From positions 431-64,430 of the forward strand of contig DASTWO010000033.1 of the NCBI GenBank assembly GCA_035776675.1: 64,000 nucleotides of DNA, given 5' to 3'. Under the pieces are notes generated by a model. The model had not been told where the DNA came from and did not search any database. It saw only the letters and a list, made by a program, of their open reading frames with translations. Positions 1 through 64,000 of the stretch are shown here, one piece after another (within the stretch, counting starts at the first letter, position 1; each line of letters starts with the position of its first letter). Source of the DNA: Bacillales bacterium. GTDB lineage: Bacteria; Bacillota; Bacilli; Bacillales; DASSOY01. A program made the translations under genes and the position numbers.

Positions 1-1519
1 GTGGGTGATGGCAGGACTCCTGCTGGGAATCTTCATCGCCTCGATGGACCAAACCATTGTTGCTACGGCGATGGGAACGATTGTTGCGGATCTCGGCGGC
101 CTTGATAAATTTGTTTGGGTGACCTCGGCGTACCTGGTGGCTGAAATGGCAGGGATGCCGATTTTCGGGAAGCTGTCTGATATGTATGGGCGGAAACGGT
201 TTTTCATGTTTGGTATTGCCGTTTTCCTGCTTGGATCTATTTTGAGTGGGACGGCTGACAGCATTACACAACTCAGTATTTATCGGGCCGTGCAGGGAAT
301 TGGCGGAGGTGCGATGATGCCCATCGCATTTGCCATTATTTTCGATGTATTCCCCGCTGAACAACGAGGGAAAATGGGCGGGCTTTTCGGTGCGGTTTTC
401 GGGATGTCTAGCATTCTTGGGCCATTGCTTGGGGCGTACATTACGGATTACATCAGCTGGCATTGGATTTTTTATATTAATTTGCCGTTAGGTTTATTGG
501 CTCTCGCATTGATTCAGTTCTCCTACAAAGAATCCCTCGATCATTCGAAACAAAAAATTGATTGGTGGGGAGCCGCAACACTAATTGGTGCTGTAGTGAC
601 CTTGATGTTCGGATTGGAACTGGGCGGAAAGGAATATGCCTGGGATTCGATGGTGATTCTTGGGTTGTTTGCAGTATTTGCAGCCTTCTTTGCCTTGTTT
701 TTATACGCGGAATCCAAAGCAAGTGAGCCCATCATTTCCTTCCGAATGTTTCAAAATCGTTTGTTTGCTGCAACTAACGCCGTCGCGCTGTTGTATACAA
801 TTCCTTTCATTGTCGCGACCGTCTTTATCCCCATTTATATTCAAGGGGTATTCGGTGGGTCAGCTACTAACTCGGGCTTGCTTTTGCTGCCAATGATGCT
901 GGGATTGGTAGCCGCCAGTGTACTAGGCGGAATGTTGGCTAATAAAACGAGTTATCGAAACATCATGATATTGGCCAGTATATTTGTATTGCTTGGTATG
1001 GTTTTGTTGGGAACACTGTCTGCGGATACTTCACGAATCCTGGTTACCCTGTACATGATTATTACGGGATTCGGTACTGGATTTTCCTTTTCAGTGCTAA
1101 GTATGGCGGCGATTCACGGTTTCAGCCCGAAACAATACGGTTCGGCAAATTCAACCATTTCTTTCGTCCGCGAATTTGGCATGACGATCGGGATTACCAT
1201 TTACGGAACCGTTCAGAGCCACTTTTTCACAGGCAAATTGGCTGATGTCTTTGCCGGAGCGGGGCAGACACCAGAGGCAATGTCCACGAATCCACGTGTG
1301 ATGTTCTCAGAGCAGGTTCGCAGCCAAATTCCTGATCCGATTCTTGAGAAATTGACGACGGCTTTATCCATTTCGATTTCGCAAACGTTTTTGTGGGCGC
1401 TTGTTCCAGCTTTTCTGGCATTTGGCTTTGTGTTCTTGATGACTAAGGAACGGATGCTGATAAACCGTGAGCAGGGGAAAGTCAAATCGAAGCCGAAACC
1501 GAATCAACAGCCCTCTTAG
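1..1519 (+). CDS. MFS transporter, DHA2 (EmrB/QacA-like, 14-TMS) drug:H+ antiporter family; 5' end lies outside the window
   Basis: The frame is open to the window edge (track ORF 5..1519). Motifs: MDQTIVATAM, GKLSDMYGRKR (MFS motif-A-like). Many hydrophobic helices and a long C-terminal half typical of DHA2. Confidence 0.85.
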   Translation, partial: WVMAGLLLGIFIASMDQTIVATAMGTIVADLGGLDKFVWVTSAYLVAEMAGMPIFGKLSDMYGRKRFFMFGIAVFLLGSILSGTADSITQLSIYRAVQGIGGGAMMPIAFAIIFDVFPAEQRGKMGGLFGAVFGMSSILGPLLGAYITDYISWHWIFYINLPLGLLALALIQFSYKESLDHSKQKIDWWGAATLIGAVVTLMFGLELGGKEYAWDSMVILGLFAVFAAFFALFLYAESKASEPIISFRMFQNRLFAATNAVALLYTIPFIVATVFIPIYIQGVFGGSATNSGLLLLPMMLGLVAASVLGGMLANKTSYRNIMILASIFVLLGMVLLGTLSADTSRILVTLYMIITGFGTGFSFSVLSMAAIHGFSPKQYGSANSTISFVREFGMTIGITIYGTVQSHFFTGKLADVFAGAGQTPEAMSTNPRVMFSEQVRSQIPDPILEKLTTALSISISQTFLWALVPAFLAFGFVFLMTKERMLINREQGKVKSKPKPNQQPS

Positions 1520-1623
1520 TTATTCTTGAATATTGAATAAGGTCATGGCCTGTTTGCTGTTCATATTTAGTTCATAAAGATGAGGTAATCTCACCCTATA
1601 ATCAGTTCTACAGGAGGAGTTCA

Positions 1624-2637
1624 ATGGAAACCAACTCACCAAATGAGGAATTAGCTGTTGAAGCACAAGGGCTCGTCAAAACCTTTGGCGACAACCGTGC
1701 TGTTGATGGTGTGAACTTGAAAGTGAAAGCCGGTACAATCTACGGTGTACTGGGTCCGAATGGAGCGGGAAAGACCACTACGATCAGTATGCTCGGGACT
1801 TTGTTGCAACCTGATGCGGGTTCGGCGCGTATTTTCGGTCATGATGTGGTGAAGGAACCGCAGATTGTTCGCCAATTGATTGGGATTACCGGACAATATG
1901 CATCAGTCGACGAGTCGCTCAGTGCGACCGAAAATCTTGTCATTTTCTCGCGCCTGCTTGGGCTGAGCCGTTCGGAGGCTAAACGTAAGGCGGCTGAGTT
2001 GTTGGAGGAATTTGGATTAACAGAGGCCGCGAAGCGTCCGTTGAAGAAATTCTCAGGCGGGATGCGGAGAAGACTGGATCTTGCGGCCAGTTTGATTGCA
2101 CAGCCACCGCTTATCTTCCTTGATGAACCGACAACCGGATTGGATCCACGCACTCGGAATCAAATGTGGGAAACGATTCGAAGGTTGGTGAAAACAGGGT
2201 CAACCGTTTTGTTAACAACGCAGTATTTGGATGAAGCCGATCAGTTAGCTGACAGGATTGCAGTCATTGATCGCGGCCGTGTTGTAGCTGAGGGCACTGT
2301 GGATGAGCTGAAGGGGTCAGTCGGAACATCCTCATTACAGTTACGGGTGCGTGACCCTCAAGATGTTGAAGACGCTCGCCAGACGGTGGAAAAAGTGCTT
2401 GAGGTTCAATCGAGTATGTCACCGGAAGCAGGGAAGATCACAGCGCCGATGACTGATCCTGACAGGGTTACCGACCTGCTGATCGCTTTCCGTGAGGCGG
2501 AGATTCATCTGGCGGAGATGAGCGTTCAGAAACCGACACTTGACGAAGTCTTTCTGGCCATCACAGGTCACGGCGTGAAGGAAGACGAATCAGCCTTGTC
2601 CGACGATACGAAAGAGAAGGAGGTGGCGCGAGTATGA
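1624..2637 (+). CDS. ABC transporter ATP-binding protein (DrrA/ABC-2 exporter type)
   Basis: Walker A GPNGAGKTT, signature FSGGMRRRL, Walker B LIFLDEPTTGLD. RBS GGAGGAG lies upstream. Stop overlaps the start of the next gene. Confidence 0.93.
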   Translation: METNSPNEELAVEAQGLVKTFGDNRAVDGVNLKVKAGTIYGVLGPNGAGKTTTISMLGTLLQPDAGSARIFGHDVVKEPQIVRQLIGITGQYASVDESLSATENLVIFSRLLGLSRSEAKRKAAELLEEFGLTEAAKRPLKKFSGGMRRRLDLAASLIAQPPLIFLDEPTTGLDPRTRNQMWETIRRLVKTGSTVLLTTQYLDEADQLADRIAVIDRGRVVAEGTVDELKGSVGTSSLQLRVRDPQDVEDARQTVEKVLEVQSSMSPEAGKITAPMTDPDRVTDLLIAFREAEIHLAEMSVQKPTLDEVFLAITGHGVKEDESALSDDTKEKEVARV

Positions 2638-3449
2638 AGAATGTACCCATTACACCTGTTGCTGAGCGCGAATTGAAAAACCGCACAAGCTTCCGGCAAT
2701 CGGCGCGTAATTCGTTTACGATGGCCTATAGAGGCTTGTTGAAAATTAAGCGTACGCCGGAACAATTATTCGACGTCACATTCCAACCTATTATTTTCAC
2801 TTTAATGTTCACCTATATTTTTGGAGGGGCCATTTCAGGTGACGTTCAAAGTTATCTTCCGGTCATCATACCTGGCATTCTTGTACAGACTGTGATCACG
2901 ACTTCCATCGTTACAGGTGTTCAATTAAGGGAGGACATGGATAAAGGTGTATTTGATCGATTCAAGTCCCTTCCGATCGCGAGAATTGCTCCGCTCGCAG
3001 GGGCGCTATTGGCGGACACCGTCCGATATACGATTGCAACTGTGCTGACTTTCACCATGGGTTATATCATGGGTTACCGGCCAGACGGTGGTATTGATCA
3101 TGTAGCTGTCGCCGCGATCCTTGTCATCGCGTGTTCCTGGGCCATCAGCTGGATCTTCGCCTTTTTCGGGGTGATAGCCCGTACAGCTTCCAGCGTTCAG
3201 GGGATCTCTATGCTAGTCTTATTTCCGCTTACGTTTCTGTCTAATGCTTTTGTGCCGGTTGAAACGATGCCGGATTGGCTTCAGTGGTTTGTGAAAATCA
3301 ATCCGATTTCGCATCTTGTCACTGCCGTCCGGGAACTGGCGAACAACGGAACTATGGGTGTGGATCTCGTCATTACCCTATTTGGCGCTGCTGTTATTGT
3401 GGCGGTCTTCGCACCGATCACAGTACGTGCTTATATGCGCCGGACGTAG
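2634..3449 (+). CDS. ABC-2 type transporter permease (DrrB-like)
   Basis: ATGA overlap with the upstream ATPase gene. About 6 hydrophobic helices. 271 aa, typical of ABC-2 permeases. Confidence 0.88.
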   Translation: MKNVPITPVAERELKNRTSFRQSARNSFTMAYRGLLKIKRTPEQLFDVTFQPIIFTLMFTYIFGGAISGDVQSYLPVIIPGILVQTVITTSIVTGVQLREDMDKGVFDRFKSLPIARIAPLAGALLADTVRYTIATVLTFTMGYIMGYRPDGGIDHVAVAAILVIACSWAISWIFAFFGVIARTASSVQGISMLVLFPLTFLSNAFVPVETMPDWLQWFVKINPISHLVTAVRELANNGTMGVDLVITLFGAAVIVAVFAPITVRAYMRRT

Positions 3450-3485
3450 AGACCTGTTCGGAAATTACAATTTAAGGATGAACTA

Positions 3486-3515
3486 GGCAGGGATATCTTT
3501 CACCCTGTCTTTTTG
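3486..3515 (+). terminator. Rho-independent terminator of the ABC operon
   Basis: Stem GGCAGGG/CCCTGTC (one G-T pair) followed by TTTTTGC, about 35 nt after the stop. Confidence 0.6.
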
Positions 3516-3768
3516 CTATTCAGACTTTTTGTTAAATGGTTTTGGACTATCATCATTTTCTAGCTATATTAAAATTAGCTAAATTAGCTAAAGGGAATGG
3601 AGGCAGGATGACATGATCGTTCGCTCTGCCTGAAGAAGGATTCAAAGCATAGCGTTCTGTCCAGGCATGCCATTCGCCTTTTTCTCATGATTGGCGGCTT
3701 CTATAATGAACAAGTCTATCTCCGGGACATAAACTAACGAGAAAAGGAACTTAAAGGAGATGGAAGGG

Positions 3769-4008
3769 ATGCCTTGTTATCCTGGTTATCGATACTGAGG
3801 ACCTGGGTGTAGCGGGCCGGGTGCTCCTTTAAATCAGCTGGATGCCATCTGTTTGCAACATGATCTTTGTTATCGTCGGACAGGTTCGCCGCATATGTGC
3901 GATCAATATTTTCTGAATCAAGTTACGCCTCTTGTGCATTATCCGGGTAAATTGGGAAGAGATGCGGCGATCATGCGCTTTGCTATCAAAATGAAAAACA
4001 TGTTCTAA
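3769..4008 (+). pseudogene. Small PLA2-like (parvovirus VP1u-like phospholipase A2 motif) protein interrupted by an in-frame TGA at codon 10
   Basis: RBS AAGGAG lies 9 nt upstream of the ATG at 3769. Read-through translation: MPCYPGYRY*GPGCSGPGAPLNQLDAICLQHDLCYRRTG...KMKNMF. It contains the YxGxG Ca-loop and HD catalytic dyad motifs. The TGA (3796-3798) sits at the x position of YxGxG. Confidence 0.6.
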
Positions 4009-4232
4009 AGGACTCCATCGCGGAGTCCCCCACAGCAATGAGCGATTTTATAAGTTTCAATTACATAAGAAGTGATTTCTTTGATTTTCGCCTTTTTCCC
4101 GGCGCTTGTGAATTGATAGACGTCACAGAAAGCAAGCCTTTTCTGATTCTTGAAGATCAGAGCTCCATTAACAGAACCGACTCTGCCGTGTGTTATGATG
4201 TTATGAAGTTCCGATTCGGTTCCCCTTTTCAA
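4005..4232 (-). CDS. Hypothetical small protein (75 aa), possibly co-transcribed with the ecsC-like gene
   Basis: TTG start preceded by GAAGGCGGG, 24 nt downstream of the ecsC-like stop. The ORF ends inside the hairpin at 4010-4028. No recognisable family. Confidence 0.3.
   Translation of the reverse strand: MKRGTESELHNIITHGRVGSVNGALIFKNQKRLAFCDVYQFTSAGKKAKIKEITSYVIETYKIAHCCGGLRDGVL
4010..4028 (-). terminator. Hairpin between convergent genes, probable terminator
   Basis: Perfect 7-bp stem GGACTCC/GGAGTCC with a 5-nt loop. On the minus strand it is followed by TTTAGAACATGTTTTT. On the plus strand it follows the PLA2-like stop directly but has no T-run. Confidence 0.5.
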
Positions 4233-4256
4233 TCGGTTCCCGCCTTCATTCCCCGG

Positions 4257-4982
4257 CTAGTCTTCGAAGTCTAGGATTCGCATCCGGTAAGCATTCATAG
4301 CTGTTTCACCAAGATGACCGAGAAATCGGTAATTGGCGATGCCGCCGACAATCGCGCCGAGGCCGGGTACAAGCTGCAGGAGTTTAGCGAGGTCGATGTA
4401 ATCTCGATACTCTTGTTGGAATTGCTGCCAATCCAATTCTTTCAGTGAGGTATAAGTTTGGACGCTGTCCGGCCAATTTCTTAACTTCAGAAAAGCCTCG
4501 ATTCGTTTATCGTCACTGGAGAAAGCCACCTGAAAAATATATAAAAGGAACAGCCTCTCACGGTAATCTTTCACATCAAAACCATAAAGACCGGCCGTGT
4601 CATATAGGAATTTCATTTTGATGCTGAGCAGCATAGGGAAATCCGCCAATCCCCACCATAACCCGCCGAATCCGGTGCCAGCACCTTCGGCGGTGGCAGT
4701 ACGCCTGTAATTCACTATTTTATTCTCCACTCGTTCCTCTCTTTCCTCAAGCGGCATATCAAATATCGGACCGCGTCTTGTCAGGAAGTCTGAACCGTAA
4801 AGCATTGATTGGACCATGCCTTTAATACTTTCGGTCACGATGTCGTGAACTTTTTGCGGGATTTTCTCATTGATTTTGTTTTGCACTGATTTTCCGGCAC
4901 GCCCGAATAGAGTCGAGCGTTTCTTCATGATTTCATGTTGCCAATCCCGGCATTCTTTGAGTATATGTTGTTCATAATCCAT
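4257..4982 (-). CDS. EcsC family protein
   Basis: MDYEQHILKE...GAGTGFGGLWWGLADFPMLLSIKMKFLYD...GLGAIVGGIANYRFLGHLGE resembles the EcsC family. Start set at the internal ATG with RBS AGAGAGGTGA; the track ORF extends to 5048. Confidence 0.75.
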   Translation of the reverse strand: MDYEQHILKECRDWQHEIMKKRSTLFGRAGKSVQNKINEKIPQKVHDIVTESIKGMVQSMLYGSDFLTRRGPIFDMPLEEREERVENKIVNYRRTATAEGAGTGFGGLWWGLADFPMLLSIKMKFLYDTAGLYGFDVKDYRERLFLLYIFQVAFSSDDKRIEAFLKLRNWPDSVQTYTSLKELDWQQFQQEYRDYIDLAKLLQLVPGLGAIVGGIANYRFLGHLGETAMNAYRMRILDFED

Positions 4983-5186
4983 TTCATTCACCTCTCTCTT
5001 TATAACGTTACATGGGATGAAAGGTTTCATTTTGAGGGGTTGGGCCACTATTATTTTGTATTCCCCAAATGAGAATAATCGACACAGAAAGGAGCAAATG
5101 ATCTTCCCTGACAGCGGTTGTCAGGAGAGTAGTAGTAAAATCCAGTAAGACTCAATAAAAGGGAATGAAAAAGATAGGAGGATCCG

Positions 5187-5588
5187 ATGAACTACTGCAA
5201 TACACTGATATTAATTTCGGATGACAGTCCCGTTCAAGAAAGTAAGATTCCTGCATCTGGCCGGCCAAGAAAGACCGTCGCCGAAATTGAATACGAACTG
5301 CTCATTGAAAAGCCGGGTCGGTATACACAGGATGAATTGCAGTTTGAGACCCATATGAAACATAAAGAGATTCCTGAAAACCTTCGTGACGAAGAAAAGA
5401 CACGCTTTTTAGGGAAAAGTCGAGCCTGTATGCGGGCTTCCGCGCTGCCAAAGCGTTTTGGTTGGGGCATTTATTTTGATAAAGACGGCATGGCCGGGTT
5501 GGTTCCCGTGGAATCGGATCAATATAAGGAGCTTCAGATACGGGATGATATTAAAAAAGTGAAGGCCATGAAATCGAAAAGATCCTAA
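5187..5588 (+). CDS. Conserved hypothetical protein (DUF6157-like, recalled)
   Basis: RBS GGAGGA. 133 aa, with the motif RACMRASALPKRFGWGIYFDKDG. Confidence 0.6.
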   Translation: MNYCNTLILISDDSPVQESKIPASGRPRKTVAEIEYELLIEKPGRYTQDELQFETHMKHKEIPENLRDEEKTRFLGKSRACMRASALPKRFGWGIYFDKDGMAGLVPVESDQYKELQIRDDIKKVKAMKSKRS

Positions 5589-5606
5589 AGAAAAGAGGAA
5601 TATAAA

Positions 5607-6125
5607 ATGAAACAGTATGCGTTAAAGTTATATGATTATCACGTGTGGGCCAACAAAAGACTATTCGAGCGTGTGAAGGAATTGCCGGAAGACGTTTATG
5701 ATCAAGAAATCCAGAGTGTGTTTCCTTCGATAGCGGAGACGTTCGCTCATCTGTACATTGTTGATACCGTTTGGCTCGGCGTAATGAGGGATGACGGGTT
5801 CGAGGATATTCAGGCCGCAAGCCGTCAGGCGGCGGAGGCTGCAAATGAGAAAAGCATTGAGGAAATGGAGACGCTGTTTACGGAGTTAACAGGGCGGTAC
5901 AGAGAGTTTCTCGACAGCCAGGAAGATTTGGAAAAGCCTATGGCGCCGGAACATCCGGCTTTTGGGCGATTGGAAACCCATTTGTCTGAATTGATCCAGC
6001 ATGTCGTCAATCATGGAACCTATCACCGCGGCAATATTACGGCCATGATTCGCCAACAAGGACATGAGAGTGTGATGACAGATTATATTATGTATTTGTA
6101 TGAAGCCGACACGGAAAAGTCATAG
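5607..6125 (+). CDS. DinB family protein (four-helix-bundle metalloprotein family)
   Basis: YHVWANKRLFERV...FAHLYIVDTVW...HVVNHGTYHRGNI shows the typical DinB His triad context. Confidence 0.85.
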   Translation: MKQYALKLYDYHVWANKRLFERVKELPEDVYDQEIQSVFPSIAETFAHLYIVDTVWLGVMRDDGFEDIQAASRQAAEAANEKSIEEMETLFTELTGRYREFLDSQEDLEKPMAPEHPAFGRLETHLSELIQHVVNHGTYHRGNITAMIRQQGHESVMTDYIMYLYEADTEKS

Positions 6126-6142
6126 GAATGGAAATGTAAAGG

Positions 6143-6195
6143 GATTGTCTCCCATGCAGCACTTTCTGCTGTGAGAGACAATCTTTTTTTTTTTG
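6143..6195 (+). terminator. Rho-independent terminator after the DinB gene
   Basis: GATTGTCTC...GAGACAATC stem followed by a run of T residues. Confidence 0.85.
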
Positions 6196-6200
6196 AAGAA

Positions 6201-6824
6201 TTAATCGTTGACTGCCATTCGCGCGAGCGGACCGTTTTCTGCAATGATGTCCTGAATCTCGTAAACCGAGATCGGAAACATCGGGAATCCGACATAGTAA
6301 GGTGTAATTTCATAAAGCTGAAAATAAAGTACCAGGCATTTATCGGCGATATAAAAGTCTTGATCGGGACGGATGCCGGTGAACGGATCCAGTGTTTCGA
6401 TCTGGCGGTCTTTGATTTGCTTTTTCACGAGGGCAGACAAGACTTTTACATAGTTACTTCCGGGTTTGAAAAGTTCTTTTAAAGAATAAGATTTTCCTGT
6501 CAGTACATCAAAAGTCAAAGATTTCATTAAAGTCAGGCCATGTGCGTGTTGGTAGGCGTATGCGTAGTTGGATAAGCTCAAGCTCAGAACATTTCGCTCA
6601 TTGGTTTTCAATTCATAGGTTCCAAGCATTTCTGTGAAGGTTTCGGCGCCTTGTTGTTGAGTTTGTTGTTGGATCAAGGCTTGGACCGATCTGTATATGG
6701 TTTGGTTGATCATTTGCTGCACATGGGGATTTTGCATGTTAAACACTTGCGGGTAATAAAGGGTCGTGCCCTGATTTCGGATGACCATTGTTTGAATGGA
6801 AACGGGAAAAGCCGGAGTAGCCAT
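6201..6824 (-). CDS. DUF3298/DUF4163 domain protein (RsiV/PdaC C-terminal-like fold)
   Basis: RBS AAAGGTGG. Motifs YPQV...INQTI..., LSLSLSNYAYAYQHAHGL, FYIADKCLVLYFQLYEITPYYVGFPMFPI. Confidence 0.75.
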   Translation of the reverse strand: MATPAFPVSIQTMVIRNQGTTLYYPQVFNMQNPHVQQMINQTIYRSVQALIQQQTQQQGAETFTEMLGTYELKTNERNVLSLSLSNYAYAYQHAHGLTLMKSLTFDVLTGKSYSLKELFKPGSNYVKVLSALVKKQIKDRQIETLDPFTGIRPDQDFYIADKCLVLYFQLYEITPYYVGFPMFPISVYEIQDIIAENGPLARMAVND

Positions 6825-6871
6825 GGAAATACCACCTTTCTTTTGCCATCTTTTATTTTTCTCGGGTCCTC

Positions 6872-6940
6872 ATACGACTCTGGTCTTAGCTGAAAATCAA
6901 ACCATGGTGTGTTTTGGAGGACACGGATATTAAGTATGCT
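6872..6940 (+). promoter_or_regulatory. LiaR-type box plus promoter (copy A), upstream of 6993
   Basis: ATACGACTCTGGTCTTA (6872-6888) is the inverted repeat TACGAC-N4-GTCTTA. It is followed by conserved GAAAATCAAACC, then TTTTGG (6912-6917)-N17-TATGCT (6935-6940). Same architecture as copies B and C. Confidence 0.6.
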
Positions 6941-6992
6941 TTTGTTCAAGGAAGCCATTGAGAAATATTAATGACAGAAGGGAGTCTCTTTC

Positions 6993-7649
6993 ATGGCATA
7001 TGAAAATCAAACGGATTTTGTGACAAATGCGGAGTTGTTCATGGGGGCGTTCCGGAAAGGAAAGGAAGAGAATGATCGGTATGTATATATTCTATTAACC
7101 GATACGGGCACACTTTTCACGAAAACGGTCAAGCGATATACGAGAGCGCCGTACAATCATACTTCTTTGTCATTCGATATGAAATTCGAGGAACTTTACA
7201 GTTTCGGTCGAAAACATCCGAAAAATCCTTTGAAGGCGGGTTTTATCAAAGAAGACATCTATCGGGGAACCTACAGTCATTTTCGGGATACGAGATGTGT
7301 CTTGTTTAAGTTAAATGTTTCGGAACCCCAATTGGCTGAGATGAGGCGTACGGTGATTTCATTCCAGTTGAGACAAAAGATTTATTCATACAATTTGATT
7401 GGACTGCTTGGTGTTATGCTTCAGTATCCCATTGAGATGGAAAATGCTTATTTTTGTTCGCAATTTGTAGCTGAGGTGTTGAAAAGAGGGGGCGTTCATC
7501 TTTGGAATAAGTCGTCAGCGCTTGTCACGCCGGGTGATTTCTTGGAGCATGCGTCTTTTCAAAAAATTTATGAAGGGAAGTTGTATGATTATCCTTTGTT
7601 GGAAACCAGCTTGTTGGTGGGAGAGAGTTCGGGTTGTAGCGTGATGTGA
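6993..7649 (+). CDS. Permuted papain-fold (YiiX/YebB-like, NlpC/P60 superfamily) protein
   Basis: RBS GAAGGGAG. APYNHTSL and YFCSQFVAEVLKRGG (candidate catalytic Cys) resemble the YiiX/C92-like family. The assignment is from memory. Confidence 0.55.
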   Translation: MAYENQTDFVTNAELFMGAFRKGKEENDRYVYILLTDTGTLFTKTVKRYTRAPYNHTSLSFDMKFEELYSFGRKHPKNPLKAGFIKEDIYRGTYSHFRDTRCVLFKLNVSEPQLAEMRRTVISFQLRQKIYSYNLIGLLGVMLQYPIEMENAYFCSQFVAEVLKRGGVHLWNKSSALVTPGDFLEHASFQKIYEGKLYDYPLLETSLLVGESSGCSVM

Positions 7650-7670
7650 TACTTTTGATACCCTTGCAGG

Positions 7671-7775
7671 GTATATATGAACGAAAAATGGATTTTATGC
7701 ACGAAAGTCGGCTGTATTTGCACGAAAAATTGAATTTATGCACGAAACGAACTGATATTTGCACCATTCCAATGT
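7671..7775 (+). repeat. Five phased direct repeats (about 21-bp period), core T(A/T)TGCACGAAA
   Basis: Core starts at 7678 (TGAACGAAA), 7698, 7719 and 7739 (TGCACGAAA) and 7760 (TGCACC). Spacing is 20-21 bp. Located in the 3' region of gene 6993, before the terminator at 7867. Confidence 0.8.
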
Positions 7776-7866
7776 TATGTCAACCTCCATGGTTGGAAAA
7801 CCGTTCAATACCCCTATTGAAAATCCCCCGTTCGTAAAAAACCAATCCCTGACACCAACAAAACCG

Positions 7867-7900
7867 GCCATTTTATATGTAATGGCTTTCTTCCTTTTCC
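7867..7900 (+). terminator. Probable terminator
   Basis: GCCATT/AATGGC stem with an 8-nt loop, followed by TTTCTTCCTTTTCC. Confidence 0.45.
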
Positions 7901-7906
7901 TAAAGA

Positions 7907-7975
7907 ATACGACTCCGGTCTGAATCGAATATCAAACTGAGGTACATTTTGAGTTTCTCTGATTCGGGATATGAT
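7907..7975 (+). promoter_or_regulatory. LiaR-type box plus promoter (copy B), upstream of 8015
   Basis: ATACGACTCCGGTCTGA (7907-7923), then TTTTGA (7947-7952)-N17-TATGAT (7970-7975). Confidence 0.6.
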
Positions 7976-8014
7976 GGGCAAGAAGGAAACTTGATTAAAG
8001 AAAAGAGGGATTAA

Positions 8015-8422
8015 ATGAGCGAAAGCAATAGTGTGAGCAGTGGTGAAACAGGAGGAGGAATCATTCGAGTTATTTATGCCTTTCTGGCATGGGTTTTTGT
8101 CGCGTGTGTGGTTGTACAGGTATTTCTGGCGGGCGTTGCAACGTTCGGTGATGCAACCTACTGGGGAAAGCATATGACTTTTGTTCACCTTTTTGAATTC
8201 GTGCCGATTGTAATGTTCATCCTGTCGTTCATCGGTCGGCTGCGTGGGGGCTTGCGGTGGTGGCCGTTCGTGCTTTTTGGGTTGATTTTCTTACAATACT
8301 TTACCGCTAACATCGGGAAGGTCGTTTCCACAGACTTTTTGGCGGCGCTCCATCCTGTCAATGCTTTGGTGATCTTCTGGCTCGCGATCGTTACAGCGCT
8401 TCGTGCGTCAAAAAGAAAATAA
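8015..8422 (+). CDS. Small integral membrane protein (4 predicted TM helices; DUF6220-like, recalled)
   Basis: RBS AGAGGGA. Hydrophobic segments IIRVIYAFLAWVFVACVVVQVFLAGV, FVPIVMFILSFIG, WWPFVLFGLIFLQYF and VNALVIFWLAIVTAL. Confidence 0.7.
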   Translation: MSESNSVSSGETGGGIIRVIYAFLAWVFVACVVVQVFLAGVATFGDATYWGKHMTFVHLFEFVPIVMFILSFIGRLRGGLRWWPFVLFGLIFLQYFTANIGKVVSTDFLAALHPVNALVIFWLAIVTALRASKRK

Positions 8423-8451
8423 GGTGAGAGCCGTCGAGGGTCTTTGACAGA

Positions 8452-8520
8452 ATACGACCCCGGTCTTATCCGAAAATCCATCCGTAGTGCGTTTTGGAAA
8501 AACGAAATGTTTCCTAAGAT
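8452..8520 (+). promoter_or_regulatory. LiaR-type box plus promoter (copy C), the PliaI equivalent
   Basis: ATACGACCCCGGTCTTA (8452-8468), then TTTTGG (8492-8497)-N17-TAAGAT (8515-8520). It lies directly upstream of liaI-liaH. Confidence 0.7.
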
Positions 8521-8550
8521 AGAAACAGAAAGGCGAAGGGAGGGAAAAAA

Positions 8551-8970
8551 ATGAATATCACTGGAAAGTTCATCGGCGGGATTGCCCTGGTTCTTCTTGG
8601 AGGGTGGTTGTTACTCGGTATGTTTGGTGTTCATCTCGGAGGCTTGATCGCTTTGTTGTTTGGCATCGTCCTCATCTGTTTCGGGGTGAAGAAGCTCAAA
8701 CAGGATCATAAGGTTCTGGGTGTGATTTCGTTGATTTTCGGTTTTATGTTTCTCGGCGGGTCGCTGCCATTCTTGATCAGTCTTGCTTTAGCAGCTGTGT
8801 GTATTTATTTCGGCTGGAAGTTGATTAAGCAAGAAAGACATCAATCGGAACCCGCTGCCGCTTATTCCGGCGACACGGAGTTTATGGATTACCGGAATGT
8901 GAAAGTGGAAGACAGCTTTGATCGCGAATGGGAAGACTTTCTGAGGAAGAATCCGAAGGATAACGATTGA
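8551..8970 (+). CDS. liaI: LiaI-like small membrane protein (putative membrane anchor for LiaH/PspA)
   Basis: Four hydrophobic helices followed by an acidic cytoplasmic tail. Sits immediately upstream of the PspA-family gene and downstream of the LiaR box. Confidence 0.6.
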   Translation: MNITGKFIGGIALVLLGGWLLLGMFGVHLGGLIALLFGIVLICFGVKKLKQDHKVLGVISLIFGFMFLGGSLPFLISLALAAVCIYFGWKLIKQERHQSEPAAAYSGDTEFMDYRNVKVEDSFDREWEDFLRKNPKDND

Positions 8971-9073
8971 TTCTTATAAAGGGAAGAGGGCGCACCGAAT
9001 GCAGGTGCGACACACGCACCTATTCGAGCAGAGAACAGAGTTCAAGGCAATATAAAATAAGGGAGGCATTTGC

Positions 9074-9763
9074 ATGGTATTGAAAAGAATTGGAGACATG
9101 ATTAGCGCGACCATTAACGAGGGGTTGGATCAAGTGGAGAATCCGAGAGTAATGCTCAATCAGTATTTGCGGGATATGGAGAGCGAGGTCGCGAAGGCGA
9201 AGCACGCGATTGTGAAGCAGCGCAGTCTGGAGCAAAGCTTCAGACGCAGAATGGAAGAAGCGCGGAAGTTGGCCGCGAAGCGGAGGAACCAGGGGCAGCT
9301 GGCGTTTGACGCGGGCGAGGAAGACCTGGCACGGAAGGCGTTAGCCGACATGAAGGGCTATGAAGCGAAAGCGGAGCAATACAGGGAGCTGGCGGAGAAA
9401 GCGGCGGAGCAGGTGCGTGAGCTGCAGGAGCAGCTGGGAGAGCTCGAAGAGCGATTCCAGGCGTTGAAGGACAAGAAGCATGCGTTGATCGCGCGAGCGA
9501 ATGCGGTGCGGGCGAAGGAGCATATGCAGGCATCGATGAATCGGGTGGATTCCGAGAGCGCGTTCCGTGAATTTCAGCGGCTCGAGGATCGGATTGCCGA
9601 GGCGGAGATCCGCGTGAATGCGTGGGGATGCGGGGGATTTGAGAGCAGCAGCGGACAGTTTGCGAAGCTGGAGTATGCGGATGAAGTGGAGAAGGAATTG
9701 GAGAAAATGCGGAAGAAGAATGGCGAGGGGAAATTGAGCAACGACGATAAGCAGGCCAATTAA
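9074..9763 (+). CDS. liaH: PspA/IM30 family phage-shock-like protein (LiaH)
   Basis: MVLKRIGDMISATINEGLDQVENPRVMLNQYLRDMESEVAKAK is the canonical PspA/IM30 N-terminus, followed by long coiled-coil A/E/R/K-rich sequence. RBS AAGGGAGG. Confidence 0.92.
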   Translation: MVLKRIGDMISATINEGLDQVENPRVMLNQYLRDMESEVAKAKHAIVKQRSLEQSFRRRMEEARKLAAKRRNQGQLAFDAGEEDLARKALADMKGYEAKAEQYRELAEKAAEQVRELQEQLGELEERFQALKDKKHALIARANAVRAKEHMQASMNRVDSESAFREFQRLEDRIAEAEIRVNAWGCGGFESSSGQFAKLEYADEVEKELEKMRKKNGEGKLSNDDKQAN

Positions 9764-9865
9764 GAAGCGGGCGTCCGAAGCGGCGCCTGTGCTCTTATGA
9801 TAGCGGGAACTTTTCTCCGTCGTTGGCCGTAAGAAGTGAGAAAAGGGGATTGAGGAGGGACGGCG

Positions 9866-10780
9866 ATGGCGGAAGTTATTGCGGTGGAAGGTTTGATCAA
9901 GCGATACGATGGGATTGAAGCGGTTAAGGAGATTTCGTTTACTGTGGAAAAAGGCGAGATCTTCGGGATGATTGGCCCAAACGGGGCAGGGAAGACCACG
10001 ACGATTGAGATTCTGGAGGGGCTGCGTAAACGTGATGAAGGAGAGGTTCGTGTTCTCGGCCTTGATCCGGGAAAAGATCAATATCAATTAAATGAAATGA
10101 TCGGTGTGCAATTTCAGGCAACCTCCATTCAGGAATTGATGAAGGTGAAGGAAGCTCTTTCGTTGTTTGCCTCTTTTTATAATGTGAGTGATGACGAAAT
10201 TGAAAAGGTTATTGCTGATTTGAACTTGAATGATAAATTGGATACGTACTTCAAAGATCTGTCTGGCGGCTGGAAACAACGGGTAACCCTTGCGCTTTCT
10301 GTCTTGCACAAGCCGGATATTGTTTTTCTGGATGAACCGAGTATGGGGCTTGATCCTCAAGCGAGACGTGAATTGTGGGAGGTCATCAGATCGCTTCAGG
10401 CGAACGGAACGACGATACTTGTGACCACGCATTACATGGAAGAAGCTGAAAGATTATGTGATCGGGTTGCGATGATTTATGATGGAAGAATTGAGGCTCT
10501 GGGGCAACCCAATGAGTTGCTTGAGGAACTGGCGACCCATTATCTTGTTTTTGAAAGTCCCAATGCGGCTCAAGATGTACTGAGGGATCTACCTGGAGTG
10601 GCTTCAGTGGAGCATGAAGGTGAGGCAATACGGATCCTTACGGAGGATTTGCAGACTACGTCATATCATCTATTTAAAGAAGCAGATGAACGAAGGTGGG
10701 AGATTCGAGCCTTCCGGTTTGAGAGAGGCACGCTGGAAGATCTGTTTGTTCATTTGTCGGGAAGGGAGGAAGTCGTATGA
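9866..10780 (+). CDS. ABC transporter ATP-binding protein (ABC-2 exporter type) embedded in the lia locus
   Basis: Walker A GPNGAGKTT, signature LSGGWKQRV, Walker B IVFLDEPSMGLD. RBS GAGGAGGG. Confidence 0.92.
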   Translation: MAEVIAVEGLIKRYDGIEAVKEISFTVEKGEIFGMIGPNGAGKTTTIEILEGLRKRDEGEVRVLGLDPGKDQYQLNEMIGVQFQATSIQELMKVKEALSLFASFYNVSDDEIEKVIADLNLNDKLDTYFKDLSGGWKQRVTLALSVLHKPDIVFLDEPSMGLDPQARRELWEVIRSLQANGTTILVTTHYMEEAERLCDRVAMIYDGRIEALGQPNELLEELATHYLVFESPNAAQDVLRDLPGVASVEHEGEAIRILTEDLQTTSYHLFKEADERRWEIRAFRFERGTLEDLFVHLSGREEVV

Positions 10781-11517
10781 ACAAAATTGTCAAGTTGTCA
10801 GTGATCGAAACCAAGCTGTTTTTCAGGGAAAAGGCGGCTGTATTTTGGACTTTTTTGTTTCCTGTGTTGATGATCTGGCTCTTCGGTGCCATGTTCGGGC
10901 AATTCAAAGTTGGAGGCATGTCCTACAGTAATGCTTATATCCCGTCATGGATCGCTGTTAACATTATGACGACCGCCTTTTTCGGTATCGGTATGGTTCT
11001 TGCCGGTTACAGGGAAAAGGGGATCCTACGCCGCTATCAGGCTACTCCAGTCCGTCCGTGGATGATCCTGGCTGCGCAAACTGTGCAAGGAACGGTGATC
11101 TTTGCTTTCAGTGTTTTCGTCATTGTCGCTTTCGGGTTTATCAAGTTCGATCTCCATGTTCCCGAATATTTGGGAAGCACGATCCTCGCGATTTTATTAA
11201 GTTTGGCGGCCTTTTTCCCATTTGGGTTGCTGCTGAATTCACTGGCCAAAAGTGTTCGTACGGCATCAGCGATCAGTTCACTTGCGCTGAATGTGATGAT
11301 ATTCCTTTCGGGGGCGACCTTTCCGCTGGAAATGATGCCGACCGCTCTTCAATGGGTCGCAAAGTTCTTGCCTCTCTATTACGTCATTCATTTGACCCGG
11401 CATACGTGGAATTTCTCACCGATTTGGGAAAACGGGTTTGACGTAGCGGTGCTGATTTTCGTAGGAGTGGTTTCTATTCTCCTGTCATCAAAATACTTTC
11501 GTTGGAGTGGACATTAA
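10777..11517 (+). CDS. ABC-2 type transporter permease
   Basis: ATGA overlap with the ATPase gene. Six hydrophobic helices, 246 aa. Confidence 0.85.
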   Translation: MNKIVKLSVIETKLFFREKAAVFWTFLFPVLMIWLFGAMFGQFKVGGMSYSNAYIPSWIAVNIMTTAFFGIGMVLAGYREKGILRRYQATPVRPWMILAAQTVQGTVIFAFSVFVIVAFGFIKFDLHVPEYLGSTILAILLSLAAFFPFGLLLNSLAKSVRTASAISSLALNVMIFLSGATFPLEMMPTALQWVAKFLPLYYVIHLTRHTWNFSPIWENGFDVAVLIFVGVVSILLSSKYFRWSGH

Positions 11518-12408
11518 ATGTTGAAGAAAGCAATCGGCCTCCTGTTTATTATAATCGGAGCCTTTATAATCCTAGGCATGGTTGGCCACAAGGGCGTAAA
11601 CTGGTGGACTTCAAACCATCATAATCTGCAAAACCAATCCATGATTCTTCGAGGCATCGCCACGATTGAAATTGAGGCTACCGGCACACAAGTCAATATC
11701 ATTTCCGAGGATCGGGGAAAGTTGATGGCTGATTTACATGGAGACGGAAACGGCCGCGCTAATCTGGATTTTCAACGGAATGGCGACCATCTGGAAATTC
11801 AGGTGGATCAGAATTGGTTCCATTGGTTCTCATTCGGGGACGGGTTAATTTTGGACGTTTATGTCCCTGAAAATTATAATAAAGCTATGGCCGTTGACCT
11901 TGGCTCAGGTGACCTGGATATTCAAGGTCCTTCCAAGAAGGAAATGATGAACTTAAATAGTTTCGCATTGGATATGAGTTCGGGAAATGCCGATCTTGAA
12001 AATCTGCGATTGGACCAATTGAAAATGGATGGTTCTTCAGGGAACATTGACCTCCGTTGGGTAACGGCCAATGAGGCTTCACTAGACATTAGTTCAGGGA
12101 ATATTGATTTGGAGCACTATAGCGGCTCGTTGGATGCTGAATTGTCTTCAGGAAGGCTCAACGCAAAATTCGAGCAGATCATGGGCCCCGTCGACATTGA
12201 AGCCAGCTCCGGGATGATTTCATTGGATTTACCGGATGAAGCGAATTTTGCATTAGAAGCGAAGGTCAGCAGCGGATGGATAGATTGTGAAATTCCGCTT
12301 CAAAATAAAAGTGTGGAAGAAGATAGAAATGAGGTCAGAGGGTCCCATGGAAGCGGGAAATATAAGATTGAACTTGATTCGTCGAGCGGCGTTATACACA
12401 TTTATTAA
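11518..12408 (+). CDS. liaG: LiaG-like protein (N-terminal TM anchor plus DUF4097 beta-helix repeats)
   Basis: Starts directly after the preceding stop. N-terminal TM segment, then repeated SSGNIDL / SSGNADL / SSGRLNA / SSGMISL / SSGWIDC / SSGVIHI units typical of DUF4097. Confidence 0.75.
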   Translation: MLKKAIGLLFIIIGAFIILGMVGHKGVNWWTSNHHNLQNQSMILRGIATIEIEATGTQVNIISEDRGKLMADLHGDGNGRANLDFQRNGDHLEIQVDQNWFHWFSFGDGLILDVYVPENYNKAMAVDLGSGDLDIQGPSKKEMMNLNSFALDMSSGNADLENLRLDQLKMDGSSGNIDLRWVTANEASLDISSGNIDLEHYSGSLDAELSSGRLNAKFEQIMGPVDIEASSGMISLDLPDEANFALEAKVSSGWIDCEIPLQNKSVEEDRNEVRGSHGSGKYKIELDSSSGVIHIY

Positions 12409-12429
12409 GGGTGGAAGGGGGCGGAGCCA

Positions 12430-13347
12430 TTGCGCCTGTCACGGAACCGTTTAGGCGGTTTTTTCGTAATCTTTATTGGTCTTTGCATCTTGTTTGGGGT
12501 TTTGGGACTCGGATTTTTGATTGGCCCGATTTTGTTCGCGGGCGCCGGGGTCATTTTGATCAGAAGAAAACATCGTTGGTTTGGACTGATTTGCTTTGCC
12601 CTTTCCCTTATTGTTCTATTTGAGACGGTTTTTCATATCGACATCGGAGGTTTGTTGGTAGCGGCATTTTTCATTTATTTCGGCTACAGGTTGATCACAG
12701 GCAAGTCTTGGCCTCGTCACCACGAAAGACATGCGGGACGGCATGACAGAAGAAGGTCAAGGCAAGATGATATGGACGATTGGGAAGCTGAAGAAAATGA
12801 GGCCGATGCGGTCGATGATGAAGACTGGATAGATAAAGAAATTGAAAATCTGAATACAAAAAATCAGCATGCTGATAGAGAAAACAAAAGCGAGGAAACC
12901 CAAACAAAAACTGAGCGAAACAATGACAAACATACAGAAAAGCAGACTGAAAGCGGCTCGACAGTTATTTTCAAAACCCCTGTTTATCGCAGCTCATTGA
13001 TCGGGGATTTTCGTCTCATGAACAGCCGGTTTGAATTGGATGATCTAAATTTGTCCAATTTCATTGGCGATGTGAAAATTGATCTATCTAAAGCCATCAT
13101 CCCCGAAGGTGAAAGCACACTTGTTATCAGCGGTTTTATCGGAGATGTGGACATCTACGTCCCATACGATCTTGATGTTTCCGTCAGTTCTTCAGTCACA
13201 ATCGGAGATATTGATGTGCTTGGACACAAACAGGGCGGCTTTAACAGGCAAGTTCGCCTGGAGACGAAAGGTTTTCCTGAAGCCTCCCGTAAGGTGAAAA
13301 TCTCCGTTTCAGTGTTTATCGGCGATGTGGATGTGAGATTTCTATGA
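12430..13347 (+). CDS. liaF: LiaF-like cell-wall-active-antibiotic response protein (TM domain plus DUF2154)
   Basis: N-terminal TM helices. C-terminal repeats FIGDVKIDL...GFIGDVDIYVP...TIGDIDVLG...VFIGDVDVRFL. Stop overlaps the liaS start. TTG start is uncertain. Confidence 0.85.
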   Translation: MRLSRNRLGGFFVIFIGLCILFGVLGLGFLIGPILFAGAGVILIRRKHRWFGLICFALSLIVLFETVFHIDIGGLLVAAFFIYFGYRLITGKSWPRHHERHAGRHDRRRSRQDDMDDWEAEENEADAVDDEDWIDKEIENLNTKNQHADRENKSEETQTKTERNNDKHTEKQTESGSTVIFKTPVYRSSLIGDFRLMNSRFELDDLNLSNFIGDVKIDLSKAIIPEGESTLVISGFIGDVDIYVPYDLDVSVSSSVTIGDIDVLGHKQGGFNRQVRLETKGFPEASRKVKISVSVFIGDVDVRFL

Positions 13348-14408
13348 AGAACAGGAAGTTAACGAGCATACGCTGGAGAATGTTGCAAGGGTTCATCTGG
13401 TCCGGTATTTTGCTTTCTGTTCTCACCCTTTTTATATTATTGGTCTACTACCATCTTGATTTTCAGGTATTGTTCTCTGTGAAATGGTTGGGATTGCCTT
13501 TTGTGATCATTCTGGAAGTACTGATTGTCGCTGTCAGCGCCTTGTTTGGCTATGTTTTTGGAAGCGGGGTTAAGAAGCGGCTGGAGTTGCTGAGCGAATC
13601 CATTCTAAATTACGAAAGAGGCAACTTCGGGCACAGGGTTCCATCATTAGGGGAGGATGAGATCGGGCTCATGGCCCAACAACTGAATGAGATGGCACAG
13701 CGGGTGGAAAAGCAGGTGGCTTCTTTACAACGATTATCTACTGAGAAAGCGGAGCTGAACGAACAAGTGAAGAAATCGGCAATTTCCGAGGAACGCCAAC
13801 GTCTGGCTCGTGAACTTCATGATGCGGTCAGCCAGCAATTGTTTGCGATATCGATGATGACATCGGCGATTCTTGAGAATCCCGAACTCATTGAAGGGAC
13901 CTTGAAAAAACGGATTGTCTCGGTAGAGAAAATGGCCGGAAACGCGCAAAATGAAATGCGTGCCTTGTTGTTGCATTTACGTCCTGCCACTCTTGAAGGA
14001 AAAGGACTGAAGGAAGGCCTTGAGGAGCTGTTGAGTGAATTCGAAACCAAGCAACCGCTGGTGATTCATTGGGAGATCGCGGACCTTCCGGAATTGACGA
14101 AGGGCATTGAAGATCATTTGTTTCGGATCGTTCAAGAAAGCATGTCCAATGTGTTTCGGCATTCACAGGCGGCCTCGGTTTCCATTCGCCTGGGTACGGC
14201 GGGTGGACAGCTCCATCTGAGAATCATTGATAACGGAACCGGATTTAACATGACCCAATCGAAGCCATCGTCTTATGGGCTTCAATCCATCCAAGAACGT
14301 GCCAATGAAATCGGCGGGGTGGCGGAAATTATTTCATTTCCCGAGAAGGGAACACAGGTTGAAGTGAAAGTCCCGATTATGGAAAAGAGAAGGGAGAAAG
14401 AATCATGA
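13344..14408 (+). CDS. liaS: Sensor histidine kinase LiaS (HAMP, HisKA_3, HATPase)
   Basis: Two TM helices, a HAMP-like segment, H-box RLARELHDAVSQQLF, N-box SNVFRHS, G-box DNGTGF...GLQSIQERA. Confidence 0.92.
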   Translation: MKNRKLTSIRWRMLQGFIWSGILLSVLTLFILLVYYHLDFQVLFSVKWLGLPFVIILEVLIVAVSALFGYVFGSGVKKRLELLSESILNYERGNFGHRVPSLGEDEIGLMAQQLNEMAQRVEKQVASLQRLSTEKAELNEQVKKSAISEERQRLARELHDAVSQQLFAISMMTSAILENPELIEGTLKKRIVSVEKMAGNAQNEMRALLLHLRPATLEGKGLKEGLEELLSEFETKQPLVIHWEIADLPELTKGIEDHLFRIVQESMSNVFRHSQAASVSIRLGTAGGQLHLRIIDNGTGFNMTQSKPSSYGLQSIQERANEIGGVAEIISFPEKGTQVEVKVPIMEKRREKES

Positions 14409-15037
14409 TACGTGTGCTGCTCGTTGATGATCATGAGATGGTAAGAATGGGTCTCTCCGCCTATCTGGAGTCCCAGTCCGATATCGAAATTGTCGGGGAG
14501 GCTTCGAACGGTGAAGAAGGGGTGCGATTAGCGGAAGAAACCGTTCCAGATGTCATATTAATGGACCTTGTCATGGAAGGAATGGACGGAGTAGAAGCGA
14601 CACGACAGATAAGCCTGGTGTTGGAGCAGGTGAAAATTATCGTTCTGACCAGTTTCGTGGATGACGACAAGGTGGTCCCGGTACTTGAAGCAGGAGCCTT
14701 CAGCTACTTGTTGAAGACTTCGAAAGCCGGAGAAATTGCTGAGGCCATCCGGGCGGCAAGCCGGGGAGAGTCGATTCTTGAGGCAAAAGTGACTGGTAAG
14801 GTACTGTCCAATATGCGCGGTTCGGGAGAGCGTAAATTGCATGAAGAATTGACCGGGCGAGAAATTGAAATTCTGCGTCTGATCGCGGAAGGCAAAACGA
14901 ATCATGATATTGCCGATGAACTGTTTATAGCGGTGAAAACGGTAAAAACCCATATTACAAATATCTTTTCCAAACTGGAAGTGGACGATCGTACCCAGGC
15001 GGCGATTTACGCTCACCGAAACAAGTTGGTGAATTGA
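14405..15037 (+). CDS. liaR: Response regulator LiaR (NarL/LuxR family)
   Basis: Receiver domain IRVLLVDDHEMVR...DVILMDLVMEGMDG. LuxR HTH LTGREIEILRLIAEGKTNHDIADELFIAVKTVKTHITNIFSKL. Confidence 0.93.
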   Translation: MIRVLLVDDHEMVRMGLSAYLESQSDIEIVGEASNGEEGVRLAEETVPDVILMDLVMEGMDGVEATRQISLVLEQVKIIVLTSFVDDDKVVPVLEAGAFSYLLKTSKAGEIAEAIRAASRGESILEAKVTGKVLSNMRGSGERKLHEELTGREIEILRLIAEGKTNHDIADELFIAVKTVKTHITNIFSKLEVDDRTQAAIYAHRNKLVN

Positions 15038-15052
15038 TTATGGGGAAAATAA

Positions 15053-15072
15053 CCCCGCGAAAGATTGCGGGG
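15053..15072. terminator. Bidirectional terminator between liaR and prpB
   Basis: CCCCGC-GAAAGATT-GCGGGG hairpin. The T-run (TTATTTT) is on the minus-strand side; the plus side is weaker. Confidence 0.65.
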
Positions 15073-15085
15073 CGTTGAGGAATGC

Positions 15086-16000
15086 TTAATCTTCACCGAT
15101 TTCCGGTAAAATTGTATTGGCGATTTTTTGATCGAGCTTTTCATAATCGTAATACTGAATGGTTTCATAAAGTTCTTCGCGGGTTTGCATATCTTCGAGC
15201 TTATTTCTTTGTGTATCTTTCTCGTAAATTTCTGCGAAAACGCGTTCATACGCTTTAGCGGCAACGCGTAGCGAGCTTACAGGATAAATCACCATATTGA
15301 ATCCGAAGGATTCAAATTCCTTCGCTGTGTAATAGGGTGTTCTCCCGAATTCCGTCATGTTGGCGAGGAGGGGAGCGTTTATGGTGTTACCCATTTGTTT
15401 AAATTCTCCCTCATTTGTGAGGGCTTCCGGAAAAATGGCATCAGCGCCGGCTTCAAGGTAGTTATTTGCCCGTTCAATTGCGGCGTTGGTCCCTTCGACT
15501 GCCTTTGCATCGGTACGTGCAACGACAACCAGGCTCGGCGCAATTTCCTTGATGGTCTTGATTTTTTGCATCATCTCTTCTGTTGATACAAGATTCTTTC
15601 CGTTGAGGTGACCGCATTTCTTCGGCAGATTCTGATCCTCAATTTGAACGGCCGCGATACCTGCCTCTACCATTTCTCGTGCAGTGCGGGCAACATTCAA
15701 GACGCCTCCGAATCCTGTATCTACATCCACCAACAGGGGCAAATTACTGGCACGTATCAGTTCACGCGCTTTGTGAGCGATTTCTTCTGAATGAATCATT
15801 CCCAAATCCGGCATGCCTCGGCTTGCCGTGTAGGCGGCACCGGATAGATACAATGCCTGAAATCCTACTTTCTTGGCCACAAGAGCGGCCATACCGTCAT
15901 GCGCACCGGGAATTTTCAGGATAGACCGATTTTCCATTAACGATTTAAAAGTTTCAGCGAGCTCGATTTGGCTAGACTGTGGTTGGACCATCCATGACAT
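15086..16000 (-). CDS. prpB: Methylisocitrate lyase / PEP-mutase-isocitrate-lyase superfamily (PrpB-like)
   Basis: GAHDGMAALVAKKVGFQALYLSGAAY, EDQNLPKKCGHLNGK (KxCGH catalytic loop), VVARTDA. Confidence 0.85.
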   Translation of the reverse strand: MSWMVQPQSSQIELAETFKSLMENRSILKIPGAHDGMAALVAKKVGFQALYLSGAAYTASRGMPDLGMIHSEEIAHKARELIRASNLPLLVDVDTGFGGVLNVARTAREMVEAGIAAVQIEDQNLPKKCGHLNGKNLVSTEEMMQKIKTIKEIAPSLVVVARTDAKAVEGTNAAIERANNYLEAGADAIFPEALTNEGEFKQMGNTINAPLLANMTEFGRTPYYTAKEFESFGFNMVIYPVSSLRVAAKAYERVFAEIYEKDTQRNKLEDMQTREELYETIQYYDYEKLDQKIANTILPEIGED

Positions 16001-16012
16001 TACGAATCCCCC

Positions 16013-17449
16013 TTAAATAACAAATAAACCCATAAATTCATTGACCGCTGTTGTTTTTAAACGGGCATCATCCTGGCAAAGCCGCAAGATTTCTTCGGAT
16101 TGTTTTTCAGGAAAGCGGGTTTTCAGGTTGTCCTTGAACTTATCGTGCAATAACGGAATGCCTTCATCTCGCCTGCGGCTATGACCGATTGGGTATTCTA
16201 CCGCTATTGAATCTGTCTCAGACCCATCTGTAAAGAAGACTTGAACCGCATTGGCAATTGATCGCTTTTCCGGATCCAGATAATCTCGACTGTATTGTTT
16301 ATTTTCCACTACGCTCATCTTTTCGCGTATCCTGTCAATTCTGGGATCACACGCGGTTTCTTCTTCATAATCGTCAGCGGTTAGTTCACCAAAGATGAGT
16401 CCGACAGCTGTGATGTATTGGATACAGTGGTCTCGGTCGGCTGGGTTATGTAACGGGCCTTTTTTGTCAATAATCCGGATGGCCGACTCATGTGTTGTAA
16501 TCGAAATATGGTCGATTTCATCAAGGCGTTCCTTAACCTGATCATGAAGATGTATGGCAGCCTCAGCCGCTGTCTGGGCATGAAATTCGGCTGGATAAGA
16601 AACTTTAAAAAGGATGTTTTCAATGACATAGGAATCGAGGGGACGAGCCAATTTCAATTCCCTGCCGCCGAAAAGCACATCTTGGAATCCCCATTCTGGT
16701 GCTGAAAGTGCCGATTCGTATCCCATTTCACCCTTCACACTCATCAAAGCAAACCGAACCGCCCGGCTTGTCGCATCACCGGCCGCCCATGACTTTCTTG
16801 CCCCCGTATTCGGCGCATGCCGATACGTACGCAAACTGGAATTATCAATCCATGCCTGAGATACAGCGTTGACTACTTCTTCGATTGTTCCGCCGAGCAT
16901 GGCGGTGACAACTGCTGTAGATGCCACTTTTACAAACAGTACGTGATCAAGCCCAACCCGATTTAAGCTGTTTTCCAAAGCCAGCACGCCCTGGATTTCG
17001 TGCGCTTTTACAATAGCCACAAGCACTTCGTCCATTGTCATTGATCTTTTTCCTTCTGAAATCCGCTGTCTGCTTATAGAATCAGCCATTGCCAGGATCC
17101 CACCAAGATTATCGGAAGGATGGCCCCATTCGGCCGCGAGCCAGGTATTGTTGTAATCCAGCCAACGGATCATGCAGCCAATGTTGAATGCTCCTTGTAC
17201 AGGGTCTAGTTCAAATGGTGTTCCAGGGACCCGACAGCCATTTGGCACAATTGTACCCGGGGTGATCGGGCCGAGGTGCTTCCGGCATTCGGGATACCGT
17301 AACGCAAGAAGTCCGCATCCCAATGTATCCATAAGAACGAAACGCGCAGCTTCAATGGCTCTCTCGCTGGTAATTTGTTTGTTTACGGCGTAATCCGCAA
17401 TTTGTACCATCAATGGATCGGTATTCCTTCGATTGGTTGATGTCCGCAT
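16013..17449 (-). CDS. prpD: MmgE/PrpD family protein (2-methylcitrate dehydratase-like)
   Basis: 478 aa. Motifs [33 protein letters not shown] typical of the PrpD family. Confidence 0.85.
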
Positions 17450-17484
17450 TTTTTCTCATTCCTTCGCTGTTGTTGTGACAATAT

Positions 17485-18864
17485 CTATAAAACTAAGCGC
17501 CAATAAAATTGAACCGTTAGCAAGACGATAGATATCCATATCAAGAAGACCGCCAAACCAGTTCGGAATAGATTCCTCTCGGAAAAATGACCATAAGAAT
17601 AACAAATCATGTGGACAGGTGATTGCATCACCAGAAAGAAGCCGGGAACACCGGTCAGAAAGACCGTCATAGCAGTCAAAACCGGAGATATACCATTGAC
17701 ATGTTCGCCAATGACAAGGGCAAGCGGAATCATGATCGTCATAAATCCGAGAATGCTGACAAAGACCAATCTGAGCAACAACGTCCCAAAGATAAGAGTG
17801 ATTAATAACAACCACGTATGGCCACCGGGGAAATGGTTAACAAAAACGCTCGCCACCCACTTCAAAGAGCCAGTCTGGATAAGAATGTTGGACAATAATA
17901 AAGTCGATGCAAAGAACAAAAGCATTTCCCAATTGATCGTTTCCTTCGCTTCATCCCATTTCCAGATTCCGATAACCGGAAATAGGGTGGCCGTTGCGCC
18001 AAGCATCCCAATCAACGAAATAGGGTAACCATGGTAAGGTTCCAAAATCCATAATAAAACAGTGAGGCCAATGATGATCATCATCTTCATTTCGGACAAG
18101 TTAATCCGCCCGAGCTGCTCGATTTCTTTATCAATATACAGAATGACGTCCTGTCTATTCATTTTCTCCGGCCTGTACATCCACAATAGAATCCACCATA
18201 ATGCCAGAATGAAGGCAAGGACAGGCGGGGCGAACAACAAAATCCAGCTTAAATAGTTCAAATGAACGGACAGAAATTCATTAAACATACTGAAAGCGTA
18301 AATAGTTGAATTGGCGCCGGTAACAACAACTGCCCCACCAATGCTGACGATATAACTGCACGCGATAAAGAAAGCTTTTGACATGTTTTGTGCTTCCCTC
18401 AGCTGGTTTAAATGCCCCGCGATTTTATCCAAAACGGATGCGACGAGGCTGCCTCTGCCTATGTTAGAAGGGATGAACACGGATAAAGTTAGTACAAGAA
18501 ACATGGTGGTCAGCAATAGAAATTTCCCGCTGCCCCTGGATAAACGCAAAATGTACAAAGAAGTTCGATAGGCAAGGCCGGACTTTAAGAAGGAACCAGC
18601 AAGAAGGTACATTGAAAAGAGCAGCCAAACCACTTCAGAACCAAGAAAGTGAAGCGTTTCATCAAACGGAAGAAAGTGAAACGCAGACACCAACATAATA
18701 AGCAAAGCTGTAAAAGGGGAAGGGAAAACCCCTCCGATCCATAACACCTGAGCGATTGCCAGCAATGCGAAAGCCTGGATTTTCTGGTTCCAATCAAAGA
18801 AAACAGGGGAGATGAATGCGAGATACACTGCAATAGAGAATAGAATCATAAATCTTTTAGCCAT
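17485..18864 (-). CDS. Anion permease of the ion-transporter superfamily (SLC13/DASS-like)
   Basis: 459 aa, about 12 or more hydrophobic helices. N-terminal pattern LLAIAQVLWIGGVFPSPFTALLIML resembles DASS/ArsB-NhaD permeases. Confidence 0.6.
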   Translation of the reverse strand: MAKRFMILFSIAVYLAFISPVFFDWNQKIQAFALLAIAQVLWIGGVFPSPFTALLIMLVSAFHFLPFDETLHFLGSEVVWLLFSMYLLAGSFLKSGLAYRTSLYILRLSRGSGKFLLLTTMFLVLTLSVFIPSNIGRGSLVASVLDKIAGHLNQLREAQNMSKAFFIACSYIVSIGGAVVVTGANSTIYAFSMFNEFLSVHLNYLSWILLFAPPVLAFILALWWILLWMYRPEKMNRQDVILYIDKEIEQLGRINLSEMKMMIIIGLTVLLWILEPYHGYPISLIGMLGATATLFPVIGIWKWDEAKETINWEMLLFFASTLLLSNILIQTGSLKWVASVFVNHFPGGHTWLLLITLIFGTLLLRLVFVSILGFMTIMIPLALVIGEHVNGISPVLTAMTVFLTGVPGFFLVMQSPVHMICYSYGHFSERNLFRTGLAVFLIWISIVLLTVQFYWRLVL

Positions 18865-18891
18865 AAGTGATCCCCGTTACATGATTGACAT

Positions 18892-20424
18892 TTAATCTGA
18901 GACTTGCATATTTTCATCCTGGCTGCCCGTTTGATTGTCTTTTTTCTTTTGGACTTGCTTAATAATCAATGGATAGAAAATCGACAGAACCGTCAAACAA
19001 ACCAAAATAATAGAGAGAGAAGAGTTGAAAAAGATGCCAAAGCCTTCGTTGGAGGCGGCCAGTCCTCTTCTAAAGTTCTGTTCCATGGTGTTTCCGACAA
19101 TTAACGCCAATATCAATGGGGCAATCGGGAAGTCGAACAACTTCATAAATAGCCCGATGATCCCGAATATGATCAGTAAATAAAAGTCGATTACGCTGAA
19201 ATTCATTGTGTAGGTCCCGATAAAGGCCAATACCAGGATCAATGGATAAAGAATTTTCGGTGGTGTATCCAGAATCTTGACGAACATGCCGACCATAAAA
19301 ATGTTGATCAAAAACAAAAAGATATTACCTATTAACATACTGTCGATTAAAGACCAAACCATGTTTGGATCGTTTTTAAATAACAATGGCCCCGGTTGCA
19401 GCCCTAACATGATTAGAGCGCCGAGCATTACAGCGGTCGTTCCGGAACTGGGAATACCCATTGTTAATAGGGGAACCATCGCACCTACGGAAGCCGCGTT
19501 ATTCGATGTTTCAGGAGCGGCGAGTCCTTCAATCGCCCCTTTTCCAAACTCATCTCGCCTTTTCGAAATTTGCTTTTCTATAGAATAACTTTGCATGGAG
19601 GCCGCAGAACCGCCTGAACCGGGTATAATGCCTGAAATAAATCCTATCGGGCCATGACGCAACATCAGCCATTTAATCCTTTTCCATTGTTCTTTGGTAA
19701 TCCAGACACGTCCGAGTTTATTCTTTTGCGCTTTCGCTTTATCGATAGTCAGATAGTTAAATAGAACTTCCCCGACCGCGTAAATGCCAATAATTACGAC
19801 TAGCAGCCCGATGCCTGAACTGAGTTGGGGTATTTCGAAAGTGTAACGGTAAACGCCGGTTTGGAGATCAACCCCAATCGTGCTGATCAATAAACCGATC
19901 CCCATTGAAATAAAGCCTTTGGTCATTTTGCCAATTGATAAGGAGACGACCATTGAAAGCGTAAAGACCATCAACCAAAAGTATTCCGCCGGACCAAATG
20001 CAAGGGCAAAATGCGCCAAAGGCTTAACCAGGATCATAAATCCGAATACGGCGATGAGCCCACCAACCAAGGAACCGATGGCACATGCTGCGATCGCCTG
20101 GCCGGCTTTTCCTTGTTTGGCCATAATATGGCCATCGAATGTAGCGGCGACTGCTGATCCATCCCCAGGTGTGTTGAGTAGAATGGAACTCACAGATCCG
20201 CCGTACATGGCTCCGTAATAAATGGTAGCCATCAAGATCAGTGCACTGGTAGGATCCATTCCAAAGGTTACCGGAATAAGAACAGCAACTGCAGTAGCCG
20301 GACCCAACCCCGGAAGCATTCCGACAATGGTTCCAAGGAAACCTCCGAACATCACGTAAAGTAGATTTTCAGGTTGAAACACCGTCATAAATCCCTGCAT
20401 AATGCTATGAAAATCAATTCCCAT
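18892..20424 (-). CDS. tctA: Tripartite tricarboxylate transporter large permease TctA
   Basis: 510 aa. LGTIVGMLPGLGPATAVAVLIP and IIPGSGGSAASMQSYSIEK are typical of TctA. Confidence 0.88.
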   Translation of the reverse strand: MGIDFHSIMQGFMTVFQPENLLYVMFGGFLGTIVGMLPGLGPATAVAVLIPVTFGMDPTSALILMATIYYGAMYGGSVSSILLNTPGDGSAVAATFDGHIMAKQGKAGQAIAACAIGSLVGGLIAVFGFMILVKPLAHFALAFGPAEYFWLMVFTLSMVVSLSIGKMTKGFISMGIGLLISTIGVDLQTGVYRYTFEIPQLSSGIGLLVVIIGIYAVGEVLFNYLTIDKAKAQKNKLGRVWITKEQWKRIKWLMLRHGPIGFISGIIPGSGGSAASMQSYSIEKQISKRRDEFGKGAIEGLAAPETSNNAASVGAMVPLLTMGIPSSGTTAVMLGALIMLGLQPGPLLFKNDPNMVWSLIDSMLIGNIFLFLINIFMVGMFVKILDTPPKILYPLILVLAFIGTYTMNFSVIDFYLLIIFGIIGLFMKLFDFPIAPLILALIVGNTMEQNFRRGLAASNEGFGIFFNSSLSIILVCLTVLSIFYPLIIKQVQKKKDNQTGSQDENMQVSD

Positions 20425-20439
20425 GTTCCTTCCTCCTTC

Positions 20440-20898
20440 CTACGGCAAACTGATATGCAAAAGTTTCTCAAACGCATACCAGAAGACTAATGTAAAGAGA
20501 ACGGCAACTATTATATTAGTGATCCACTTTCGCCAACCGTTCACGACAAACAATAACGCGCACAAGAATAAGACGGTAGACGGAATAAAACCTATTCTCA
20601 AAAACAGAAAACTATAGATAACTCCCAATACAAGGGTGGAAATACTCAGAAACAGAATACGCTTACTAAACAGTTGTTTAAGTTCCGGATTGTCTTTCTC
20701 CCCTTTAAGGATCACTTGAATGAAATAAGCCATGCTTACGATAAATAGAAAAACACTAATCATTAAGGGAAAGTAGCGCGGGGCGTTCGGATCACCCAAA
20801 CTGGCTTCCGGTAAATTGATAGTCAAGATAAAATAAATGATACTGATTAATACAAAGAAGACGGGCATGCCGTATTGTGCGTATTTCATAGGATCCAT
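20440..20898 (-). CDS. tctB: Tripartite tricarboxylate transporter small subunit TctB
   Basis: 152 aa with 4 TM helices, positioned between tctC and tctA. The start may be the ATG at 20889. Confidence 0.75.
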   Translation of the reverse strand: MDPMKYAQYGMPVFFVLISIIYFILTINLPEASLGDPNAPRYFPLMISVFLFIVSMAYFIQVILKGEKDNPELKQLFSKRILFLSISTLVLGVIYSFLFLRIGFIPSTVLFLCALLFVVNGWRKWITNIIVAVLFTLVFWYAFEKLLHISLP

Positions 20899-20958
20899 CC
20901 TTTGATGGAACGTATAAATAGATCCGGAAGGGATCTATTTATACGTTCTTTAATTTTT

Positions 20959-21969
20959 CTACTTCACTAAACCAGCGCTTTTAACGAGTTCTTGATACTT
21001 TTCCACTTGTGCTTTCAAGAATTTCTTCGTTTCACTGCTGTCTTTATAGAAGGACTCCCACTGATTATTTGCGAGAACCTCTTTCCAAGCGTCTGTTTTC
21101 ACCATTTTCCCGATTTTCTTATCCCAGAAGTCGATAGCTGCCTGGGACATGTCCGGCGGTCCCATAACACCTCTCCAGTGAGGGAAGACCACATCAATGC
21201 CCTGTTCCTTCCAGGTTGGAACATCTTTCAAATCTGAAAGGCGTTCTCCGGAAGTGACAGCCAGGATATCAACTTTCCCAGCTTTGTACTGTTGTTTGAT
21301 TTCTGATACGGACATCATGGCCGCGTCAACATGATTTCCAACCAATGCTTGAACCTGATCTCCGCCGCTTCCGTAAATCAGGAAATTGATTTGTGAAACA
21401 TCGACTCCGAAAGTATTGCAAGCTTCAACAAAGGAAAGATGAGCGTCATTGCCGAGACCCGGCGCAATCGCGATTTTGACCGATTTAGGATCTTTCTTAA
21501 GTTGTTCCAACAACGCTTTACCACTTTCAAATTTGGAATCAGAAGGCACGACGAGAGCCATCCACTCCGTTGTTAAAATAGCGATTGGTGTAAATTGCTT
21601 GTAAGTCAGTTCACTATGACCCAACAAATGGTTAGTAATGACAAGGCTTGAATTGATGGCAAGGGTATGGCCGTCTTGCTTCTCCAGGTACTTCCAGCCC
21701 ACCTCACCGCTTCCTCCGGGTTTGTTAATCACGGAAATGGGTTTTTCAACTAATTTTTTCCCTTTTAATACTTTTTTCATTGATCGGGCCGTGGTATCCC
21801 AGCCACCGCCAGGGGTGGCTGGGGCAACCAAAGTAATGTTCTTAGTGGGGAAATTGCTCTTTTCCTTTCCGCCTGAACCGGAATCTTCTCCTGAATCTGA
21901 ACTTTGGGATGAACAAGCTCCAAGAACGAGTAACAACAATGATGTAAAAATGATTAAAACCTTTTTCAA
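20959..21969 (-). CDS. tctC: Tripartite tricarboxylate transporter substrate-binding lipoprotein TctC (Bug family)
   Basis: TTG start at 21969 with RBS GAAGGAGGGAAC. Lipobox LLVLGAC. Bug-family length; the track ORF extends to 22086. Confidence 0.8.
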   Translation of the reverse strand: MKKVLIIFTSLLLLVLGACSSQSSDSGEDSGSGGKEKSNFPTKNITLVAPATPGGGWDTTARSMKKVLKGKKLVEKPISVINKPGGSGEVGWKYLEKQDGHTLAINSSLVITNHLLGHSELTYKQFTPIAILTTEWMALVVPSDSKFESGKALLEQLKKDPKSVKIAIAPGLGNDAHLSFVEACNTFGVDVSQINFLIYGSGGDQVQALVGNHVDAAMMSVSEIKQQYKAGKVDILAVTSGERLSDLKDVPTWKEQGIDVVFPHWRGVMGPPDMSQAAIDFWDKKIGKMVKTDAWKEVLANNQWESFYKDSSETKKFLKAQVEKYQELVKSAGLVK

Positions 21970-22000
21970 AATGTTCCCTCCTTCAAAAGTTTTCTTTCCC

Positions 22001-22028
22001 ATTGTAAAATAGGGAACCGGGAATGTAA
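22001..22028 (-). promoter_or_regulatory. Putative sigma-A promoter of the tctCBA-DASS-prpDB operon
   Basis: Minus strand TTACAT (22023-22028)-N16-TACAAT (22001-22006), about 30 nt upstream of the tctC start. Confidence 0.4.
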
Positions 22029-22085
22029 CCGTTTCCAACATAAATGGTTTAAAGGACATTAAATAAGTTTTGTTCATTTTGGTCA

Positions 22086-22117
22086 CAAAAAAATCACCTT
22101 GTCTGCCTCAAGATGAT
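22086..22117 (-). terminator. Rho-independent terminator after the response regulator gene
   Basis: Minus strand ATCATCTTG-AGGCAGA-CAAGGTGAT followed by TTTTTTT. It overlaps the stop codon. Confidence 0.65.
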
Positions 22118-22794
22118 TAATCGGGAACACGGTATCGTCTCTCCGGACGTCCGACAATTCCATATTCAAGTTCGGCCTTCGCGTCTCCAACCGATATTAA
22201 ATATTCCAGGTATCTCCGTGCCGTTGTTCGCGATGCCCCCATGCTTACACCGACTTCCTCAGCGGTTAACCCGTTTCTAGCCTCTGTAATAATATCGTTT
22301 ACCTTAGTTAAGGTAAGGGGGTCAATTCCTTTTGGCAAGTCTGTTTTCTGTGGTGTTTTGCTATTCTTGATGCCAAGATAATGATCAACCAATGTTTGAT
22401 CCACCTGGTTTTGAGTAGTTAACAACTTTCTTCGGCTTTTGTATTCTTCAATGGTTTCAATAAATTGATCCAGGGTAATAGGTTTAATCAGATAATGAAC
22501 GACACCGTTCCGTACAGACTTTTCAAGCAGGGATTTGTCCGTAGAAGCCGTTATCATAATGATATCTACTTTGGGAAACTCTTCACGAATAGCGGGTAAA
22601 AGGTCAGTGCCCAGTTCATCCGGCATATAAATGTCCAAAAGCAATAAATCAATAGAATGATTTCGTAATAAATCCATTGTTTCCCGGGCGTTTAATGCTT
22701 TTCCAACCAATTCAATGCCCGTGACTTTTGTCAGGAATTGTTCATGCACCGCAGCAACTCTGAAATCATCTTCCGCTATAGCTGCCCTTAACAA
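22117..22794 (-). CDS. Response regulator, CitT/DcuR (CitB) family
   Basis: TTG start with RBS AAGGAGGG. Receiver domain LLLLDIYMPDELG. C-terminal HTH as in citrate/malate regulators. Confidence 0.88.
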   Translation of the reverse strand: MLRAAIAEDDFRVAAVHEQFLTKVTGIELVGKALNARETMDLLRNHSIDLLLLDIYMPDELGTDLLPAIREEFPKVDIIMITASTDKSLLEKSVRNGVVHYLIKPITLDQFIETIEEYKSRRKLLTTQNQVDQTLVDHYLGIKNSKTPQKTDLPKGIDPLTLTKVNDIITEARNGLTAEEVGVSMGASRTTARRYLEYLISVGDAKAELEYGIVGRPERRYRVPD

Positions 22795-22818
22795 TTATTA
22801 TCCCTCCTTGAGACCAGG

Positions 22819-24444
22819 CTATTTCTGGTCAAATCCATTTGTGTAATAAGCATTTGCTTTCGGTATATAAGTGGTGAAAATGGCTCCGCCCTCCTTCGAA
22901 TTAAAGAAGTCAATCGTCCCATTCAATTCCCGAACTGTTTTCCGGACATTTGCCAATCCGTATCCCCGGTTATTCCCGCCCTTCGAAGAAAATCCTTTGT
23001 CAAATAAGTGTTCTATCGCTTCTTTAGGGACTCCCGGTCCGTTATCGGATATCTCGATTACGATATCATCTCCCATGTCAATGGTGAAGAAACCAACTTC
23101 CCCTTGCTCCTGTCCTTGGACAGCTTCAAAGGCATTGTCAATCAGATTCCCGATAATGGTGATCAACTGTGAGATTTTTACATGAGGAGGTAAAGGATCC
23201 AAAGAGCTGTTGGAATCAATATTGAAATCTATCTTCTTTTCCGATGCCTTGCTCAACTTACCCAGTAAGATGGCCTGTACTTTCGCATCGTGGATTTGAT
23301 CAAATAAAATACGGTTTTGTTGGCTGTGGACATTGGACTCTTTCTGAATCATATTGATGGCTTCCGTATATTGGCCCAATTGCAAAAGTCCTGATAGCAC
23401 ATACAATTTATTCGTGAATTCATGGGTTTGCGCTCTTAAATCTTCGGAGTACTTTCTCACCTCGGAAAGGGTATCGATCATGTCCTGAATTTCCGTTTTG
23501 TCACGAAAACTGGAGACCACACCGACAATACGTTCATTTTTTATTACGGGTGTCCGGTTAACAATCAATACCTTTTCCTTAAAGAACATCTCCCGGTTAC
23601 TTTCGGGCGCACCGGTTTCAAGTAACTTTAACATTTCGGTTTCAGGTACAAGTTCGCGGATAGGCTTTCGTACGGCATCTTTGCTTAACCCCAGTATGTT
23701 TTGGGCCGATTTATTCAACATTGTGATGAGGCCATGCTCGTCAATGGCCAGGATTCCTTCTTTGACTGATGAAAGAATAGCGTTCCTTTCTCTATATAAT
23801 GATGCAATTTCATAAGGTTCCAGTCCCAATGTTTCTTTCTTGATGTTCTTGGCAAGAAGGATTCCTCCGATAATGCCGACAGCAAGAACAAATAAGGCAA
23901 ACAAGCTGCTCTTTAAGATTTTCTGGACAATGGCTGAACGAATTTCCTTCTGCAGGAATCCGACTGAAACGACGCCTTCCAACTTTCTATATGTCTCGTA
24001 GTCTACGAAAATGGGGGCTTTCCCCCGGATGGCTTTTCCCAATCTTCCTTTGGTTTCAGTATTATAGTATCCGCCTAGAACAAGTGCCTTATAGTTGTCG
24101 TCGCTTTCCATTTGTTTGCCGATCATATCGGGGTCTGGGTAAGAATAAATAACCCCGTTCCGGTTGGCGATAATAACTGTTGCGGCATTTACTTCATCAC
24201 GAACACGCTCAGCGACTCCTTGTATTTCGGGCGAAGGATGATCGGAGCGAAGTGCCTCTTTAACGGTGGGCATATAAGAAACCATTTTTGCGGTTTGCAA
24301 CGCCAGCTGCTTCATTTGTTTCCGGGTTTCCTTGTATTCCAGATAAGACGATATGGCCGTAAGAAGGATGATTACAAATAATATCAAGGCGATGATCAGA
24401 ACCAATATTTTCGTTTGCAGGGAAACTCGTAATATATTCTTCAT
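22819..24444 (-). CDS. Sensor histidine kinase, CitS/DcuS (CitA) family
   Basis: Two TM helices flank an extracytoplasmic sensor domain, followed by a cytoplasmic PAS domain. H-box AQTHEFTNKLYVLSGLLQLG. ATPase motifs NLIDNAFEA, DNGPGV, GYGLANV. Confidence 0.9.
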   Translation of the reverse strand: MKNILRVSLQTKILVLIIALILFVIILLTAISSYLEYKETRKQMKQLALQTAKMVSYMPTVKEALRSDHPSPEIQGVAERVRDEVNAATVIIANRNGVIYSYPDPDMIGKQMESDDNYKALVLGGYYNTETKGRLGKAIRGKAPIFVDYETYRKLEGVVSVGFLQKEIRSAIVQKILKSSLFALFVLAVGIIGGILLAKNIKKETLGLEPYEIASLYRERNAILSSVKEGILAIDEHGLITMLNKSAQNILGLSKDAVRKPIRELVPETEMLKLLETGAPESNREMFFKEKVLIVNRTPVIKNERIVGVVSSFRDKTEIQDMIDTLSEVRKYSEDLRAQTHEFTNKLYVLSGLLQLGQYTEAINMIQKESNVHSQQNRILFDQIHDAKVQAILLGKLSKASEKKIDFNIDSNSSLDPLPPHVKISQLITIIGNLIDNAFEAVQGQEQGEVGFFTIDMGDDIVIEISDNGPGVPKEAIEHLFDKGFSSKGGNNRGYGLANVRKTVRELNGTIDFFNSKEGGAIFTTYIPKANAYYTNGFDQK

Positions 24445-24519
24445 ATGAGGCTCCTGTGTGGGATGCGGGCTGTTTGTAACGTATATTTTATCAAATTTTC
24501 TTATTATTGGACACCCTTC

Positions 24520-25755
24520 TTATTGTCGTTCCCAGGTTTCGCCTCGGTCGGTTGTTTTGTAAAGCGAAGTTTGATTGTATACGAGCCAACCTGTTTGCGG
24601 AGAGACAAATTCAAGATCCGTGGTCGCTTCAACTGCCGGTGCTCCCAGCTTTTCACGGATCCAATGTTTGCCTTGGTCTGCGGAGAAATAGAAGTGGTTG
24701 CCGTCTGCCGCGTACCAATGATTTAAGTCAAGAAAGTCGTAAACGAGACGACGGGAACCGGGTTTCTGCTCAATTTGGCCAGAGACTTCCCAACTTTCCC
24801 CGGCATTGTGCGTTGTATAATACAGCATGCTGATATTATGTTTGTCTGAGCTAATTCTGACGGGCAGAACCGCGTCTTTTTTTGTGAAAAATACCGGTGG
24901 GAATGTTGTCATCCAGGCAGATTCCATAGACTGAGGGACAGGCAATGAATCCCGTTCCCACGTCTTACCGCCGTCATGTGTCGCAAAAAGATAGGGCTTA
25001 CCTGATGCATCAAATCCAGTGAGCCATCCGGTTGTTTCATTGATGAAACGAAAGCCGGTTTTGTCCCCGCCGAAAGGAATTGTAGAATCGGATTGTTGCG
25101 GCATACCAATGGCTGTACTCGTCCAATTCTGTCCTCCGTCATGAGTGTGGAACCATTCAATTCTTTCGCTTCCCGCCGCGAGGCCAGGGCTAATGAGAAC
25201 CCAACCGTTCTTCGAATCAAGAAAATGAATTTGTATGATTCGGCCTTTGTCTTTGAAATTGGTTTGGCCCCATGTTTTTCCACCGTCTTGAGTGAACAAA
25301 AGGTGGATTTGATGGGATCCTTTGTTAGGGGTATAGCCGATCCAGCCTGTTTGTGGATTCAGAAAGAATGCGGATGTCATTCCCGGATATCCGCCGGTAA
25401 TGGTCTTCATAACTTTCCAATGTTCCCCGCCGTCAATGGTTTTCAGAATGTCCACTGTTCTTTTCGAGGTTGCGAATTTCCATCCTGTTGTTTCGCTTAT
25501 CATGTCGATATCAATGAGATTGAATGTTTGTTGGTTCGATGGGGCGGAGGTTTTTGTCTTTTGATCGTTCTCAATCGATTTATTGGTTTGGCTTTCATGA
25601 TTCTGCTCTGCTAGCGGCGTTGTGTTCGCAGGTGGTGTTCCTTTGTTCTCAGATGTAAAATAAATGCCGACCGCAAAAATGAGGAATACAATTGAGCCGA
25701 TGATCGCTTGTCGCCAGCTGATTTTTTGTTTTGGATTGCGGGGGTCATTTCCCAA
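24520..25755 (-). CDS. Membrane-anchored BNR/Asp-box beta-propeller protein (Ycf48-like)
   Basis: TTG start with RBS AAAGGCGGA. N-terminal TM helix. Seven Asp-box-like repeats: DGGEHW, DGGKTW, DGGQNW, DGGKTW, NAGESW, DQGKHW, DRGETW. Confidence 0.8.
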   Translation of the reverse strand: MGNDPRNPKQKISWRQAIIGSIVFLIFAVGIYFTSENKGTPPANTTPLAEQNHESQTNKSIENDQKTKTSAPSNQQTFNLIDIDMISETTGWKFATSKRTVDILKTIDGGEHWKVMKTITGGYPGMTSAFFLNPQTGWIGYTPNKGSHQIHLLFTQDGGKTWGQTNFKDKGRIIQIHFLDSKNGWVLISPGLAAGSERIEWFHTHDGGQNWTSTAIGMPQQSDSTIPFGGDKTGFRFINETTGWLTGFDASGKPYLFATHDGGKTWERDSLPVPQSMESAWMTTFPPVFFTKKDAVLPVRISSDKHNISMLYYTTHNAGESWEVSGQIEQKPGSRRLVYDFLDLNHWYAADGNHFYFSADQGKHWIREKLGAPAVEATTDLEFVSPQTGWLVYNQTSLYKTTDRGETWERQ

Positions 25756-25915
25756 ATTGTTTCCGCCTTTCTATGGTTCGTGGTTTCGTTAACTGCGTGA
25801 AAGAGATCGTTTGGTTCGTTACCCGCCGTGTCTTTTCATCTGTATTTTCTTTATTTTAAGTGATTTGCGCTGAAAATCATAACCCTTGTGCTGCGGGTTG
25901 CTTTTTATGCTCTAT

Positions 25916-25959
25916 ATGTTACAATAAGGTCACATATAAAATGTTACTTATAAGTCACA
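25916..25959 (+). promoter_or_regulatory. Two 19-bp imperfect palindromes (candidate operator of the ArsR-family gene)
   Basis: ATGTTACAATAAGGTCACA (25916-25934) and ATGTTACTTATAAGTCACA (25941-25959). Each is TGTTAC-N6-GTCACA. TACAAT inside the first could be a -10 element. Confidence 0.5.
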
Positions 25960-25987
25960 CGATTTTTTTGAATAGAGGAGGTTGAAC

Positions 25988-26764
25988 GTGAATGAGCAAC
26001 TAACGGAGGTTTTCAAGGCGTTGGCCCATCCATACAGACAATCAATTCTGGATTTGTTGGCTGCAAGACCTATGACAACCGGTGAGGTAAGCGACCATTT
26101 TACAGAGGTTTCCCGATACGCTGTCATGAAACATTTGAATACACTTGTGGAAGCAAACCTTGTTGTGGCAAGGAAGAAGGGGCGTAAACGCTACAATTAT
26201 TTGAATGTCATGCCTTTGCAAATGATTAAGGAACGCTGGCTGAATGGTTATGATTCACTCATGGCTGAATCTCTATTGAATGTCAGAGAACTTTCCGAAA
26301 ACCCTGAGGAGGAGAAGATAATGGCTGAAAACTTGGAGAACCAATTGTTTGAAATCGAACAGGAAGTGCAAATTAAGGCCCCCAGACAAGACGTATTTCA
26401 TGCTTTGACCCATAAAATTAACGGATGGTGGTCGGAACGTTTGTTTAAGGATTCCGTAATGGAAGTGGAACCGCGGTTGGGCGGTAAGTTTATTGAGACA
26501 GGTGAAGACGGAAAGGCGGCATTGTGGGGAATGATTACCTACATTGTTCCGGATAGTGAAATTTGGTTGGATGGAAATTTGGGAATGCCGGGTCCGGTTA
26601 AAGGCCATTATCAGTATAAGCTAGAAGAACTGGACGAAGGTACAACCCAATTGAAATTATCCCATTCGGTAGTCGGGCCGCATGTCTCGGATTGGCGGAA
26701 GGACTACGAAAACGGCTGGAGAAGACTACTGGAAACAAAGTTGAAAGATTACCTTGAAAAATAA
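25988..26764 (+). CDS. ArsR/SmtB-family HTH regulator fused to an SRPBCC (AHSA1-like) ligand-binding domain
   Basis: FKALAHPYRQSILDLLAARPMTTGEVSDHF...VMKHLNTLVEANLV is an ArsR HTH. The C-terminal roughly 140 aa are SRPBCC-like. GTG start 7 nt after GAGGAGG (TTG 25982 is the alternative). Confidence 0.8.
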   Translation: MNEQLTEVFKALAHPYRQSILDLLAARPMTTGEVSDHFTEVSRYAVMKHLNTLVEANLVVARKKGRKRYNYLNVMPLQMIKERWLNGYDSLMAESLLNVRELSENPEEEKIMAENLENQLFEIEQEVQIKAPRQDVFHALTHKINGWWSERLFKDSVMEVEPRLGGKFIETGEDGKAALWGMITYIVPDSEIWLDGNLGMPGPVKGHYQYKLEELDEGTTQLKLSHSVVGPHVSDWRKDYENGWRRLLETKLKDYLEK

Positions 26765-26841
26765 AAGAATGGTTGATGACGGCTGGCTGGCTGGGGATTT
26801 CCAGTCAGTCTTTATTTTTCCTATTTTTCGACAGGCGTTCT

Positions 26842-26850
26842 TGGTATAAT
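26842..26850 (+). promoter_or_regulatory. Extended -10 element (TGGTATAAT) upstream of sigma factor 1
   Basis: TGnTATAAT match about 55 nt upstream of the proposed start at 26905. Confidence 0.45.
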
Positions 26851-26904
26851 CAAATTAATGATGAAATCCATTTTTGCCTTGAAATGGAGAACGGAGGAGA
26901 TCAC

Positions 26905-27624
26905 TTGGCTGGTGTGTTTGACAAACAGGTTTCCGAAGAATGCGAGTTCACGGCCGCCATTCAATCCTATCATGCCGATCTGTCACGTTATTGCCGTATG
27001 ATGACAGGAACCCCTTGGGATGCGGACGACCTCTTACAGGAAACGTTAATCAAGGCCTTTAAATCCGGATCTGTCTTAGAGAACCATCCCGCACCGAAAG
27101 CCTTTTTGTTTCGTGTTGCTACGAATACATGGATTGACCATTGTCGAAGGAACAAAGTTCCGGAAGATACATATGAAGATGAACAATTTGCCAATGGCAA
27201 TGATAAGTATGAATTTGAGGTTCGTGAGGCGTTGGAGACTCTTATTTACCGGTTGCCTCCGCGACAGGTGGCCATTGTTTTGCTGATGGATGTATTCGGA
27301 TTTTCCGCTAAATCCGCGGCTGCCATGATGGAGGTTACGGAAGGGGCGGTTAAGGCAGCTCTGCACCGTGCCCGTTCAACGTTGAAAAAGGTGAAAATAG
27401 AGGAAAAAAGGGAACAAATCCTTTTGAAATCAAAGAGTGCGGCCGAACTAGTCGAAATATTCTTGGAAGCGTTCCAACAACATGATGCTGTTGCCGTGAG
27501 CCGAGCGTATCTTTCTCTTCAGGATCATGGGGTCGAGGTCAAAAGGGTCTCGAGCGGGAAAATCCTTTCTTTTCAATTTCAGGATCCCGATGGCAATGTT
27601 TTCACTGTTACTGCGAAGGCCTGA
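26905..27624 (+). CDS. ECF-type sigma-70 family sigma factor (sigma-1) with a short atypical C-terminal extension
   Basis: Region 2: DADDLLQETLIKAF...PKAFLFRVATNTWIDHCRR. Region 4: LPPRQVAIVLLMDVFGFSAKSAAAMMEVTEGAVKAALHRARSTL. TTG start after GGAGGAG (the track ORF starts at 26773). The C-terminus ends ...ILSFQFQDPDGNVFTVTAKA. Confidence 0.85.
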   Translation: MAGVFDKQVSEECEFTAAIQSYHADLSRYCRMMTGTPWDADDLLQETLIKAFKSGSVLENHPAPKAFLFRVATNTWIDHCRRNKVPEDTYEDEQFANGNDKYEFEVREALETLIYRLPPRQVAIVLLMDVFGFSAKSAAAMMEVTEGAVKAALHRARSTLKKVKIEEKREQILLKSKSAAELVEIFLEAFQQHDAVAVSRAYLSLQDHGVEVKRVSSGKILSFQFQDPDGNVFTVTAKA

Positions 27625-27640
27625 ATTTTCTTTAATCCAT

Positions 27641-27669
27641 GCGTATCTTTTTTGATGCCAGTCTCGTTA
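27641..27669 (+). promoter_or_regulatory. ECF-type promoter P1 (GCGTATC-N17-CGTTA)
   Basis: GCGTATC 27641-27647, T-rich spacer, CGTTA 27665-27669. About 75 nt upstream of the VOC gene at 27745. The motif is shared with P2-P4. Confidence 0.55.
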
Positions 27670-27744
27670 ATAGAGTGAAGTTACCATAAGCAGCGGCAAC
27701 ATAGTGACCTCCTGTTGTCGCTGTGCCAAATGAGGAGGCAGAGA

Positions 27745-28509
27745 ATGAACTTTTTGCAGCTCAACAAGGTTTATTTACCGGTGAAAGACCTTGAGGACAC
27801 AGCAAAATGGTATCGGGATCAGTTTGGTTTAACAAAATCCTGGGAAGGCGAAGTGGACGGCCGTCAAGCAGCGGAACTTGCCTTTTCGGAGACTTCGTTC
27901 ACATTGATCGGCTCTGATCATGTCAATCGCTATTCTCACATTCCATTTAACTTCCATACGAATGAGATTGAAGCCGTCCGTGATTCATTAATGCGGAAGG
28001 GGAGTGTCGTAACGGATGTCATTGATGAAGGAGAAATGTATTGCTGTGACTTTTATGATCCTGAAGGAAACCGGATCGGGTTAGTTGAGGAAAAGAATGG
28101 GGCAACCGACCAGATGCAAGTGGGCGGAACCTTCTTGACCGTCCGAGACTTGGAAGATGCCATTAAATGGTACCGAAACAAGCTCGATTATGACTTTCAC
28201 TTTTTCAGTGTTACCGGAGGTGCTGGTTACATTGGCCAGACCCCGGAATATGTCCAGGAATTGACGATACGATATGCGCCTGTCAGCAGTGAATCATTTC
28301 AGACAAGATCAAGCCGGATGGCGATTGTGGAAACGCCTGAATTTTTCCCTCTCACCTACAAGGCGTATAGTATATTAAGTTCAAATATCGAGGAAGACTA
28401 TGAAACTTTGCGTTCCCGAGGAGTACATATCGTTCAGAAGTCCGATCAGAAGTTCACGTTTCAGGATGCAGACGGAAATGAAATAGAAATTGTGAAGGAA
28501 AAGCGCTAG
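27745..28509 (+). CDS. Two-domain VOC family protein (glyoxalase/bleomycin-resistance fold)
   Basis: RBS GAGGAGG. Domain starts VYLPVKDLEDTAKWYRDQFGL and TFLTVRDLEDAIKWYRNKLDY. Domain ends FYDPEGNRIGLV and FQDADGNEIEIV. Confidence 0.85.
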   Translation: MNFLQLNKVYLPVKDLEDTAKWYRDQFGLTKSWEGEVDGRQAAELAFSETSFTLIGSDHVNRYSHIPFNFHTNEIEAVRDSLMRKGSVVTDVIDEGEMYCCDFYDPEGNRIGLVEEKNGATDQMQVGGTFLTVRDLEDAIKWYRNKLDYDFHFFSVTGGAGYIGQTPEYVQELTIRYAPVSSESFQTRSSRMAIVETPEFFPLTYKAYSILSSNIEEDYETLRSRGVHIVQKSDQKFTFQDADGNEIEIVKEKR

Positions 28510-28705
28510 ATTATAAAAAAAGAGGGGATAACCATCAAACAGGGGGCACATTTCAATGTAAAGCGTCCAAATCCTGTTAGAAAAAAGTTGATGACAATGT
28601 TATGCCTCTTGGTGGTAATGACGGTTAAGAAAGGGAGCAGGTCACGATGAGTCATTTTTTTCAGAAAGGATGATAGATTTTTTCAAGCTATGGCATCTGT
28701 AGATT

Positions 28706-29470
28706 ATGGCACGAAAAAGAGGCGGCATTGTGGGGAAGGAATTGTTGGAAGTGAGAGGTTTCAAATCGGATGATGGCCGGGATAAAGGGCTTGTAGATAG
28801 AGCTCGGTCGGGAGACCGCGAAGCTTTCGGCGAATTGGTACGCCGGCACCGCGCCAAAGCTTACGGTTGGGCAAGTACTTTGGCTAATGACGCTCATTTG
28901 GCTGATGATATTGTTCAAGACGCTTTGATAGGGGCTTTTCTTCATGTTGGAGAGCTTATGGACAGTGACCGATTTGTGCCCTGGTTTCATAGAATTGTCC
29001 GTAACCAGGCATACATGAAGCTAAGGCGGGGCGGTCAATACGGAAAGGAAAGTCCGTTTTCAGCCCTCGAAGAACAAAATGGCAGCGAATCGAGCGATAT
29101 TGACCGAATTTTATTCCAACTTACTGTTTCGGTGGACGCCGATGAAAGTCTCGATCCGGCTGTTCGGCTGGTGAAGAAGGAAATGATCCGTGGCATTCAT
29201 GAGCTTCTCCATTGTTTAAGCCAACGGGAACGAAGCGTTTTTGAGGCCTTTTTCTTCCAGCAACTTTCACCCATTGAAATCGCACAATTATTTCAAACCC
29301 AAACCGGCAATGTTTACAATATCCTCTCACGTTCCAGGAGGAAAGTGCAACGGGAGCGGATTCGTGTCCATCTCAATGGTTTTGTCAGAAGGCGAAAAGA
29401 ACAGAAATTTCCCTCGAAGAAGACTTTGGCAAAACCGATCGAATTCTTTCAAGGAGAGGAAAGCAGATGA
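28706..29470 (+). CDS. Sigma-70 family (ECF-like) sigma factor (sigma-2)
   Basis: LVDRARSGDREAFGELVRRH, DDIVQDALIGAF, FVPWFHRIVRNQAYMKLRR (region 2). LSQRERSVFEAFFFQQLSPIEIAQLFQTQTGNVYNILSRSRRKV (region 4). The start codon is uncertain (alternatives GTG 28733, TTG 28745). Confidence 0.8.
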   Translation: MARKRGGIVGKELLEVRGFKSDDGRDKGLVDRARSGDREAFGELVRRHRAKAYGWASTLANDAHLADDIVQDALIGAFLHVGELMDSDRFVPWFHRIVRNQAYMKLRRGGQYGKESPFSALEEQNGSESSDIDRILFQLTVSVDADESLDPAVRLVKKEMIRGIHELLHCLSQRERSVFEAFFFQQLSPIEIAQLFQTQTGNVYNILSRSRRKVQRERIRVHLNGFVRRRKEQKFPSKKTLAKPIEFFQGEESR

Positions 29471-30432
29471 CCAAACAAGATGTCAGGCCGATGACGTGTA
29501 CTTCAGCAGCACAATCGATGTTTGCCGCAATACAGTATACCGACAAAAAGGATTTGTCGCTCGCCGAAGTAATGGGTTTCACCAGTCATGCATTCCGCAT
29601 TAACATTAACGCGGAAAATGTAGATGTAGCCGGGCCAACCGGGTATGAATGGAGAGATATCTTTCCGGAAGGACTTCGAAACCTGGGGTTTCAAACTGCA
29701 TATCGAGGAGCTCCTAATTTCACACCACCGACACCTAATGAGCTTTCCGAGGCAATTGAACTAGTTCAAAAAAGTATCGATAGAGGTGTTCCCGCGATTG
29801 CATGGGATTTGTTTATCCCCGAGTTTGGCCTGCTATACGGATATGACGATGATAAGCAAATCCTCATGGCGAAGGATTTCGAAAAAGAAGGAGAACTTGA
29901 CTACGAAAAATTAGGAAGAGGACAAATCGGAGAATTGTTTGTTCTTACGATTGAGGATTCGATCCCTATAGATAAAACCAGTTCATTAAAAGGCGCGCTG
30001 GAAATGATTCTGAACCATGCACACAAAAGGCAACATAAGCATGAAAAGCCACCCTATCAAAATGGGCTGGCCGGTTATGACGCATGGATTCAGGCATTTT
30101 CTAATCGAAGTGTCGACCCGTTCGGGAATGCTTACAACACATTAGTCGTTTCCGATGCCCGAAGGTATGCGGTTGATTTTTTAAGCGGGATTGTAGAAGA
30201 CGTTCAATATGAGGAAACTGTACGCCATTTAGCGTCTCGGTCTGCGGCTCATTACAAAAAGGGAAAAGATTCATTGGAAAAGCTTGCGGGTAAGTTTCCG
30301 TTTCCTGATGGAGGAAGCCCGAACGAGGGAGTGGAGGCTGAACTAGCGATCCAGCTGTTGTCCGAAGCCAAACAGGCCGAACAACAAGGCGTCGAGCTTC
30401 TGGAAGAAATGTATGATCGATTAAAAAATTGA
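29467..30432 (+). CDS. Cytoplasmic papain-like (BtrH-N/DUF4872-like, tentative) protein, translationally coupled to sigma-2
   Basis: ATGA overlap with the sigma-2 stop. No TM segment. Paralogous to 33014..34051, sharing MGFTSHAFRI/YGMTGIAFLI, RNLGF/ENLGI, SIDRGVPAIAWDL/AIDSGYPCFSFEL and LLYGYDDD/IVFGYNET. Confidence 0.6.
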   Translation: MTKQDVRPMTCTSAAQSMFAAIQYTDKKDLSLAEVMGFTSHAFRININAENVDVAGPTGYEWRDIFPEGLRNLGFQTAYRGAPNFTPPTPNELSEAIELVQKSIDRGVPAIAWDLFIPEFGLLYGYDDDKQILMAKDFEKEGELDYEKLGRGQIGELFVLTIEDSIPIDKTSSLKGALEMILNHAHKRQHKHEKPPYQNGLAGYDAWIQAFSNRSVDPFGNAYNTLVVSDARRYAVDFLSGIVEDVQYEETVRHLASRSAAHYKKGKDSLEKLAGKFPFPDGGSPNEGVEAELAIQLLSEAKQAEQQGVELLEEMYDRLKN

Positions 30433-30441
30433 AAGTATTGT

Positions 30442-30479
30442 ACTCAGGCTGTGGGTTGCTGCAGTCTGGGAGTTTTTTT
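30442..30479 (+). terminator. Probable rho-independent terminator
   Basis: Imperfect GC-rich stem (ACTCAGGCTG...CAGTCTGGGAGT) followed by TTTTTTT. Confidence 0.55.
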
Positions 30480-30485
30480 GTTCAG

Positions 30486-30512
30486 CCGTAACTTTTTTTC
30501 CTATTCTCGTTA
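30486..30512 (+). promoter_or_regulatory. ECF-type promoter P2 (CCGTAAC-N15-CGTTA)
   Basis: CCGTAAC 30486-30492, T7 tract, CGTTA 30508-30512. About 38 nt upstream of the GyrI-like gene. Confidence 0.5.
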
Positions 30513-30549
30513 GTAGGATGAGTATTCAATTCTCAAGGAGGCAATATCA

Positions 30550-31029
30550 ATGGAAGTGAAAATTGTTGAAAAAGAGGCATTTCAGCTGGTCGGCCTTGCC
30601 ATCAAGACAAAGGGGGACGGCGACCCTTCGACAAATGATATCTCTAAGCTGTGGGATCGGTTCGATGCAGCAAGCTCTCAAATTGAACACAGCATCAAGC
30701 CCGAAATCAAATTTGGCCTCATGACTTTTCCGGATCATTGGAAACACGGGGAGCCTTTTCAATACATGGCGGGTGTCGAAGTGAATCAATTTGAAAGTCT
30801 TCCTGAAGATATGGAAAGCGCAGAACTCCCTAAGCAGCAATATGCTGTGATTCATTACAGAGGGAAAATTTCGGGTATCGGCGTAGCCTATGATTACTTC
30901 TACCGAGAATGGCTCCCGAAGTCGGGATATGAGTTCGGGAACAACTTTGAGATGGAATACTATGATGGGAAATTCTATGGCCGCGACAACCCCGAATCAG
31001 AAATCTCCTTTTATTTTCCGGTAAAATAA
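30550..31029 (+). CDS. GyrI-like small-molecule-binding domain protein
   Basis: MEVKIVEKEAFQLVGLAIKT...FQYMAGVEV...YAVIHYRG...EFGNNFEMEYYD...ISFYFPVK is the typical GyrI-like/AraC-effector-binding (SbmC-like) pattern. Confidence 0.85.
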   Translation: MEVKIVEKEAFQLVGLAIKTKGDGDPSTNDISKLWDRFDAASSQIEHSIKPEIKFGLMTFPDHWKHGEPFQYMAGVEVNQFESLPEDMESAELPKQQYAVIHYRGKISGIGVAYDYFYREWLPKSGYEFGNNFEMEYYDGKFYGRDNPESEISFYFPVK

Positions 31030-31046
31030 AATTTTCTTAGCAGTCA

Positions 31047-31076
31047 GCGTATCTTTTTCCAAGAGTAATGTGTTTA
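31047..31076 (+). promoter_or_regulatory. ECF-type promoter P3 (GCGTATC-N17-TGTTTA) upstream of sigma-3
   Basis: GCGTATC 31047-31053, T-rich spacer, TGTTTA 31071-31076 (degenerate -10). Confidence 0.45.
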
Positions 31077-31111
31077 TCTAGTGAATGAAGCATTGCAGGA
31101 GGTTATGAAAA

Positions 31112-32053
31112 GTGACAAAAGAAGACTTATCCCAACTCAGCCATCCATTACGAGATCTGGAGAAAGAATTTCAGTTGCTGGTGGAGCCCCATCGCCCAGC
31201 GTTGTGGCGTTATTGTCGGATGATGACAGGTTCGCCATGGGAGGCGGAGGATCTTGTTCAAGAGACGCTGATGAAGACTTATGCCACACTTCCGAAACTG
31301 TGGCAACCAACCATTCCTAAAGCTTTCCTATTTCGAATCGCCACCAACACCTGGCTGAATCAATGTCGAAAGGCGAAGCGTCTGGTTGATGAACCTTGGG
31401 AGGAAGAAGATTCCATTGATAGGGACACGGACCCGTTCGAGGCAAGGGAAAATATCGAATTTCTTGTCAGGCATTTATCGCCGCGACAGACAGTCGTGTT
31501 TCTTTTAACAGAGGTATTTGATTTCAAAGCGCGTGAGGTGGCGGAAATGGCTGGAACAACAGAGGGCACGGTTAAGGCACTCTTGCACAGAGCTCGGAAA
31601 AAGTTAGAGGAGAAAACCGGAGAAACTTTCTTTCAGAACGAAGATACGCCGGCATTTAGCAAGGGGGAAACTGCTGTCGTTGAAGCCTATGTAGAAGCCT
31701 TTAACCGCCGAGATCCGGATGCAATTGCCAAATTAATGGATGATCGCGTAGTGTGCGATATCGTTCATATCGCAGAAGAATACGGAAAAGACGTCGTTCG
31801 TCAGAACTCACTGGAAGACTGGTCCAGAGATCCGATGCCTATGCAAACGGATGTAAAGGTATTGTGGAACAAGCCGGTATTTGCCGTAATGGGAGAGAAG
31901 AAGGGTCAGAAAGTGCTGTACGACCTGATCGAACTTGAAATTGAAGACGGCAAAATCGTCAAAAAGAAAGATTATTATTTCTGTCAAGATTTATTGACGG
32001 CAGCGGCAGAAGCATTAGATGTTCCCGCACATCTTAATGGGTACAGTTTCTAG
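31112..32053 (+). CDS. ECF-type sigma factor (sigma-3) with a C-terminal SnoaL/NTF2-like domain (SigJ/ECF41-like architecture)
   Basis: GTG start 9 nt after AGGAGG. Region 2: AEDLVQETLMKTY...PKAFLFRIATNTWLNQCRK. Region 4: LSPRQTVVFLLTEVFDFKAREVAEMAGTTEGTVKALLHRARKKL. This is followed by about 130 aa beginning AVVEAYVEAFNRRDPDAIAKLMDD (NTF2-like). Confidence 0.85.
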   Translation: MTKEDLSQLSHPLRDLEKEFQLLVEPHRPALWRYCRMMTGSPWEAEDLVQETLMKTYATLPKLWQPTIPKAFLFRIATNTWLNQCRKAKRLVDEPWEEEDSIDRDTDPFEARENIEFLVRHLSPRQTVVFLLTEVFDFKAREVAEMAGTTEGTVKALLHRARKKLEEKTGETFFQNEDTPAFSKGETAVVEAYVEAFNRRDPDAIAKLMDDRVVCDIVHIAEEYGKDVVRQNSLEDWSRDPMPMQTDVKVLWNKPVFAVMGEKKGQKVLYDLIELEIEDGKIVKKKDYYFCQDLLTAAAEALDVPAHLNGYSF

Positions 32054-32106
32054 TTATCGGTAAAAAACTTTGGCCACCAAAAAAATAAAAACTTTTTCTA
32101 AATCGA

Positions 32107-32135
32107 CCGTATCTTTTCGGTCGGTTTCTTCGTAA
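32107..32135 (+). promoter_or_regulatory. ECF-type promoter P4 (CCGTATC-N17-CGTAA) in front of the 12-gene VOC operon
   Basis: CCGTATC 32107-32113, CGTAA 32131-32135. 19 nt upstream of the ATG at 32154. Confidence 0.55.
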
Positions 32136-32153
32136 GTAGTGTGGAAGGTGAAA

Positions 32154-32564
32154 ATGACTGAGTTGAAAGGAGTTGGCGCATTGAAATTCATAAAGCGAGT
32201 GGACAGTATTTTCATTCCTGTCAAGGACATTAAGGAATCGGAAGAATGGTACAAAAAAGTTTTTGATTTAACAGTGGTTTATCGAAGTGAAGACAACATC
32301 GGTTTTCGATTTAACGAACCGTGGCCGTTGAAAACCGGGTTATCCCTTTACAAAAGTGAGGAAGCCGGAAAGCCTTCCCCTGTCCATTTTAATTTTTACA
32401 CAGAAGATGTAGATGGATTTTATCAATACCTTTCCGATGAGGGAGTCGAGCCTGATGAGGTTCAAAGTGAAGACGGGATGCGCTTTTTCGATTTCCATGA
32501 CCCGAGCGGAAACCGGTTCAACGTTGTGACCTTTAAGGAAATTGCGCTGGAACATATTGATTAA
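32154..32564 (+). CDS. Single-domain VOC family protein
   Basis: RBS GGAAGGTGA. IFIPVKDIKESEEWYKKVFDL ... FFDFHDPSGNRFNVV. Confidence 0.85.
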   Translation: MTELKGVGALKFIKRVDSIFIPVKDIKESEEWYKKVFDLTVVYRSEDNIGFRFNEPWPLKTGLSLYKSEEAGKPSPVHFNFYTEDVDGFYQYLSDEGVEPDEVQSEDGMRFFDFHDPSGNRFNVVTFKEIALEHID

Positions 32565-32599
32565 TCCCGAATGGGGTGCGAAATATTGGAGGGGTTAAA

Positions 32600-33004
32600 T
32601 TGAAATTGCGTGTCGGAGGAATTTTCATTCCGGTTACCGATTTGGAACGGTCAATTGAGTGGTATATGGAGTGCTTGAACCTAAAGCTCGTTGATCGCTG
32701 GCCGGAAGGTGCCGGTGCTGGCTTTACATTTGAAAATGGGGAAGCCGGCCTGGGGCTAGTCAAGGTGGAGACGAAGCAACCAACGGAGTTCAGAGTTTCC
32801 TCGCGTTATCAGAACTGCTATTACAACTTCGAACCTGAAAATGTCCAGGAAATGCATCAATTTCTGAAAGGTAGAGGTGTGAAAGTGACTGAGATTGAAG
32901 ATCACGGTCCCATGGAAGGGTTTGATTTTTTCGATCCTGATGGGAATCCCTTCAGTGCAGTTCGGGATAAACCACAATCACCTTATTATCATCCGTTTCA
33001 GTAA
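32600..33004 (+). CDS. Single-domain VOC family protein
   Basis: TTG start 5 nt after GGAGGGG (the track ORF starts at GTG 32576). IFIPVTDLERSIEWYMECLNL ... FDFFDPDGNPFSAV. Confidence 0.85.
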   Translation: MKLRVGGIFIPVTDLERSIEWYMECLNLKLVDRWPEGAGAGFTFENGEAGLGLVKVETKQPTEFRVSSRYQNCYYNFEPENVQEMHQFLKGRGVKVTEIEDHGPMEGFDFFDPDGNPFSAVRDKPQSPYYHPFQ

Positions 33005-33013
33005 AGGGGAGAG

Positions 33014-34051
33014 ATGATGGCAGGCAAAACATTGGATGAACTGAAATTTTCTTATTGTGACCATACGCTCATCGGCAGTTTGAAGGCCAGCCTCGATTTT
33101 CTGGGGATCGACGTGTCCGAGGATTGGTTATACGGAATGACCGGGATTGCTTTTCTCATCGTCACTGATGAAAAGGTGTCTACAGATGCTGTAGCGTATG
33201 GCTATGAGCCAGGTATGGTATTTCGCCTCGCCGAAAATCTGGGGATCCGAGTCAAGGGCATCCACCGTGTTGAAGATCCTCATGATCGTGAAGGGTTAAT
33301 CCAATCAGCCTGGTCGCAAGCACGCCGCGCCATAGATAGCGGATATCCGTGTTTCAGCTTTGAATTGGAGGAACAGCACGAGCATGCCATTGTTTTCGGC
33401 TATAATGAAACCGGTTACCTAACGCATGGTTGGCATCAAAGGGGAACTCGCTCCATTCCTTGGGAACTGCTGGGTCAAAGCATGTGCCCTTGTGAAAGGT
33501 GTGAAGACCAACGGAATAAAAGTAATGTCGTACCCACAAAAAGTTTCATTGATCTTCATTGGGTTGAACCCGGACCGAAGGAAGACCCGGCGAGGGCTTT
33601 TGAACAAATGCTTTCTTTTGTATTAGCCGTTTCCTTTGAACGTCTTTGGGTCTACAGAGGTTTTGATGGAGGTTCGTCAGCTTACGATCATTTGATTCAA
33701 GCCGTTGAGGAAGGCACCGCGATAGGAAAACACATTGGTTATAACTTGAGTGCATGGAGTGAGGCGCGGAGCCATGCACCGGGATTTCTTGAACAAGTCC
33801 ATGAACATTTGGAAGGCAATGCTGATGGTTCATTGGACCGGGCAACCGCAGCTTACCGAGACGTTGCAGAATTATTAGAAGAAGCGTCAGAACTGTATCC
33901 GTGGAGACAGCCGATGGAACCTGTCGGTGTGAATGAAACAAGCCGTAAGGCGGCAGCCCTTTTGAAAAGAGAGAAAGATGCCGAAATCAATGTTTTAGAT
34001 GCATTGAAGGAACTTCACAACACTTTAAATAGAAAGGAATCTGCCAAATGA
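33014..34051 (+). CDS. Papain-like (BtrH-N/DUF4872-like, tentative) protein, paralog of 29467..30432
   Basis: Shares motifs with 29467..30432 (listed there). Candidate nucleophile Cys in SYCDHTLIGSL. No TM segment. Stop overlaps the next gene. Confidence 0.6.
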   Translation: MMAGKTLDELKFSYCDHTLIGSLKASLDFLGIDVSEDWLYGMTGIAFLIVTDEKVSTDAVAYGYEPGMVFRLAENLGIRVKGIHRVEDPHDREGLIQSAWSQARRAIDSGYPCFSFELEEQHEHAIVFGYNETGYLTHGWHQRGTRSIPWELLGQSMCPCERCEDQRNKSNVVPTKSFIDLHWVEPGPKEDPARAFEQMLSFVLAVSFERLWVYRGFDGGSSAYDHLIQAVEEGTAIGKHIGYNLSAWSEARSHAPGFLEQVHEHLEGNADGSLDRATAAYRDVAELLEEASELYPWRQPMEPVGVNETSRKAAALLKREKDAEINVLDALKELHNTLNRKESAK

Positions 34052-34842
34052 CAAAAGCCAATCAAACAAGTTCAGTACAACCGCGTGTGAGTTGCGCCTT
34101 TATTCACGTCAGTGATTTGAAGAATTCAGTGGTATTTTACAGCATGATCTTTGGGCTGCCGGTATTGAAAGAGCGTCTTAATGGAGGCCCCGTCTATGGA
34201 GTCGATATTGAAGGTGGAACAGGTTTGCTTTTGGATGACAACAGTGTGAACAAGCAACATCCTGATTGGGATGAGAGTCAGCAAAATTTATGTATGGTGG
34301 AAACCAAGGATATTGAGGCGGCGTATGAACACGTCAAAAACCTGGAGGCGGAAATTGTGTCCGAACCCGAGAATCCCCATCCCGGATTGGCTTTCTTTCG
34401 TTTTCGTGACCCGGACGGCAATGTTCTTATGGTCACGCAAAGTGATTATGAAGGAGAACCCCTTGCCCGGGAGGAAAAGACCCCGATCCACAACCGGATT
34501 AAAGCCATTTTTATTAATGTCACCGATATGGAGAGAGCCGTCAAGTGGTACGAAGGGTTATTCAGTGTGTCCATGGCCCAAAATCATAATGCTCCCGTGC
34601 TTAATATTCCAACAGAAGGCGGGTCAGACCTTTTATTGGATGCCAACCGCTTTTTGCAGGGCGATGATTACAAAACATTGCTGATGTTAGACACAGACGA
34701 TGTCGATGAAGCTTATCGATTTTTGAAAAGCCGCGATGTCGAGATTTTCAAGGAAATTGAAAGATACGACGATGTTTCATTTTTCACCTTCAAAGATCCG
34801 GACGGCAATGTCCTGATGGTTTGCCAGGAACACAAGAAATAA
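34048..34842 (+). CDS. Two-domain VOC family protein
   Basis: AFIHVSDLKNSVVFYSMIFGL...FRFRDPDGNVLMV and IFINVTDMERAVKWYEGLFSV...FTFKDPDGNVLMV. Confidence 0.85.
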   Translation: MTKANQTSSVQPRVSCAFIHVSDLKNSVVFYSMIFGLPVLKERLNGGPVYGVDIEGGTGLLLDDNSVNKQHPDWDESQQNLCMVETKDIEAAYEHVKNLEAEIVSEPENPHPGLAFFRFRDPDGNVLMVTQSDYEGEPLAREEKTPIHNRIKAIFINVTDMERAVKWYEGLFSVSMAQNHNAPVLNIPTEGGSDLLLDANRFLQGDDYKTLLMLDTDDVDEAYRFLKSRDVEIFKEIERYDDVSFFTFKDPDGNVLMVCQEHKK

Positions 34843-34862
34843 ATAGATGAAGGGAGGAAGGC

Positions 34863-35216
34863 ATGGAGATGATTCGAAAGGGTGTTAACGGCATTTTGGT
34901 TTACTGCCGTGACCTGCATAAGTCTGCAAGATGGTATTCCCAACTGGGGTTTACGATAGGGGAACATGACTTTGATCACTTCGTTGATTTGGAAGTAGAC
35001 GGGAATTATGTATTGCATCTGGTGAAAAAGGAGGACTTTACATCGCTGGCACCCCCTGCTTTCACTTTCGATACACCGGACATTGAGGCGACTTTTGAAA
35101 GGTTGAAAGAAAACGGAGTGGACATCATCGGAGAGTTGAACCGACACTCGAACCATTCGGAGTTCAGCTTCAGAGACCTTGACGGGAATACATTGATGTT
35201 TACAAAGTGGGATTGA
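34863..35216 (+). CDS. Single-domain VOC family protein
   Basis: ILVYCRDLHKSARWYSQLGFT ... FSFRDLDGNTLMF. RBS GGGAGGAAGG. Confidence 0.8.
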   Translation: MEMIRKGVNGILVYCRDLHKSARWYSQLGFTIGEHDFDHFVDLEVDGNYVLHLVKKEDFTSLAPPAFTFDTPDIEATFERLKENGVDIIGELNRHSNHSEFSFRDLDGNTLMFTKWD

Positions 35217-35254
35217 ATCGGTTCTAAGGTGCCGAGAAAAAGGGGGATGGCAGG

Positions 35255-36001
35255 ATGATTCAGTATATCGACGCCGTTTTTTTGCCTGTATTCAATTTGG
35301 AAGAATCATTGAAATGGTATAAGAAACACTTTGGGATCAAAGTGAATTGGCGGGATACAAACGGATGGAACGCCGCCGGGGTAGGATTTAATTCCGGTGC
35401 TATGGTGATGATGGAGCGTGAGACTATCAACCACAGTGATCATATTCGTTTTAACTTTTATACGCCAGATGTGATAACCTGCTATCAATCATTAGAAGAG
35501 AATGACGTTGAGCTTAATCAATTGGTTCAATATGAAGACATGGATTGTTTCGATTTCAAGGATCCGAGCGGGAACTGGATTGGGATTGTAGGCCGTTGGA
35601 CAGAAAAGGGAATAAGTCCGGGAGAGTTCGTTGGCCCCGATGCTATTTTCTTGCCTGTGAGTAACATCGAGCTGGCCATAGAATGGTATCAAGCACTTCT
35701 GGGGGGCGAATTTGATTTGGCAACAGATCTTCATTCGCAATATCCGTTCCGGTATGGTTTCCACAAGAACGGGGAAGACCGGGACCATCCGCGGTGGTTT
35801 AATTTAGTGGAAACCCCAAATCGTTACCCTCAATCACATATACCTTTTAACATTCAAATCCAGGATGCTTCGAAAGTCCACCGTGATTTACAGGGAAAGG
35901 GTATTTCAGTTACAGATATCACGGATACTGGAGCCTTCCGTTGGTTTAACTTTGTTGATCCGGATGGTAATGAAATCGGATTTGTTGAAGGCGGAAGATA
36001 G
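35255..36001 (+). CDS. Two-domain VOC family protein
   Basis: VFLPVFNLEESLKWYKKHFGI...FDFKDPSGNWIGIV and IFLPVSNIELAIEWYQALLGG...FNFVDPDGNEIGFV. Confidence 0.85.
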   Translation: MIQYIDAVFLPVFNLEESLKWYKKHFGIKVNWRDTNGWNAAGVGFNSGAMVMMERETINHSDHIRFNFYTPDVITCYQSLEENDVELNQLVQYEDMDCFDFKDPSGNWIGIVGRWTEKGISPGEFVGPDAIFLPVSNIELAIEWYQALLGGEFDLATDLHSQYPFRYGFHKNGEDRDHPRWFNLVETPNRYPQSHIPFNIQIQDASKVHRDLQGKGISVTDITDTGAFRWFNFVDPDGNEIGFVEGGR

Positions 36002-36037
36002 GTTTGAACTAGACCTTAATAAATTGGAGGGACCATT

Positions 36038-36433
36038 GTGTCGATAAAGAAACCGTATGAGATTTCCTATATTCAAATCCCCGTTAAGGATCCAAAGAAA
36101 TCAGCTGATTTTTATGAAGGAGTACTCGGGATGACCTATTCGTTTCCTTATAATCCGGCGGATCGGGCGGCTTTTATGGAATTCCAAGGGAACATCGCCC
36201 TGGGGCTCATTCAATCTGAGACCATTCCAGACCTGACCTTTCGTGATACTTTGGGCAATGTCAATGCCGTTATTCAGTTCACCGTTCGTGATATTCAAGA
36301 TTTCTACAATTCGTTAAAGGAACAAAATGTGCCGGTCGGTCCAATGATCTTCAAAGAAGACGGCGGATATAATTTTACAGTTCAAGATCCTGACGGACAT
36401 GTATCCCATGTATGGGGTGGTTGGCCGGAATAG
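36038..36433 (+). CDS. Single-domain VOC family protein
   Basis: GTG start after GGAGGGA. IQIPVKDPKKSADFYEGVLGM ... FTVQDPDGHVSHV. Confidence 0.85.
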   Translation: MSIKKPYEISYIQIPVKDPKKSADFYEGVLGMTYSFPYNPADRAAFMEFQGNIALGLIQSETIPDLTFRDTLGNVNAVIQFTVRDIQDFYNSLKEQNVPVGPMIFKEDGGYNFTVQDPDGHVSHVWGGWPE

Positions 36434-36463
36434 TAAAATCTTTTGAAAGGATGTTGAGGAACT

Positions 36464-36949
36464 GTGTGTGAGTTAATTAAAAGACCAGAAACGAAAGTTG
36501 CCGGGTTACGGGTACAATGCGATACTCTGGAAGAATTCTCGATCGAGATTCCGAAGGTATTTGACAAGCTGGACGAGTGTCTTGATGGAATTCCGAATAT
36601 TGTTGACTCCAGCGGCAGGATTGGAATCCATTTGGCAGAAGATGAAAACAACGCGAATGCAGAGGCGGCGGATTACGGTTATCTGGTTTGTGTTGAAGTG
36701 AGCAGCTTCGAAGATATCCCAACAGATTTTGAAACAGACACCATTCCAGCCGGCAAATTTGCGGTAAATAGCCATCAAGGTCCGGTCAATCCCAACATTC
36801 ATCATTCCTATGCCGCTCTTTATAATTGGATGTCGGAACATGGACACGAAGAGCTGCCGGTTGGGCACGTTCTTGAACATTATGATGAGCGCTATGATCG
36901 TAAGAACTTCAGCGGCGAAATGGAAATTCTCATTCCAGTAAAATCATAA
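36464..36949 (+). CDS. GyrI-like small-molecule-binding domain protein
   Basis: ETKVAGLRVQC...YGYLVCVEVSSFEDIP...KFAVNSHQG...HVLEHYDERYD...MEILIPVK. Confidence 0.8.
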   Translation: MCELIKRPETKVAGLRVQCDTLEEFSIEIPKVFDKLDECLDGIPNIVDSSGRIGIHLAEDENNANAEAADYGYLVCVEVSSFEDIPTDFETDTIPAGKFAVNSHQGPVNPNIHHSYAALYNWMSEHGHEELPVGHVLEHYDERYDRKNFSGEMEILIPVKS

Positions 36950-37015
36950 GGTTTTCCTTTGAAGATGAGAAAGTAAACCGAAGGGTACAACCTTTAAAAT
37001 AAGGGAGACAACATA

Positions 37016-37513
37016 ATGAAAATGAGACTTGAACCAGTGGAAAGGTTTAAGGTTGTCGGAATTCGAATCATCGATGAGATGGAAAACCTCAATGCTCGAA
37101 TCCAACAGGCAGCCAGAGAGCTGCAAGAGCGGATGCATGAAATTCGCGGAGTGAGAAATCCGGATGTCCTGTACGGAATATCACCGCCAAACTATAAAGG
37201 CAATCCGGGACCTCTCGATTTTTATGTCTGTGTGGAAGTGGATCCTTTCGAGAACTTGCCTTATGGAATGGTCAACATCACGATAGACCCGGAACTGTAT
37301 GCCGTTTGTACATATGAGAAAGATTCAATGAATAACAAAGGGAATGCGTATGATTTCACGACTACGTGGCTACAGGAAAAAGGATATGAGTACTTCGATG
37401 CTGCCTATTATTTTGAGGTTTACAATGTCAACGGCGAATGGACTAATTTAGAAGATTTGGATAATACCCATAATCGAATCAAAGTTTATTCACCGGTTAG
37501 AAAAGGCGGGTAA
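37016..37513 (+). CDS. GyrI-like small-molecule-binding domain protein
   Basis: FKVVGIRI...DFYVCVEVDPFENLP...YAVCTYE...YYFEVYN...IKVYSPVR. RBS AAGGGAGA. Confidence 0.8.
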   Translation: MKMRLEPVERFKVVGIRIIDEMENLNARIQQAARELQERMHEIRGVRNPDVLYGISPPNYKGNPGPLDFYVCVEVDPFENLPYGMVNITIDPELYAVCTYEKDSMNNKGNAYDFTTTWLQEKGYEYFDAAYYFEVYNVNGEWTNLEDLDNTHNRIKVYSPVRKGG

Positions 37514-37516
37514 TCC

Positions 37517-38296
37517 ATGAATTCTTTATTTGAAAAGATCGGAACAGTGTGTGTTCCGGTAAAAGATGTTCAAAAATCAGCGGATTGGTATACAGAGAAA
37601 CTGGGAATGCGGGTTTGTCGGAAAGATGAAGCTCAAGCGGAACTCGAGGTTTGCGGAGGAGAAACCGTCTTGATCCTTAAGGCAGCTGAACCATTTAACC
37701 CCGTTAATTACTTGCATCGTAAGGGAATGGTCACGCATTTTAATTTCAATACGTTGGATGCCGAACTCGCTCATTTGATGCTCAAAGACAAAGAAGTTGG
37801 GGTGACTGATGTCCTCGATGCAGATTTTCTCAAATGTTTCGCTTTTCGGGACCTGGACGGAAATGTTCTCAGTGTTTGTTATGAAAAAGAGCATTCTATG
37901 TTCTATCAGCCTATCACGGAAACTAGCATTTCTTTATTCGAACGGATTGAAGCGGTTTTTATCCTCGTTCGGGATTTGCGAAATACCCTAGACTGGTATC
38001 TTCATCTGCCCGGGCTGGAATTGTTAAATGACTGGAAGCAAGGAGCGGACTTGAAAGTGGGGAACGGAGAAACGATTGTGACTCTCATTCAAGTAGATGA
38101 TTTCACCCCGCGGCAAAACAGTTATTTTGAATTTACCACCGCCAATATGAAGAAGACGCATTCTTATTTAAAAAAGATGGGGGCGAGCGTTTCTGAAATT
38201 GATTCGACTCCTCAAGAAACTTCCTGTCGGGTTCAGGACCCTGAAGGCAATATTTTCGGTGTGAGGCGTAGAAAAGTAGCGGCCCCAACCCTATAA
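37517..38296 (+). CDS. Two-domain VOC family protein
   Basis: VCVPVKDVQKSADWYTEKLGM...FAFRDLDGNVLSV and VFILVRDLRNTLDWYLHLPGL...CRVQDPEGNIFGV. Confidence 0.85.
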   Translation: MNSLFEKIGTVCVPVKDVQKSADWYTEKLGMRVCRKDEAQAELEVCGGETVLILKAAEPFNPVNYLHRKGMVTHFNFNTLDAELAHLMLKDKEVGVTDVLDADFLKCFAFRDLDGNVLSVCYEKEHSMFYQPITETSISLFERIEAVFILVRDLRNTLDWYLHLPGLELLNDWKQGADLKVGNGETIVTLIQVDDFTPRQNSYFEFTTANMKKTHSYLKKMGASVSEIDSTPQETSCRVQDPEGNIFGVRRRKVAAPTL

Positions 38297-38346
38297 TGAG
38301 AGATCTTCAAAAAATCACTTAATATAGATTTGAAAGGAGAATGAAG

Positions 38347-38811
38347 ATGAAGGAAGAACAATTATTTGAGCAAATGAAAATGTGGCGTGGTTGGACAGTA
38401 GAGCTTCTTAAAACCGTTCCCCATGGGATTGTTGATGAAATCCCGAATGGATTTCGGAACAATATTCGGTGGAACGCAGGCCATATCCTGGCAGGGTGGG
38501 ACCATACGATGTTCCCTGCAGTGGGAATGGAAAGGCAACTGCCGTTATCCTATCACCTTATGTTTCCGAGAGGCAGTAAACCTGCCGATTGGACTGAAGA
38601 ACCGCCATCGATGGATGAATTGATTCAGCGACTTGAAGAGCAGCCGCAACAGATTGAAGAAGCGTGTAAAGGGCACTTGGAGGATCCGCTCGAAGAGCCG
38701 TTTCTGCATATGACCACCCTGGGAGAAATGTTTGTTTTTCACATGGCCCATGAGAACCTGCACGTCGGTACGATAAACAGTATGAAAAAAACCCTTGAAA
38801 CAGGTGAATAA
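38347..38811 (+). CDS. DinB-superfamily (DinB_2-like) protein
   Basis: WRGWTVELLKTVP...RWNAGHILAGWDH...FVFHMAHENLHVGTI shows the His-triad pattern of DinB-like helical bundles. Start taken at the second ATG, after AGGAGA. Confidence 0.75.
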   Translation: MKEEQLFEQMKMWRGWTVELLKTVPHGIVDEIPNGFRNNIRWNAGHILAGWDHTMFPAVGMERQLPLSYHLMFPRGSKPADWTEEPPSMDELIQRLEEQPQQIEEACKGHLEDPLEEPFLHMTTLGEMFVFHMAHENLHVGTINSMKKTLETGE

Positions 38812-38815
38812 TTTC

Positions 38816-39235
38816 ATGTCAAAACCGCAAATCTCGAAAATCGCCACCGTGGAAATTCCGGTTTCGGATTTGGACCGGTCCGTGAAATGGTACACTGAGA
38901 AATTGAATCTCCATCTTGATTTCAAAGGTGACCAAAACGCGATGTTACTCTTTAATAAGAAAGGCACACCCTCAATTTTTCTTGTAGAAACTCATGAAGA
39001 AAGCAGGCTTTCCTTTCTCAATTCAAACACCGGCGTTACACATAGTGTCATTGACTTCTATACAGAGGATTTGAAAGGGTTCTATGAATATCTGAAGGGA
39101 CAAGATGTAGAGGTAGGGTCTTATAATGCGGATCCGGATGATCCAAACGGATTTGGCGGATTTGGTTTTAAAGATCCTGACGGCAATTGGCTCAGTGCCT
39201 GTAATGTAGATCATGACAAGTCGATTCCTGAGTAA
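38816..39235 (+). CDS. Single-domain VOC family protein
   Basis: VEIPVSDLDRSVKWYTEKLNL ... FGFKDPDGNWLSA. Start at the internal ATG, 4 nt after the preceding stop. Confidence 0.85.
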   Translation: MSKPQISKIATVEIPVSDLDRSVKWYTEKLNLHLDFKGDQNAMLLFNKKGTPSIFLVETHEESRLSFLNSNTGVTHSVIDFYTEDLKGFYEYLKGQDVEVGSYNADPDDPNGFGGFGFKDPDGNWLSACNVDHDKSIPE

Positions 39236-39257
39236 TCGGCTGCATATAAATCATCAT

Positions 39258-39281
39258 TATCCCGACTTCAACGTCGGGATA
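39258..39281. terminator. Bidirectional hairpin terminator between the VOC operon and the ldt operon
   Basis: Perfect 9-bp stem TATCCCGAC/GTCGGGATA with a 6-nt loop, between convergent genes. The flanking T-tracts are weak. Confidence 0.55.
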
Positions 39282-39305
39282 GATTTCAATAGTAATTCGA
39301 GCCTC

Positions 39306-39956
39306 TTATTCCAACAACCCCAATTTCCGATACATTTTCTTTTTGATGCCTCCGGTAACGGGAAGATGATGTTCCCGCTGAAATTTCTTCACGGCTGCTG
39401 CGGTACTTTCTCCGTAAATGCCGTCAATTTCGCCATCATACAAGCCTGCGGCACGCAATCGGTTTTGGACAAGCATAACGATTGTCCCTTTCGAACCTTT
39501 GGCCAGATTTCGATACAGATAATCCCCTTGCCCGAATATGGGGCCGTCAATCCAGACCGGTGTTCCGACAGGCACTTTCGGATAAAGCTCTTCTACATCT
39601 TTATTTTTCATTCGAACACATCCGCTGCTGACGCTTCTTCCGACAAGGTGCGGTTTGTTTGTGCCATGAATGCCGTATTTTCCCCAGGGAACATTAAGGC
39701 CGAGCCAACGTGAGCCAAAGCCGCCTCCCCAATCCGGTGACTTTCGGATCACTTTGAAATGGCCGACAGGGGTAGGGGTTTGATCAGACCCCGGGGCGAT
39801 GGGATAACGCGCTGCGACATCATCGTTTTTGATCAAGTACAACTGATTTTTCCACAGATTGATGTATATTTTCGTATTTGGTTTTTCCGCTGCATGTACA
39901 GGTTGGCTAATGCTTATAAGGAGCGTCAGGATGGCCAACAAACGAATCCATTTCAT
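39306..39956 (-). CDS. L,D-transpeptidase (YkuD domain) with a C-terminal peptidoglycan-binding domain
   Basis: Signal peptide MKWIRLLAILTLLISISQPVHA. YkuD motif GIHGTNKPHLVGRSVSSGCVRM. PG_binding_1-like LVQNRLRAAGLYDGEIDGIYGESTAAAVKKFQ. Confidence 0.9.
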   Translation of the reverse strand: MKWIRLLAILTLLISISQPVHAAEKPNTKIYINLWKNQLYLIKNDDVAARYPIAPGSDQTPTPVGHFKVIRKSPDWGGGFGSRWLGLNVPWGKYGIHGTNKPHLVGRSVSSGCVRMKNKDVEELYPKVPVGTPVWIDGPIFGQGDYLYRNLAKGSKGTIVMLVQNRLRAAGLYDGEIDGIYGESTAAAVKKFQREHHLPVTGGIKKKMYRKLGLLE

Positions 39957-39974
39957 CTTTTCTCACCACGGCTC

Positions 39975-41081
39975 TTATTTTAAACTTTTCAGGAGAGAGC
40001 TGACATCTATGCTCCATCGTTCTCCCGGGGCGTTTCTGGTAACGGTAAAGGTCAGGGTTTGCTTCGTCTCACCCCGTCCTTGCCAAAAGATACTGACCTC
40101 GACGGGAATCTTCACCCCAACAAGAGTGAAAGCATCATTTTCCTTCAGGGAAGAGGTGTTGTTAATGGCTTCGGCCCTTTTCAGAAGTTCAAAAAGCCGC
40201 TTTGTTTCTTTCGGATTACCTTGATCGAGCATCATCTCGAGTAATGGTTTGTTATGTTGGTTTAGCGCTACGAGAAAAGCGTCGACTAATTCGTATGGTG
40301 TGGCTTCTTCAAGATAGTTGTAAAGTTTTCCGGACGACTGGTAAATCATGATCTCGTGAGCCGGATCCATCTTCTCCGAACGGTGGGTTTTGCTTTGCCA
40401 AAAGTGTATGCAAAAATGGCCGGGAAATCCGTTTTGAAGTGCGCCGGCGCCATGCGGCATTCCGTGCATTGAAGCGGCAATCGTGCGTCCGTCTGTTTTT
40501 ACAAGAATGGCTCGTCTCCGCCAACTCCAATGGCCGTTATAGATGTCCTTCATGATTTTCGTATCTTGTTCAGTCAATGGTTGTACATCTGCATGGGCAT
40601 CACCGGCTCGCCGCTGAACTTTAAAGCTTTTGCCTGTCATCAGATCGACGACGGTAAATTTTGCGTTCCGCGGGATCAGTCGCTCCGCTTTACTCCATGG
40701 AATCAATGTACCGTAATGTTTATGGCGCAACTGGTTTGCATAGTTTAGCAGCCGTTTTTGGATTTTCTCCGGCAACAGCAACTGCTTTCCCGTCTGTAAT
40801 TCAACGAAGTTTCCTTTCCGTCCGATGATCCATTTCTTCTTCCCGAAAGCTAAATACATATCGGAGAAAGGGAGGGGCTGTGAAGTCTCGGAATGTCGGC
40901 TTGACCGAATGGCGTGTGCCCATTTATCCGAATACATCGCCAGAGTCGACTTCAACTCGGCTTCTTGAGAAGACTTAACAATAATAGTGACTTTCTCAGC
41001 TTTCGATTGTGCCACTGCAGGGACACAAGGCAAAATAAGGCAGAACAGCATTAGGAAAATGAAGAACTTCCGCATCATCAT
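39975..41081 (-). CDS. Secreted hypothetical protein, co-oriented 18 nt upstream of the L,D-transpeptidase
   Basis: Signal peptide MMMRKFFIFLMLFCLILPCVPAVA. 368 aa. Contains SMHGMPHGAGALQNGFPGHFCIHF. Confidence 0.7.
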   Translation of the reverse strand: MMMRKFFIFLMLFCLILPCVPAVAQSKAEKVTIIVKSSQEAELKSTLAMYSDKWAHAIRSSRHSETSQPLPFSDMYLAFGKKKWIIGRKGNFVELQTGKQLLLPEKIQKRLLNYANQLRHKHYGTLIPWSKAERLIPRNAKFTVVDLMTGKSFKVQRRAGDAHADVQPLTEQDTKIMKDIYNGHWSWRRRAILVKTDGRTIAASMHGMPHGAGALQNGFPGHFCIHFWQSKTHRSEKMDPAHEIMIYQSSGKLYNYLEEATPYELVDAFLVALNQHNKPLLEMMLDQGNPKETKRLFELLKRAEAINNTSSLKENDAFTLVGVKIPVEVSIFWQGRGETKQTLTFTVTRNAPGERWSIDVSSLLKSLK

Positions 41082-41197
41082 AAGCTCCGATCCTGGTTTT
41101 CCTTTATTCTGGCTATTGGTGCCGAAAATTATGTGGGTTCAACAAAATTGACGAGGTCCAACACCGATTTTTTCAAATGTTTTATTGAATGGTCATA

Positions 41198-42325
41198 TTA
41201 GTTAATAATGCCGTGTTGGAGAATTTCAACATTGACCTCGGCATTCATTTGAATGTTCGGGTATTCCTTCGACCAATCGATCTTATCCCAAAGGTCGTGA
41301 TGAAAGGCGATAATCTGTCGACCAATTCCTAACGGGTCGGCATTAGCCTTTTGCAATTTCTCGGCCACATCATTGGCAAGTTTGGTCAGGACCTTTGAAA
41401 GTTTCTGATCTAACACTCGAATTTCCTTTTCTGTATTTAATTTGTCTTTCGGATATTCAATGGTTCTTACTTTGAGATTTAAATGGAGGGCAGCTGAGAT
41501 TTCCCCTTGTGCATTTACGTTAACCTGTATATCCGGATTGATATGCTTGGCCTCAATCGTAATGTAATTATAGATGTCAGGTTTTCGGTTCTTGAATACC
41601 TTTGCCGTTATTCTCGCGAGATCGCCTTTCTGTCCGGATAACAATAGAAATAGGGTTGATTCCTTTGGGGTCAGATGGTAGCCCGTATATTTGTCACCAT
41701 TGAAAAGGGCGAGACCGGCAACTTTGATTAAACCTTGTTGTTCTTTGACCTCAAGGAGCGGCAGAACGATATCAGATCCAGGATCAAGCATCTTTCCGCA
41801 TATCCCCTGGATATTTTCATTTTCGCCGACCAATGTGGTTTTTCGGGCGCTGTCCAAAAGGTCAGAAAGATAGGTGCTCACCTTTGTTTCACCACTGAGT
41901 GTTAGGTTAAGAGCGTTTTTCGACTTTCCATTTACCACTGCTAATTTAGCATTAAGAGCACTTGTCGGGTCACGGTAGAAGACATCCAGAAGCGGATAAA
42001 CCTTTTGTTTGGCAAGCTTTTTTCCAAGTAAGAGCACTCTCATTTTGGAGGCGTCGAAGTTTTTGGATATTTTATGGTTAATCTTCTCTCGCGACTCCCT
42101 TGGAGTATTGGCAACAGCCGATATGATTTGAACCGTTTCCCTTCCCGGTCCCTGACTAGTCTTCGAGATGTTGGGAATCGATACAGTTGTAAGCAATTTG
42201 CCGTTGTCAGTGAGGTCAAAACTAGCCCCCAAAACGAGCTTCGCGTCTTTAAACAGGCGTTGGTCCCAGCAGCCACTGAGAAGAACCAGAAGGCAAAGTG
42301 TAAGGGGCAAGATGATCACCTTCAT
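41198..42325 (-). CDS. Spore germination receptor subunit C (Ger(x)C lipoprotein)
   Basis: Lipobox LLSGCWD. Typical GerAC-family N-terminus (CWDQRLFKDAKLVLGASFD). Third gene of an A-B-C operon. Confidence 0.88.
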   Translation of the reverse strand: MKVIILPLTLCLLVLLSGCWDQRLFKDAKLVLGASFDLTDNGKLLTTVSIPNISKTSQGPGRETVQIISAVANTPRESREKINHKISKNFDASKMRVLLLGKKLAKQKVYPLLDVFYRDPTSALNAKLAVVNGKSKNALNLTLSGETKVSTYLSDLLDSARKTTLVGENENIQGICGKMLDPGSDIVLPLLEVKEQQGLIKVAGLALFNGDKYTGYHLTPKESTLFLLLSGQKGDLARITAKVFKNRKPDIYNYITIEAKHINPDIQVNVNAQGEISAALHLNLKVRTIEYPKDKLNTEKEIRVLDQKLSKVLTKLANDVAEKLQKANADPLGIGRQIIAFHHDLWDKIDWSKEYPNIQMNAEVNVEILQHGIIN

Positions 42326-42327
42326 TA

Positions 42328-43422
42328 TTAAATCCTCCTTTCTCTCATTCGGAACAGATAGGCTCCTAATAAAAGAAGTGCTGGCAAGACAATGATAAAT
42401 ACTAAACCGATGGAGCCAATAAATTGACTGAAGGAGCGGATGGCAAGCTCATTTTCACCAGGTATAATAGAAATGATGAAAATGATGGCGGCGGTAAAGG
42501 GTACGAGCCGGGCGTGATTCCTTTGTCCAAGGCAATGGGCAAGTCCGTTGGAAGCCAAATACAAATATGTCATGAAGGAAGTAGTCACAGCCACCACCCA
42601 TATAGACAAAAAGATGAGGTCAATACGTTCAATAATCTTGAAACTAAATGCTTTAAACATGTACAGAAGCGGTTCCGGTACGAGAGCTATTTCAGCAGGG
42701 CTGAAATACATGAAGCAGGTCAAAATAATGAAAGTATAAAATAACGTGACAAACAAATTGGCATAGGTAGCCGCTTTTAATTTCTGAGTAGCACTCCCTT
42801 GTACGTAAGGGTAGATGACCAGCAAAATTTCAAAACCAGCCATTGAAGAAAACGCGGCTTTCACACCTTGCGAAATCCCCGACACCCCCGATTGCCCAAT
42901 GGGCAACAGATAAAGATAGTTGCTGTCCTTCAGTGTGAAAACCATAAAGAAGAGCAAGAAGACAAACAAGACGGATACAAATGTATAAAATCTCGCAAGG
43001 ACCCGCAGATTCTCCTTTGCTATGTAGACGCCCGCGGCTACCATCAAAAGAATGATGATCCATTGAGGCGTTTTTGGCAGAACCCACACGTTAAGTGTTC
43101 TACTGAAAAGAATCAGAATTAAACTTCCTGTAAGCACAAAGTAGCCAAAATAGCCGAGAGAAATAAGCGTTCCGGCCCATTTCCCCGTGATTCTTTTGGC
43201 AATCGTAAACAAGGTGGAATGATAAAAGCGGCGATTAAGGACCCAGATCATAAGAATCAGGATCTGGGTAATTCCTCCTGCCAAAAGCATGGAAATCCAA
43301 CCGTCGCCTTTCGCAGCAAGAAAGACGGTGTAGGGCAGTGAAAGGATACTGACGCCGATTTGGGTTTGGATAATCAGAAAGAATAATTGATTTGTCGTTA
43401 CATGGTTTTCACCTTTTATCAT
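42328..43422 (-). CDS. Spore germination receptor subunit B (GerAB/APC-like permease)
   Basis: 364 aa with 10 TM helices. N-terminus TTNQLFFLIIQTQIGVSILSLP is typical of GerxB. Confidence 0.88.
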   Translation of the reverse strand: MIKGENHVTTNQLFFLIIQTQIGVSILSLPYTVFLAAKGDGWISMLLAGGITQILILMIWVLNRRFYHSTLFTIAKRITGKWAGTLISLGYFGYFVLTGSLILILFSRTLNVWVLPKTPQWIIILLMVAAGVYIAKENLRVLARFYTFVSVLFVFLLFFMVFTLKDSNYLYLLPIGQSGVSGISQGVKAAFSSMAGFEILLVIYPYVQGSATQKLKAATYANLFVTLFYTFIILTCFMYFSPAEIALVPEPLLYMFKAFSFKIIERIDLIFLSIWVVAVTTSFMTYLYLASNGLAHCLGQRNHARLVPFTAAIIFIISIIPGENELAIRSFSQFIGSIGLVFIIVLPALLLLGAYLFRMRERRI

Positions 43423-44920
43423 TCTTCCATCCCCTTGATTTTTGGGCTCTCCTCATTTTTTGCGGGTGAGGATCATTCGGTCTCAAATCCATCAACCACA
43501 ACGGCAGCCGGATAAAGGTATCCTTTAGATCCTTCCATCTAAATGGAGCCAGTGGCGCAAAGAATGGCGTTCCGTATGACTCCAACTTACATAAATGAAT
43601 TAACAGAAACATAAGCGCAAAGACAATTCCGACAAACCCCAAAGTTGCAGCTGAGAACATCAACGGGAATGTCAAAATTCGGACGGCAGTACTCATTTCG
43701 TTAGAAGGTACGACAAAAGAGGAAATCGCCGTCAGTGCAATGATAATGATCATGATGTTCGAAATTAATCCTGCCATCACAACAGCGTCCCCGATCACAA
43801 GACCACCGACAATACCGATTGTTTGTCCGATCGAAGTCGGAAGTCTGATTCCGGCTTCTCTGATTAATTCAATCGTAATCACCATGAATAACGCTTCAAA
43901 TAGCGGAGGGTAGGGAATTTCATTAACAGAAGTTTTCAACGGCAACACAAGCTCGTCCGGAATGACCTCGAAGTGGTATCCGGCGACAGCGATATAGAAT
44001 GAAGGCAGACCAATCGCTATCAGAAAGCTCATTAATCTCATTAATCTTATATAAGTTGCCGGAATCCAACGGCTGTTGAAATCGTCAGGCGATTGATAGA
44101 AAGCAAAGAAAGTAACCGGCAGAATCAGAACAGTCGGGCTTCCTTCTGTAACGATGAGAACCCGGCCTTCCATAAGATTGGCCATGGCCCGGTCTGGCCT
44201 TTCGGTATTTAAAGTTTGAGGGAAGAAGGAAAACGAAGAATCCTCAATAAATTCTTCAACGAACCCCGGACTCATAATCATATCGGAAGTGATAGCTTTA
44301 AGGCGTTGCTCTACTTTGTGGACAACTTCCGGATCGGCTAAACCTTTCATATAAATCAAAGAGGTATTGGTTTTGGTTTTCTTTCCTAATTTATAATAAT
44401 TCACACAAAGGTCAGGGTTTTCAATGCGTTTGCGAATTAAATTGATGTTGATGATCATATTTTCCACGAATCCTTCGTGGGAACCTCTGACCACCTTTTC
44501 ATTATCCGGTTCATCTACTTGACGGTTATATGCGGAAGTAGTAGGGAACACATACAATTGCTTGTCCCCGTTTTCAATTAGAATACTGTGACCCTCAAGA
44601 ATGGCTTTAACGGCTTGATAGAGATCATCCGTTTTGATGGCTTTAGACTTGGTCTCCTTTATGTTTTCATGTGAACTTGCTCTTGGTGAGAGAATTCGCT
44701 CTTGAAGTTTTTCCTGGTCGACCAGGGTCTCAAGATAGACCAAAATCGTTTTCTCATTGATTCCGCGCAATCTTAAATCGCTTGGATGATTTAATACTTT
44801 TTTGATAAAGTCAATATTTTTCTTTAACGAAGCTGATGTTTTCTTTGTATCCATTTCTTCAGAGGTATTTGTTTGTTCTTTCCATTTGCGAAACGAAGAC
44901 AACCATTTCACCGATATCAC
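43409..44920 (-). CDS. Spore germination receptor subunit A (GerAA family)
   Basis: 503 aa. Motifs SDLRLRG, VDEPDNEKVVRGSHEGFVE, PFFAPLAPFRWKDLKDTFIR. GTG start. Overlaps the B-subunit gene. Confidence 0.9.
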   Translation of the reverse strand: MISVKWLSSFRKWKEQTNTSEEMDTKKTSASLKKNIDFIKKVLNHPSDLRLRGINEKTILVYLETLVDQEKLQERILSPRASSHENIKETKSKAIKTDDLYQAVKAILEGHSILIENGDKQLYVFPTTSAYNRQVDEPDNEKVVRGSHEGFVENMIININLIRKRIENPDLCVNYYKLGKKTKTNTSLIYMKGLADPEVVHKVEQRLKAITSDMIMSPGFVEEFIEDSSFSFFPQTLNTERPDRAMANLMEGRVLIVTEGSPTVLILPVTFFAFYQSPDDFNSRWIPATYIRLMRLMSFLIAIGLPSFYIAVAGYHFEVIPDELVLPLKTSVNEIPYPPLFEALFMVITIELIREAGIRLPTSIGQTIGIVGGLVIGDAVVMAGLISNIMIIIIALTAISSFVVPSNEMSTAVRILTFPLMFSAATLGFVGIVFALMFLLIHLCKLESYGTPFFAPLAPFRWKDLKDTFIRLPLWLMDLRPNDPHPQKMRRAQKSRGWKNDKR

Positions 44921-45079
44921 CCAATTTAGTATATTGAACGCTGTTGTCTTGCAAAAATAAGGTGTCTCACAACATCAGTTTTGTTGTAAAACACCTTCTT
45001 TATACACATAAGTAAATGAAGTTGTGGGTTCCATACAAAGGCCAGGTTGTTTCATATTACAGGAACAGGCTTCATTCAA

Positions 45080-45280
45080 TTATTCCTTCTCCCGTTTGGA
45101 GACCTCTCCGCGGAAATGATTTTTCTCTTCCGCCTCGCCTGATGTTCCTTCTAATTCACCGGAATACGGAAAGACGAAATCCCCTCTGCTCTCGTCCATG
45201 CTAACCATGGTTTCCGGATTCAACGGCGTGTCTGTCGGGATTTCCTTCCTGCGTTCGTGCCATTCTTCATTTTGTCCCAT
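45080..45280 (-). CDS. Small acidic hypothetical protein (66 aa)
   Basis: ATG preceded by GGAGGTG at good spacing. No family recognised. Confidence 0.4.
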   Translation of the reverse strand: MGQNEEWHERRKEIPTDTPLNPETMVSMDESRGDFVFPYSGELEGTSGEAEEKNHFRGEVSKREKE

Positions 45281-45480
45281 ACCAACACCTCCATTTCGTA
45301 TAGGATGAGCTAAATAGAAACTTTTTAAACATTGGGTACATATGCAGATTTCGAAGTGAATAACTTTTATAACGACACCATCTATATGGAAAAGAAGACT
45401 CCGCCAGGGTGGTTTCCTTGCTGAAAACAGACACTGACAAGGCCGGCTTTATTCAAATTTCGGGGTTTGGAGGAACAGGA

Positions 45481-46305
45481 ATGAACGAATATGGTGTACC
45501 CGAGGTGTTTGCATCCGAAGCGAAAGGTTCACTTAAGGCAGTATATGCTGATATTCAAAATGTGTTAAAAGTGCCCATTGTTCATTTTATATTCCGGACT
45601 TTGGCAGGGTATGAACAATTTCTTACAATTGGCTGGAAACAGATTCGTCCCAATATGTTAACGTTCGAAGCTAAGAGATCGGCTGAAATTCTTCGCTATC
45701 CTGATCTTACTGTTAACGTGCCAAGTATTGATTGGTCCCGTTACTATGAGAAACGAGTCTTGGATCGTCTGCGTTCAACCGTATTTATGTTCAATTATGT
45801 CAATCCGAAGTTATTGTTAATCGCAAGCGCCTGGGCTGAAAGTCTGGCAGTCCGCCCCAACAAAGGCCAGAAGAAAGTCAAAGGGACCCTGAACCCGGGT
45901 ATTCTTTCGGGTCTTCCTTCTGTGGATCTCGTTAATATTCTTGAGGCTCCGCCGCCGATTGGTGAATTGTTATTGGACATCACCAAGAAGCATCGACATT
46001 ATGAACCTTCCAGCGACTACCGGGCATTTGCTCATTATCCGCAATTTTTGCGATTAGCCTGGACTCATTTGCGTCGTTTTGTTGGATCGGCCGAATATAC
46101 ATTGATTCGGGAGCGGCTGCTCTGGCAATCGGTTCAGCAAACCAAATCATTACCCTATCCTGTAACCGTTGATCGTGCAATATTGGAAAAGTACTACTCT
46201 CCTGCGGAAATCGCCGGAATCATGGGGATTGTTTCTATGTTTCAGAATGTACTTCCGGACTTGATCATTGACGGTGAATTCTTCAGGAGGATCTTGATCA
46301 CTTAG
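45481..46305 (+). CDS. Conserved hypothetical protein (DehI-like family, recalled annotation)
   Basis: RBS GGAGGAAC. MNEYGVPEVFASEAKGSLKAVYADIQNVLKVPIVHFIFRTLAGYEQFL resembles proteins annotated as halocarboxylic acid dehydrogenase DehI family. The track ORF starts at 45409. Confidence 0.6.
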   Translation: MNEYGVPEVFASEAKGSLKAVYADIQNVLKVPIVHFIFRTLAGYEQFLTIGWKQIRPNMLTFEAKRSAEILRYPDLTVNVPSIDWSRYYEKRVLDRLRSTVFMFNYVNPKLLLIASAWAESLAVRPNKGQKKVKGTLNPGILSGLPSVDLVNILEAPPPIGELLLDITKKHRHYEPSSDYRAFAHYPQFLRLAWTHLRRFVGSAEYTLIRERLLWQSVQQTKSLPYPVTVDRAILEKYYSPAEIAGIMGIVSMFQNVLPDLIIDGEFFRRILIT

Positions 46306-46319
46306 AAACGGGTTCGATG

Positions 46320-46352
46320 CCGACTCCAATTGATTGGAGTCGGAATTTTTTT
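46320..46352 (+). terminator. Rho-independent terminator
   Basis: CCGACTCCAA-TTGA-TTGGAGTCGG followed by AATTTTTTT. Confidence 0.85.
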
Positions 46353-46421
46353 ATGAAGGATTTCCTGGCGCAAAGCCGAAATACTAATAAGGAAAGGTCG
46401 TTTACATAAAGGAGTACGATC

Positions 46422-46958
46422 ATGAAGCAAATTTATATGATTAGGCATTGCGAGGCGGAAGGACAGGCTCCCGATGCCTCTTTGACTGCTGAAGGTCAGC
46501 GGCAAGCGCAAGAACTGGCGAAGCAATTGAAGAATAAGCCAATTGACCGGATTGTATCGAGTCCATTTAGTAGAGCGGTGGATTCTATAGAACCTCTCGC
46601 CGAACAAAAGGAAATCCCGGTAGAGAAGGATCAAAGATTGAAAGAAAGGATCTTAAGCGGAGCCCCGCTTGAGGACTGGCAAGAATGCCTAAAGCAATCT
46701 TTTGAAGATCTTGACATATGTTATGAGGGAGGGGAATCGGGGCGCGAAGCTATGACGAGAGGGGTCAGCTTGCTCCGTGAGCTTCTTGACAGTTCCGATG
46801 ATAAAATTGCTGTTGTTACGCACGGAGGTTTAATGGCATTGATGCTGCATCATTTTGACTTCCGTTTCGGGTTTTCGGATTGGGCCAATTTAATGAACCC
46901 GGACATTTATCGTCTTACCTTTCATAATACGATATATCCGGAAATTCAGCGGATGTAA
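46422..46958 (+). CDS. Histidine phosphatase family protein (phosphoglycerate-mutase-like)
   Basis: IYMIRHCEAEGQ (RHG motif), SSPFSRAVDS, VVTHGGLM. Confidence 0.88.
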   Translation: MKQIYMIRHCEAEGQAPDASLTAEGQRQAQELAKQLKNKPIDRIVSSPFSRAVDSIEPLAEQKEIPVEKDQRLKERILSGAPLEDWQECLKQSFEDLDICYEGGESGREAMTRGVSLLRELLDSSDDKIAVVTHGGLMALMLHHFDFRFGFSDWANLMNPDIYRLTFHNTIYPEIQRM

Positions 46959-46984
46959 TGAGAAATAAATGGAGGAATGGAATC

Positions 46985-47551
46985 ATGGATCCTGTATTAT
47001 TGAATTTTCCAATGGAGATCACTACGGATCGGCTTTGGCTTCACGTGCCAAGACCGGGTGAAGGGGAAGAAGTCAACGAAGCTATCCGAGAGTCGGTGGA
47101 TGAACTAAAGCCATGGCTACACTTTGCGAGAGAGGTGCCAGCGGTGGAAGATACCGAGAAAAATATACGCGAAGCGTACAGCAAATATTTATTAAGGAAA
47201 AATTTGCGTTTCCACATTTATGATCGAGAAAATCGCGACTTTCTTGGCGTCATCGGCCTGAATCATATCAATTGGGATATTCCCAAGTTTGAAATTTACT
47301 ATTGGATGCGGACCAGTGCCGCTGGAAAGGGCTATATGAGCGAGGCTGCCGAGGCGGTAAATGAATTTGCTTTTCGGGAACTGAAAGCGAATCGTGTGGA
47401 AATTCGAGTGGCTACCAAGAATACAGGAAGCCGGAAAATTCCGGAGAAGCTTGGCTATGCCCTTGAAGGCGTTCTGAGAAATGAAGACAAACATTCCGAC
47501 GGGCATTTAATGGACATGTGCGTATATGCGAAGGTGCCGGAAGACCAATGA
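46985..47551 (+). CDS. GNAT family N-acetyltransferase (RimJ/RimL-like)
   Basis: RBS GGAGGAA. TDRLWLHVP...IGLNHINWDIPKFEIYYWMRTSAAGKGYMSEA...RVEIRVATKNTGSRKIPEKLGY. Confidence 0.85.
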   Translation: MDPVLLNFPMEITTDRLWLHVPRPGEGEEVNEAIRESVDELKPWLHFAREVPAVEDTEKNIREAYSKYLLRKNLRFHIYDRENRDFLGVIGLNHINWDIPKFEIYYWMRTSAAGKGYMSEAAEAVNEFAFRELKANRVEIRVATKNTGSRKIPEKLGYALEGVLRNEDKHSDGHLMDMCVYAKVPEDQ

Positions 47552-47561
47552 ATTGAAGGAA

Positions 47562-47798
47562 TTACGGGGAGGGGGAACCGAGCGGAACAACCGGAGCACC
47601 TGTAGCTGGCTCCGGTCCATTATAAGGAACGCCCGGCTGTTCCAATTCAGGTGCCGGTTCGGTATATCCTCCCGTATTGTATAAATTAGCCAGAGTGTTG
47701 ATGCACCCCGCGCTCCCAATTTGTAAGACGGAAGAATTCGTGATGCCTCCGACTTTCAGGAAGTGGATATTAATATCTTGTGTAATATAAAAGTTCAT
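47562..47798 (-). CDS. gerPB: Spore germination protein GerPB-like
   Basis: RBS GGAGGAAG. MNFYITQDINIHFLKVGGITNSSVLQIGSAGCINTLANLYNTGGYTEPAPE matches the recalled GerPB pattern. This is an internal start within track ORF 47562..47990. Confidence 0.65.
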   Translation of the reverse strand: MNFYITQDINIHFLKVGGITNSSVLQIGSAGCINTLANLYNTGGYTEPAPELEQPGVPYNGPEPATGAPVVPLGSPSP

Positions 47799-47814
47799 TT
47801 CCGCTCTTCCTCCG

Positions 47815-48030
47815 TTATCCGAACGAAATATTATTGGAATCTTTAAGATCCGGATCCGGCACGATCGTTTGGCTAAATCCGCTATAGATCCAATGGAAAT
47901 TTCCGGTGCTGAAGGACCCTGCTCCAGAATAAGATTTTGACGTTGAGGTCGGGTCGATTTCCAGTGTATCGCCAAATTCAATGACGCCACTGTTATTGTC
48001 TATTTTAATAGGCCCTACGATGGCAGGCAT
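47815..48030 (-). CDS. gerPF: Spore germination protein GerPA/GerPF family (GerPF by position)
   Basis: MPAIVGPIKIDNNSGVIEFGDTLEIDPTSTSKSYSGAGSFSTG. Confidence 0.8.
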   Translation of the reverse strand: MPAIVGPIKIDNNSGVIEFGDTLEIDPTSTSKSYSGAGSFSTGNFHWIYSGFSQTIVPDPDLKDSNNISFG

Positions 48031-48100
48031 AATAAACATCCTTTGCTGCTTGATTTAGATTATTAGTATATGTCACGTGAATTTTGAAGTTCGGGCAGTT

Positions 48101-48481
48101 TTACTCTTCTGAAGGCGGGAAGAAGAAATGTCGAAAATGTTGGACGCGAGATTCAGCGTCTGTGCTTTGGGCTGAACCCACATGTAGCATTCCTGAGGCG
48201 GCAATGCCCATGATTCGGATATTGCCGACCTTGATAACAGGCACTTCGTTGTACGTAGACATTTTCACGTTACATTCGAAAGGAACCTCAGGAATCTTTT
48301 GCGCATAAACATCAAAGGCAGTGTAATCCCCTTCGTCACTGCGATAAATGGGGTATTCCTTCTGTACAGCCAAAGCTTTGGAACGCGGAGTAAGCTTTAC
48401 ACTGTCCCCAACTTGAATAACTGAGCTCGAAACGCTGCTGTTGACTTCGACAGTATCAACGAGTGACAATCTTTTCGGCAT
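48101..48481 (-). CDS. gerPE: Spore germination protein GerPE-like
   Basis: RBS AAGGAGG. MPKRLSLVDTVEVNSSVSSSVIQVGDS..., about 126 aa, in the GerPE position. Confidence 0.7.
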   Translation of the reverse strand: MPKRLSLVDTVEVNSSVSSSVIQVGDSVKLTPRSKALAVQKEYPIYRSDEGDYTAFDVYAQKIPEVPFECNVKMSTYNEVPVIKVGNIRIMGIAASGMLHVGSAQSTDAESRVQHFRHFFFPPSEE

Positions 48482-48495
48482 GGAAGATGTCCTCC

Positions 48496-48687
48496 TTAGG
48501 ATGTGGAAGTCAGTGGAACTTGTGGAAAAGTGACCTGACCAATGATTAAGGATTCGGGCGGCGTGTCGAAAATGGAAGAACACTCAATTTGTTCAGCGTC
48601 TCCCACCAATACGATCGAAGAGGTCGTCACCCCAGTAACTTCCATTTCACCGACAGATAAACCTCGATTTACGACTGTGAAATTCAT
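48496..48687 (-). CDS. gerPD: Spore germination protein GerPD-like (GerPB/PD family)
   Basis: MNFTVVNRGLSVGEMEVTGVTTSSIVLVGDAE. 63 aa, located after gerPC. Confidence 0.65.
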   Translation of the reverse strand: MNFTVVNRGLSVGEMEVTGVTTSSIVLVGDAEQIECSSIFDTPPESLIIGQVTFPQVPLTSTS

Positions 48688-49283
48688 TTTGTATCTCCTC
48701 CATTTTTTAAGGTTTGCAGGAAGTTCTCCATTCCCTTGCGAATATCCAGCCTGATTCTGTCGATAATGCCAGCTTCAACTTCCGCCCGGTTAGTTTCCGA
48801 AACCTGGGGTTTCATTTCCTTGAGATAATGTTGGATTCGCGAATTGATCTGTTTGCGAATATCATCCAGAATAAACCGGCGGTAGGGATCATCCAAGGGG
48901 TGCTGTTGCGCCTCTTCTATCCGCAATAGGTCATTGCGGGCATTCCCTTCCAAATAAAGAGCAATCTCACGACGGATGTTTTCGGCCATGTCGGGGGATT
49001 GAGCGGTTCCCGCACCGGCCTGAATCGATTGGTTCCCGACGGAGAATTCATCAAGCACTTCTTTGCCCATTCCGGGACTTAAGCCGATATTGAGGGTGCC
49101 GTCGAGTTTTTCTATTTTCAATTGATCAAACTTGTATTCCATCTTTTCAACATTCATACGCGGTTCATTATGCAGAGCTTCAATGTCCTCCTGAAGCCTG
49201 GCAACTTTCTTCTCCAGTTCCGCGATTCGGCGGTTCTGCCATTGATTGAGATTATAAGGTTGCTGATAGTAGTGAGGATACAT
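48684..49283 (-). CDS. gerPC: Spore germination protein GerPC
   Basis: MYPHYYQQPYNLNQWQNRRIAELEKKVARLQEDIEAL. 199 aa, typical GerPC N-terminus and length. Confidence 0.8.
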   Translation of the reverse strand: MYPHYYQQPYNLNQWQNRRIAELEKKVARLQEDIEALHNEPRMNVEKMEYKFDQLKIEKLDGTLNIGLSPGMGKEVLDEFSVGNQSIQAGAGTAQSPDMAENIRREIALYLEGNARNDLLRIEEAQQHPLDDPYRRFILDDIRKQINSRIQHYLKEMKPQVSETNRAEVEAGIIDRIRLDIRKGMENFLQTLKNGGDTK

Positions 49284-49306
49284 GAAAGTCCCCCTTTGGC
49301 TTTGGA

Positions 49307-49540
49307 TTAATCATTATTGCCACCGTTGTCAATAACACTTGTATCGATTTGATCAACATCCAATGTATGAGTGATGCTGTACTGATTATTGACATCCATA
49401 TGGTGACCTGAATTGAAAGAGCCGGCACCTGCGAAAGTTTTCAATGCACTGTTTGGCGCAATTTTGTTGGCGTCCCCGATGTGAATAACGGCGCTGCTCG
49501 CCACGCTGTTGATATATAACGATCCTACGGTTCCCGGCAT
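49307..49540 (-). CDS. gerPA: Spore germination protein GerPA/GerPF family (GerPA by position)
   Basis: MPGTVGSLYINSVASSAVIHIGDANKIAPNSALKTFAGAGSFNSG. RBS AAAGGGTG. Confidence 0.8.
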   Translation of the reverse strand: MPGTVGSLYINSVASSAVIHIGDANKIAPNSALKTFAGAGSFNSGHHMDVNNQYSITHTLDVDQIDTSVIDNGGNND

Positions 49541-49673
49541 AATAAACACCCTTTATGCATTCTGGTTTATTTTATGGGGAAACGCCCTTGGGTGTTCATG
49601 AAAAAAATCTCCCTTTCCGCAATGGGGAAAAGGAGAACGTTCGGAGGGATTGAATTCGGGTGCTGGTTGGCTT

Positions 49674-49720
49674 GATCAGTGACCGAATCTTGCTCTTCGG
49701 TCCGCTTTCGGTCACTGATC
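49674..49720. other. Long perfect inverted repeat (14-bp arms, 19-nt loop)
   Basis: GATCAGTGACCGAA (49674-49687) and TTCGGTCACTGATC (49707-49720), located between the formamidase stop and the gerP promoter region. No adjacent T-tract. Confidence 0.8.
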
Positions 49721-49750
49721 TCAGCAATTCCAAAAAGGTTCTATCTTTTA

Positions 49751-50707
49751 TCATTTAAATATCGCGTTCGGCAAGAAGGCTGACACCAGCCAATTCGGTT
49801 GATCGACAATTTCATTAATGCGAAGATCAACCGCTACGCTGCAGAGCATATAGGCTTCTCCTGGTTTCAATCCATATGTTTCAGTAAGGTGCTCAATCAT
49901 ATAACGGATCGCGTTTTGTGAGGCTTTAAACAAATCCTCGCCATGACCGGTTGTAACGTAATATCCACGGCTGTCCGCTTCAGGAGTTGGCGGCCCTGGA
50001 ATGGAATAACGCGGTTCGGCGATGGACTTCCCTTTGTGAAGCTTGAATCTAACGCTAATTTCCATTGAAGCCTCAATCGCTGTTCCGCAAACTTCTCCAT
50101 CACCCTGGGCAGCATGTGTATCTCCTACTGAAAATAACGCGCCTTCCACCCAAACCGGAAGGTACAATTTCGATCCACGGGTGAGATGGCGAAGATCCAT
50201 GTTCCCGCCGTTTTTCCGTGGTGGAACTACACTGAATTGCCCTTTCTCGGGCAAGGCGACACCGATTGTGCCGGGAAATGGTTTCATGAACAGTTCAATT
50301 CCCGGGAGAAATTCCGTTTTGGTATTCCCGGTTAAATCATATGTTTTCAAGAGCGGATCGGGAAAGTCATCGGTTAACAGGCCAAAGCCTGGAATACAAC
50401 CAGTCCATCCCCATTCCAGCGAGCGAAAATCAAGAATTTCTACCTCCAGGGTATCGCCGGGCTTCGCCCCTTTTATGTAAACGGGACCTGACACGGGATT
50501 GATTGTATCGAAATCCAATTCTTTCAGCTCTTCAGCCGAGGAGTTCTTCGTCAATTGTCCCCCGGAGCATTCAATGATTTCGAAACTTGCGGATTGGCCG
50601 GGGTCGACCTCAAGGATTGGTTTTAAATCCCGATCCCAGCCGTAATGCATGTGGGATTTCATATCATGGATGGTATGATGTGTGTGTGAATGCTGATGGA
50701 TAGTCAT
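49751..50707 (-). CDS. Acetamidase/formamidase family protein (FmdA/AmdA)
   Basis: 318 aa. HYGWDRDLKPILEVDPG, GGNMDLRHLTRGSKLYLPV and GDTHAAQGDGEVCGTAIE are typical family motifs. Confidence 0.88.
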   Translation of the reverse strand: MTIHQHSHTHHTIHDMKSHMHYGWDRDLKPILEVDPGQSASFEIIECSGGQLTKNSSAEELKELDFDTINPVSGPVYIKGAKPGDTLEVEILDFRSLEWGWTGCIPGFGLLTDDFPDPLLKTYDLTGNTKTEFLPGIELFMKPFPGTIGVALPEKGQFSVVPPRKNGGNMDLRHLTRGSKLYLPVWVEGALFSVGDTHAAQGDGEVCGTAIEASMEISVRFKLHKGKSIAEPRYSIPGPPTPEADSRGYYVTTGHGEDLFKASQNAIRYMIEHLTETYGLKPGEAYMLCSVAVDLRINEIVDQPNWLVSAFLPNAIFK

Positions 50708-50725
50708 TTTACCTCTCCTTTTTTA

Positions 50726-52087
50726 TTAATCAAGATCCAGTGAAGTATCTTTCTTTTGAACAGCGAAAATAATCGCGATCAAAACCCCAACTGCGAGCCA
50801 GCTCAATCCGAGGATTTTGGCCTGAGGCGCCAAACTGACCCAAACATAACCGATAATGAGGAAGCCGACTAAAGGCAACACAAGATGATTCCAGAAATCA
50901 TGGCTCTTATTCTTCACCATGTAGTGGATGAATACACTGACATGCAAGAATAGAAAAGCGGTCAAAGCACCGAAATTGACGAAAGAGGTCAATATTGCAA
51001 TGTCCTTAAGGAAAATGAGGCCAAGGACAACAGACACGGCGGCAACTAACAATGTGCTTGCATAAGGCGTTTGATATTTCGGATGCACTTTGGAAAGGAA
51101 GGCGGGAAGCTTTCGATCCCGTGCCATGCTGTACAGCACCCGTGAGATGGCGGCTTGCGCAACCAAAGCGTCAGCAATGCCCCAGGCAATGGCGGTGGCC
51201 AAAGCAGTCAAAACACCCAGCCAATCCCCTCCGGCAATTGAAGCAACCTGATAAAAGGCGGTGCCCAGATTCTCGAAGTTTTCATAGTTCGGATAGATGA
51301 GGGCGGCTATCCAGGTTTGAGCCATAAACAGTGCTCCGACGATAAGCAATGAGTAAATGGTTGCCCGTCCGACAGCTTTAGTGCCGCCTTTAGACTCTTC
51401 AGATAAGGTGGAAATCGCATCAAATCCCAGAAAACTTAAGACCGCGATCGACACCGCGCCCATCACCACATTAAAGCTGAATGTATCGGAGTTGTACAAA
51501 GGCCTGAATGAAAACTCCGCCCCGTTCACACCTTGTGCGACTGCCCAAATGCCGATAATGAGAAACAACGCAAGGACGAGCAATTCAAAGATCAAAATGA
51601 TTTTATTGAATTTGGCTGTGATTTCTACTCCGAAGTAATTCACCACAGTGTTAATCGCAATGAATAATAGCAACCAGACCCAGCTGGGGATCCCGGGAAT
51701 GAAGCCTGTTAAAGCTGTCGCGCTCACGACATACAACAAGGAAGGGACAAGAATATAGTCCAATAAAATAGCCCAGCCAGCGATAAAACCAATAAATTGG
51801 TTGATGCCCTTTCCCGCATAAGCATAAACCGACCCCGCAATCGGAAAGGCTTCGGACATGCGTGCGTAACTTAAAGCGGTGAAAACCATGCCGACCATGC
51901 CGATTAAATAAGCAAGTGCCACCATCCCTTTCGAGCCGGTAACGACAGCTCCATAAATCCCGAATGGAGCGATCGGAACCATAAAAACGAGACCGTAAAT
52001 CAACAAGTCCCAAAACGACAAACTGCGTTTTAATTCTTGCTGATAACCGAATTGTTCCAGAGACGAGTCCTTTGGCATGTTATTCAA
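50726..52087 (-). CDS. APC-superfamily amino acid/polyamine permease (PuuP-like)
   Basis: 453 aa with 12 TM helices. FGYQQELKRSLSFWDLLIYGLVFMVPIAPFGIYG. Confidence 0.85.
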   Translation of the reverse strand: MNNMPKDSSLEQFGYQQELKRSLSFWDLLIYGLVFMVPIAPFGIYGAVVTGSKGMVALAYLIGMVGMVFTALSYARMSEAFPIAGSVYAYAGKGINQFIGFIAGWAILLDYILVPSLLYVVSATALTGFIPGIPSWVWLLLFIAINTVVNYFGVEITAKFNKIILIFELLVLALFLIIGIWAVAQGVNGAEFSFRPLYNSDTFSFNVVMGAVSIAVLSFLGFDAISTLSEESKGGTKAVGRATIYSLLIVGALFMAQTWIAALIYPNYENFENLGTAFYQVASIAGGDWLGVLTALATAIAWGIADALVAQAAISRVLYSMARDRKLPAFLSKVHPKYQTPYASTLLVAAVSVVLGLIFLKDIAILTSFVNFGALTAFLFLHVSVFIHYMVKNKSHDFWNHLVLPLVGFLIIGYVWVSLAPQAKILGLSWLAVGVLIAIIFAVQKKDTSLDLD

Positions 52088-52113
52088 CTCCTCAATATAT
52101 TTCGAATAATTTC

Positions 52114-52154
52114 AATATAAGTGTCGGCCTTACGCTTGTCAATAAGGACAAGCG
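52114..52154 (-). promoter_or_regulatory. Sigma-A promoter with overlapping palindromic operator for the permease-formamidase operon
   Basis: Minus strand TTGACA (52137-52142)-N17-TATATT (52114-52119). The palindrome CGCTTGTC-AATAAG-GACAAGCG (52133-52154) covers the -35. Confidence 0.6.
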
Positions 52155-52244
52155 CTCATGACATTTTACCTTGTCCAGCTGTTCGGTTATACTAAAAAGA
52201 GTTTTATGAAAAAAATATGTCGAAAGCTGAAGGAGGAGTCATTG

Positions 52245-53498
52245 TTGTCCAGGGTTATTCAAGTGGATGAACGTCCGCCGCTCGCTCAAAGCATTCCTTT
52301 AAGCTTGCAGCACTTGTTTGCAATGTTTGGTTCCACTGTCCTTGTCCCGCTCTTATTCCATGTGAATCCGGCTACCATTTTATTAATGAACGGGATTGGA
52401 ACGCTCATTTACCTCATTATTTGTAAAGGGAAAGTGCCCGCTTATCTCGGTTCGAGTTTTGCCTTCATTTCTCCGGTATTTGTGGTGTTGTCCGCAAGCG
52501 GTTATAATGCGGCACTGAGCGGTTTTATCGCGGTAGGTGTGATCTTCTGTATCATTGCTCTTATTATTCGTTACGCCGGCACCGGCTGGATTGGTGTTGT
52601 GTTTCCGTCTGCGGCAATGGGCGCTATCGTTGCTGTTATCGGCTTAGAGCTTGTTCCTACAGCGGCGGATATGGCAGGGATCTTGCCGTCTGAGGATTTC
52701 ACTCCGGCAAAGGTCTTTGTGTCAATGGCGACCTTGTTTATTACCATTATCGGGTCGGTTGCTTTCCGCGGCTTTCTCAAGATTATTCCGATCTTGACCG
52801 GTATTGTTTGCGGCTATGTTTTGGCGGCGATCATTGGGATGGTTGACTTTTCAGCCGTTGCGGAAGCACCTTGGTTTGCGGTTCCTAAATTTTACACACC
52901 TGAATTTAATTGGGCCGCAATTGTGGTGATCGCTCCGGCTGCGCTTGTTGTGATGGCCGAGCACATGGGACATTTGATTGTAACAGGAAATATAGTTGAT
53001 AAGGATTTGACGCGGGATCCGGGCTTGGGCCGATCCATGCTTGGAAACGGAGTTTCTACGATTCTTTCCGGTTTTCTTGGCTCGACTCCCAATACGACTT
53101 ATGGTGAAAACATCGGCGTTTTGGCGATTTCTAAGGTTTATTCCACCTTTGTCATCGGGGGTGCGGCTGTCATCGCGATTTTGTTATCATTTATCGGAAA
53201 GTTGGCGGCCTTGATTTCATCGATACCCGAGCCGGTGATGGGCGGTGTTTCCCTGCTGCTTTTCGGTGTTATTGCTGTTTCCGGGATTCGCATGCTCGTT
53301 GAATCGAAAGTGGATTACTCCAAACCGAGTAATATGATGTTGACCTCAGTTGTACTGGTCATTGGGATCAGCGGCGCGGCATTCAACATTGGATCATTTA
53401 CCTTAACGGGTATGGCGTTAGCCACAGTGATCGCGATTCTATTAAGTTTGTTTTTTGAACTGCTGAGGATTTTGAATTTGTATAGCGAGGATGACTAG
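52245..53498 (+). CDS. Uracil/xanthine permease (NCS2 family; PyrP/UraA-like)
   Basis: VDERPPLAQSIPLSLQHLFAMFGSTVLVPLLF, NTTYGENIGVLAISKV. TTG start after AAGGAGGAG (the track ORF starts at 52158). Confidence 0.88.
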   Translation: MSRVIQVDERPPLAQSIPLSLQHLFAMFGSTVLVPLLFHVNPATILLMNGIGTLIYLIICKGKVPAYLGSSFAFISPVFVVLSASGYNAALSGFIAVGVIFCIIALIIRYAGTGWIGVVFPSAAMGAIVAVIGLELVPTAADMAGILPSEDFTPAKVFVSMATLFITIIGSVAFRGFLKIIPILTGIVCGYVLAAIIGMVDFSAVAEAPWFAVPKFYTPEFNWAAIVVIAPAALVVMAEHMGHLIVTGNIVDKDLTRDPGLGRSMLGNGVSTILSGFLGSTPNTTYGENIGVLAISKVYSTFVIGGAAVIAILLSFIGKLAALISSIPEPVMGGVSLLLFGVIAVSGIRMLVESKVDYSKPSNMMLTSVVLVIGISGAAFNIGSFTLTGMALATVIAILLSLFFELLRILNLYSEDD

Positions 53499-53531
53499 AA
53501 CCGGGCCTGATTTTGTCCGGTTCTTTTTATT
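53499..53531 (+). terminator. Rho-independent terminator
   Basis: GAACCGG...CCGGTTC followed by TTTTTATT. Confidence 0.8.
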
Positions 53532-53602
53532 GATAAGTCTTTGCCGATGGTTGATCAAATCGAAACAACAAGAATTCAATTCTCGAATCCCAAGGACTAT
53601 GT

Positions 53603-53629
53603 AAAAAAAACCGAGACCCGGGGCCTCGG
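53603..53629 (-). terminator. Rho-independent terminator of the NlpC/P60 gene
   Basis: Minus strand CCGAGGCCCCGGGTCTCGG followed by TTTTTTTT. Confidence 0.8.
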
Positions 53630-53641
53630 CTTTCGGAGTTG

Positions 53642-54589
53642 CTATAATACTGTTTTCGCTCCTAAATAACGGCTGCTCCAGTAGTCGTAATCCATGTCCG
53701 TGATTGTGACTCCTGATGAGGAACCCGCTTCAATGAATTTACCATTCCCGAGATAGATGCCAACGTGAGAAGGCCCGTCCGTGTAGGTTTCGAAGAAAAC
53801 CAGATCACCACGTTCAGGAGCTCCCGCAGGATCGGCATAATCCCAGATGGCTGCGGTTGTTCGCGGCAAGTTTACTCCGTTTTTCTCGAAAACGTAATGA
53901 ATGAAACCACTGCAATCGAACCCGCTTGGCGAGTCACCGCCCCACACATAAGGAGTTCCGATTAACGCTTTCGCATCAGCAATGATGTCGGAAACAGCCC
54001 CGCCGCCACCAGAACCGGATTCTGCAGCAGCAACAACTTCACCGTCGTACAGTGCACCTAGCGTATGAGGGCCAGCGATTCCGTCTACAGCCAAATCATT
54101 CTCTGCCTGGAAAGAACGAACGGCGTCTTCAGTTATCGGCGCATAAACCCCGTCGACAGCGTATGTATAATACCCGAAATCTTGTAATTTGTTTTGTAAA
54201 CGGGTTACAGCTTGTCCACGATCTCCTGCTTGTAACAATTCCGAAGTACCATGATTCGTGCTCCGATTTGAGTGAAATAGAGATCCCAGAGTATTCGGCC
54301 CCGCGATTCCGTCAACCGCCAGTCCGTGTTCTCTTTGATAATTCCTGACCGAGCTTCTTGTGATCGGTCCATAAATGCCGTCAACTGAATAACTGTAGTA
54401 ATCAAGGCCTTTCAATCTGGATTGCAAAGATCTGACTGGTTGTCCTTGATCTCCGATTGTCAAAAGTTGATGCGTGTTAATAGTTGCTGTTGAGCCGGAT
54501 GCTTCCGAAACAAGCGGTACCGCAAGCATGAGCCCCGCAGCAAAGGTCCCCGCCGTGATGAACTTCTTAATCGTTTTTCCCGTTTCCAA
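53642..54589 (-). CDS. Secreted NlpC/P60 (C40) peptidoglycan endopeptidase with two PG_binding_1 domains
   Basis: N-terminal signal/TM segment. Two repeats of GDxGxxVxxLQxxLxxxGYYxYxVDGxYxPITxxxVRxxQxxxxLAVDGIAGPxTL. C-terminal YVWGGDSPSGFDCSGFIHYVF...SHVGIY. Confidence 0.9.
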   Translation of the reverse strand: METGKTIKKFITAGTFAAGLMLAVPLVSEASGSTATINTHQLLTIGDQGQPVRSLQSRLKGLDYYSYSVDGIYGPITRSSVRNYQREHGLAVDGIAGPNTLGSLFHSNRSTNHGTSELLQAGDRGQAVTRLQNKLQDFGYYTYAVDGVYAPITEDAVRSFQAENDLAVDGIAGPHTLGALYDGEVVAAAESGSGGGGAVSDIIADAKALIGTPYVWGGDSPSGFDCSGFIHYVFEKNGVNLPRTTAAIWDYADPAGAPERGDLVFFETYTDGPSHVGIYLGNGKFIEAGSSSGVTITDMDYDYWSSRYLGAKTVL

Positions 54590-55005
54590 CCTGTTTTCCT
54601 CCTCGTGAATGTTTTGATCCTGTTGAATATAGGAGATTCGTAGGATGATTTCTAAGTTAATGTCAATAATAAAGGACTAAAGTAACATGTTAATGTTAAT
54701 GGATTTACATGTTTATAACAGGCGGGATTTTTGTTGGAATGAAAGGAACATTAATCCAACGGCAATGGTAACGCTTACAAAACCTTTACGAAGAATTTAC
54801 ACCAAGAGAATTTTAAAATTCGACAGCTTTTGCTATGATGGGGAAGGTACAAAAAAGCATGGACCGGAGCAAGAGACTTGATGTCAGACGAGGAACATTC
54901 ATTGTAGAGCGCGGTTTTTGCCTCAAGGTTTTCTTTTGTCTGTTGTGTACAAGCCAGCTTGGTTTTCGGCTCTAATCCGAACTACTGATTACGGAGGTGC
55001 GAAGC

Positions 55006-55626
55006 GTGTTTTTTTCTCAGAAACAGGACGACTTTTTCAAAATGCTTTCCAATATCTCAGGGAATCTTACGGAAGGGTCCCAGTATTTTAAGGATTTCAA
55101 GATTCGCAACGAAAGTGACCTTAAAGAATTCTCGAAAGTGATGAAGGAATATGAAACCAAAGGGGACACGTACATTCACGAACTGATCGTGGCCTTGAAC
55201 AAAACGTTTATTACCCCGTTGGAGCGGGAAGACATTTTGGAACTGTCTGTGAAGATGGATGATATTCTTGACGGCATGGAAGCGTGCTCTTCGCGTTTCG
55301 AAATGTATAACATTACAGATCCGAACGAATACATGGTGAAATTTGTCGAACATGTCAATCAAGCGGTAGACGAGGTCAATGAGTCGGTAAGGCTGCTTGG
55401 CAAAAAGAAGCTTATGGATATTCGTCCGCATGCGATCAAAATTAACGATTACGAATCCACCTGTGATGAACTTCTTCGTGTGTCCATTAAAGATTTGTTT
55501 AGTAAGGAGAATAATCCTTTAATTGTCATTCAATATAAGGAAATGTACGAACTATTGGAAGGAATCTCGGATAGTTGCGAGGATGTTGCGAATACCCTTG
55601 AAACAATTATCATGAGGAATGCATAA
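55006..55626 (+). CDS. DUF47 (PhoU-like, YkaA/TIGR00153) family protein
   Basis: GTG start 8 nt after GGAGG. FFSQKQDDFFKMLSNIS...ETKGDTYIHELI...FITPLEREDILEL. Paired with the PiT transporter gene. Confidence 0.85.
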   Translation: MFFSQKQDDFFKMLSNISGNLTEGSQYFKDFKIRNESDLKEFSKVMKEYETKGDTYIHELIVALNKTFITPLEREDILELSVKMDDILDGMEACSSRFEMYNITDPNEYMVKFVEHVNQAVDEVNESVRLLGKKKLMDIRPHAIKINDYESTCDELLRVSIKDLFSKENNPLIVIQYKEMYELLEGISDSCEDVANTLETIIMRNA

Positions 55627-55637
55627 GGAGCGGTAGA

Positions 55638-56639
55638 ATGGATAGTGCACTTTTGATTGTGATCTTTATCGTTTTGCTTGCGTGGACCTTTGATTTCAGT
55701 AACGGGTTTCACGATACGGCCAATGCCGTTGCTACTGCCATTTCAACTGGCGCTTTGCGGCCGCGAATCGCGATTCTTCTGGCGGCTTCGATGAATTTTA
55801 TCGGAGCGCTCACCTTCACGGGGGTGGCGAAAACCATCACGGAAGGTATAGTTGATCCTTTCTCGTTGCAATACGGCATGTTTATCGTTCTAGCGGCTTT
55901 GATCGCCGCGATCTCCTGGAATCTCATCACCTGGTATTTCGGGATTCCAAGCAGTTCTTCCCATGCCATTATCGGATCAATCGCCGGAGCCGCTATTGCG
56001 GCCGGGGGAATCGCTGTTTTGAATTATGACGGCTTCTTGATTATTTTGGTGGCGTTGCTCGTTTCGCCTTTTCTTGTTTTCTTGACCGGATTTATCATCA
56101 TGGCCATCAATCGAGTGATCTTTAGAAATTTCCCGCTTTCGAAGACGAGCAAAGGATTCCGCATCTTCCAGATTTTCACGGCGGCCGCTCAGTCATTCGC
56201 CCACGGCACAAATGATGCACAGAAGGCAATGGGGATTATTACTTTGGCCCTGATCAGCGCCGGTTTTCATTCTACAACGGACATCCCGATGTGGGTCCGG
56301 ATTTCGGCTGCATTGGCAATGGGTCTAGGCACCTCTATCGGAGGTTGGAGAATCATCAAAACGGTCGGCGGCGGCATTATGAAAATCAGGCCGGTCAACG
56401 GAGCATCAGCGGATTTATCCTCGGCATTGGTGATTTTCGGTTTTACAAAGCTGGGGTTGCCTGTAAGTTCAACACACGTTATTGCTTCTTCGATCATGGG
56501 AGTCGGCGCTTCACAGCGACTTAAAGGCGTCAAATGGGGCGCGGCCCGACGGATTGTTCTCACATGGATTATTACATTGCCGATTACGGCGGTGCTCGCC
56601 GGATTGGTTTTCGAAGCCCTATATTTCTTATTCGGCTAA
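55638..56639 (+). CDS. Inorganic phosphate transporter, PiT family
   Basis: FDFSNGFHDTANAVATAISTGAL and FAHGTNDAQKAMGII (the duplicated GANDVAN-type PiT signatures). Confidence 0.92.
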   Translation: MDSALLIVIFIVLLAWTFDFSNGFHDTANAVATAISTGALRPRIAILLAASMNFIGALTFTGVAKTITEGIVDPFSLQYGMFIVLAALIAAISWNLITWYFGIPSSSSHAIIGSIAGAAIAAGGIAVLNYDGFLIILVALLVSPFLVFLTGFIIMAINRVIFRNFPLSKTSKGFRIFQIFTAAAQSFAHGTNDAQKAMGIITLALISAGFHSTTDIPMWVRISAALAMGLGTSIGGWRIIKTVGGGIMKIRPVNGASADLSSALVIFGFTKLGLPVSSTHVIASSIMGVGASQRLKGVKWGAARRIVLTWIITLPITAVLAGLVFEALYFLFG

Positions 56640-56646
56640 ATCGACT

Positions 56647-56680
56647 CCCCGTTGGGTTTTGTTTCCCTTCGGGGTTTTTT
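56647..56680 (+). terminator. Rho-independent terminator
   Basis: CCCCG...GGG...CCC...CGGGG followed by TTTTTTGTG. Confidence 0.7.
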
Positions 56681-56992
56681 GTGGGCAAAAAAAAACGATA
56701 CAGGTGGATTGCAGACGGCGGATTATGGTATTTTAACTTTAAGCAGGATTTATACTCTGCAATCAGTTAACCTTCCGGCGGATGCCCAGATTCTTCGAAA
56801 TGGAATATCAAGAAAATCAGATAAAATCTGGGAACCAATACGCAGAGCGTATTTAATAATCTGGAAATTTGTCAATCAAAGGCAGGAGATTAACGGACGA
56901 TGGGGAATACTTTCTTTAGGTTCCCTTCGTTTCACGACGCAGGTAACGAAGAAAGCAAGCAACGAACTAATAAGAAATCAGGGGGCATGAAC

Positions 56993-58240
56993 ATGAATCA
57001 GGAATTCTTTGTACGAAATCGGGAGAAATTAGCCGAGAAACTGGAGGATGAATCACTGACGATTATGTTTGCGGGGGAAGCGCCGCCGCGCTCGGCGGAT
57101 GAGGAATATCACTTTGTCCCAAACCGCAACTTCTATTACATAACCGGTATTGAGCGGCCGAAGATGGTGTTTGCCGCTAAGAAAATCGGTGGCAAAACGG
57201 AAGAAATGCTGTTTATTGAAGAAGGCGATCCGGTCATGGCCAAGTGGGTTGGCGCGAATATGACGAAAGAGGAAGCCAAAGAAGCCTCCGGCATTGATAA
57301 GATTTTCTACCTCGACAAGTTGACGAATCATGTCCACATGGCTTTGCAGGGGGAGGGCATTGAGAAGGTGAATCTCAATCTCGAATTGCAGAATTGGGAT
57401 GCTCCATTGACAGAAGCCCACCATTTCGCAAAGACTTTGCAGGAAAAGTACCCGCACGTTTCAATAGGGAACGTTTATGGCACGATCTGTCAACTGCGTC
57501 TTGTTAAATCGCCTGAGGAAGTGGAGAAGATCCGCAAAGCGATCAAGATTACCCGTGAAGGCATCGAGAACATCATGCAACATGCGGAACCTGGTAAAAT
57601 GGAATATGAACTTGAGGCGCATTTCAACTATACGCTGCAATCAAACGGCATTAAGGAGCACGCGTTTCCGACTATTGCCGCAACTGGAAAGAATGCTACC
57701 ATTCTTCACTATGGAGAAAATAACGCGAAAACGGAAGATGGAGACCTTGTCCTATTCGACTTGGGAGCCGCATACCAATATTACAGCGCTGATTTAACAC
57801 GTACCTTCCCGGTGAATGGGAAATTCAGCGACAGGCAGAAACAACTGTACAACATCGTCCTGAAAGCGTTGAAAGAAACAACTGAAATGATCAAACCCGG
57901 AGTTGAATTCTCCGAACTGAACAAGCATACGAAGAAAGTTCTAGCTGAAGGATGCATGAAGATCGGCTTGATTGAGAAAGAAGAAGATATCCAGAAATAT
58001 TACTATCATGGGGTTAGTCACTCTATGGGACTCGATACACATGATGTCGGCCGCTACAGAAATCTTTCCCTGGAACCGGGAATGGTGTTCACAGTCGAGC
58101 CGGGTCTCTATGTGGAAGAGGAAAATATCGGCATCCGAATTGAAGACGATGTTCTCGTAACGGAAGACGGTCATGAAAATCTTTCCGAAAAGATGATCCG
58201 GACAGTGGAAGATATCGAAGCTTATATGGCTTCCCGATAA
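56993..58240 (+). CDS. pepP: Xaa-Pro aminopeptidase (M24B; PepP-like)
   Basis: FVRNREKLAEKL..., FVPNRNFYYITG, LFDLGAAYQYYSADLTRTFPV, HGVSHSMGLDTHD, FTVEPGLY, IRIEDDVLVT (M24 metal ligands). The track ORF starts at 56900. Confidence 0.9.
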   Translation: MNQEFFVRNREKLAEKLEDESLTIMFAGEAPPRSADEEYHFVPNRNFYYITGIERPKMVFAAKKIGGKTEEMLFIEEGDPVMAKWVGANMTKEEAKEASGIDKIFYLDKLTNHVHMALQGEGIEKVNLNLELQNWDAPLTEAHHFAKTLQEKYPHVSIGNVYGTICQLRLVKSPEEVEKIRKAIKITREGIENIMQHAEPGKMEYELEAHFNYTLQSNGIKEHAFPTIAATGKNATILHYGENNAKTEDGDLVLFDLGAAYQYYSADLTRTFPVNGKFSDRQKQLYNIVLKALKETTEMIKPGVEFSELNKHTKKVLAEGCMKIGLIEKEEDIQKYYYHGVSHSMGLDTHDVGRYRNLSLEPGMVFTVEPGLYVEEENIGIRIEDDVLVTEDGHENLSEKMIRTVEDIEAYMASR

Positions 58241-58278
58241 AAAAATAATAGCCGTGAATTGGACGGTCTCGAGTCAAA

Positions 58279-58308
58279 TTGTGACCTGGTCCTAATATAT
58301 GATAAAAT
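58279..58308 (+). promoter_or_regulatory. Putative sigma-A promoter of plsY
   Basis: TTGTGA (58279-58284)-N18-TAAAAT (58303-58308), with TGA immediately upstream of the -10 (extended -10 type). Confidence 0.4.
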
Positions 58309-58348
58309 AATAGAATCTCAGATTTAGAATACCGGGGAGGGAATCCCG

Positions 58349-58930
58349 ATGTTTCCTGTCACAGAATGGCTTGTGATCGCCGCCGCTTATGGGATCGGTT
58401 GTTTGACAGCCGGTTATTATCTGGTTCGATTTCTGGCGAAAAAAGATATTCATGAGATTGGAAGCGGCAATGTGGGAGCGCGAAATGTCAGCAGGGTTCT
58501 TGGCTCTCCCGGGTTCATCGCCACCCTGGTGATCGACCTTCTCAAGGGAATGGCGGCAGTATGGATTGCACAGAGCTTCGGTGTGGGACCGTATTGGCTG
58601 ATTGCGGCCTACCTGGCTGTTATCGCCGGCCACATCTGGCCTGTGCAGCTCCGCTTCCGCGGCGGGAAAGGCATTGCTACGGCGATTGGCGTGATGCTGA
58701 TGCTCGGTCCGCTGACTATGGGGTTGGTCATTATACAATTCCTGTGCATCTATGTCGTTAACCGCAGTTTTACAATCAGCGGCCTTTTCGGCATAGCTGT
58801 TACGCCTTTCACGCTGCTTATCTTTGGCCAGCCTGTTGCTCACGTTGTCGGCATCGCGGCACTCGCCGTGCTTGTTTGCTACTCGCATCGGGAAAATCTT
58901 GCGGCAAGGCTTAAGAAGAATCCATCCTAG
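58349..58930 (+). CDS. plsY: Glycerol-3-phosphate acyltransferase PlsY (acyl-phosphate dependent)
   Basis: GSGNVGARNVSRVLG, DLLKG, RFRGGKGIATAIG. 193 aa and 5 TM helices. Confidence 0.92.
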   Translation: MFPVTEWLVIAAAYGIGCLTAGYYLVRFLAKKDIHEIGSGNVGARNVSRVLGSPGFIATLVIDLLKGMAAVWIAQSFGVGPYWLIAAYLAVIAGHIWPVQLRFRGGKGIATAIGVMLMLGPLTMGLVIIQFLCIYVVNRSFTISGLFGIAVTPFTLLIFGQPVAHVVGIAALAVLVCYSHRENLAARLKKNPS

Positions 58931-58949
58931 ACTGTAAAGGGGTGATATT

Positions 58950-60584
58950 ATGATCACGACCTCGTCCTTAACGTTCAAAATCGCCTCCGAACCGTCGGAA
59001 TTTGAACAAATCTATCAATTAAACTATAAAACCTTCGTCGGAGAGATCCCGCAACACGAAGAAAACGCCGAAAACCGGCTCATCGATCGTTTCCACGAAG
59101 AAAACACTTATATCATCTGCGCCGATGAAGAAAATATCATAGGCATGATTGCCGTTCGCGGAAGCCGTCCTTTTTCCCTTGATCAGAAATTGGACAATCT
59201 CGATTCCTATTTCCCGGAAGGCCGGTCGATTTGTGAGATTCGACTGCTTGCTGTTGAAAAGGAATACCGAAACGGCCGGGTATTTGTCGGATTAATCCGC
59301 AAGCTGATCCAGTATTGTGTGAATGAAGGATACGATATGGCGATCATTTCAGGTACGACACGGGAACAAAAGCTATACAAACATCTTGGTTTTGTCCCGT
59401 TCGGTCCTTTGGTCGGTACGGAAGAAGCTTCGTTTCAACCTATGTATCTGACTCGCGAGAAGTTTGACAGGAAAGAGGCCATGTTTCGACGCCTGGAAGC
59501 CTTTCCTGAGAGGGGAAATAAGGAAGTCGAGAAAAGAGAACGACATCCAGACCCTGTCAGTTTCTTGCCGGGACCGGTCAATCTTGGGGAAGAAGTACAG
59601 GAAGCTTTCAGCGGTAAGCCGGTTTCCCATCGGGCGCGCAGGTTCGTCGATGACTTCCAGGAAGTTAAGTGCCAGTTGTGCGAGATGACCAACGCGGCAC
59701 ACGCGGAAATTTTCCTTGGAACGGGAACGCTCGGAAATGATGTTGTCGCAGGCCAGCTTTCGTTGTTGAAACAACCCGGGCTAATTGCCACGAACGGTGA
59801 GTTCGGTGAACGTTTAGTCGATCATGCCGAAAGGTTCGGTCTGTCTTTCCGTTCTCTGAACTATGGTTGGGGAACTCCTTTTGATTATGAAGAAATTCGT
59901 GAAATGTTAAGGCGCCAGCCGGAAATTCAATGGCTCTGGGTAGTCCATTGCGAGACATCCACAGGGTTGTTAAACGATATGGATGCGTTGAAACGGATTT
60001 GCCGGGAAGAAGGCGTGAAGTTATGCCTTGACTGTTGCAGTTCGGTGGCGGTGGTTCCGGTTAATCTCGACGGTGTTTATCTGGCTTCCTCAGGGAGTGG
60101 GAAAGGCCTCGGATCATATGCAGGGTTGTCGATGGTCTTTTATCATCATGAAGTGGAGCCTGATGCCAAGTTGCCCCGCTATTTGGATCTTGGTTTATAC
60201 GCCTCGAAACAAGGGATTCCATTTACGCATTCTTCGAATCTGATTTATGCACTTCAAGCGGCATTACACCGCTTCAAAGATCATGCCGTTCTGGAAAGGC
60301 AGGAAGAGTTGGCGGCCTGGCTGCGGACAGAACTGCGACGTCGCGGATTTCATATTTTCGGTTCCGATACCGATACATCTCCTGGAATTGTCACTATCGC
60401 TCTTGAGCAATCAATGGATTCCGAAGAAGTCGGAGATGCTCTCGCGGAGGCCGGTTATTTACTCAGTTATCGGAGCGAATATTTATTAGACCGGAACTGG
60501 ATCCAAATTTCGCTGATGGGTGAACATTCTAGACGGCAATTGCGTCTACTACTTGACGAGTTAAGCAAGCTTTATGTAAGATAG
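58950..60584 (+). CDS. Fusion protein: N-terminal GNAT-like N-acyl amino acid synthase (FeeM/Acetyltransf_5-like) domain plus C-terminal class-V PLP aminotransferase-like domain
   Basis: N-terminal domain: FKIASEPSEFEQIYQLNYKTFVGEIPQH...CEIRLLAVEKEYRNG...LYKHLGFVPFG. C-terminal domain: FLPGPVNLGEEV..., VVHCETSTGLLND, LCLDCCSSVAVVP, SSGSGKGLGSYAGLS (candidate PLP lysine). Confidence 0.7.
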   Translation: MITTSSLTFKIASEPSEFEQIYQLNYKTFVGEIPQHEENAENRLIDRFHEENTYIICADEENIIGMIAVRGSRPFSLDQKLDNLDSYFPEGRSICEIRLLAVEKEYRNGRVFVGLIRKLIQYCVNEGYDMAIISGTTREQKLYKHLGFVPFGPLVGTEEASFQPMYLTREKFDRKEAMFRRLEAFPERGNKEVEKRERHPDPVSFLPGPVNLGEEVQEAFSGKPVSHRARRFVDDFQEVKCQLCEMTNAAHAEIFLGTGTLGNDVVAGQLSLLKQPGLIATNGEFGERLVDHAERFGLSFRSLNYGWGTPFDYEEIREMLRRQPEIQWLWVVHCETSTGLLNDMDALKRICREEGVKLCLDCCSSVAVVPVNLDGVYLASSGSGKGLGSYAGLSMVFYHHEVEPDAKLPRYLDLGLYASKQGIPFTHSSNLIYALQAALHRFKDHAVLERQEELAAWLRTELRRRGFHIFGSDTDTSPGIVTIALEQSMDSEEVGDALAEAGYLLSYRSEYLLDRNWIQISLMGEHSRRQLRLLLDELSKLYVR

Positions 60585-60643
60585 TTTTTTCCCGGACTTT
60601 AGACCATCATCTTGTCCGGGGAGGCATTCCAATTAACCTCAGG

Positions 60644-62524
60644 GTGGAGGCGCCTTGTGGTTCTACTCACCTGGAGGTGGTCTATATTTTATTTAGGCGT
60701 CATTCTACTTTTACTTTTTATCTGACAGCTGTCGTCCTATTGTGGATCAAAACATTTGCGGTCTATGAATTTTATTTTGATTTGAATGTGCATTCTCTCA
60801 TGGGGCAATTCATTTTATGGATGAATCCAATCAGTTCCGTTCTGCTGTTGCTCGGTATGAGTTTCTTCTTCGGGAACCGGGTTCGGCCAGGATGGGTCTT
60901 GATTATAAGCTTTCTGAGCACCATGCTTTTGTTCGCGGATTTGCTTTATTACCGTTTCTATATTGATTTCATTACGATCCCCGTCATTACTCAGTTGCCG
61001 AGTGTCGGCGGGTTGGGACAGAGCACGGTCGCTTTGATGAGCCCATTCGATCTTTTCCTGTTTCTTGATTTGATCTTCCTGTTGTGGTGGCTGAAGGCGG
61101 GAACCTGGACGGAAACACAGGTAACCCGTAAAACAAAACTTTCCGTAGCTGCAGTGGCCGTTCTCTTGTTGGCGGCTAATGTCGGCCTGGTCAAGGTGGA
61201 ACATCCACAGATGTTTGAAGCCTTCTATAATCGAAAATCGATTGTGAAAGCTTTCGGGGCCTTCAATTATCATGCGTATGACATAGTGGCGCAGGCAAAG
61301 CCGGTCGCGGCACGGGCATTTGCCTCAAACAGCGAACTTGAGCAAATCGAGCAATATGTCAATGAGCACGAAATTCCGCCGAATCAGGATTTATTCGGAG
61401 CCGCGAAAGGCAAGAACATCATCTTGATTTCTCTGGAGTCGACTCAGAACTTTGTGATCGGCCAGAAAATCAACGGCGAAGAGGTTACTCCGTTCTTGAA
61501 TGATCTTGTGAAGAACAGCTACTATTTCGATCATTTCTACCATCAAACGGAACAAGGAAAAACCTCTGATGCGGAGTTCTTGATCGACAGTTCGTTGTAC
61601 CCGCTGCCGAGCGGTTCCGTGTTCGTTCGTTATCCGGAAAATGAATACAACGCATTGCCGGAAATTCTCGGAGACCACGGATACTATTCCGCAGTTTTCC
61701 ACGGCAATGAAAGAACCTTCTGGAACCGTGACGAGATGTATGACTCTCTTGGATACGATCATTTCTTCTCTCAGCGCGATTATCATTTGACTGATGAGAA
61801 TACGATTAACTATGGATTGAAGGACATTCCGTTTTTCAAGCAATCTATGCCGTACTTGAAAGACCTGCAACAACCGTTCTATTCGAAATTCCTGTTGTTG
61901 TCGAACCACTTTCCATTTCTGATTGATCCGGAAGATCGAATGATAGAACCTCCTCACACGGACTTCGAGATCGTGAACAATTATTTCATGACGGTTCGCT
62001 ATGAGGATGAAGCGGTAAAGAAATTCTTCCAGATGTTGAAGGAAAGCGGCTTGTACAAGAATTCCGTGATCATTCTTTACGGAGACCACTACGGAATTTC
62101 AGAAGCCTATGAAAAAGGTTTAGAGAAGGTCTTTAACGAGGAATTGTCCCCGGTGGAGAAGGTGAAATTGCAGCGTGTGCCGTTTATCATCCACTTTCCG
62201 GGGCAAACCGATGGCAAAACGATTCACACGGTCGCCGGCCAGGTTGACATTCGTCCGACCATCCTGCATTTGCTCGGCATTCGTACAGACGACTTCCTGC
62301 ACTTCGGTCACGGATTGTTCTCGCCTCAGAAGGAGGACTTCGTCATCTTTCGAAACGGAAGTTTCGTCACGGAGAACTACATTTGGTCGGGTAATCGCTG
62401 CTACAGCAAGAGCGACGGGAAGAAGGTTTCCAAAGCCAAATGCGAACCGTGGTTTGAACGTCGTTCCAGAGAGCTTGAGCTTTCTGATATGATTTTGTAT
62501 GAGGATCTATTAAGATTTAAGTAG
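60644..62524 (+). CDS. ltaS: LTA synthase family protein (LtaS-type; 5 TM helices plus extracellular sulfatase-like domain)
   Basis: N-terminal TM region FYLTAVVLLWIKTFAVYEFYFDL. Catalytic domain NIILISLESTQNF...GKTSDAEF...NHFPF...YGDHYG. The start codon is uncertain (no clear RBS at 60644). Confidence 0.88.
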   Translation: MEAPCGSTHLEVVYILFRRHSTFTFYLTAVVLLWIKTFAVYEFYFDLNVHSLMGQFILWMNPISSVLLLLGMSFFFGNRVRPGWVLIISFLSTMLLFADLLYYRFYIDFITIPVITQLPSVGGLGQSTVALMSPFDLFLFLDLIFLLWWLKAGTWTETQVTRKTKLSVAAVAVLLLAANVGLVKVEHPQMFEAFYNRKSIVKAFGAFNYHAYDIVAQAKPVAARAFASNSELEQIEQYVNEHEIPPNQDLFGAAKGKNIILISLESTQNFVIGQKINGEEVTPFLNDLVKNSYYFDHFYHQTEQGKTSDAEFLIDSSLYPLPSGSVFVRYPENEYNALPEILGDHGYYSAVFHGNERTFWNRDEMYDSLGYDHFFSQRDYHLTDENTINYGLKDIPFFKQSMPYLKDLQQPFYSKFLLLSNHFPFLIDPEDRMIEPPHTDFEIVNNYFMTVRYEDEAVKKFFQMLKESGLYKNSVIILYGDHYGISEAYEKGLEKVFNEELSPVEKVKLQRVPFIIHFPGQTDGKTIHTVAGQVDIRPTILHLLGIRTDDFLHFGHGLFSPQKEDFVIFRNGSFVTENYIWSGNRCYSKSDGKKVSKAKCEPWFERRSRELELSDMILYEDLLRFK

Positions 62525-62532
62525 GTCAGATA

Positions 62533-62560
62533 AGGGCCCTTCGGGCTCTTTTTTTATTTT
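62533..62560 (+). terminator. Rho-independent terminator after ltaS
   Basis: AGGGCCC-TTC-GGGCTCT followed by TTTTTTTATTTT. Confidence 0.8.
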
Positions 62561-62647
62561 CGGCTCTTGTTGGACTGCAAGATTTGCGGGATTCTGCCGA
62601 TACTAATAACAGGAGCCAACCCAGAACGAAGCGAAAGGATGATCCAA

Positions 62648-62986
62648 ATGCCGAAATACAACAAATTGGTTCGGGATCACATTCCCGATTTAATTAAGAT
62701 AACCGGGAAAAACCCGGTCGTTCGAACATTGGGTGAAGAGGAGTATGCCGCGGCTCTAAGGCGGAAACTCCGCGAAGAAACGAGTGAATACATAAAGGCT
62801 GACAATAACCGCGATGCGGTGAAGGAGTTGGCGGATGTGCTTGAAGTGGTTCATGCGCTTGCTTCATTGCAGGGCATAACAACCGAGGAGCTTGAAGATG
62901 TACGGGCGAACAAGGAAAAGGAACGGGGCGGCTTTCATGACAGGGTATACCTGGTTGAAGTGAATAATGAAGCCCAGGTAAAATAA
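62648..62986 (+). CDS. MazG-like nucleoside triphosphate pyrophosphohydrolase (house-cleaning type)
   Basis: MPKYNKLVRDHIPDLI...KLREETSEY...ELADVLEVVHALA...KEKERGGF. Start 8 nt after AAAGGA (the track ORF starts at 62567). Confidence 0.8.
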   Translation: MPKYNKLVRDHIPDLIKITGKNPVVRTLGEEEYAAALRRKLREETSEYIKADNNRDAVKELADVLEVVHALASLQGITTEELEDVRANKEKERGGFHDRVYLVEVNNEAQVK

Positions 62987-62989
62987 AAA

Positions 62990-63017
62990 CCATGTGCCTC
63001 GCGAGGCGGGCACATGG
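62990..63017 (-). terminator. GC-rich hairpin, terminator-like on the minus strand
   Basis: CCATGTGCC...GGCACATGG with an inner GCCTCGCGAGGC. On the minus strand it is followed by TTTTTATTTT; there is no T-run on the plus side. Confidence 0.55.
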
Positions 63018-63308
63018 CGCTAACCGTTGCTTTTACTCGCTTTTTTCACGACGGGCTTGTCTTACCCTCGGTTTACGATAACCTCCGGCAATGTCTGCGT
63101 GCTTAAATTCCCTGGCGTAATTCACCTCTTGAGAGTCGGTTAACGTATGCCCTTCACCCTGAATCGGTTGATACTGGGTCTTCTTGCTTTTCATGTTAAA
63201 TCCCTCTTTCTTTAGGAGTCTTAATAAGAGATTTCCCGAAATGGTAGAATGAAAAACATATCGGATATGTTATGATGAACAAAATGTGCGTGTGGGAGAG
63301 TGTGACCG

Positions 63309-64000
63309 ATGAAGACATATAGAAAGGATCAGCCGTGCCCTTGCGGAAGCGGGAAAATCTATCAAGATTGCTGCATGGAACGGGACAACAAGGTGGTGGA
63401 TTTTCAACAGAAAGTGATTGATCGGGAGATCCGCCAGTTTCAGGAAGTTTTCTTCGATTTTACAGATATCTATCGAGAACAGATGGCCGAGTATCTGGGG
63501 GCATGCGGTCAGAAATATCGGCTGACGGATGGTCCGCATTTTACAGAGGAGTACATTCCGCTTTTCATGATTTGGGCGGCTCTCAATGCACCGGTCGTAG
63601 AGGGGAAATCGCCATTCCGGCGTTTCACGAAAGACTTTGGCGATCGATTTCATCCGGTCACCTATGATCTTATGAAGAAGTGGGATACTGTCCCCGAATT
63701 CTATGAAGCGGTCAGTGAACTTGACGGGGATATGATCACTGTCAGGTCATTGGAAACAGGTAAGGACTACAGTGTTAACCTGAACAATGTCAGTCCCTTT
63801 CAGATCAAGAACACCGGCCCTTATGAAGGCAGTGGATTGATAGGCGCGCTTGTCCCGGCGGGAGACAGCCATATTTTTCTCCTTGGCCATAAGCAATTCG
63901 ACCTTGAGTTATTGAAGTCTTTGAATGAAACATTGCCGGCAGGGGAAAACAGGAAGGAATACATAAGAAGCACATTTCCACTCATATTGGAACAGGCCTT
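63309..64000 (+). CDS. SEC-C motif domain protein (YecA-like metal-binding N-terminus); 3' end lies outside the window
   Basis: Own translation: MKTYRKDQPCPCGSGKIYQDCCMERDNKVV... (PCPCGSGKxYxxCC is the SEC-C motif). The frame is open to the window end, so it is absent from the ORF track. Confidence 0.75.
   Translation, partial: MKTYRKDQPCPCGSGKIYQDCCMERDNKVVDFQQKVIDREIRQFQEVFFDFTDIYREQMAEYLGACGQKYRLTDGPHFTEEYIPLFMIWAALNAPVVEGKSPFRRFTKDFGDRFHPVTYDLMKKWDTVPEFYEAVSELDGDMITVRSLETGKDYSVNLNNVSPFQIKNTGPYEGSGLIGALVPAGDSHIFLLGHKQFDLELLKSLNETLPAGENRKEYIRSTFPLILEQA

Follow-up and report, generated by a model that had tools for sequence, protein, structure and literature searches.

Three copies of a LiaR-type operator and promoter module stand in tandem at a single locus in the genome of an uncultured soil member of the Bacillales, the third of them at the place of PliaI, the promoter of the lia operon. 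Most likely, they are three LiaR-activated promoters by which the LiaR regulon has grown specifically in this lineage, the genes for a YiiX-like hydrolase and a DUF6220 membrane protein having probably been added to the antibiotic-stress response; a known system would thus be extended rather than a new one revealed. With cell-wall and membrane antibiotics, daptomycin, bacitracin, and vancomycin among them, the Lia system serves as a standard reporter and as a resistance determinant, and its relevant output in B. subtilis is essentially liaIH alone. Recruitment of a PliaI-type promoter for two extra genes makes their products candidate co-effectors.

Results

Three modules at one locus

The DNA analysed, referred to here as the window, is a stretch of 64,000 nucleotides from a MAG whose draft genome comprises 3,123,429 bp. 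The pattern TACGACNNNGGTCT has three zero-mismatch matches in the window (6873, 7908, and 8453), all on the + strand, and the remaining nine matches carry two mismatches each, which is chance level. The sequence TACGAC-N3-GGTCT occurs exactly three times, at these same sites, whether the window or the complete draft genome is searched. An independent repeat search recovered the modules as a 47-nt family of three members (6872-6918, 7907-7953, and 8452-8498; 70-81% identity). In a MAFFT alignment, ATACGAC, GGTCT, GAA.ATC, and TTTTG are invariant and are joined by a TA..xT hexamer; all three modules have 39 nt from the start of TACGAC to the start of the -35 element and a spacer of 17 nt between the -35 (TTTTG(G/A)) and the -10 (TAxGxT). 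The three modules on the + strand that an earlier, sequence-only reading of this DNA had described are therefore real, and the two checks that it proposed, aligning the modules and scanning the genome with the box, both agree with it. Its further statement, that the modules lie at a fixed distance of about 105-120 nt from the start codons, holds only roughly, as the measured distances from the box start (121, 108, and 99 nt for A, B, and C) exceed that range at both ends.

Allowing up to two mismatches, 110 box-like sites are present genome-wide, and only these three combine a high score with the TTTTG/TAnnnT geometry. A genuine dispersed repeat was also noted near the modules, at 7669-7747. 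That neighbour, and the sporadic occurrence of the exact box pattern in unrelated genomes at about the frequency of a reversed control, are what could be said for regarding the modules as chance matches or as copies of a non-regulatory repetitive element. However, a segment of 1.6 kb holds three exact copies, all on the same strand and each at promoter distance from the gene that follows, with none elsewhere in 3.1 Mb, and the modules are conserved in two other genomes and homologous in register to the characterised promoter PliaI, so that this explanation is effectively refuted. The features of the locus are collected in Table 1.

Table 1. Features of the locus, in window coordinates
Feature	Position	Strand	Remarks
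LiaR-type box A	6872..6889	+	ATACGAC-TCTG-GTCTTAG; 7-4-7 inverted repeat; fits T-N4-C-N4-G-N4-A
Promoter A (predicted)	6890..6940	+	conserved GAAAATC / C-N3-GGT stretch; 17-nt spacer
Promoter A hexamers	6912-6917; 6935-6940	+	weak -35 TTTTGG; -10 TATGCT
Gene, cytoplasmic YiiX/YaeF-like permuted papain (NlpC/P60) cysteine hydrolase, 218 aa	6993..7649	+	alternative start 7041
Terminator-like hairpin and T-rich tail	7866..7897	+	closes unit A; 10 nt upstream of box B
LiaR-type box B	7907..7924	+	ATACGAC-TCCG-GTCTGAA
Promoter B (predicted)	7925..7975	+	GAATATC stretch; -35 TTTTGA 7947-7952; N17; -10 TATGAT 7970-7975
Gene, DUF6220 membrane protein, 135 aa	8015..8422	+	four hydrophobic segments
LiaR-type box C (PliaI operator)	8452..8469	+	ATACGAC-CCCG-GTCTTAT
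Promoter C (PliaI, predicted)	8470..8520	+	GAAAATC stretch; -35 TTTTGG 8492-8497; N17; -10 TAAGAT 8515-8520
liaI	8551-8970	+	LiaF-TM domain
liaH	9074-9763	+	PspA/IM30
ABC ATPase and ABC-2 permease	9866..11517	+	between liaH and liaG
liaG-like (DUF4097), liaF, liaS, liaR	11518..15037	+	liaF-liaS-liaR at 12430-15037; liaR at 14405-15037

The predicted transcription start of promoter A is at about 6947, and those of promoters B and C are at about 7982 and 8527. A generic sigma-70 consensus scan called none of the three promoters, as their -35 elements are weak, which is expected of activator-dependent promoters, and it found no alternative consensus promoter in these intergenic regions; the hexamers of promoters A-C are therefore assigned by homology only. 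A terminator scan found none between the DUF6220 gene and box C, so read-through from that gene into liaI is likely. An Rfam scan of 6700-8700 gave no RNA family for the leaders or for the 3' UTR.

Homology to PliaI of the B. subtilis group

The LiaR box was reportedly first described by Jordan et al. in 2006. The LiaR site of B. subtilis PliaI is ATAcGACtcccgGTCtTAT, within a DNase I footprint from -76 to -52, and the general LiaR motif is T-N4-C-N4-G-N4-A (PMC7191749). In seven species of the B. subtilis group the promoter reads ATACGACTCCGGTCTTAT-ATAAAAATCAATCTCTGATTCG-TTTTGC-N17-TAAGAT and lies 99 nt upstream of liaI-liaH-liaG-liaF. The statement of the sequence-only reading that the inverted repeat matches the LiaR site of B. 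subtilis PliaI is borne out by both sources. Boxes A-C all fit the LiaR inverted-repeat motif, box B with one deviation (GTCTGA).

All three modules align to PliaI of the B. subtilis group without gaps and in register, with 16 of 17 box positions identical. The segment between the box and the -35 is identical at 17-19 of 28 positions (shuffle p<=1.5e-4); for module A against B. spizizenii PliaI the values are 16/17 for the box and 19/28 for the segment (shuffle p<5e-5). The position of the box relative to the -35 and -10 (+39, N17) is the same as in PliaI, in agreement with the placement expected of a PliaI-type box, at about -76 to -59 from the start of a sigma-A promoter with a weak -35, the promoter start itself being a prediction. 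The sequence of the -35/-10 spacer shows no conservation between the two sets. Copy C has the same -10, TAAGAT, as the B. subtilis group, and its distance from TACGAC to the liaI start differs by at most one base (98-100 nt). As the sequence-only reading had proposed, copy C occupies the place of PliaI, upstream of liaI and with liaFSR downstream.

Conservation in congeners and in other genera

Two congeneric MAGs keep the modules. All three are present in G002 (81% DNA identity), with half-sites and hexamers intact and spacers variable. The more distant G001 has two, its boxes being kept before DUF6220 and before liaI, and it is without the ABC ATPase/ABC-2 permease pair between liaH and liaG. 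Because our genome and G002 are about 80% identical throughout, non-coding DNA included, conservation-based footprinting has little depth here. Among 185,579 species scanned, more than one module was found elsewhere only in the close congener G002. A fourth exact box, on contig C190 of G002, was judged a chance match; it overlaps both a ribosome-binding site and the start of a gene and lacks promoter geometry, and its counterpart in our genome has two mismatches.

The same promoter grammar is seen at liaH-linked promoters of Melghiribacillus, Metabacillus, Viridibacillus, and the unrelated genome G179. Twelve promoters aligned across genera share, beyond the LiaR box, the A-tract and a C-N3-GGT element directly adjoining the -35. 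Identity among the three modules is 58-68%, against 51-59% between them and liaH-linked promoters from other genera aligned in the same register. As the former is only slightly above the latter, the likeness mostly reflects a shared functional grammar, and recent local duplication is not supported as its main cause.

The cognate regulator and a paralogous system

The cognate LiaF-LiaS-LiaR three-component system is encoded in the same operon as promoter C. Its LiaR scores 261 bits against Enterococcus faecium LiaR (5hev), to which its helix-turn-helix is almost identical, and 228 bits against Staphylococcus aureus VraR. The liaH product matches PspA_IM30 with 172 bits (cut-off 33.9) and the LiaH equivalog NF045984 with 311 bits (cut-off 380).

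The genome also has a second LiaF/LiaS/LiaR-like set on contig C59, its LiaR 59% identical, and further NarL-type regulators, so the boxes might be operators of another NarL-family regulator, such as that paralogue, or common to both systems. We consider this very improbable. Upstream of the C59 operon stands another palindrome, TCCGTCTGGAGACGGA, which is found once per genome in our MAG, G002, and G179, each time at the operon of the paralogue, and TACGAC-N4-GTCTTA is the box footprinted by B. subtilis LiaR and, in the B. subtilis group, the one located at liaIH-liaGFSR. The three boxes are therefore most simply assigned to the LiaR encoded at the locus, which is presumed to be the activator that binds them. 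The perfect palindrome TAAGACTCCCGTCTTA on contig C75 was rejected as a LiaR site, as it forms the loop of a leader hairpin that precedes an ilvB-like gene.

The hydrolase and the DUF6220 protein

The 218-aa protein matched no Pfam family at E<=0.01, and its NCBIfam YaeF score of 19 bits is weak and below the cut-off of 279 bits; it is therefore a distant relative or a sister family, outside the curated models. Its homologues carry the source name 'Permuted papain-like amidase YaeF/YiiX'. His56 and Cys155, with the His N-terminal to the Cys, are invariant among 35 homologues. In a Foldseek search with the structure model (pLDDT 85.6), the best matches were 3kw0 and 2if6 (E 3e-5 and 9e-4, probability 1.00, TM about 0.5-0.58), in agreement with the YiiX-like papain fold that had been suggested from the sequence. 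Like YiiX of Escherichia coli (2if6) and the B. cereus cysteine peptidase 3kw0, the protein has a permuted papain NlpC/P60 fold with the His-before-Cys order, but it shares only 11-17% sequence identity with them. The gene starts at 6993, or at 7041 as in the deposited 202-aa protein; the 16-codon extension between the two is open in both genomes compared, with one synonymous and two non-synonymous changes. The hydrolase family is present in about 30% of the sampled genomes of the order. No LiaR box was found upstream of its homologues in other genera (0 of 28 loci), and homologues in another family carry sigma-W-type promoters. A PspA-NlpC/P60 fusion has been described (PMC11237479), but it is no more than a thematic parallel.

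The 135-aa product belongs to Pfam DUF6220 (PF19728; E 4.3e-26, 91.4 bits against a gathering threshold of 29.8 bits). Together with inspection of the sequence, this upholds its initial description as a DUF6220 protein with four transmembrane segments. LiaR-type boxes also precede DUF6220 genes in two unrelated lineages: in G179 the box belongs to a stand-alone DUF6220-PAP2 pair, and in G361, from another order, the LiaR-box variant of that genome occurs only twice, before liaIH and before DUF6220. With this genus included, DUF6220 is thus linked to LiaR-type boxes in three separate lineages. Elsewhere, in many Bacillales, DUF6220 follows an OmpR-type two-component operator (a repeat array). 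The comparison of DUF6220 loci covered 45 of them. Our literature search found no paper on DUF6220.

Discussion

Taken together, the architecture of the modules, their uniqueness in the genome, their conservation, their likeness to PliaI, the presence of liaFSR in the same operon, and the separate linkage of DUF6220 to LiaR-type boxes make it probable that each of the three modules is a complete sigma-A promoter of the PliaI type that depends on LiaR. By analogy with the corresponding systems of B. subtilis, enterococci, and staphylococci, we infer the following mechanism. Envelope or lipid II-cycle stress would free LiaS from LiaF, and LiaS would then phosphorylate LiaR. A LiaR dimer would bind the 7-4-7 repeat, whose centre lies about 67 nt before the predicted transcription start, and probably cover the adjoining A-tract too, and a second dimer may sit on the conserved T-N4-C-N4-G-N4-T element abutting the -35. 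Bound LiaR would recruit RNA polymerase to promoters whose -35 (TTTTGG) is too poor for unaided firing. Promoter A would then drive the hydrolase gene, with the transcript predicted to end at the terminator-like hairpin, promoter B the DUF6220 gene and probably onward into liaI, and promoter C, the PliaI orthologue, liaIH-ABC-liaGFSR. Since the last operon includes liaR, positive autoregulation is expected, and since promoters A and B would serve two effector genes, the LiaR regulon would be locally enlarged in this genus.

A LiaR box alone is no guarantee of regulation, because in B. subtilis the LiaR site of the yhcYZ-yhdA operon gives only about 2-fold induction and that of ydhE none. By that precedent, only promoter C, perhaps with B, might be physiologically LiaR-dependent, with A and B binding LiaR at marginal induction and the extra genes expressed mainly by other means. 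The deviations of module B (GTCTGA for GTCTTA, GAATATC for GAAAATC) also point in this direction. However, promoters A and B carry the entire PliaI architecture of box, A-tract, -35 at +39, N17, and -10, their box-to-(-35) segments are as similar to PliaI as noted above, both are conserved in congeners, the PliaI box of G001 itself reads GTCTGA, and the scan of their intergenic regions offered no other consensus promoter. We therefore regard such a limited response as unlikely and favour LiaR dependence of all three promoters.

The possible implications reach beyond this locus. Two uncharacterised families, DUF6220 and the YiiX-like hydrolase, gain a testable context. As a tentative proposal, which we hold with somewhat less than even confidence, DUF6220 proteins, and in this genus also the YiiX-like hydrolase, could be so far unrecognised envelope-stress effectors of Bacilli that have been repeatedly wired to whichever envelope-stress regulator was at hand. 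They may act alongside LiaIH/PspA, e.g., in the remodelling of lipids or of lipid-linked precursors on the inner side of the membrane. In addition, the grammar beyond the LiaR box (A-tract and C-N3-GGT) could make regulon prediction more precise and improve the design of expression tools built on PliaI.

Compared with PliaI of the B. subtilis group, the modules share the 7-4-7 repeat ATACGAC-N4-GTCTTAT followed directly by the A-tract, the weak TTTTG-type -35 at 39 nt, the 17-nt spacer, and the TAAGAT-type -10, and liaFSR lies in the operon driven by the promoter. In contrast to that group, the promoter is threefold in tandem here, two copies precede non-lia genes, and within the lia operon an ABC transporter pair separates liaH from liaG. 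Several target promoters of the T-N4-C-N4-G-N4-A type are also a property of the secondary B. subtilis targets and of the LiaR/VraR regulons of Listeria, Enterococcus, Streptococcus mutans, and S. aureus. Unlike in those regulons, where the literature examined did not list a YiiX-like hydrolase or DUF6220 among the LiaR targets, the additional targets at this locus form a cluster immediately before the lia operon, and their promoters reproduce the architecture of PliaI in full.

Results

The core TACGACNNNGGTCT occurs perfectly three times in the 64-kb window, always on the + strand (direct reading of 6600-8800 and pattern search); the remaining nine matches each carry two mismatches and are at chance level (12 found vs 7.8 expected). 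The same three are the only exact matches in the entire draft genome, an uncultured 'Bacillales bacterium' MAG (226 contigs, 3,123,429 bp, 46% G+C), and a repeat search of the window independently recovered the modules as a 47-nt family of three copies. MAFFT alignment (A1) shows that they have in common the blocks ATACGAC-N4-GTCT, GAA(A/T)ATC, TTTTG and a TA..xT hexamer, with 39 nt from the start of TACGAC to the start of TTTTG and a 17-nt spacer up to the -10-like hexamer in every copy. The -35 and -10 hexamers were assigned by homology; a generic promoter scan called none of the three module promoters. Among 110 genomic sites with up to two mismatches to TACGAC-N4-GTCTTA, only these three scored highly for module geometry. 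The alignment and genome-wide scan proposed in the sequence-only reading thus bear out its claim of one module repeated three times on the + strand. Its spacing of about 105-120 nt upstream of the starts needs slight correction, as the boxes begin 121, 108 and 99 nt ahead of the ATGs at 6993, 8015 and 8551, respectively.

Features of the lia locus and its three promoter modules
Feature	Position	Strand	Remarks
Module A core	6873	+	-10-like hexamer TATGCT (module alignment)
Hydrolase gene	6993-7649	+	218-aa product; no Pfam family; weak NCBIfam YaeF match; alternative start 7041, used in the deposited 202-aa protein
Repeat array	7669-7747		3' region of hydrolase gene; contains TGCACGAAA
Terminator-like hairpin	7866-7887		T-rich tail; closes the hydrolase unit just ahead of box B
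Module B core	7908	+	-10-like hexamer TATGAT (module alignment)
DUF6220 gene	8015-8422	+	E 4e-26
Module C core	8453	+	-10-like hexamer TAAGAT (module alignment)
LiaI-like gene	8551-8970	+	LiaF-TM domain
LiaH/PspA gene	9074-9763	+	
ABC ATPase and ABC-2 permease genes	9866-11517		Between liaH and liaG

The ABC pair is followed by genes for a LiaG-like DUF4097 protein, LiaF, LiaS and LiaR. This LiaR scores 261 bits against Enterococcus faecium LiaR (5hev) and 228 bits against Staphylococcus aureus VraR, and its recognition helix is nearly identical to that of the E. faecium protein. The domain match upholds the earlier assignment of the second driven gene to DUF6220, and a terminator scan found none between this gene and box C. 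The repeat array is part of a dispersed repeat with at least eight further copies (74-87% identity) on other contigs of the genome and several in the congeneric MAG SMAG_U2008 (G002). With copies so spread, the array seems to be a small repetitive element of the whole genome and not an operator array particular to this locus.

In G002 (81% DNA identity) all three modules are kept, with half-sites and hexamers intact and spacers variable. The more distant congener G001 has the order DUF6220-liaI-liaH-liaG-liaF-liaS-liaR, with TACGACTCTAGTCCGA before DUF6220 and TACGACTGCGGTCTGA before liaI; its locus (L093, G001:C22) contains neither the hydrolase gene nor the ABC pair, which G002 shares with the window, which makes both of them additions within the genus. 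Across 301 genomes from the order, those outside the genus contain no more than one or two exact copies of TACGAC-N4-GTCTTA each, a frequency similar to that of a reversed control. A scan of 185,579 species, each represented by a single genome, gave just one stretch with more than one module, that of G002. G002 also encodes a second DUF6220 paralogue (47% identical; C65:6131-6475, L125), which adjoins an ABC ATPase gene and lies a few kb ahead of the promoter tandem; the genome under study has a single DUF6220 gene.

A second LiaF/LiaS/LiaR-like set, its LiaR 59% identical, lies outside the window (contig C59:1-4800) behind an ABC ATPase and an ABC permease. Its upstream region carries the palindrome TCCGTCTGGAGACGGA, which looks like a variant LiaR-type operator, and not the TACGAC box. 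This palindrome occurs once per genome here, in G002 and in G179, a genome of another lineage; it lies upstream of the ABC ATPase gene in G002 (C230), as on C59, and marks the paralogue operon in G179 (C1:2903199). The same palindrome type precedes liaIH and DUF6220 in G361, from another order (C66, C157). The separate palindrome at the paralogue operon speaks for binding of the three boxes by the LiaR encoded at this locus. Contig C11 (1-1028, outside the window) begins inside another liaS-liaR copy (LiaS C-terminus 86% and LiaR 93% identical to the window proteins), likely due to a strain or species mixture in the MAG (5% estimated contamination).

The hydrolase family was found in 92 of the 301 genomes, and some sources label its members 'Permuted papain-like amidase YaeF/YiiX'. 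The YiiX-like papain fold ascribed earlier to the 6993 product is supported by its AlphaFold model (pLDDT 85.6), for which a fold search returned only Bacillus cereus 3kw0 (E 3e-5) and Escherichia coli YiiX 2if6 (E 9e-4), and by His56 and Cys155 (YFCSQF), invariant in 35 homologues. LiaR boxes are missing upstream of the homologue at all 28 loci taken from other genera. Five loci of one family (L015, L017, L023, L024, L029) carry TGAAAC-N16/17-CGT(A/C), which we take to be the sigma-W-type ECF promoter consensus of Bacillus subtilis, 50-122 nt before the gene; of just six such matches across the 210 kb of loci retrieved, these make up five.

DUF6220 was found in 28 of the 301 genomes. At 14 of the 29 loci from the order (L102, L104, L106, L107, L109, L111-L115, L117, L119, L121, L122) it is preceded by the direct-repeat array TTAAGAA-N4-TTAAGAA-N4/5-TAAGA, and every one of the 14 matches there occupies this position. 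An as yet uncharacterised two-component system probably uses the array as its operator. A fuller form, TTAAGAA-N4-TTAAGAA-N4/5-TAAGA-N5-TTTAGA, has an 11-bp period and lies just ahead of a -10; in L115, genes for an OmpR-type response regulator and a histidine kinase are directly upstream. G361 contains the palindrome TCCGTCTTAAGACGGA, which fits T-N4-C-N4-G-N4-A, exactly twice: one copy stands ahead of liaI-liaH, with the AAAATCAATCT...CGTTTTCC grammar after it, and the other is about 150 nt upstream of DUF6220. In G179, whose own liaIH promoter reads TACGCCTTAAGTCGTA plus GAAAAAT, a stand-alone DUF6220-PAP2 pair lies downstream of the LiaR-like box TACGACTATAATCTTA (L099, G179:C1:3301718-3305068). 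The PAP2-family phosphatase gene, behind DUF6220 on the same strand, is possibly of the BcrC/undecaprenyl-pyrophosphate phosphatase type, and its presence fits a lipid II-cycle stress context. Both families thus appear to be recurrently placed under envelope-stress-type regulators, so that their recruitment to LiaR in this genome would make functional sense.

Discussion

The tandem modules are best seen as a lineage-specific, locally clustered enlargement of the well-known LiaR regulon, a reading that the sequence comparisons support. That copy C is LiaR-activated is close to certain, and there is good reason to expect that all three promoters are. The hydrolase and the DUF6220 protein, both of unknown function, become candidate envelope-stress effectors.

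The analysis also yields a refined promoter grammar shared across genera. Twelve promoters aligned in register (three from the window, three from G002, two from G001, two of Melghiribacillus type and two from G179) give the consensus aTACGACt-N3-GTCTtA-N4-AAAATc-a-C-N3-GGT-c-TTttg-N17-TAtg.T. The window modules are 58-68% identical among themselves and 51-59% identical to liaH-linked promoters of other genera, which suggests a common grammar rather than recent duplication.

In B. subtilis, the LiaR DNase I footprint on PliaI covers -76 to -52, and the site is ATAcGACtcccgGTCtTAT, with the general motif T-N4-C-N4-G-N4-A (PMC7191749); all three window boxes fit this motif. Scanning the 185,579 species with TACGACNNNNGTCTTANNNRAAAAT gave 29 stretches, of which seven belong to the B. 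subtilis group (B. spizizenii, tequilensis, rugosus, stercoris, inaquosorum, halotolerans and mojavensis), and in all seven the match lies 99 nt upstream of liaI, followed by liaH, liaG and liaF. Gapless alignment of the window modules with B. spizizenii PliaI gives 16 of 17 identical box positions and 17-19 of 28 in the segment from box to -35 (shuffle p<=1.5e-4), and both the +39 position of the -35 and the spacer length of 17 nt agree; the sequence of the spacer is unconserved. The match of the inverted repeat to the LiaR site of PliaI, proposed in the sequence-only reading, is therefore well founded. If transcription starts about 7 nt past the -10, the box and A-tract would coincide with the published footprint. 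Because alignment, geometry and the identical -10 agree, copy C, with liaI next and liaFSR downstream, is the orthologue of PliaI, in exactly the position proposed for it. Copies A and B likewise appear to be full PliaI-type promoters, more than boxes alone. Additional LiaR boxes can be nearly silent in B. subtilis, and the same is conceivable, though unlikely, for A and B. Finally, the conserved C and GGT positions make up a T-N4-C-N4-G-N4-T element whose end meets the -35; hypothetically, it might be a secondary LiaR site, resembling the downstream secondary site mentioned for VraR (PMC7191749).

Follow-up and report, generated by a model that had tools for sequence, protein, structure and literature searches.

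The window, i.e. the whole 64-kb stretch of DNA analysed, comes from a soil Bacillales genome and contains an island of ~13 kb in which every ORF lies on the + strand (25982 to 39235), as the initial annotation had described. The genes and regulatory elements of the island are listed below; promoters were assigned to sigma factors (sig1/sig3-type or sig2-type) by position only.

25982..26764, +, ArsR-type HTH fused to an AHSA1/SRPBCC ligand-binding domain (Pfam HTH_20 1.3e-11, AHSA1 2e-10)
26842..26850, +, candidate extended −10 housekeeping promoter TGGTATAAT for sig1, read from the sequence
26905..27624, +, sig1, ECF sigma factor (sigma2 + sigma4) with a ~60-aa C-terminal extension (Pfam r2 + r4_2)
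27439..27621, +, VOC-derived tail of sig1, helix-helix-strand-strand-strand, ending in F.F.DPDGN..V
27642..27669, +, putative sig1/sig3-type promoter CGTATC-N17-CGTTA of VOC1x2 (motif search; orthologous copies in relatives)
27745..28509, +, VOC1x2, two-domain VOC protein (PF00903 3.8e-16, two stretches)
28669..28698, +, putative sig2-type autoregulatory promoter GATGATAGAT-N13-GGCATCT (dyad ATAGA-N15-GCAT)
28706..29470, +, sig2, ECF sigma factor with a long sigma2-sigma4 linker (Pfam r2 + r4_2)
29467..30432, +, pap1, predicted pseudo-enzyme of the BtrH/AziU fold, partner of sig2 (AF2 and Foldseek)
30443..30470, +, intrinsic terminator closing the sig2-pap1 unit (12-bp stem with 6 GC pairs, then a T7 run)
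30487..30512, +, putative sig1/sig3-type promoter CGTAAC-N15-CGTTA of gyrI1 (motif search)
30550..31029, +, gyrI1, GyrI-like/Cass2 ligand-binding protein (Pfam 3.3e-27)
31048..31075, +, putative sig1/sig3-type promoter of sig3 (motif search; ortholog in L083 at 11137)
31112..32053, +, sig3, ECF sigma factor, 42% identical to its paralog sig1 and extended at the C-terminus by a SnoaL-like domain (Pfam r2 + r4_2)
32108..32135, +, putative sig1/sig3-type promoter of the 12-gene operon (motif search; ortholog in L083 at 12225)
32154..32564, +, VOC2 (PF00903 1.2e-10)
32600..33004, +, VOC3 (PF00903 2.6e-15; 86% ortholog in L083)
33014..34051, +, pap2, paralog of pap1 (23% identity) with Cys and His at papain-type positions
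34048..34842, +, VOC4x2, two domains, start overlapping the pap2 stop (PF00903 1.1e-26, two stretches)
34863..35216, +, VOC5 (PF00903 1.9e-13)
35255..36001, +, VOC6x2, two domains (PF00903 3.9e-18, two stretches)
36038..36433, +, VOC7 (PF00903 1.5e-12)
36464..36949, +, gyrI2 (GyrI-like 2.7e-20)
37016..37513, +, gyrI3 (Cass2 1.8e-15, GyrI-like 5.8e-12)
37517..38296, +, VOC8x2, two domains (PF00903 4.6e-15, two stretches)
38341..38811, +, DinB_2 protein with the His triad H48, H137, H141 (PF12867 1.2e-15)
38816..39235, +, VOC9, final gene of the operon (PF00903 3.8e-13)
39257..39282, no strand assigned, hairpin between the operon and a convergent YkuD gene (10-bp stem, −19.5 kcal/mol, z −3.9)

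Pfam searches agree with the domain census given initially. PF00903 (Glyoxalase/VOC) scored above the gathering cutoff in all nine VOC genes, four of which contain two matched stretches, making 13 domains in total. GyrI-like/Cass2 domains were assigned to three genes, DinB_2 to one, HTH_20/ArsR together with AHSA1 (SRPBCC) to the fusion gene, and Sigma70_r2 with r4_2 to all three ECF-type sigma factors. Old diversification of the paralogs, likewise suggested earlier, is borne out by the identity between VOC domains (24% on average, 35% at most) and by the lack of long DNA repeats. Among solved structures, gyrI1 is nearest in sequence to 5xbi, the effector domain of BrlR (E 3.4e-19), and the DinB_2 protein matches PDB 5wk0 (E 3.8e-15).

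The ArsR-AHSA1 gene (NCBIfam subfamily SdpR/ArsR-SmtB) is a separate transcription unit. A hairpin with a T-run lies 3' of it at 26785-26810, and the gene is missing from the island of a related MAG (L083), which is similar to the one studied here, with gene gain, gene loss and pseudogenes. Whether this gene belongs to the regulon is uncertain. The region as a whole is not a single unit: the strong terminator at 30443-30470 splits it, as do promoters of three kinds, at least six in number. A smaller claim, that the 12-gene block from VOC2 to VOC9 is one operon, agrees with the sequence: the gaps are 35, 9, −4, 20, 38, 36, 30, 66, 3, 44 and 4 nt, no convincing + strand terminator was found within the block, and it looks like a single operon. 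The hairpin reported at its end is present, but it lacks a U-tract and is flanked by convergent genes; it is probably a bidirectional terminator.

The motif CGTATC-N17-CGTTA has four matches in the window and none outside the island (the copy before gyrI1 is listed as CGTAAC-N15-CGTTA). All four copies are intergenic, lie on the + strand 18-75 nt 5' of start codons, and precede four transcription units, namely VOC1x2, gyrI1, sig3 and the 12-gene operon. In L083, the motif occurs at the orthologous places 8225, 8704, 11137 and 12225. The VOC1x2 promoter, represented there by the copy at 8225, also has orthologs in Alkalihalobacillus (L001, 9512), between the sigma and VOC genes, and in L084 (8737), directly 3' of the sigma gene and with no called VOC gene after it; variants were seen in L085 and L086. 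A variant form of the motif is found in P. azoreducens and P. sacheonensis. The initial annotation had assumed a coordinated regulon under its own sigma factors, and an ECF-type motif common to four units, absent elsewhere in the window and conserved in relatives argues for it. At the sequence level, the island appears to be a genuine regulon that is conserved, controlled by ECF sigma factors and composed of two interlocked modules, one with the CGTATC-type promoters and the other with the sig2-pap1 pair. Three specialised sigma factors appear to turn it on.

Paralogs could also have piled up passively at a duplication hot spot, sharing neither regulation nor function. The window and L083 have very different sets of genes, and pseudogene remnants are present, as such a history would predict; against it stand the shared and conserved promoters, the tightly packed operon, the absence of DNA-level repeats and the recurrence of the same domain set as fusions in distant genomes. 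We find this explanation barely credible, and the promoter and fusion evidence rules it out unless the genes are silent.

The extensions of the three sigma factors of the regulon differ: sig1 has the VOC-derived tail, sig2 has a long linker, a short tail and a separate partner protein, and sig3 has a SnoaL-like domain. Comparison of the family alignment of the tail with the 13 VOC domains (hhalign) gave a probability of 98.2% and E 2.9e-14 over 49 columns at the C-terminal VOC end. The VOC HMM matches the tail in 34 of 34 members of the sig1 family, BLAST with the tail finds the C-terminal end of most island VOC domains, and the AF2 secondary structure is H179-191, H195-207, E211-217, E220-226, E232-238. 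These results agree with one another, and the ~60-aa tail is a homolog of the C-terminal portion of the VOC fold. D227 and P228 are invariant in the family alignment (A4, n = 34). The sig1 gene is probably expressed constitutively from its candidate extended −10 promoter; TTGGTATAAT is likewise found 5' of the sig1 homolog in L084. The sig3 extension has a weak SnoaL_2 match (Pfam, 1.1e-4), and sig3 homologs carry PF12680 (alignment A2); the top NCBIfam matches, PRK08241 and TIGR02960, are both under the cutoff. The promoter of sig3 would mean either autoregulation or a sig1-to-sig3 cascade, with sig3 probably induced and acting as an amplifier. By analogy with ECF41/42/56/238 sigma factors, the sig1 tail and the SnoaL-like domain would probably gate sigma activity on a cytoplasmic cue.

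In the second module, the start of pap1 and the end of sig2, stop codon included, share 4 nt, and the copy of the sig2-type promoter at 28669..28698 is the sole intergenic one in the window. Its dyad is found 5' of 54 of 79 sig2-like genes, whereas shuffled sequences gave at most eight occurrences for any dyad. The two genes look translationally coupled, with predicted autoregulation from GATAGAT-N13-GGCATC; sig2 may start at GTG 28730 instead of 28706. The initial annotation described pap1 and pap2 as papain-like paralogs. Neither has a match in Pfam or NCBIfam, and support for the fold is structural, coming from the AF2 model of pap1 (pLDDT 94.3), which has the bipartite BtrH/AziU2-U3 fold and matches AziU3/U2 in Foldseek (7wuw_C, E 6.7e-7, TM 0.57). 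Cys11 is not conserved in the pap1 family and Phe or Trp replaces the His; pap1 would be catalytically dead because both catalytic residues are missing. In pap2, Cys15 and His124 align with the catalytic columns. The pap2 family is very rare (3 clusters found; the gene order in Alkalihalobacillus sp. AL-G is sigma-VOC-pap2), and pap2 may be an enzyme of unrelated role.

For 75 of 81 pap1 homologs, the gene directly 5' encodes a sigma factor. About a third of the 150 best pap representatives are single polypeptides with a sigma factor (45 sigma-pap and seven sigma-pap-VOC(-VOC)), and other fusions in this set are GyrI-pap, pap-GyrI and pap-DinB. The sigma part of sigma-pap fusion proteins, which are present in sequenced isolates, matches sig2 best in 56/56 cases. 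Contiguous sig2-pap1-gyrI-VOC genes with gaps of 10-30 nt were observed in Fictibacillus, B. salitolerans and several Paenibacillus, and of 79 loci, only 21 have VOC or GyrI cargo 3' of sig2-pap1. In the window, gyrI1 is the closest paralog of the pap-fused GyrI domains (29-34% identity, E down to 6e-21) and appears to be their counterpart. No recognisable anti-sigma domain was found in pap1. Because many relatives have pap1 fused to the sigma factor, with VOC, GyrI-like or DinB domains as additional fusion partners, pap1 is most likely the regulatory (anti-sigma-like) subunit of sig2, a putative soluble anti-sigma factor, as synteny and fusions suggest. The ligand-binding domains would then serve as its sensors.

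Given the fusions of VOC, GyrI and DinB domains to the pap partner elsewhere, some of the island proteins may be sensors rather than effectors. Taken to the limit, most of them would be interchangeable sensing subunits docking on pap1/pap2 or on sig1 through its half-VOC tail, so that every paralog would tune sigma activity to a different small molecule, and the real outputs would lie elsewhere in the genome. The covalent fusions fit this scheme, as does the partial VOC domain of sig1, given that the VOC fold normally pairs such modules, and in 7 of 8 contexts the sigma gene with the tail has a VOC gene as its neighbour. However, thirteen domains behind sigma-dependent promoters are what one expects of target genes, a cell normally requires its sensors in small amounts and ahead of induction, and L083 retains the VOC array with no pap gene. 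We consider an array of sensors unlikely.

The first His of the canonical VOC metal ligands is present in 0 of 13 domains and the last Glu in one, and no domain has the full set; non-canonical catalysis by VOC proteins may still be compatible with this. Enzymatic detoxification of reactive metabolites, endogenous or general (methylglyoxal, quinones, aldehydes), comparable to glyoxalase I or to the MhqR regulon that responds to quinones in B. subtilis, is quite improbable on these grounds. Moreover, NCBIfam models of glyoxalase I, FosA/B and dioxygenases score far under their cutoffs, and the island has no glyoxalase II, reductase or thiol-biosynthesis gene; what favours such enzymes is VOC family membership, the His triad of the DinB_2 protein, which fits thiol-dependent chemistry, and the proposal that SigG targets are glyoxalases (PMC3776920). 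The two-domain VOC proteins (248-264 aa) also resemble extradiol ring-cleavage dioxygenases in architecture and, weakly, HpaD and catechol 2,3-dioxygenase in NCBIfam. The scores lie at 14-27 bits where more than 320 would be needed, the proteins lack the Fe(II) ligands, and hydrolase, dehydrogenase, oxygenase and transporter genes are absent from the island, which largely refutes an aromatic catabolic cluster and makes it very improbable.

We favour, with some caution, a regulon that is controlled by ECF sigma factors, senses ligands and encodes mostly non-metal binding proteins; it is probably directed against electrophilic or genotoxic small molecules. A role in xenobiotic sequestration or detoxification can only be inferred, from the missing metal ligands and from repair genes near the loci of some relatives. 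UvrA-like, AlkZ-like or Ada/Ogt/AlkA genes lie nearby there: the UvrA-like paralog is placed under a second sig2-type promoter, and the AlkZ-like glycosylase and adaA/ogt/alkA adjoin the loci. Such neighbours occur in only ~5-8 of 80 loci. The island products would be cytoplasmic small-molecule-binding proteins, and its 13 VOC domains, three GyrI-like proteins and DinB_2 protein would most likely bind, sequester or thiol-conjugate electrophilic or DNA-damaging environmental molecules.

The nearest precedent, ECF56, is found in actinobacteria. Its members SigG (M. tuberculosis) and SVEN_4562 (S. venezuelae) are extended ECF sigma factors that induce glyoxalase/VOC genes, and SigG/ECF56 is inducible by DNA damage (PMC3776920; bioRxiv 10.1101/2020.01.30.927608); neither DNA-damaging agents nor methylglyoxal revealed a phenotype of the M. 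tuberculosis sigG mutant (PMC3776920). Hence the statement that the island is not a described system was too strong. No description of a sigma factor with a VOC-derived tail or of a dead papain-like sigma partner was found in the literature. The more unusual features, which the initial annotation had not recognised, are the tail of sig1, the VOC, GyrI and DinB domains fused to the papain-like protein in other organisms, and the place of that protein as a conserved and often fused partner of a sigma factor.

The island comprises 19 consecutive ORFs, all on the + strand, spanning positions 25982–39235 of the window, whose source is a metagenome-assembled "Bacillales bacterium". The following features are referred to by name (gene starts unless a range is given; x2 in a gene name denotes two VOC domains).

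26905, + strand: sig1, ECF sigma factor
28706, + strand: sig2, ECF sigma factor
29467, + strand: pap1, "papain-like" protein
30550, + strand: gyrI1, GyrI-like protein
31112, + strand: sig3, ECF sigma factor
32154–39235, + strand: 12-gene operon, VOC2 through VOC9
33014, + strand: pap2, paralog of pap1
34048, + strand: VOC4x2
36464, + strand: gyrI2, GyrI-like protein
37016, + strand: gyrI3, Cass2-type protein
37517, + strand: VOC8x2
38341, + strand: dinB, DinB_2 protein

The initial annotation, made by eye, was largely borne out by profile searches. All nine VOC genes scored 42–94 bits against PF00903 (Glyoxalase/Bleomycin resistance/Dioxygenase; Pfam gathering cutoff 20.6), with two matched stretches in four of the nine, which gives the 13 domains claimed. 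Three GyrI-like/Cass2 genes, one DinB_2 gene and the fusion of an ArsR-type HTH with an AHSA1/SRPBCC domain were likewise found by Pfam. The three sigma factors belong to the ECF type (group 4): Sigma70_r2 and r4_2 were the only matches, sigma3 and sigma1 regions being absent, and TIGR02937 (NCBIfam) scored above its cutoff for each. The VOC domains are on average 24% identical (35% at maximum), and DNA-level repeats in the island are confined to the DPDGN-coding and promoter segments; hence the paralogs are old, as had been proposed. The Rfam scan of the window yielded no RNA families. When the proteins encoded in the window were looked up exactly in the contig index, none matched, and the genomic context was therefore taken from homologs.

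The single 12-gene operon predicted earlier agrees with gene spacing of −4 to 66 nt and with the absence of a convincing internal terminator on the + strand. It is followed by a stable hairpin at 39257–39282 (−19.5 kcal/mol, z −3.9). A strong terminator at 30443–30470 splits the island region.

The intergenic regions upstream of VOC1x2 (the first VOC gene), gyrI1, sig3 and VOC2 share the element CGTA(T/A)CTTTT followed 15–17 nt further by (C/T)GT(T/A). Perfect matches to CGTAWCTTTT in the 64-kb window number exactly four, all on the + strand and all at these sites; matches to the gapped form are confined to the same four sites, the chance expectation being 1.2. Since VOC1x2, gyrI1, sig3 and the 12-gene operon have this promoter in common, the island can be considered a regulon. 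The CGTATC motif recurs at orthologous positions in a related MAG contig (L083); in Alkalihalobacillus sp. AL-G (L001) it is found in the gap separating the VOC gene from the sigma gene. In another locus (L084) it directly follows the sigma gene, with no VOC gene called after it. Variants of the motif are present in Paenibacillus azoreducens and P. sacheonensis. The suggestion that the island is run by its own sigma factors is thus upheld as regards a shared, conserved promoter, and the assignment of particular sigma factors to it, made by position, stays a prediction. sig2 was rejected as the reader of the CGTATC promoter, as the motif does not precede GyrI and VOC genes in 80 pap1 loci. As read from sequence, the gene families and the two promoter types (the second one preceding sig2-type genes, see below) are firm together with their positions and conservation.

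The paralogs sig1 and sig3, 42% identical, differ in their C-terminal extensions. That of sig3 is about 140 aa long and gives a weak partial match to SnoaL_2 (23 bits, Pfam cutoff 27), and homologs of sig3 carry PF12680. sig1 has only about 60 residues beyond region 4, terminating in SFQFQDPDGNVFTV, and no SnoaL_2 domain was found in it; its tail is VOC-derived instead. A tail of this type is kept in a family of 225–260-aa sigma factors from Paenibacillus, Cohnella, Bacillus, Alkalihalobacillus and MAGs, with D227 and P228 invariant in an alignment of 34 sequences. In a profile–profile comparison the sigma tails matched the 13 VOC domains of the island with a probability of 98.2% (E 2.9e-14) over 49 columns, corresponding to one helix and three strands at the C-terminal end of the VOC domain. 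The HMM built from the island VOCs matched the C-terminus in all 34 sigma factors, and plain BLAST with the sig1 tail retrieved the C-terminal ends of most island VOC domains. The AF2 prediction for the tail is helix-helix-strand-strand-strand (pLDDT about 85–92). From these four lines of evidence, the sig1 tail is demonstrably homologous to VOC.

In seven of eight contexts a VOC gene directly adjoins the gene of the tail-bearing sigma factor (the window, L083, L001, L085, L086, L057 and L058, but not L084). The literature search retrieved no paper describing a VOC-type ECF extension; for glyoxalase-type extensions it gave only the ECF56 preprint and a review of metal-related sigma factors.

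The island of L083 has the order sigma, VOC, sigma, VOC, DinB_2, GyrI, sig3 ortholog, at least eight VOC genes, GyrI and RidA. Orthologs with 60–86% identity were found for sig1, sig3, VOC3, VOC4x2, VOC1x2, VOC6x2 and dinB; the remaining VOCs of L083 are only 25–37% identical. A frameshift breaks the sig3 ortholog into 109 + 220 aa (11201–12152), and what is left of a VOC2-like gene and of the N-terminus of another VOC lies in the "intergenic" regions 12153–12460 and 16325–16513; the array thus contains pseudogenes. The partial orthology, the frameshift and the remnants indicate that the array is conserved as a type and evolves by birth and death.

The second module is formed by sig2 and pap1, the start of pap1 overlapping the stop codon of sig2 by 4 nt. 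To survey pap relatives, one genome per species was scanned, which yielded 325 loci; neighborhoods were analyzed for the 80 best. In these, a sig2-type sigma gene lies immediately upstream on the same strand in 75 of 81 pap1 homologs, and no other general neighbor was found. A separate dyad search upstream of the sigma genes revealed the promoter tGATAGAt-N13-GGCATC in 54 of 79 loci; the copy in the window is at 28669–28698. Given this conserved promoter, the sig2–pap1 pair is predicted to be autoregulated. An exhaustive profile search for pap resulted in 2104 representative clusters, and the domain architectures were read for the 150 best.

Architectures of pap proteins in the 150 best of 2104 clusters
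pap alone: 69
sigma–pap fusion: 45
sigma–pap–VOC or sigma–pap–VOC–VOC: 7
GyrI–pap, pap–GyrI, pap–DinB_2: a few
BlaR1-type protein with pap repeats: 1

Hence in about a third of these 150 clusters pap is fused to a sigma factor, and the sigma portion of every such fusion is sig2-like. The fusions also occur in the sequenced isolates Kroppenstedtia guangzhouensis and Melghirimyces profundicolus, and together with the 75/81 pairing they tie pap firmly to sig2-type factors at the level of sequence. Natural fusions include WP_188431775.1 and WP_170109605.1. Among the GyrI genes of the window, the one nearest to the pap-fused GyrI domain is gyrI1, the gene next after pap1. In Fictibacillus, Bacillus salitolerans and several Paenibacillus the genes sig2, pap1, gyrI and VOC are contiguous with gaps of 10–30 nt; in the window the terminator and a sig1/sig3-type promoter intervene between pap1 and gyrI1. 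By our own HMM, three to five pap domains stand in tandem in some very large representative proteins of 1455–2969 aa (P0285, P0244, P0272 and P0292). A BlaR1-type M56 sensor-protease domain forms the N-terminus of one of these, so the pap domain occurs also in membrane signaling proteins.

Both modules were found together in a Paenibacillaceae MAG (L057, 1813–8802) and in B. salitolerans (L058, 5481–11926), where the VOC-tail sigma with its adjoining VOC is followed by sig2–pap1 and then by GyrI and/or VOC genes. As the combined layout of the window recurs in these two loci, the modules travel together.

pap1 and pap2 had been annotated as papain-like paralogs. This agrees with their full-length paralogy (23% identity) and with the bipartite fold of the pap1 AF2 model (pLDDT 94.3, pTM 0.92), but neither protein has a Pfam or NCBIfam match. 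In particular, no family, BtrH_N and DUF4872 included, matched pap1 or pap2 in Pfam at E ≤ 0.01, and a few UniRef names mention DUF4872. In the model, the N-terminal half resembles weakly C39 peptidase-like domains and calpain, and the C-terminal half is a long helical bundle. The predicted combination of a papain-like N-domain with a helical C-domain corresponds to the bipartite architecture described for CtaG, AziU2/U3, AsbE and BtrH (PMC12865890). The only significant Foldseek relatives of the model are AziU3 and AziU2 (E 7e-7 to 5e-6, TM about 0.55). Sequence searches of the PDB, including a profile search, matched no chain, and thus the link to the BtrH/AziU proteins is at the fold level only. 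Compared with these transacylases and aziridine synthase, pap1 is alike in fold, but shares only 9–11% identity, belongs to a family that has lost Cys and His, and has the genomic role of a sigma-factor partner rather than of a biosynthetic-cluster member.

The Cys-His-Asp triad is not preserved in the pap1 family, whose members vary at the Cys column and have Phe or Trp in place of His. Because of this loss of catalytic residues we treat pap1 as a pseudo-enzyme. Features of class I anti-sigma factors (ASD/ZAS) were sought in pap1 as well; there was no Pfam match, the HxxxCxxC motif is absent, and the single Cys is not conserved. If pap1 is an anti-sigma factor, it is of a different structural kind from the class I ASD/ZAS proteins. 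The literature search retrieved nothing on DUF4872 with sigma factors or on GyrI-like proteins with anti-sigma factors.

pap2, located inside the 12-gene operon with its stop codon overlapping the start of VOC4x2, retains Cys15 and His124 at papain-type positions, and its two relatives likewise keep a Cys and a His there; three family members were found in all. In Alkalihalobacillus the pap2 gene forms an operon sigma(VOC-tail)–VOC–pap2 beside adaA/ogt/alkA genes. One side of this operon (617–8632 in L001) carries a YcaO/nitroreductase (TOMM-like) gene set and a divergent VOC gene; the other (11115–13148) carries an alkylation-repair operon with OGG/HhH-GPD glycosylase, ogt-like and adaA-like genes.

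A genotoxin-related context was also seen for sig2–pap1. Four Paenibacillus, P. castaneae among them, have an operon of nucleotidyltransferase and UvrA-like genes beside it; a second sig2-type promoter precedes this operon in three of them, and an AlkZ-like crosslink glycosylase is encoded nearby in three loci. In P. castaneae (L068, 5032–8953 and 11440–12633; also L059, L069 and L075) this promoter is 74 nt upstream of the Polbeta-type nucleotidyltransferase gene, which overlaps the gene of a 968-aa UvrA-like paralog, and the AlkZ-like DNA glycosylase gene is just downstream of pap. These neighbors suggest a sigma-controlled DNA-damage or drug-tolerance set. The UvrA-like and AlkZ-like neighbors are recurrent in a minority of loci, and we use them as a functional hint only.

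The VOC fold is shared by the bleomycin and mitomycin binding proteins, which confer resistance and have no metal ligands, and by FosB, whose gene in B. subtilis is controlled by sigmaW, that is, by an ECF sigma factor in Bacillales. The metal ligands are lost in the island VOCs too: at the first ligand column (His in the solved glyoxalase 9u42) His is present in none of the 13 domains, and the Glu of the last strand in one. The His/Glu ligands of VOC metalloenzymes (glyoxalase I, FosA/B, extradiol dioxygenase) are therefore not retained. NCBIfam models of glyoxalase I, Fos proteins and dioxygenases, scanned with VOC4x2 and VOC8x2, scored 14–40 bits against cutoffs of 115–366, the FosB models being far below cutoff for these two genes. 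Ble-like_N (Pfam) gave weak, below-cutoff matches only, and VOC2 and VOC4x2 had marginal matches to solved structures. Judging from these residues and scores, the island VOCs would be better described as binding or sequestering proteins or non-canonical enzymes than as classical VOC metalloenzymes. The known bleomycin/mitomycin proteins and FosB are each encoded by a single gene, whereas the island contains a diversified array.

The best Pfam families are GyrI-like for gyrI1 (96 bits) and gyrI2 (74 bits) and Cass2 for gyrI3 (58 bits; cutoffs 26–27). Drug binding and protection are established functions of the GyrI-like family (PMC5684135; PMC9545259). SbmC, the effector domains of BmrR and BrlR, the YtkR7/lin2189 hydrolases and CtaZ belong to the same Pfam family, and gyrI1 is most similar to the domain with which BrlR, a multidrug regulator, binds its effector. 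Unlike these xenobiotic binders, the GyrI proteins of the island and its relatives are stand-alone under ECF control or fused to pap, and not fused to a DNA-binding domain of the MerR or AraC type. The cyclopropanoid cyclopropyl hydrolases, a GyrI-like subfamily, have the acidic pair E157/E185 and an aromatic cage (PMC5684135). The C-terminal hExY motif of gyrI1, gyrI2 and gyrI3 contains Glu; gyrI1 did not match lin2189 (3B49) at E ≤ 0.01, and its membership in the hydrolase subfamily is not supported by sequence comparison. dinB scores 58.6 bits against DinB_2 (cutoff 24.8) and has the metal-binding triad H48, H137 and H141.

Of the systems described so far, the nearest counterpart of the island is SigG (Rv0182c) of Mycobacterium tuberculosis, a DNA-damage-induced ECF56 sigma factor with VOC genes as targets (PMC3776920); the ECF56 regulome of Streptomyces venezuelae (SVEN_4562) includes glyoxalase-family genes (bioRxiv 10.1101/2020.01.30.927608). 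In ECF56 and in the island alike an ECF sigma factor has a C-terminal extension, SnoaL-like in ECF56 and putatively so in sig3, a classical anti-sigma factor is absent, and the dedicated promoter is strictly conserved. The strongest ECF56 targets are VOC/glyoxalase-family genes, including the two-domain Rv0911 (PMC3776920; bioRxiv 10.1101/2020.01.30.927608); VOC genes would be the main targets in the island as well, since the CGTATC motif precedes VOC1x2 and the VOC-rich operon. The differences are in the phylum, in the promoter (CGATGAGTT-N14-GGTC in ECF56 and CGTATC-N17-CGTTA in the island), in the sig1 tail, which is VOC-derived and not SnoaL, and in the clustering of the targets as a 13-domain array beside the sigma genes that includes GyrI-like and DinB proteins. 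The MPP(F/Y/L) motif that follows sigma4 in ECF56 was not seen in sig1 or sig3, and TIGR02960 and PRK08241 (NCBIfam) were below cutoff.

As in the catalogued extended ECF groups, the sensor or inhibitor would be within the sigma polypeptide (PMC8999054; PMC7826278). ECF115 is a Firmicutes group with an extension of about 70 residues, proposed to be a Clp degradation tag (PMC8999054). sig1 matches it in extension length and taxon, and the sig1 family could be ECF115, compared by description only, although the ECF115 extension has not been proposed to be a ligand-binding remnant. No VOC-like or papain/BtrH-like type is among the extension types catalogued in the table of PMC8999054.

The island is thus an ECF-sigma-controlled stress regulon with extended sigma factors and VOC targets, a kind with a described actinobacterial precedent. 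The claim that it is not a described system has to be narrowed accordingly. Three points appear undescribed in the literature searched: a sigma tail of VOC origin; a papain/BtrH-fold pseudo-enzyme that is widespread as a partner or extension of sigma factors and is connected with VOC, GyrI and DinB modules; and an array so large and so diversified.

In the model we propose, an extended −10 promoter (26842–26850) drives sig1, whose product is restrained via its tail until a cytoplasmic small molecule lifts this restraint. Freed sig1 and/or sig3 would fire the four promoters, with sig3 acting as a positive-feedback amplifier. pap1 would hold sig2 back until a ligand is sensed, possibly via GyrI1. 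As for the VOC, GyrI and DinB products, they would act on electrophilic or genotoxic compounds of various kinds by binding or conjugation; the chief rival explanation makes many of them sensors, not effectors.

A joint reading, which we consider rather doubtful as a whole, is that a pap adaptor gates sig2, a half-VOC tail gates sig1, and the VOC/GyrI array serves as the recognition repertoire. For sig2, the dead papain/BtrH-fold domain, separate or fused, would be an adaptor to exchangeable VOC, GyrI-like or DinB modules. For sig1, the half VOC might pair with the adjoining VOC protein and complete a ligand site, so that drug binding switches the sigma factor on. The diverged VOC/GyrI paralogs would then form a combinatorial repertoire for environmental toxins. 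Small molecules may gate ECF sigma factors here in two undescribed ways.

Only two classes of bacterial signal transducers are larger than the ECF sigma factors, and we know of little on how cues are sensed in many ECF groups without a membrane anti-sigma factor. To our knowledge, the function of ECF56-type VOC regulons is not settled even in M. tuberculosis. The locus offers leads in its defined promoters, in a sigma extension of the same fold as its targets, and in a widespread sigma partner that ties sigma factors to classic drug-binding folds. If the proposal is true, it provides a direct route to the ligands of VOC/GyrI "resistome" proteins of soil Bacillales, and orthogonal ligand-switchable sigma/promoter pairs for synthetic biology.

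Self-resistance for a nearby biosynthetic gene cluster was considered as a role of the island and rejected: the flanks scanned contain ordinary chromosomal genes and no such cluster. The − strand flanks (20959–25755 and 39306–41081) encode, according to Pfam, a TctC-family tricarboxylate receptor, a DpiA-like response regulator of a two-component system, a BNR/Ycf48-like beta-propeller protein and a YkuD L,D-transpeptidase with a PG-binding domain; a 368-aa protein has no Pfam match. Judged by eye, the 541-aa ORF at 22819–24444 beside the response regulator would be the cognate sensor kinase, and further flanking ORFs resemble spore-germination genes. No flanking gene is related to the island.

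A sigmaA-like promoter, TTGCTT-N16-TACAAT, lies in the region 25898–25981 preceding the ArsR-SRPBCC gene, and the repeated ATGTTAC/GTCACA elements overlapping it look like an autorepression operator. A 21-nt repeat (AGGCGGCATTGTGGGGAA.GA) with one mismatch occurs at 26514–26534, inside this gene, and at 28720–28740, in the 5'-terminal part of sig2; a repeat of this length would not readily arise by chance.

Follow-up and report, generated by a model that had tools for sequence, protein, structure and literature searches.

Sigma-1, encoded at 26905..27624 on the plus strand of the 64,000-nucleotide stretch of Bacillales DNA analysed here (the window), is an ECF sigma factor of 239 residues that consists of σ2, σ4 and a C-terminal extension of 62 residues, referred to below as the tail. 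It belongs to a small family of Bacillales sigma factors that are marked by this mini-domain and are so far uncharacterised. The tail appears to be a mosaic, in which the first helix of a SnoaL/NTF2-like extension leads into the end of a glyoxalase/VOC module, made up of its last helix and three strands. The reading that we favour, and consider somewhat more probable than its negation, is that of a small conserved ECF family whose mosaic tail stems from an ancient sigma–VOC fusion and acts in cis on the sigma factor, which in turn drives a neighbouring VOC gene.

Results

Domain structure of sigma-1

The likely start codon of the sigma-1 gene is TTG 26905, seven bases downstream of a GGAGGAG ribosome-binding site (26893). 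The gene as called in the database begins three codons further downstream. Sigma-70 region 2 spans residues ~19-84 (26959..27156, plus strand; Pfam PF04542, Sigma70_r2, E 7.5e-15) and region 4 spans residues ~107-160 (27223..27384, plus strand; PF08281, Sigma70_r4_2, E 5.5e-13). With σ2 and σ4 as its only sigma domains, and a score of 68.1 bits against TIGR02937 (sigma70-ECF; cut-off, 42.9), sigma-1 is a member of the ECF family (group 4). A Foldseek search with the full-length model returned sigma factors exclusively, with ECF sigma factors on top. The tail (residues 178-239; 27436..27621, plus strand) was delineated from an AlphaFold2 model and is conserved in 53 homologues.

A previous reading of the DNA, made from the letters alone (the sequence-only reading), had described sigma-1 as a chimera of a sigma-3-like core, a remnant of the NTF2 helix and a VOC-type C-terminal tail. 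It suggested pairwise alignment, structure prediction and a look at orthologous loci as checks, and named two results that would speak against it: the tail might be an ordinary SnoaL-like extension, or orthologues might show the C-terminus to be ancestral. All of the strings that it quoted for this open reading frame are present in the sequence. The region from ~26 to 39 kb of the window is an island of genes on one strand, comprising three ECF sigma genes, nine VOC genes (13 domains), GyrI-like genes and one DinB-like gene.

Relationship of the tail to VOC and SnoaL-like domains

The VOC-derived segment covers residues 193-237 (27481..27615, plus strand) and is equivalent to the end of a β-α-β-β-β module, from the last helix through the three strands, with the FxFxDPDGN turn included. 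Sigma-1 itself gives a weak match to the Pfam Glyoxalase model (PF00903), in which the last ~45 residues align to profile positions 72-119 of 121; the E-value is 0.085 for the whole protein and 0.024 for the tail alone, and the scores of 13.7-15.4 bits lie under the Pfam gathering threshold of 20.6. In pairwise alignments, seven of the nine VOC genes of the window matched the last 46 residues with z = 8-10, and none of 300 shuffles reached the observed score. PF00903 was matched individually by 24 of 32 family tails and the SnoaL Pfam models by none of the 32 in the same per-member scan. A profile built from the 32 tails retrieved the C-termini of solved VOC proteins, with 3ey7 as the best match (E 4.9e-5), followed by STM3117, FosA and the mitomycin-binding protein. 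When the tail profile was compared with the 13 VOC domains of the window by hhalign, tail columns 16-60 aligned locally to VOC columns 80-125 (probability 98.5%, E 2.6e-15), and the score was 77.5, whereas none of 60 column shuffles exceeded 15.7. The resemblance to the ends of the neighbouring VOC domains claimed by the sequence-only reading is therefore borne out at both the pairwise and the profile level.

A VOC domain requires two β-α-β-β-β modules. Over its last ~45 residues, the tail is homologous to the C-terminal part of domains of the VOC superfamily (PF00903), a helix and three strands with the FxFxDPDGN hairpin included, but it amounts to less than one module: it has no first strand and no paired modules, and the sigma-1 sequence stays below the gathering threshold. 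VOC metalloenzymes have a glutamate in the last strand that binds the metal or ligand; in our reading of the alignment, this position is occupied by T, S or M in the tails.

The beginning of the tail points to a different fold. Residues 179-202 (AAELVEIFLEAFQQHDAVAVSRAY; 27439..27510, plus strand) make up the SnoaL/NTF2-derived segment, which corresponds to α1 and the start of α2 of the sigma-3-type extension. Pairwise comparison of helix 1 with its SnoaL counterpart gave z 4.2, and hhalign aligned columns 2-25 of the tail to the sigma-3-family extension (probability 93.6%, E 2.2e-7), the score over these 24 columns being 39.8 against a shuffle maximum of 19.6. A full-length profile alignment with sigma-3-type relatives likewise continues through the SnoaL-like segment. 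The extension of sigma-3 is, as had been proposed, a complete NTF2-like domain: profile positions 179-297 match the polyketide cyclase 3i0y (E 1e-8) and ketosteroid isomerases, and the best PDB relative of the sigma-3 profile is SigG1 (7qh5). The VOC-like and SnoaL-like matches overlap by 10 residues at the start of helix 2 (columns 16-25, HDAVAVSRAY), presumably the junction between the two pieces.

Predicted structure of the tail

AlphaFold2, given the 53-sequence alignment as input, predicted full-length sigma-1 with a mean pLDDT of 89.8 (pTM, 0.49) and the tail alone with a mean pLDDT of 91.2 (pTM, 0.74). The fold predicted for the tail is confident and has the order helix-helix-strand-strand-strand (helices 179-191 and 195-207; strands 211-217, 220-226 and 232-238). 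A Foldseek search with the tail-only model listed VOC proteins first, namely 2r6u, FosA (5wew/1lqk) and FosX, which superimpose over ~44 columns with deviations of 2.7-4 Å; the E-values of 0.07-0.1 are weak because the query has only 62 residues. No NTF2 proteins were among the Foldseek matches of this model. We also considered that the whole tail might be one full VOC module with helix 1 actually being a strand, as some HMM alignments reach tail position 8; this was rejected, given that AlphaFold2 predicts a helix with pLDDT >90 and that the profile matches SnoaL α1. The mosaic order put forward in the sequence-only reading, of a sigma-3-like core, the first SnoaL helix and a VOC-type helix with three strands, is thereby confirmed by sequence and profile comparison and, more weakly, by the predicted fold.

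Distribution and conservation

A search of 5.8 billion proteins identified more than 50 clusters of sigma factors of 225-270 residues, which are 35-74% identical to sigma-1 over 90-97% of its length and stem from Bacillales MAGs, Cohnella, Paenibacillus and Bacillus carboniphilus. All of these clusters, including the closest orthologue (L011, 74% identity), have the same tail, with the consensus LxExFLxAFxxxDPxAIxxAYxxLxxxGxxxxRxxxxGxxLYFxFxDPDGN. Asp227 and Pro228, the D-P of DPDGN, are invariant, and Phe186, Phe190, Tyr202, Gly209, Phe223 and Gly230 are nearly so. Mean column identity is 0.38-0.39 in the tail, compared with 0.44 in σ2, 0.52 in σ4 and 0.12 in the linker. Judged by these identities, the tail is under a constraint similar to that of the sigma domains. 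Sigma-1 is not a broken gene, and to annotate it as such would be wrong. The sequence-only reading had offered two outcomes for the sigma factor, the loss of its regulatory domain or the gain of a new one; conservation of the tail disagrees with the former and agrees with the latter.

When the 62-residue tail was searched by phmmer against 1.84 billion representatives, it was found in full almost exclusively at the C-terminus of sigma factors of 235-267 residues, and the shorter matches were sigma fragments. Of 401 genomes sampled from the class, the source genome and six genomes of one genus have the complete tail, and two divergent full-length matches come from the same order. Positions 16-61 of the tail HMM, taken alone, match ordinary VOC proteins of 120-150 residues in roughly 50 genomes of this sample.

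The homologues can be divided into three classes: T, with the VOC-like tail; L, with long SnoaL-type extensions, including sigma-3; and U, with extensions of ~75-105 residues. The U extensions show a weak trace of the same first helices and end in AA in all but two cases, which end in VA. The U-type copy of the source genome (contig C206, L003, 1432-2277) ends in SIAA and has clpP directly downstream, as does a U-type example from Virgibacillus.

Genomic context and promoters

A VOC gene lies immediately adjacent to the T-type sigma gene in all 12 loci available for comparison (the window, L011, L012, L014, L015, L016 and six genomes of one genus), which come from related organisms and are not independent. 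It is located downstream of the sigma gene in 11 of them; in Paenibacillus sacheonensis, it is located upstream and overlaps the sigma gene. No anti-sigma gene is found beside the tail-family sigma gene in the six loci with called genes. In the window, the neighbour encodes a two-domain VOC protein (27745..28509, plus strand; 254 residues from ATG 27745, with Pfam Glyoxalase matched in two stretches), which we presume to be the target gene of sigma-1.

Between the sigma-1 stop codon and this VOC gene lies a candidate ECF-type promoter, GCGTATC-N16-TCGTTAAT (27641..27671, plus strand), which at 27641 reads GCGTATC-N16-TCGTTA. It represents a motif derived from shared 8-mers, CCGT(A/T)TC-N15-17-(T)CGTT(A/T), that in 11 loci forms a conserved promoter candidate immediately 5' of the adjacent VOC gene. 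The motif occupies the same place 3' of the tail-family sigma genes in L011, L014-L016 and L018/L020-L023, and in L012 it precedes a VOC-sigma operon. Within the window it recurs at 31047, 32107 and 30487, upstream of sigma-3, the VOC gene at 32139 and the GyrI gene at 30550, and its reader could be either sigma-1 or sigma-3. Across the genome, matches to a loose form of the pattern are at chance level (16, compared with 18 in the control), three of them in the island; a strict form is unique in the genome. No wider regulon is evident from this genome-wide scan.

The sigma-1 gene has no ECF-type motif upstream. It is preceded by a candidate extended -10 element, TGGTATAAT (26842..26850, plus strand), which by its sequence would belong to a promoter of the housekeeping-sigma type, and similar TGnTAnAAT elements are found upstream of the orthologues in L011, L014 and L015. 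The element suggests that sigma-1 is transcribed by the housekeeping sigma factor and controlled post-translationally.

The VOC proteins encoded beside the tail-family sigma factors are diverse, sharing 21-43% identity and having one or two domains; even the window differs in this respect from the locus of its 74%-identical orthologue. This diversity argues for the VOC proteins being targets rather than a fixed binding partner of the sigma factor, and weakens the idea, which we had considered, that the adjacent VOC protein is a co-evolving partner.

Possible role of the tail

By analogy with other fused extensions, the tail is most likely a cis-acting regulatory element. In the scheme that we favour, the sigma-1 gene would be transcribed from a housekeeping-type promoter, its product would have no anti-sigma partner encoded alongside, the tail would serve as a cis-regulatory or sensing module, as the C-terminal extensions do in ECF41 and ECF56, and the sigma factor would drive the adjacent VOC gene from the CCGTWTC-N15-17-CGTT promoter.

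A different role for the tail is conceivable, given that it is homologous to exactly that part of a VOC protein which needs a partner module. FosA and glyoxalase I are examples of domain-swapped VOC dimers, whose β-α-β-β-β modules pair across the two subunits. The VOC half-module of the tail might similarly pair with a module of a free VOC protein or with a second tail. Whether the sigma factor is sequestered or free would then depend on VOC proteins or on ligand-dependent dimerisation, and the sigma factor would thereby sense its product. The predicted structure, in which the first strand of the module is absent, leads one to expect an open sheet edge, FosA and FosX, which are domain-swapped, rank among the best structural matches, and a VOC gene is a constant neighbour. 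That adjacency is explained equally well if the VOC gene is a mere target, and the divergence of the adjacent VOC proteins is not what would be expected of a conserved partner; we therefore consider docking of a partner unlikely. The specific proposal that the half-module is completed by pairing with the induced VOC proteins or, in a ligand-dependent manner, with a second tail strikes us as distinctly unlikely. If it were true, the abundance of VOC proteins, or the extent to which they are occupied, would directly adjust the transcription of a gene for a toxin-binding VOC protein. The fold of the target itself would have supplied the sub-domain fragment for a partner switch, a logic undescribed for ECF sigma factors.

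The tail could also be a stable folded remnant without any role in signalling, which would protect σ4 from misfolding or degradation while the sigma factor is controlled through its transcription or turnover. A domain this tiny, without the acidic metal or ligand residue in its last strand, would suit such an inert cap, and the sister class U appears to be under the control of proteolysis, judging from its AA C-termini and adjacent clpP. Against it stands the conservation of the tail, which across ~35% identity comes near that of the DNA- and RNA polymerase-binding domains, and the extensions of related groups are regulatory (PMC7826278, PMC8999054). Given a housekeeping-type promoter and no anti-sigma gene, the tail is the sole visible control element, and an inert cap seems distinctly unlikely to us.

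Origin of the tail

The sequence-only reading had explained the tail by a deletion or recombination in which a sigma gene and the 3' end of a VOC gene became joined. Fusion of a sigma gene to a VOC gene is a sensible origin, as SnoaL-type relatives are typically followed by a VOC gene within 12-90 bp; a local or recent event is not, because more than 50 clusters share this tail, down to ~35% identity, as does the 74% orthologue. The C-terminus is thus ancestral among the orthologues in the sense that it is old, which leaves its chimeric origin untouched. A recent fusion within this genome that left the sigma factor damaged or deregulated, as a literal reading would have it, could appeal to the mosaic anatomy and to the many VOC paralogues nearby, but it is almost certainly wrong: distant homologues have the same tail as the orthologues, independent recent fusions are at odds with both the tree and the common helix 1, DNA similarity of the tail to other window sequence, neighbouring VOC genes included, ends at about 30 nucleotides (26-36 nt at the DPDGN codons by blastn), the tail is no nearer to the adjacent VOC gene than to other VOC paralogues in pairwise comparison, and its predicted fold is confident. 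Recent local recombination was rejected on the same DNA matches and pairwise comparison.

A tree was calculated from the sigma core only (156 columns, 71 rows) by a quick search, with long outgroup branches and hence a tentative rooting. Classes T and U fall together on one side of a branch (SH-aLRT 90), within a grade of L sequences. Constraining T to a single clade gave a better likelihood than the free search, and monophyly was not rejected (AU p 0.73). At the orthologous and related loci, a SnoaL-type sigma gene is followed by a VOC gene in three of four cases (the window, where sigma-3 precedes the gene at 32139; L011; and L029, with a gap of 12 bp), which is the arrangement of sigma and VOC genes to be looked for under a fusion; the exception, L030, has a DinB gene.

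Comparison of these sequences and loci supports descent of the tail family from ECF56-like sigma factors such as sigma-3, in which the SnoaL/NTF2 extension is complete and whose genes lie directly upstream of a VOC gene. The simplest history would require one ancient deletion that preserved the reading frame and led from SnoaL helix 2 into the final helix encoded by the VOC gene downstream; as the outgroup branches behind the rooting are long and the tree search was quick, this history is what we infer. In such a fusion, the first part of SnoaL helix 2 would have become continuous with the last VOC helix, so that SnoaL helix 1 was kept and the rest of the NTF2 cone exchanged for the final helix and three strands of the VOC half-module. 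The fused product would then have been fixed and retained by purifying selection.

Discussion

ECF sigma factors with fused C-terminal domains act as one-component sensors. To our knowledge, few types of extension are known, namely SnoaL/NTF2, TPR, Cys-rich and transmembrane. The tail family adds a very small one, seemingly made of pieces of two unrelated folds joined below the level of the domain, probably through a deletion that ran from a sigma gene into the gene downstream that was its own target. From its predicted fold and its conservation, the tail would be a clean natural sub-domain chimera that folds and has been kept by selection. The two-gene module of sigma factor, promoter and VOC gene is compact, and orthogonal regulation by it is directly testable. 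Work on the tail family could also help to reveal the signal that controls the large VOC/GyrI-like detoxification island of the source genome.

Comparison with known ECF groups

No sigma factor with a glyoxalase/VOC extension was found in the literature that we searched, which included the main text of the ECF reclassification; the tail family may already sit unnoticed inside a published ECF group. C-terminal extensions commonly take the place of anti-sigma factors (PMC7826278), and ECF41 and ECF56 are cases in point (PMC7826278, PMC8999054). With ECF41, represented by SigJ (PDB 5xe7) and Ecf41Bli, the tail family would share by analogy the principle of a fused C-terminal domain that replaces the anti-sigma factor. 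Sigma-1 has neither the DGGGK motif after σ4 nor a SnoaL match or full SnoaL_2 domain, and its core similarity is much weaker, the score against NF007214 (ECF41) being 54 bits with a cut-off of 271. The fused domain of ECF41 proteins contacts their core.

ECF115 proteins have a C-terminal extension of ~70 residues, are predicted to be subject to Clp proteolysis and have clp in their gene neighbourhood, an example being that of Bacillus sp. FJAT-18019 (PMC8999054); the ECF reclassification preprint (10.1101/2019.12.11.873521) groups them with the SnoaL-extension groups. The tail family resembles them in its Firmicutes hosts, its short extension (~60-100 residues) and a core that is near the SnoaL-extension groups. 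Counted from the first helix, the tails of the 53 aligned members are 61-85 residues long, mostly 61-72, which agrees with the length described for ECF115. The differences are that the tail family ends in a folded VOC-like sheet, not in an AA-type tag, and has a VOC gene as its neighbour, not clp: no clp gene was found near the tail-family sigma gene in the window, L011, L012, L014, L015 or L016. It is the U class that fits ECF115 by its published description, and this class is apparently the sister lineage of the tail family, as far as the core sequences indicate.

ECF56, or TIGR02960, whose members have a SnoaL_2 (NTF2) C-terminal extension, includes M. tuberculosis SigG, S. venezuelae SVEN_4562 and S. 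tsukubaensis SigG1 (PDB 7qh5). Its core is the nearest to that of sigma-1: NF006089 and TIGR02960 are the best NCBIfam matches, and SigG1 is among the top matches in both structure and sequence. The scores of 99.8 bits against TIGR02960 and 119.3 bits against NF006089 lie far below the family cut-offs of 264.75 and 240. Instead of a complete SnoaL_2/NTF2 domain of ~120-150 residues, the tail shows 24 matching columns and no SnoaL Pfam match in any of 32 members; the extension has 62 residues compared with 120-150, and the NTF2 cone is replaced by the VOC helix and three strands. The hosts differ as well, Bacillales as opposed to Actinobacteria, and so does the promoter, CCGTWTC-N15-17-CGTT in the tail family compared with the CGATGAGTT-N14-GGTC reported for ECF56. 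What the two have in common is the first helix of the extension and the absence of an adjacent anti-sigma gene. ECF56 sigma factors regulate genes of the glyoxalase family, show higher activity when the extension is truncated and have glyoxalase/VOC genes in their neighbourhood or regulon (bioRxiv 10.1101/2020.01.30.927608); in the same way, VOC genes stand beside the tail-family sigma factors in 12 of 12 loci, where the promoter motif suggests that they are regulated by them.

Promoter motif and gene neighbourhood

Four sites in the window share an ECF-type promoter motif, CGTA(T/A)C-N14-16-(T)CGT(T/A)A. They are located at 27641-27671, before the VOC gene at 27745; at 30487-30512, before the GyrI-like gene at 30550; at 31047-31075, before the gene for sigma-3, the ECF sigma factor with a full SnoaL/NTF2 extension; and at 32107-32135, before the VOC gene at 32139. 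The strict form of the motif is unique within the 3.1-Mb assembly, and the loose form occurs outside these sites of the assembly at chance-level frequency. At a Paenibacillus sacheonensis locus (L012, 5565-6753), a VOC gene lies upstream of, and overlaps by 11 nt, a gene for a sigma factor with the same class of tail as sigma-1. Since the ECF-type motif precedes the gene pair, this VOC-sigma module looks autoregulated, in contrast to the arrangement in the window.

Directly upstream of sigma-1 is a fusion of an ArsR-type HTH with an AHSA1/SRPBCC ligand-binding domain (25982-26764); this protein is a candidate for a second regulator of the island that responds to small molecules. The island also encodes two soluble proteins without a Pfam match, one of 321 residues (29467-30432), translationally coupled to the ECF sigma factor sigma-2 by an ATGA overlap, and one of 345 residues within the VOC operon (33014-34051).

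In VOC metalloenzymes, the Glu of the last strand, after DPDGN, is a metal ligand. Judged by eye, this Glu is missing from most VOC modules of the island (27745-39235) and likewise from the sigma-1 tail, its place being taken by G, N, S, M, T or H. Its absence fits proteins that bind or sequester, rather than enzymes.

A Clp-linked sigma factor in the same genome

A third paralogous ECF sigma factor, of 281 residues, is encoded on contig C206 (L003, 1432-2277), with clpP (2295-2897) 17 bp downstream. It shares 44% identity with sigma-1 in the core and carries an extension of ~105 residues ending in REFSIAA. This pattern is common to 13 homologues, all except two of which have the AA end. The class matches group ECF115 as described in the literature (PMC8999054), and its control appears to lie in a built-in ssrA-like degron.
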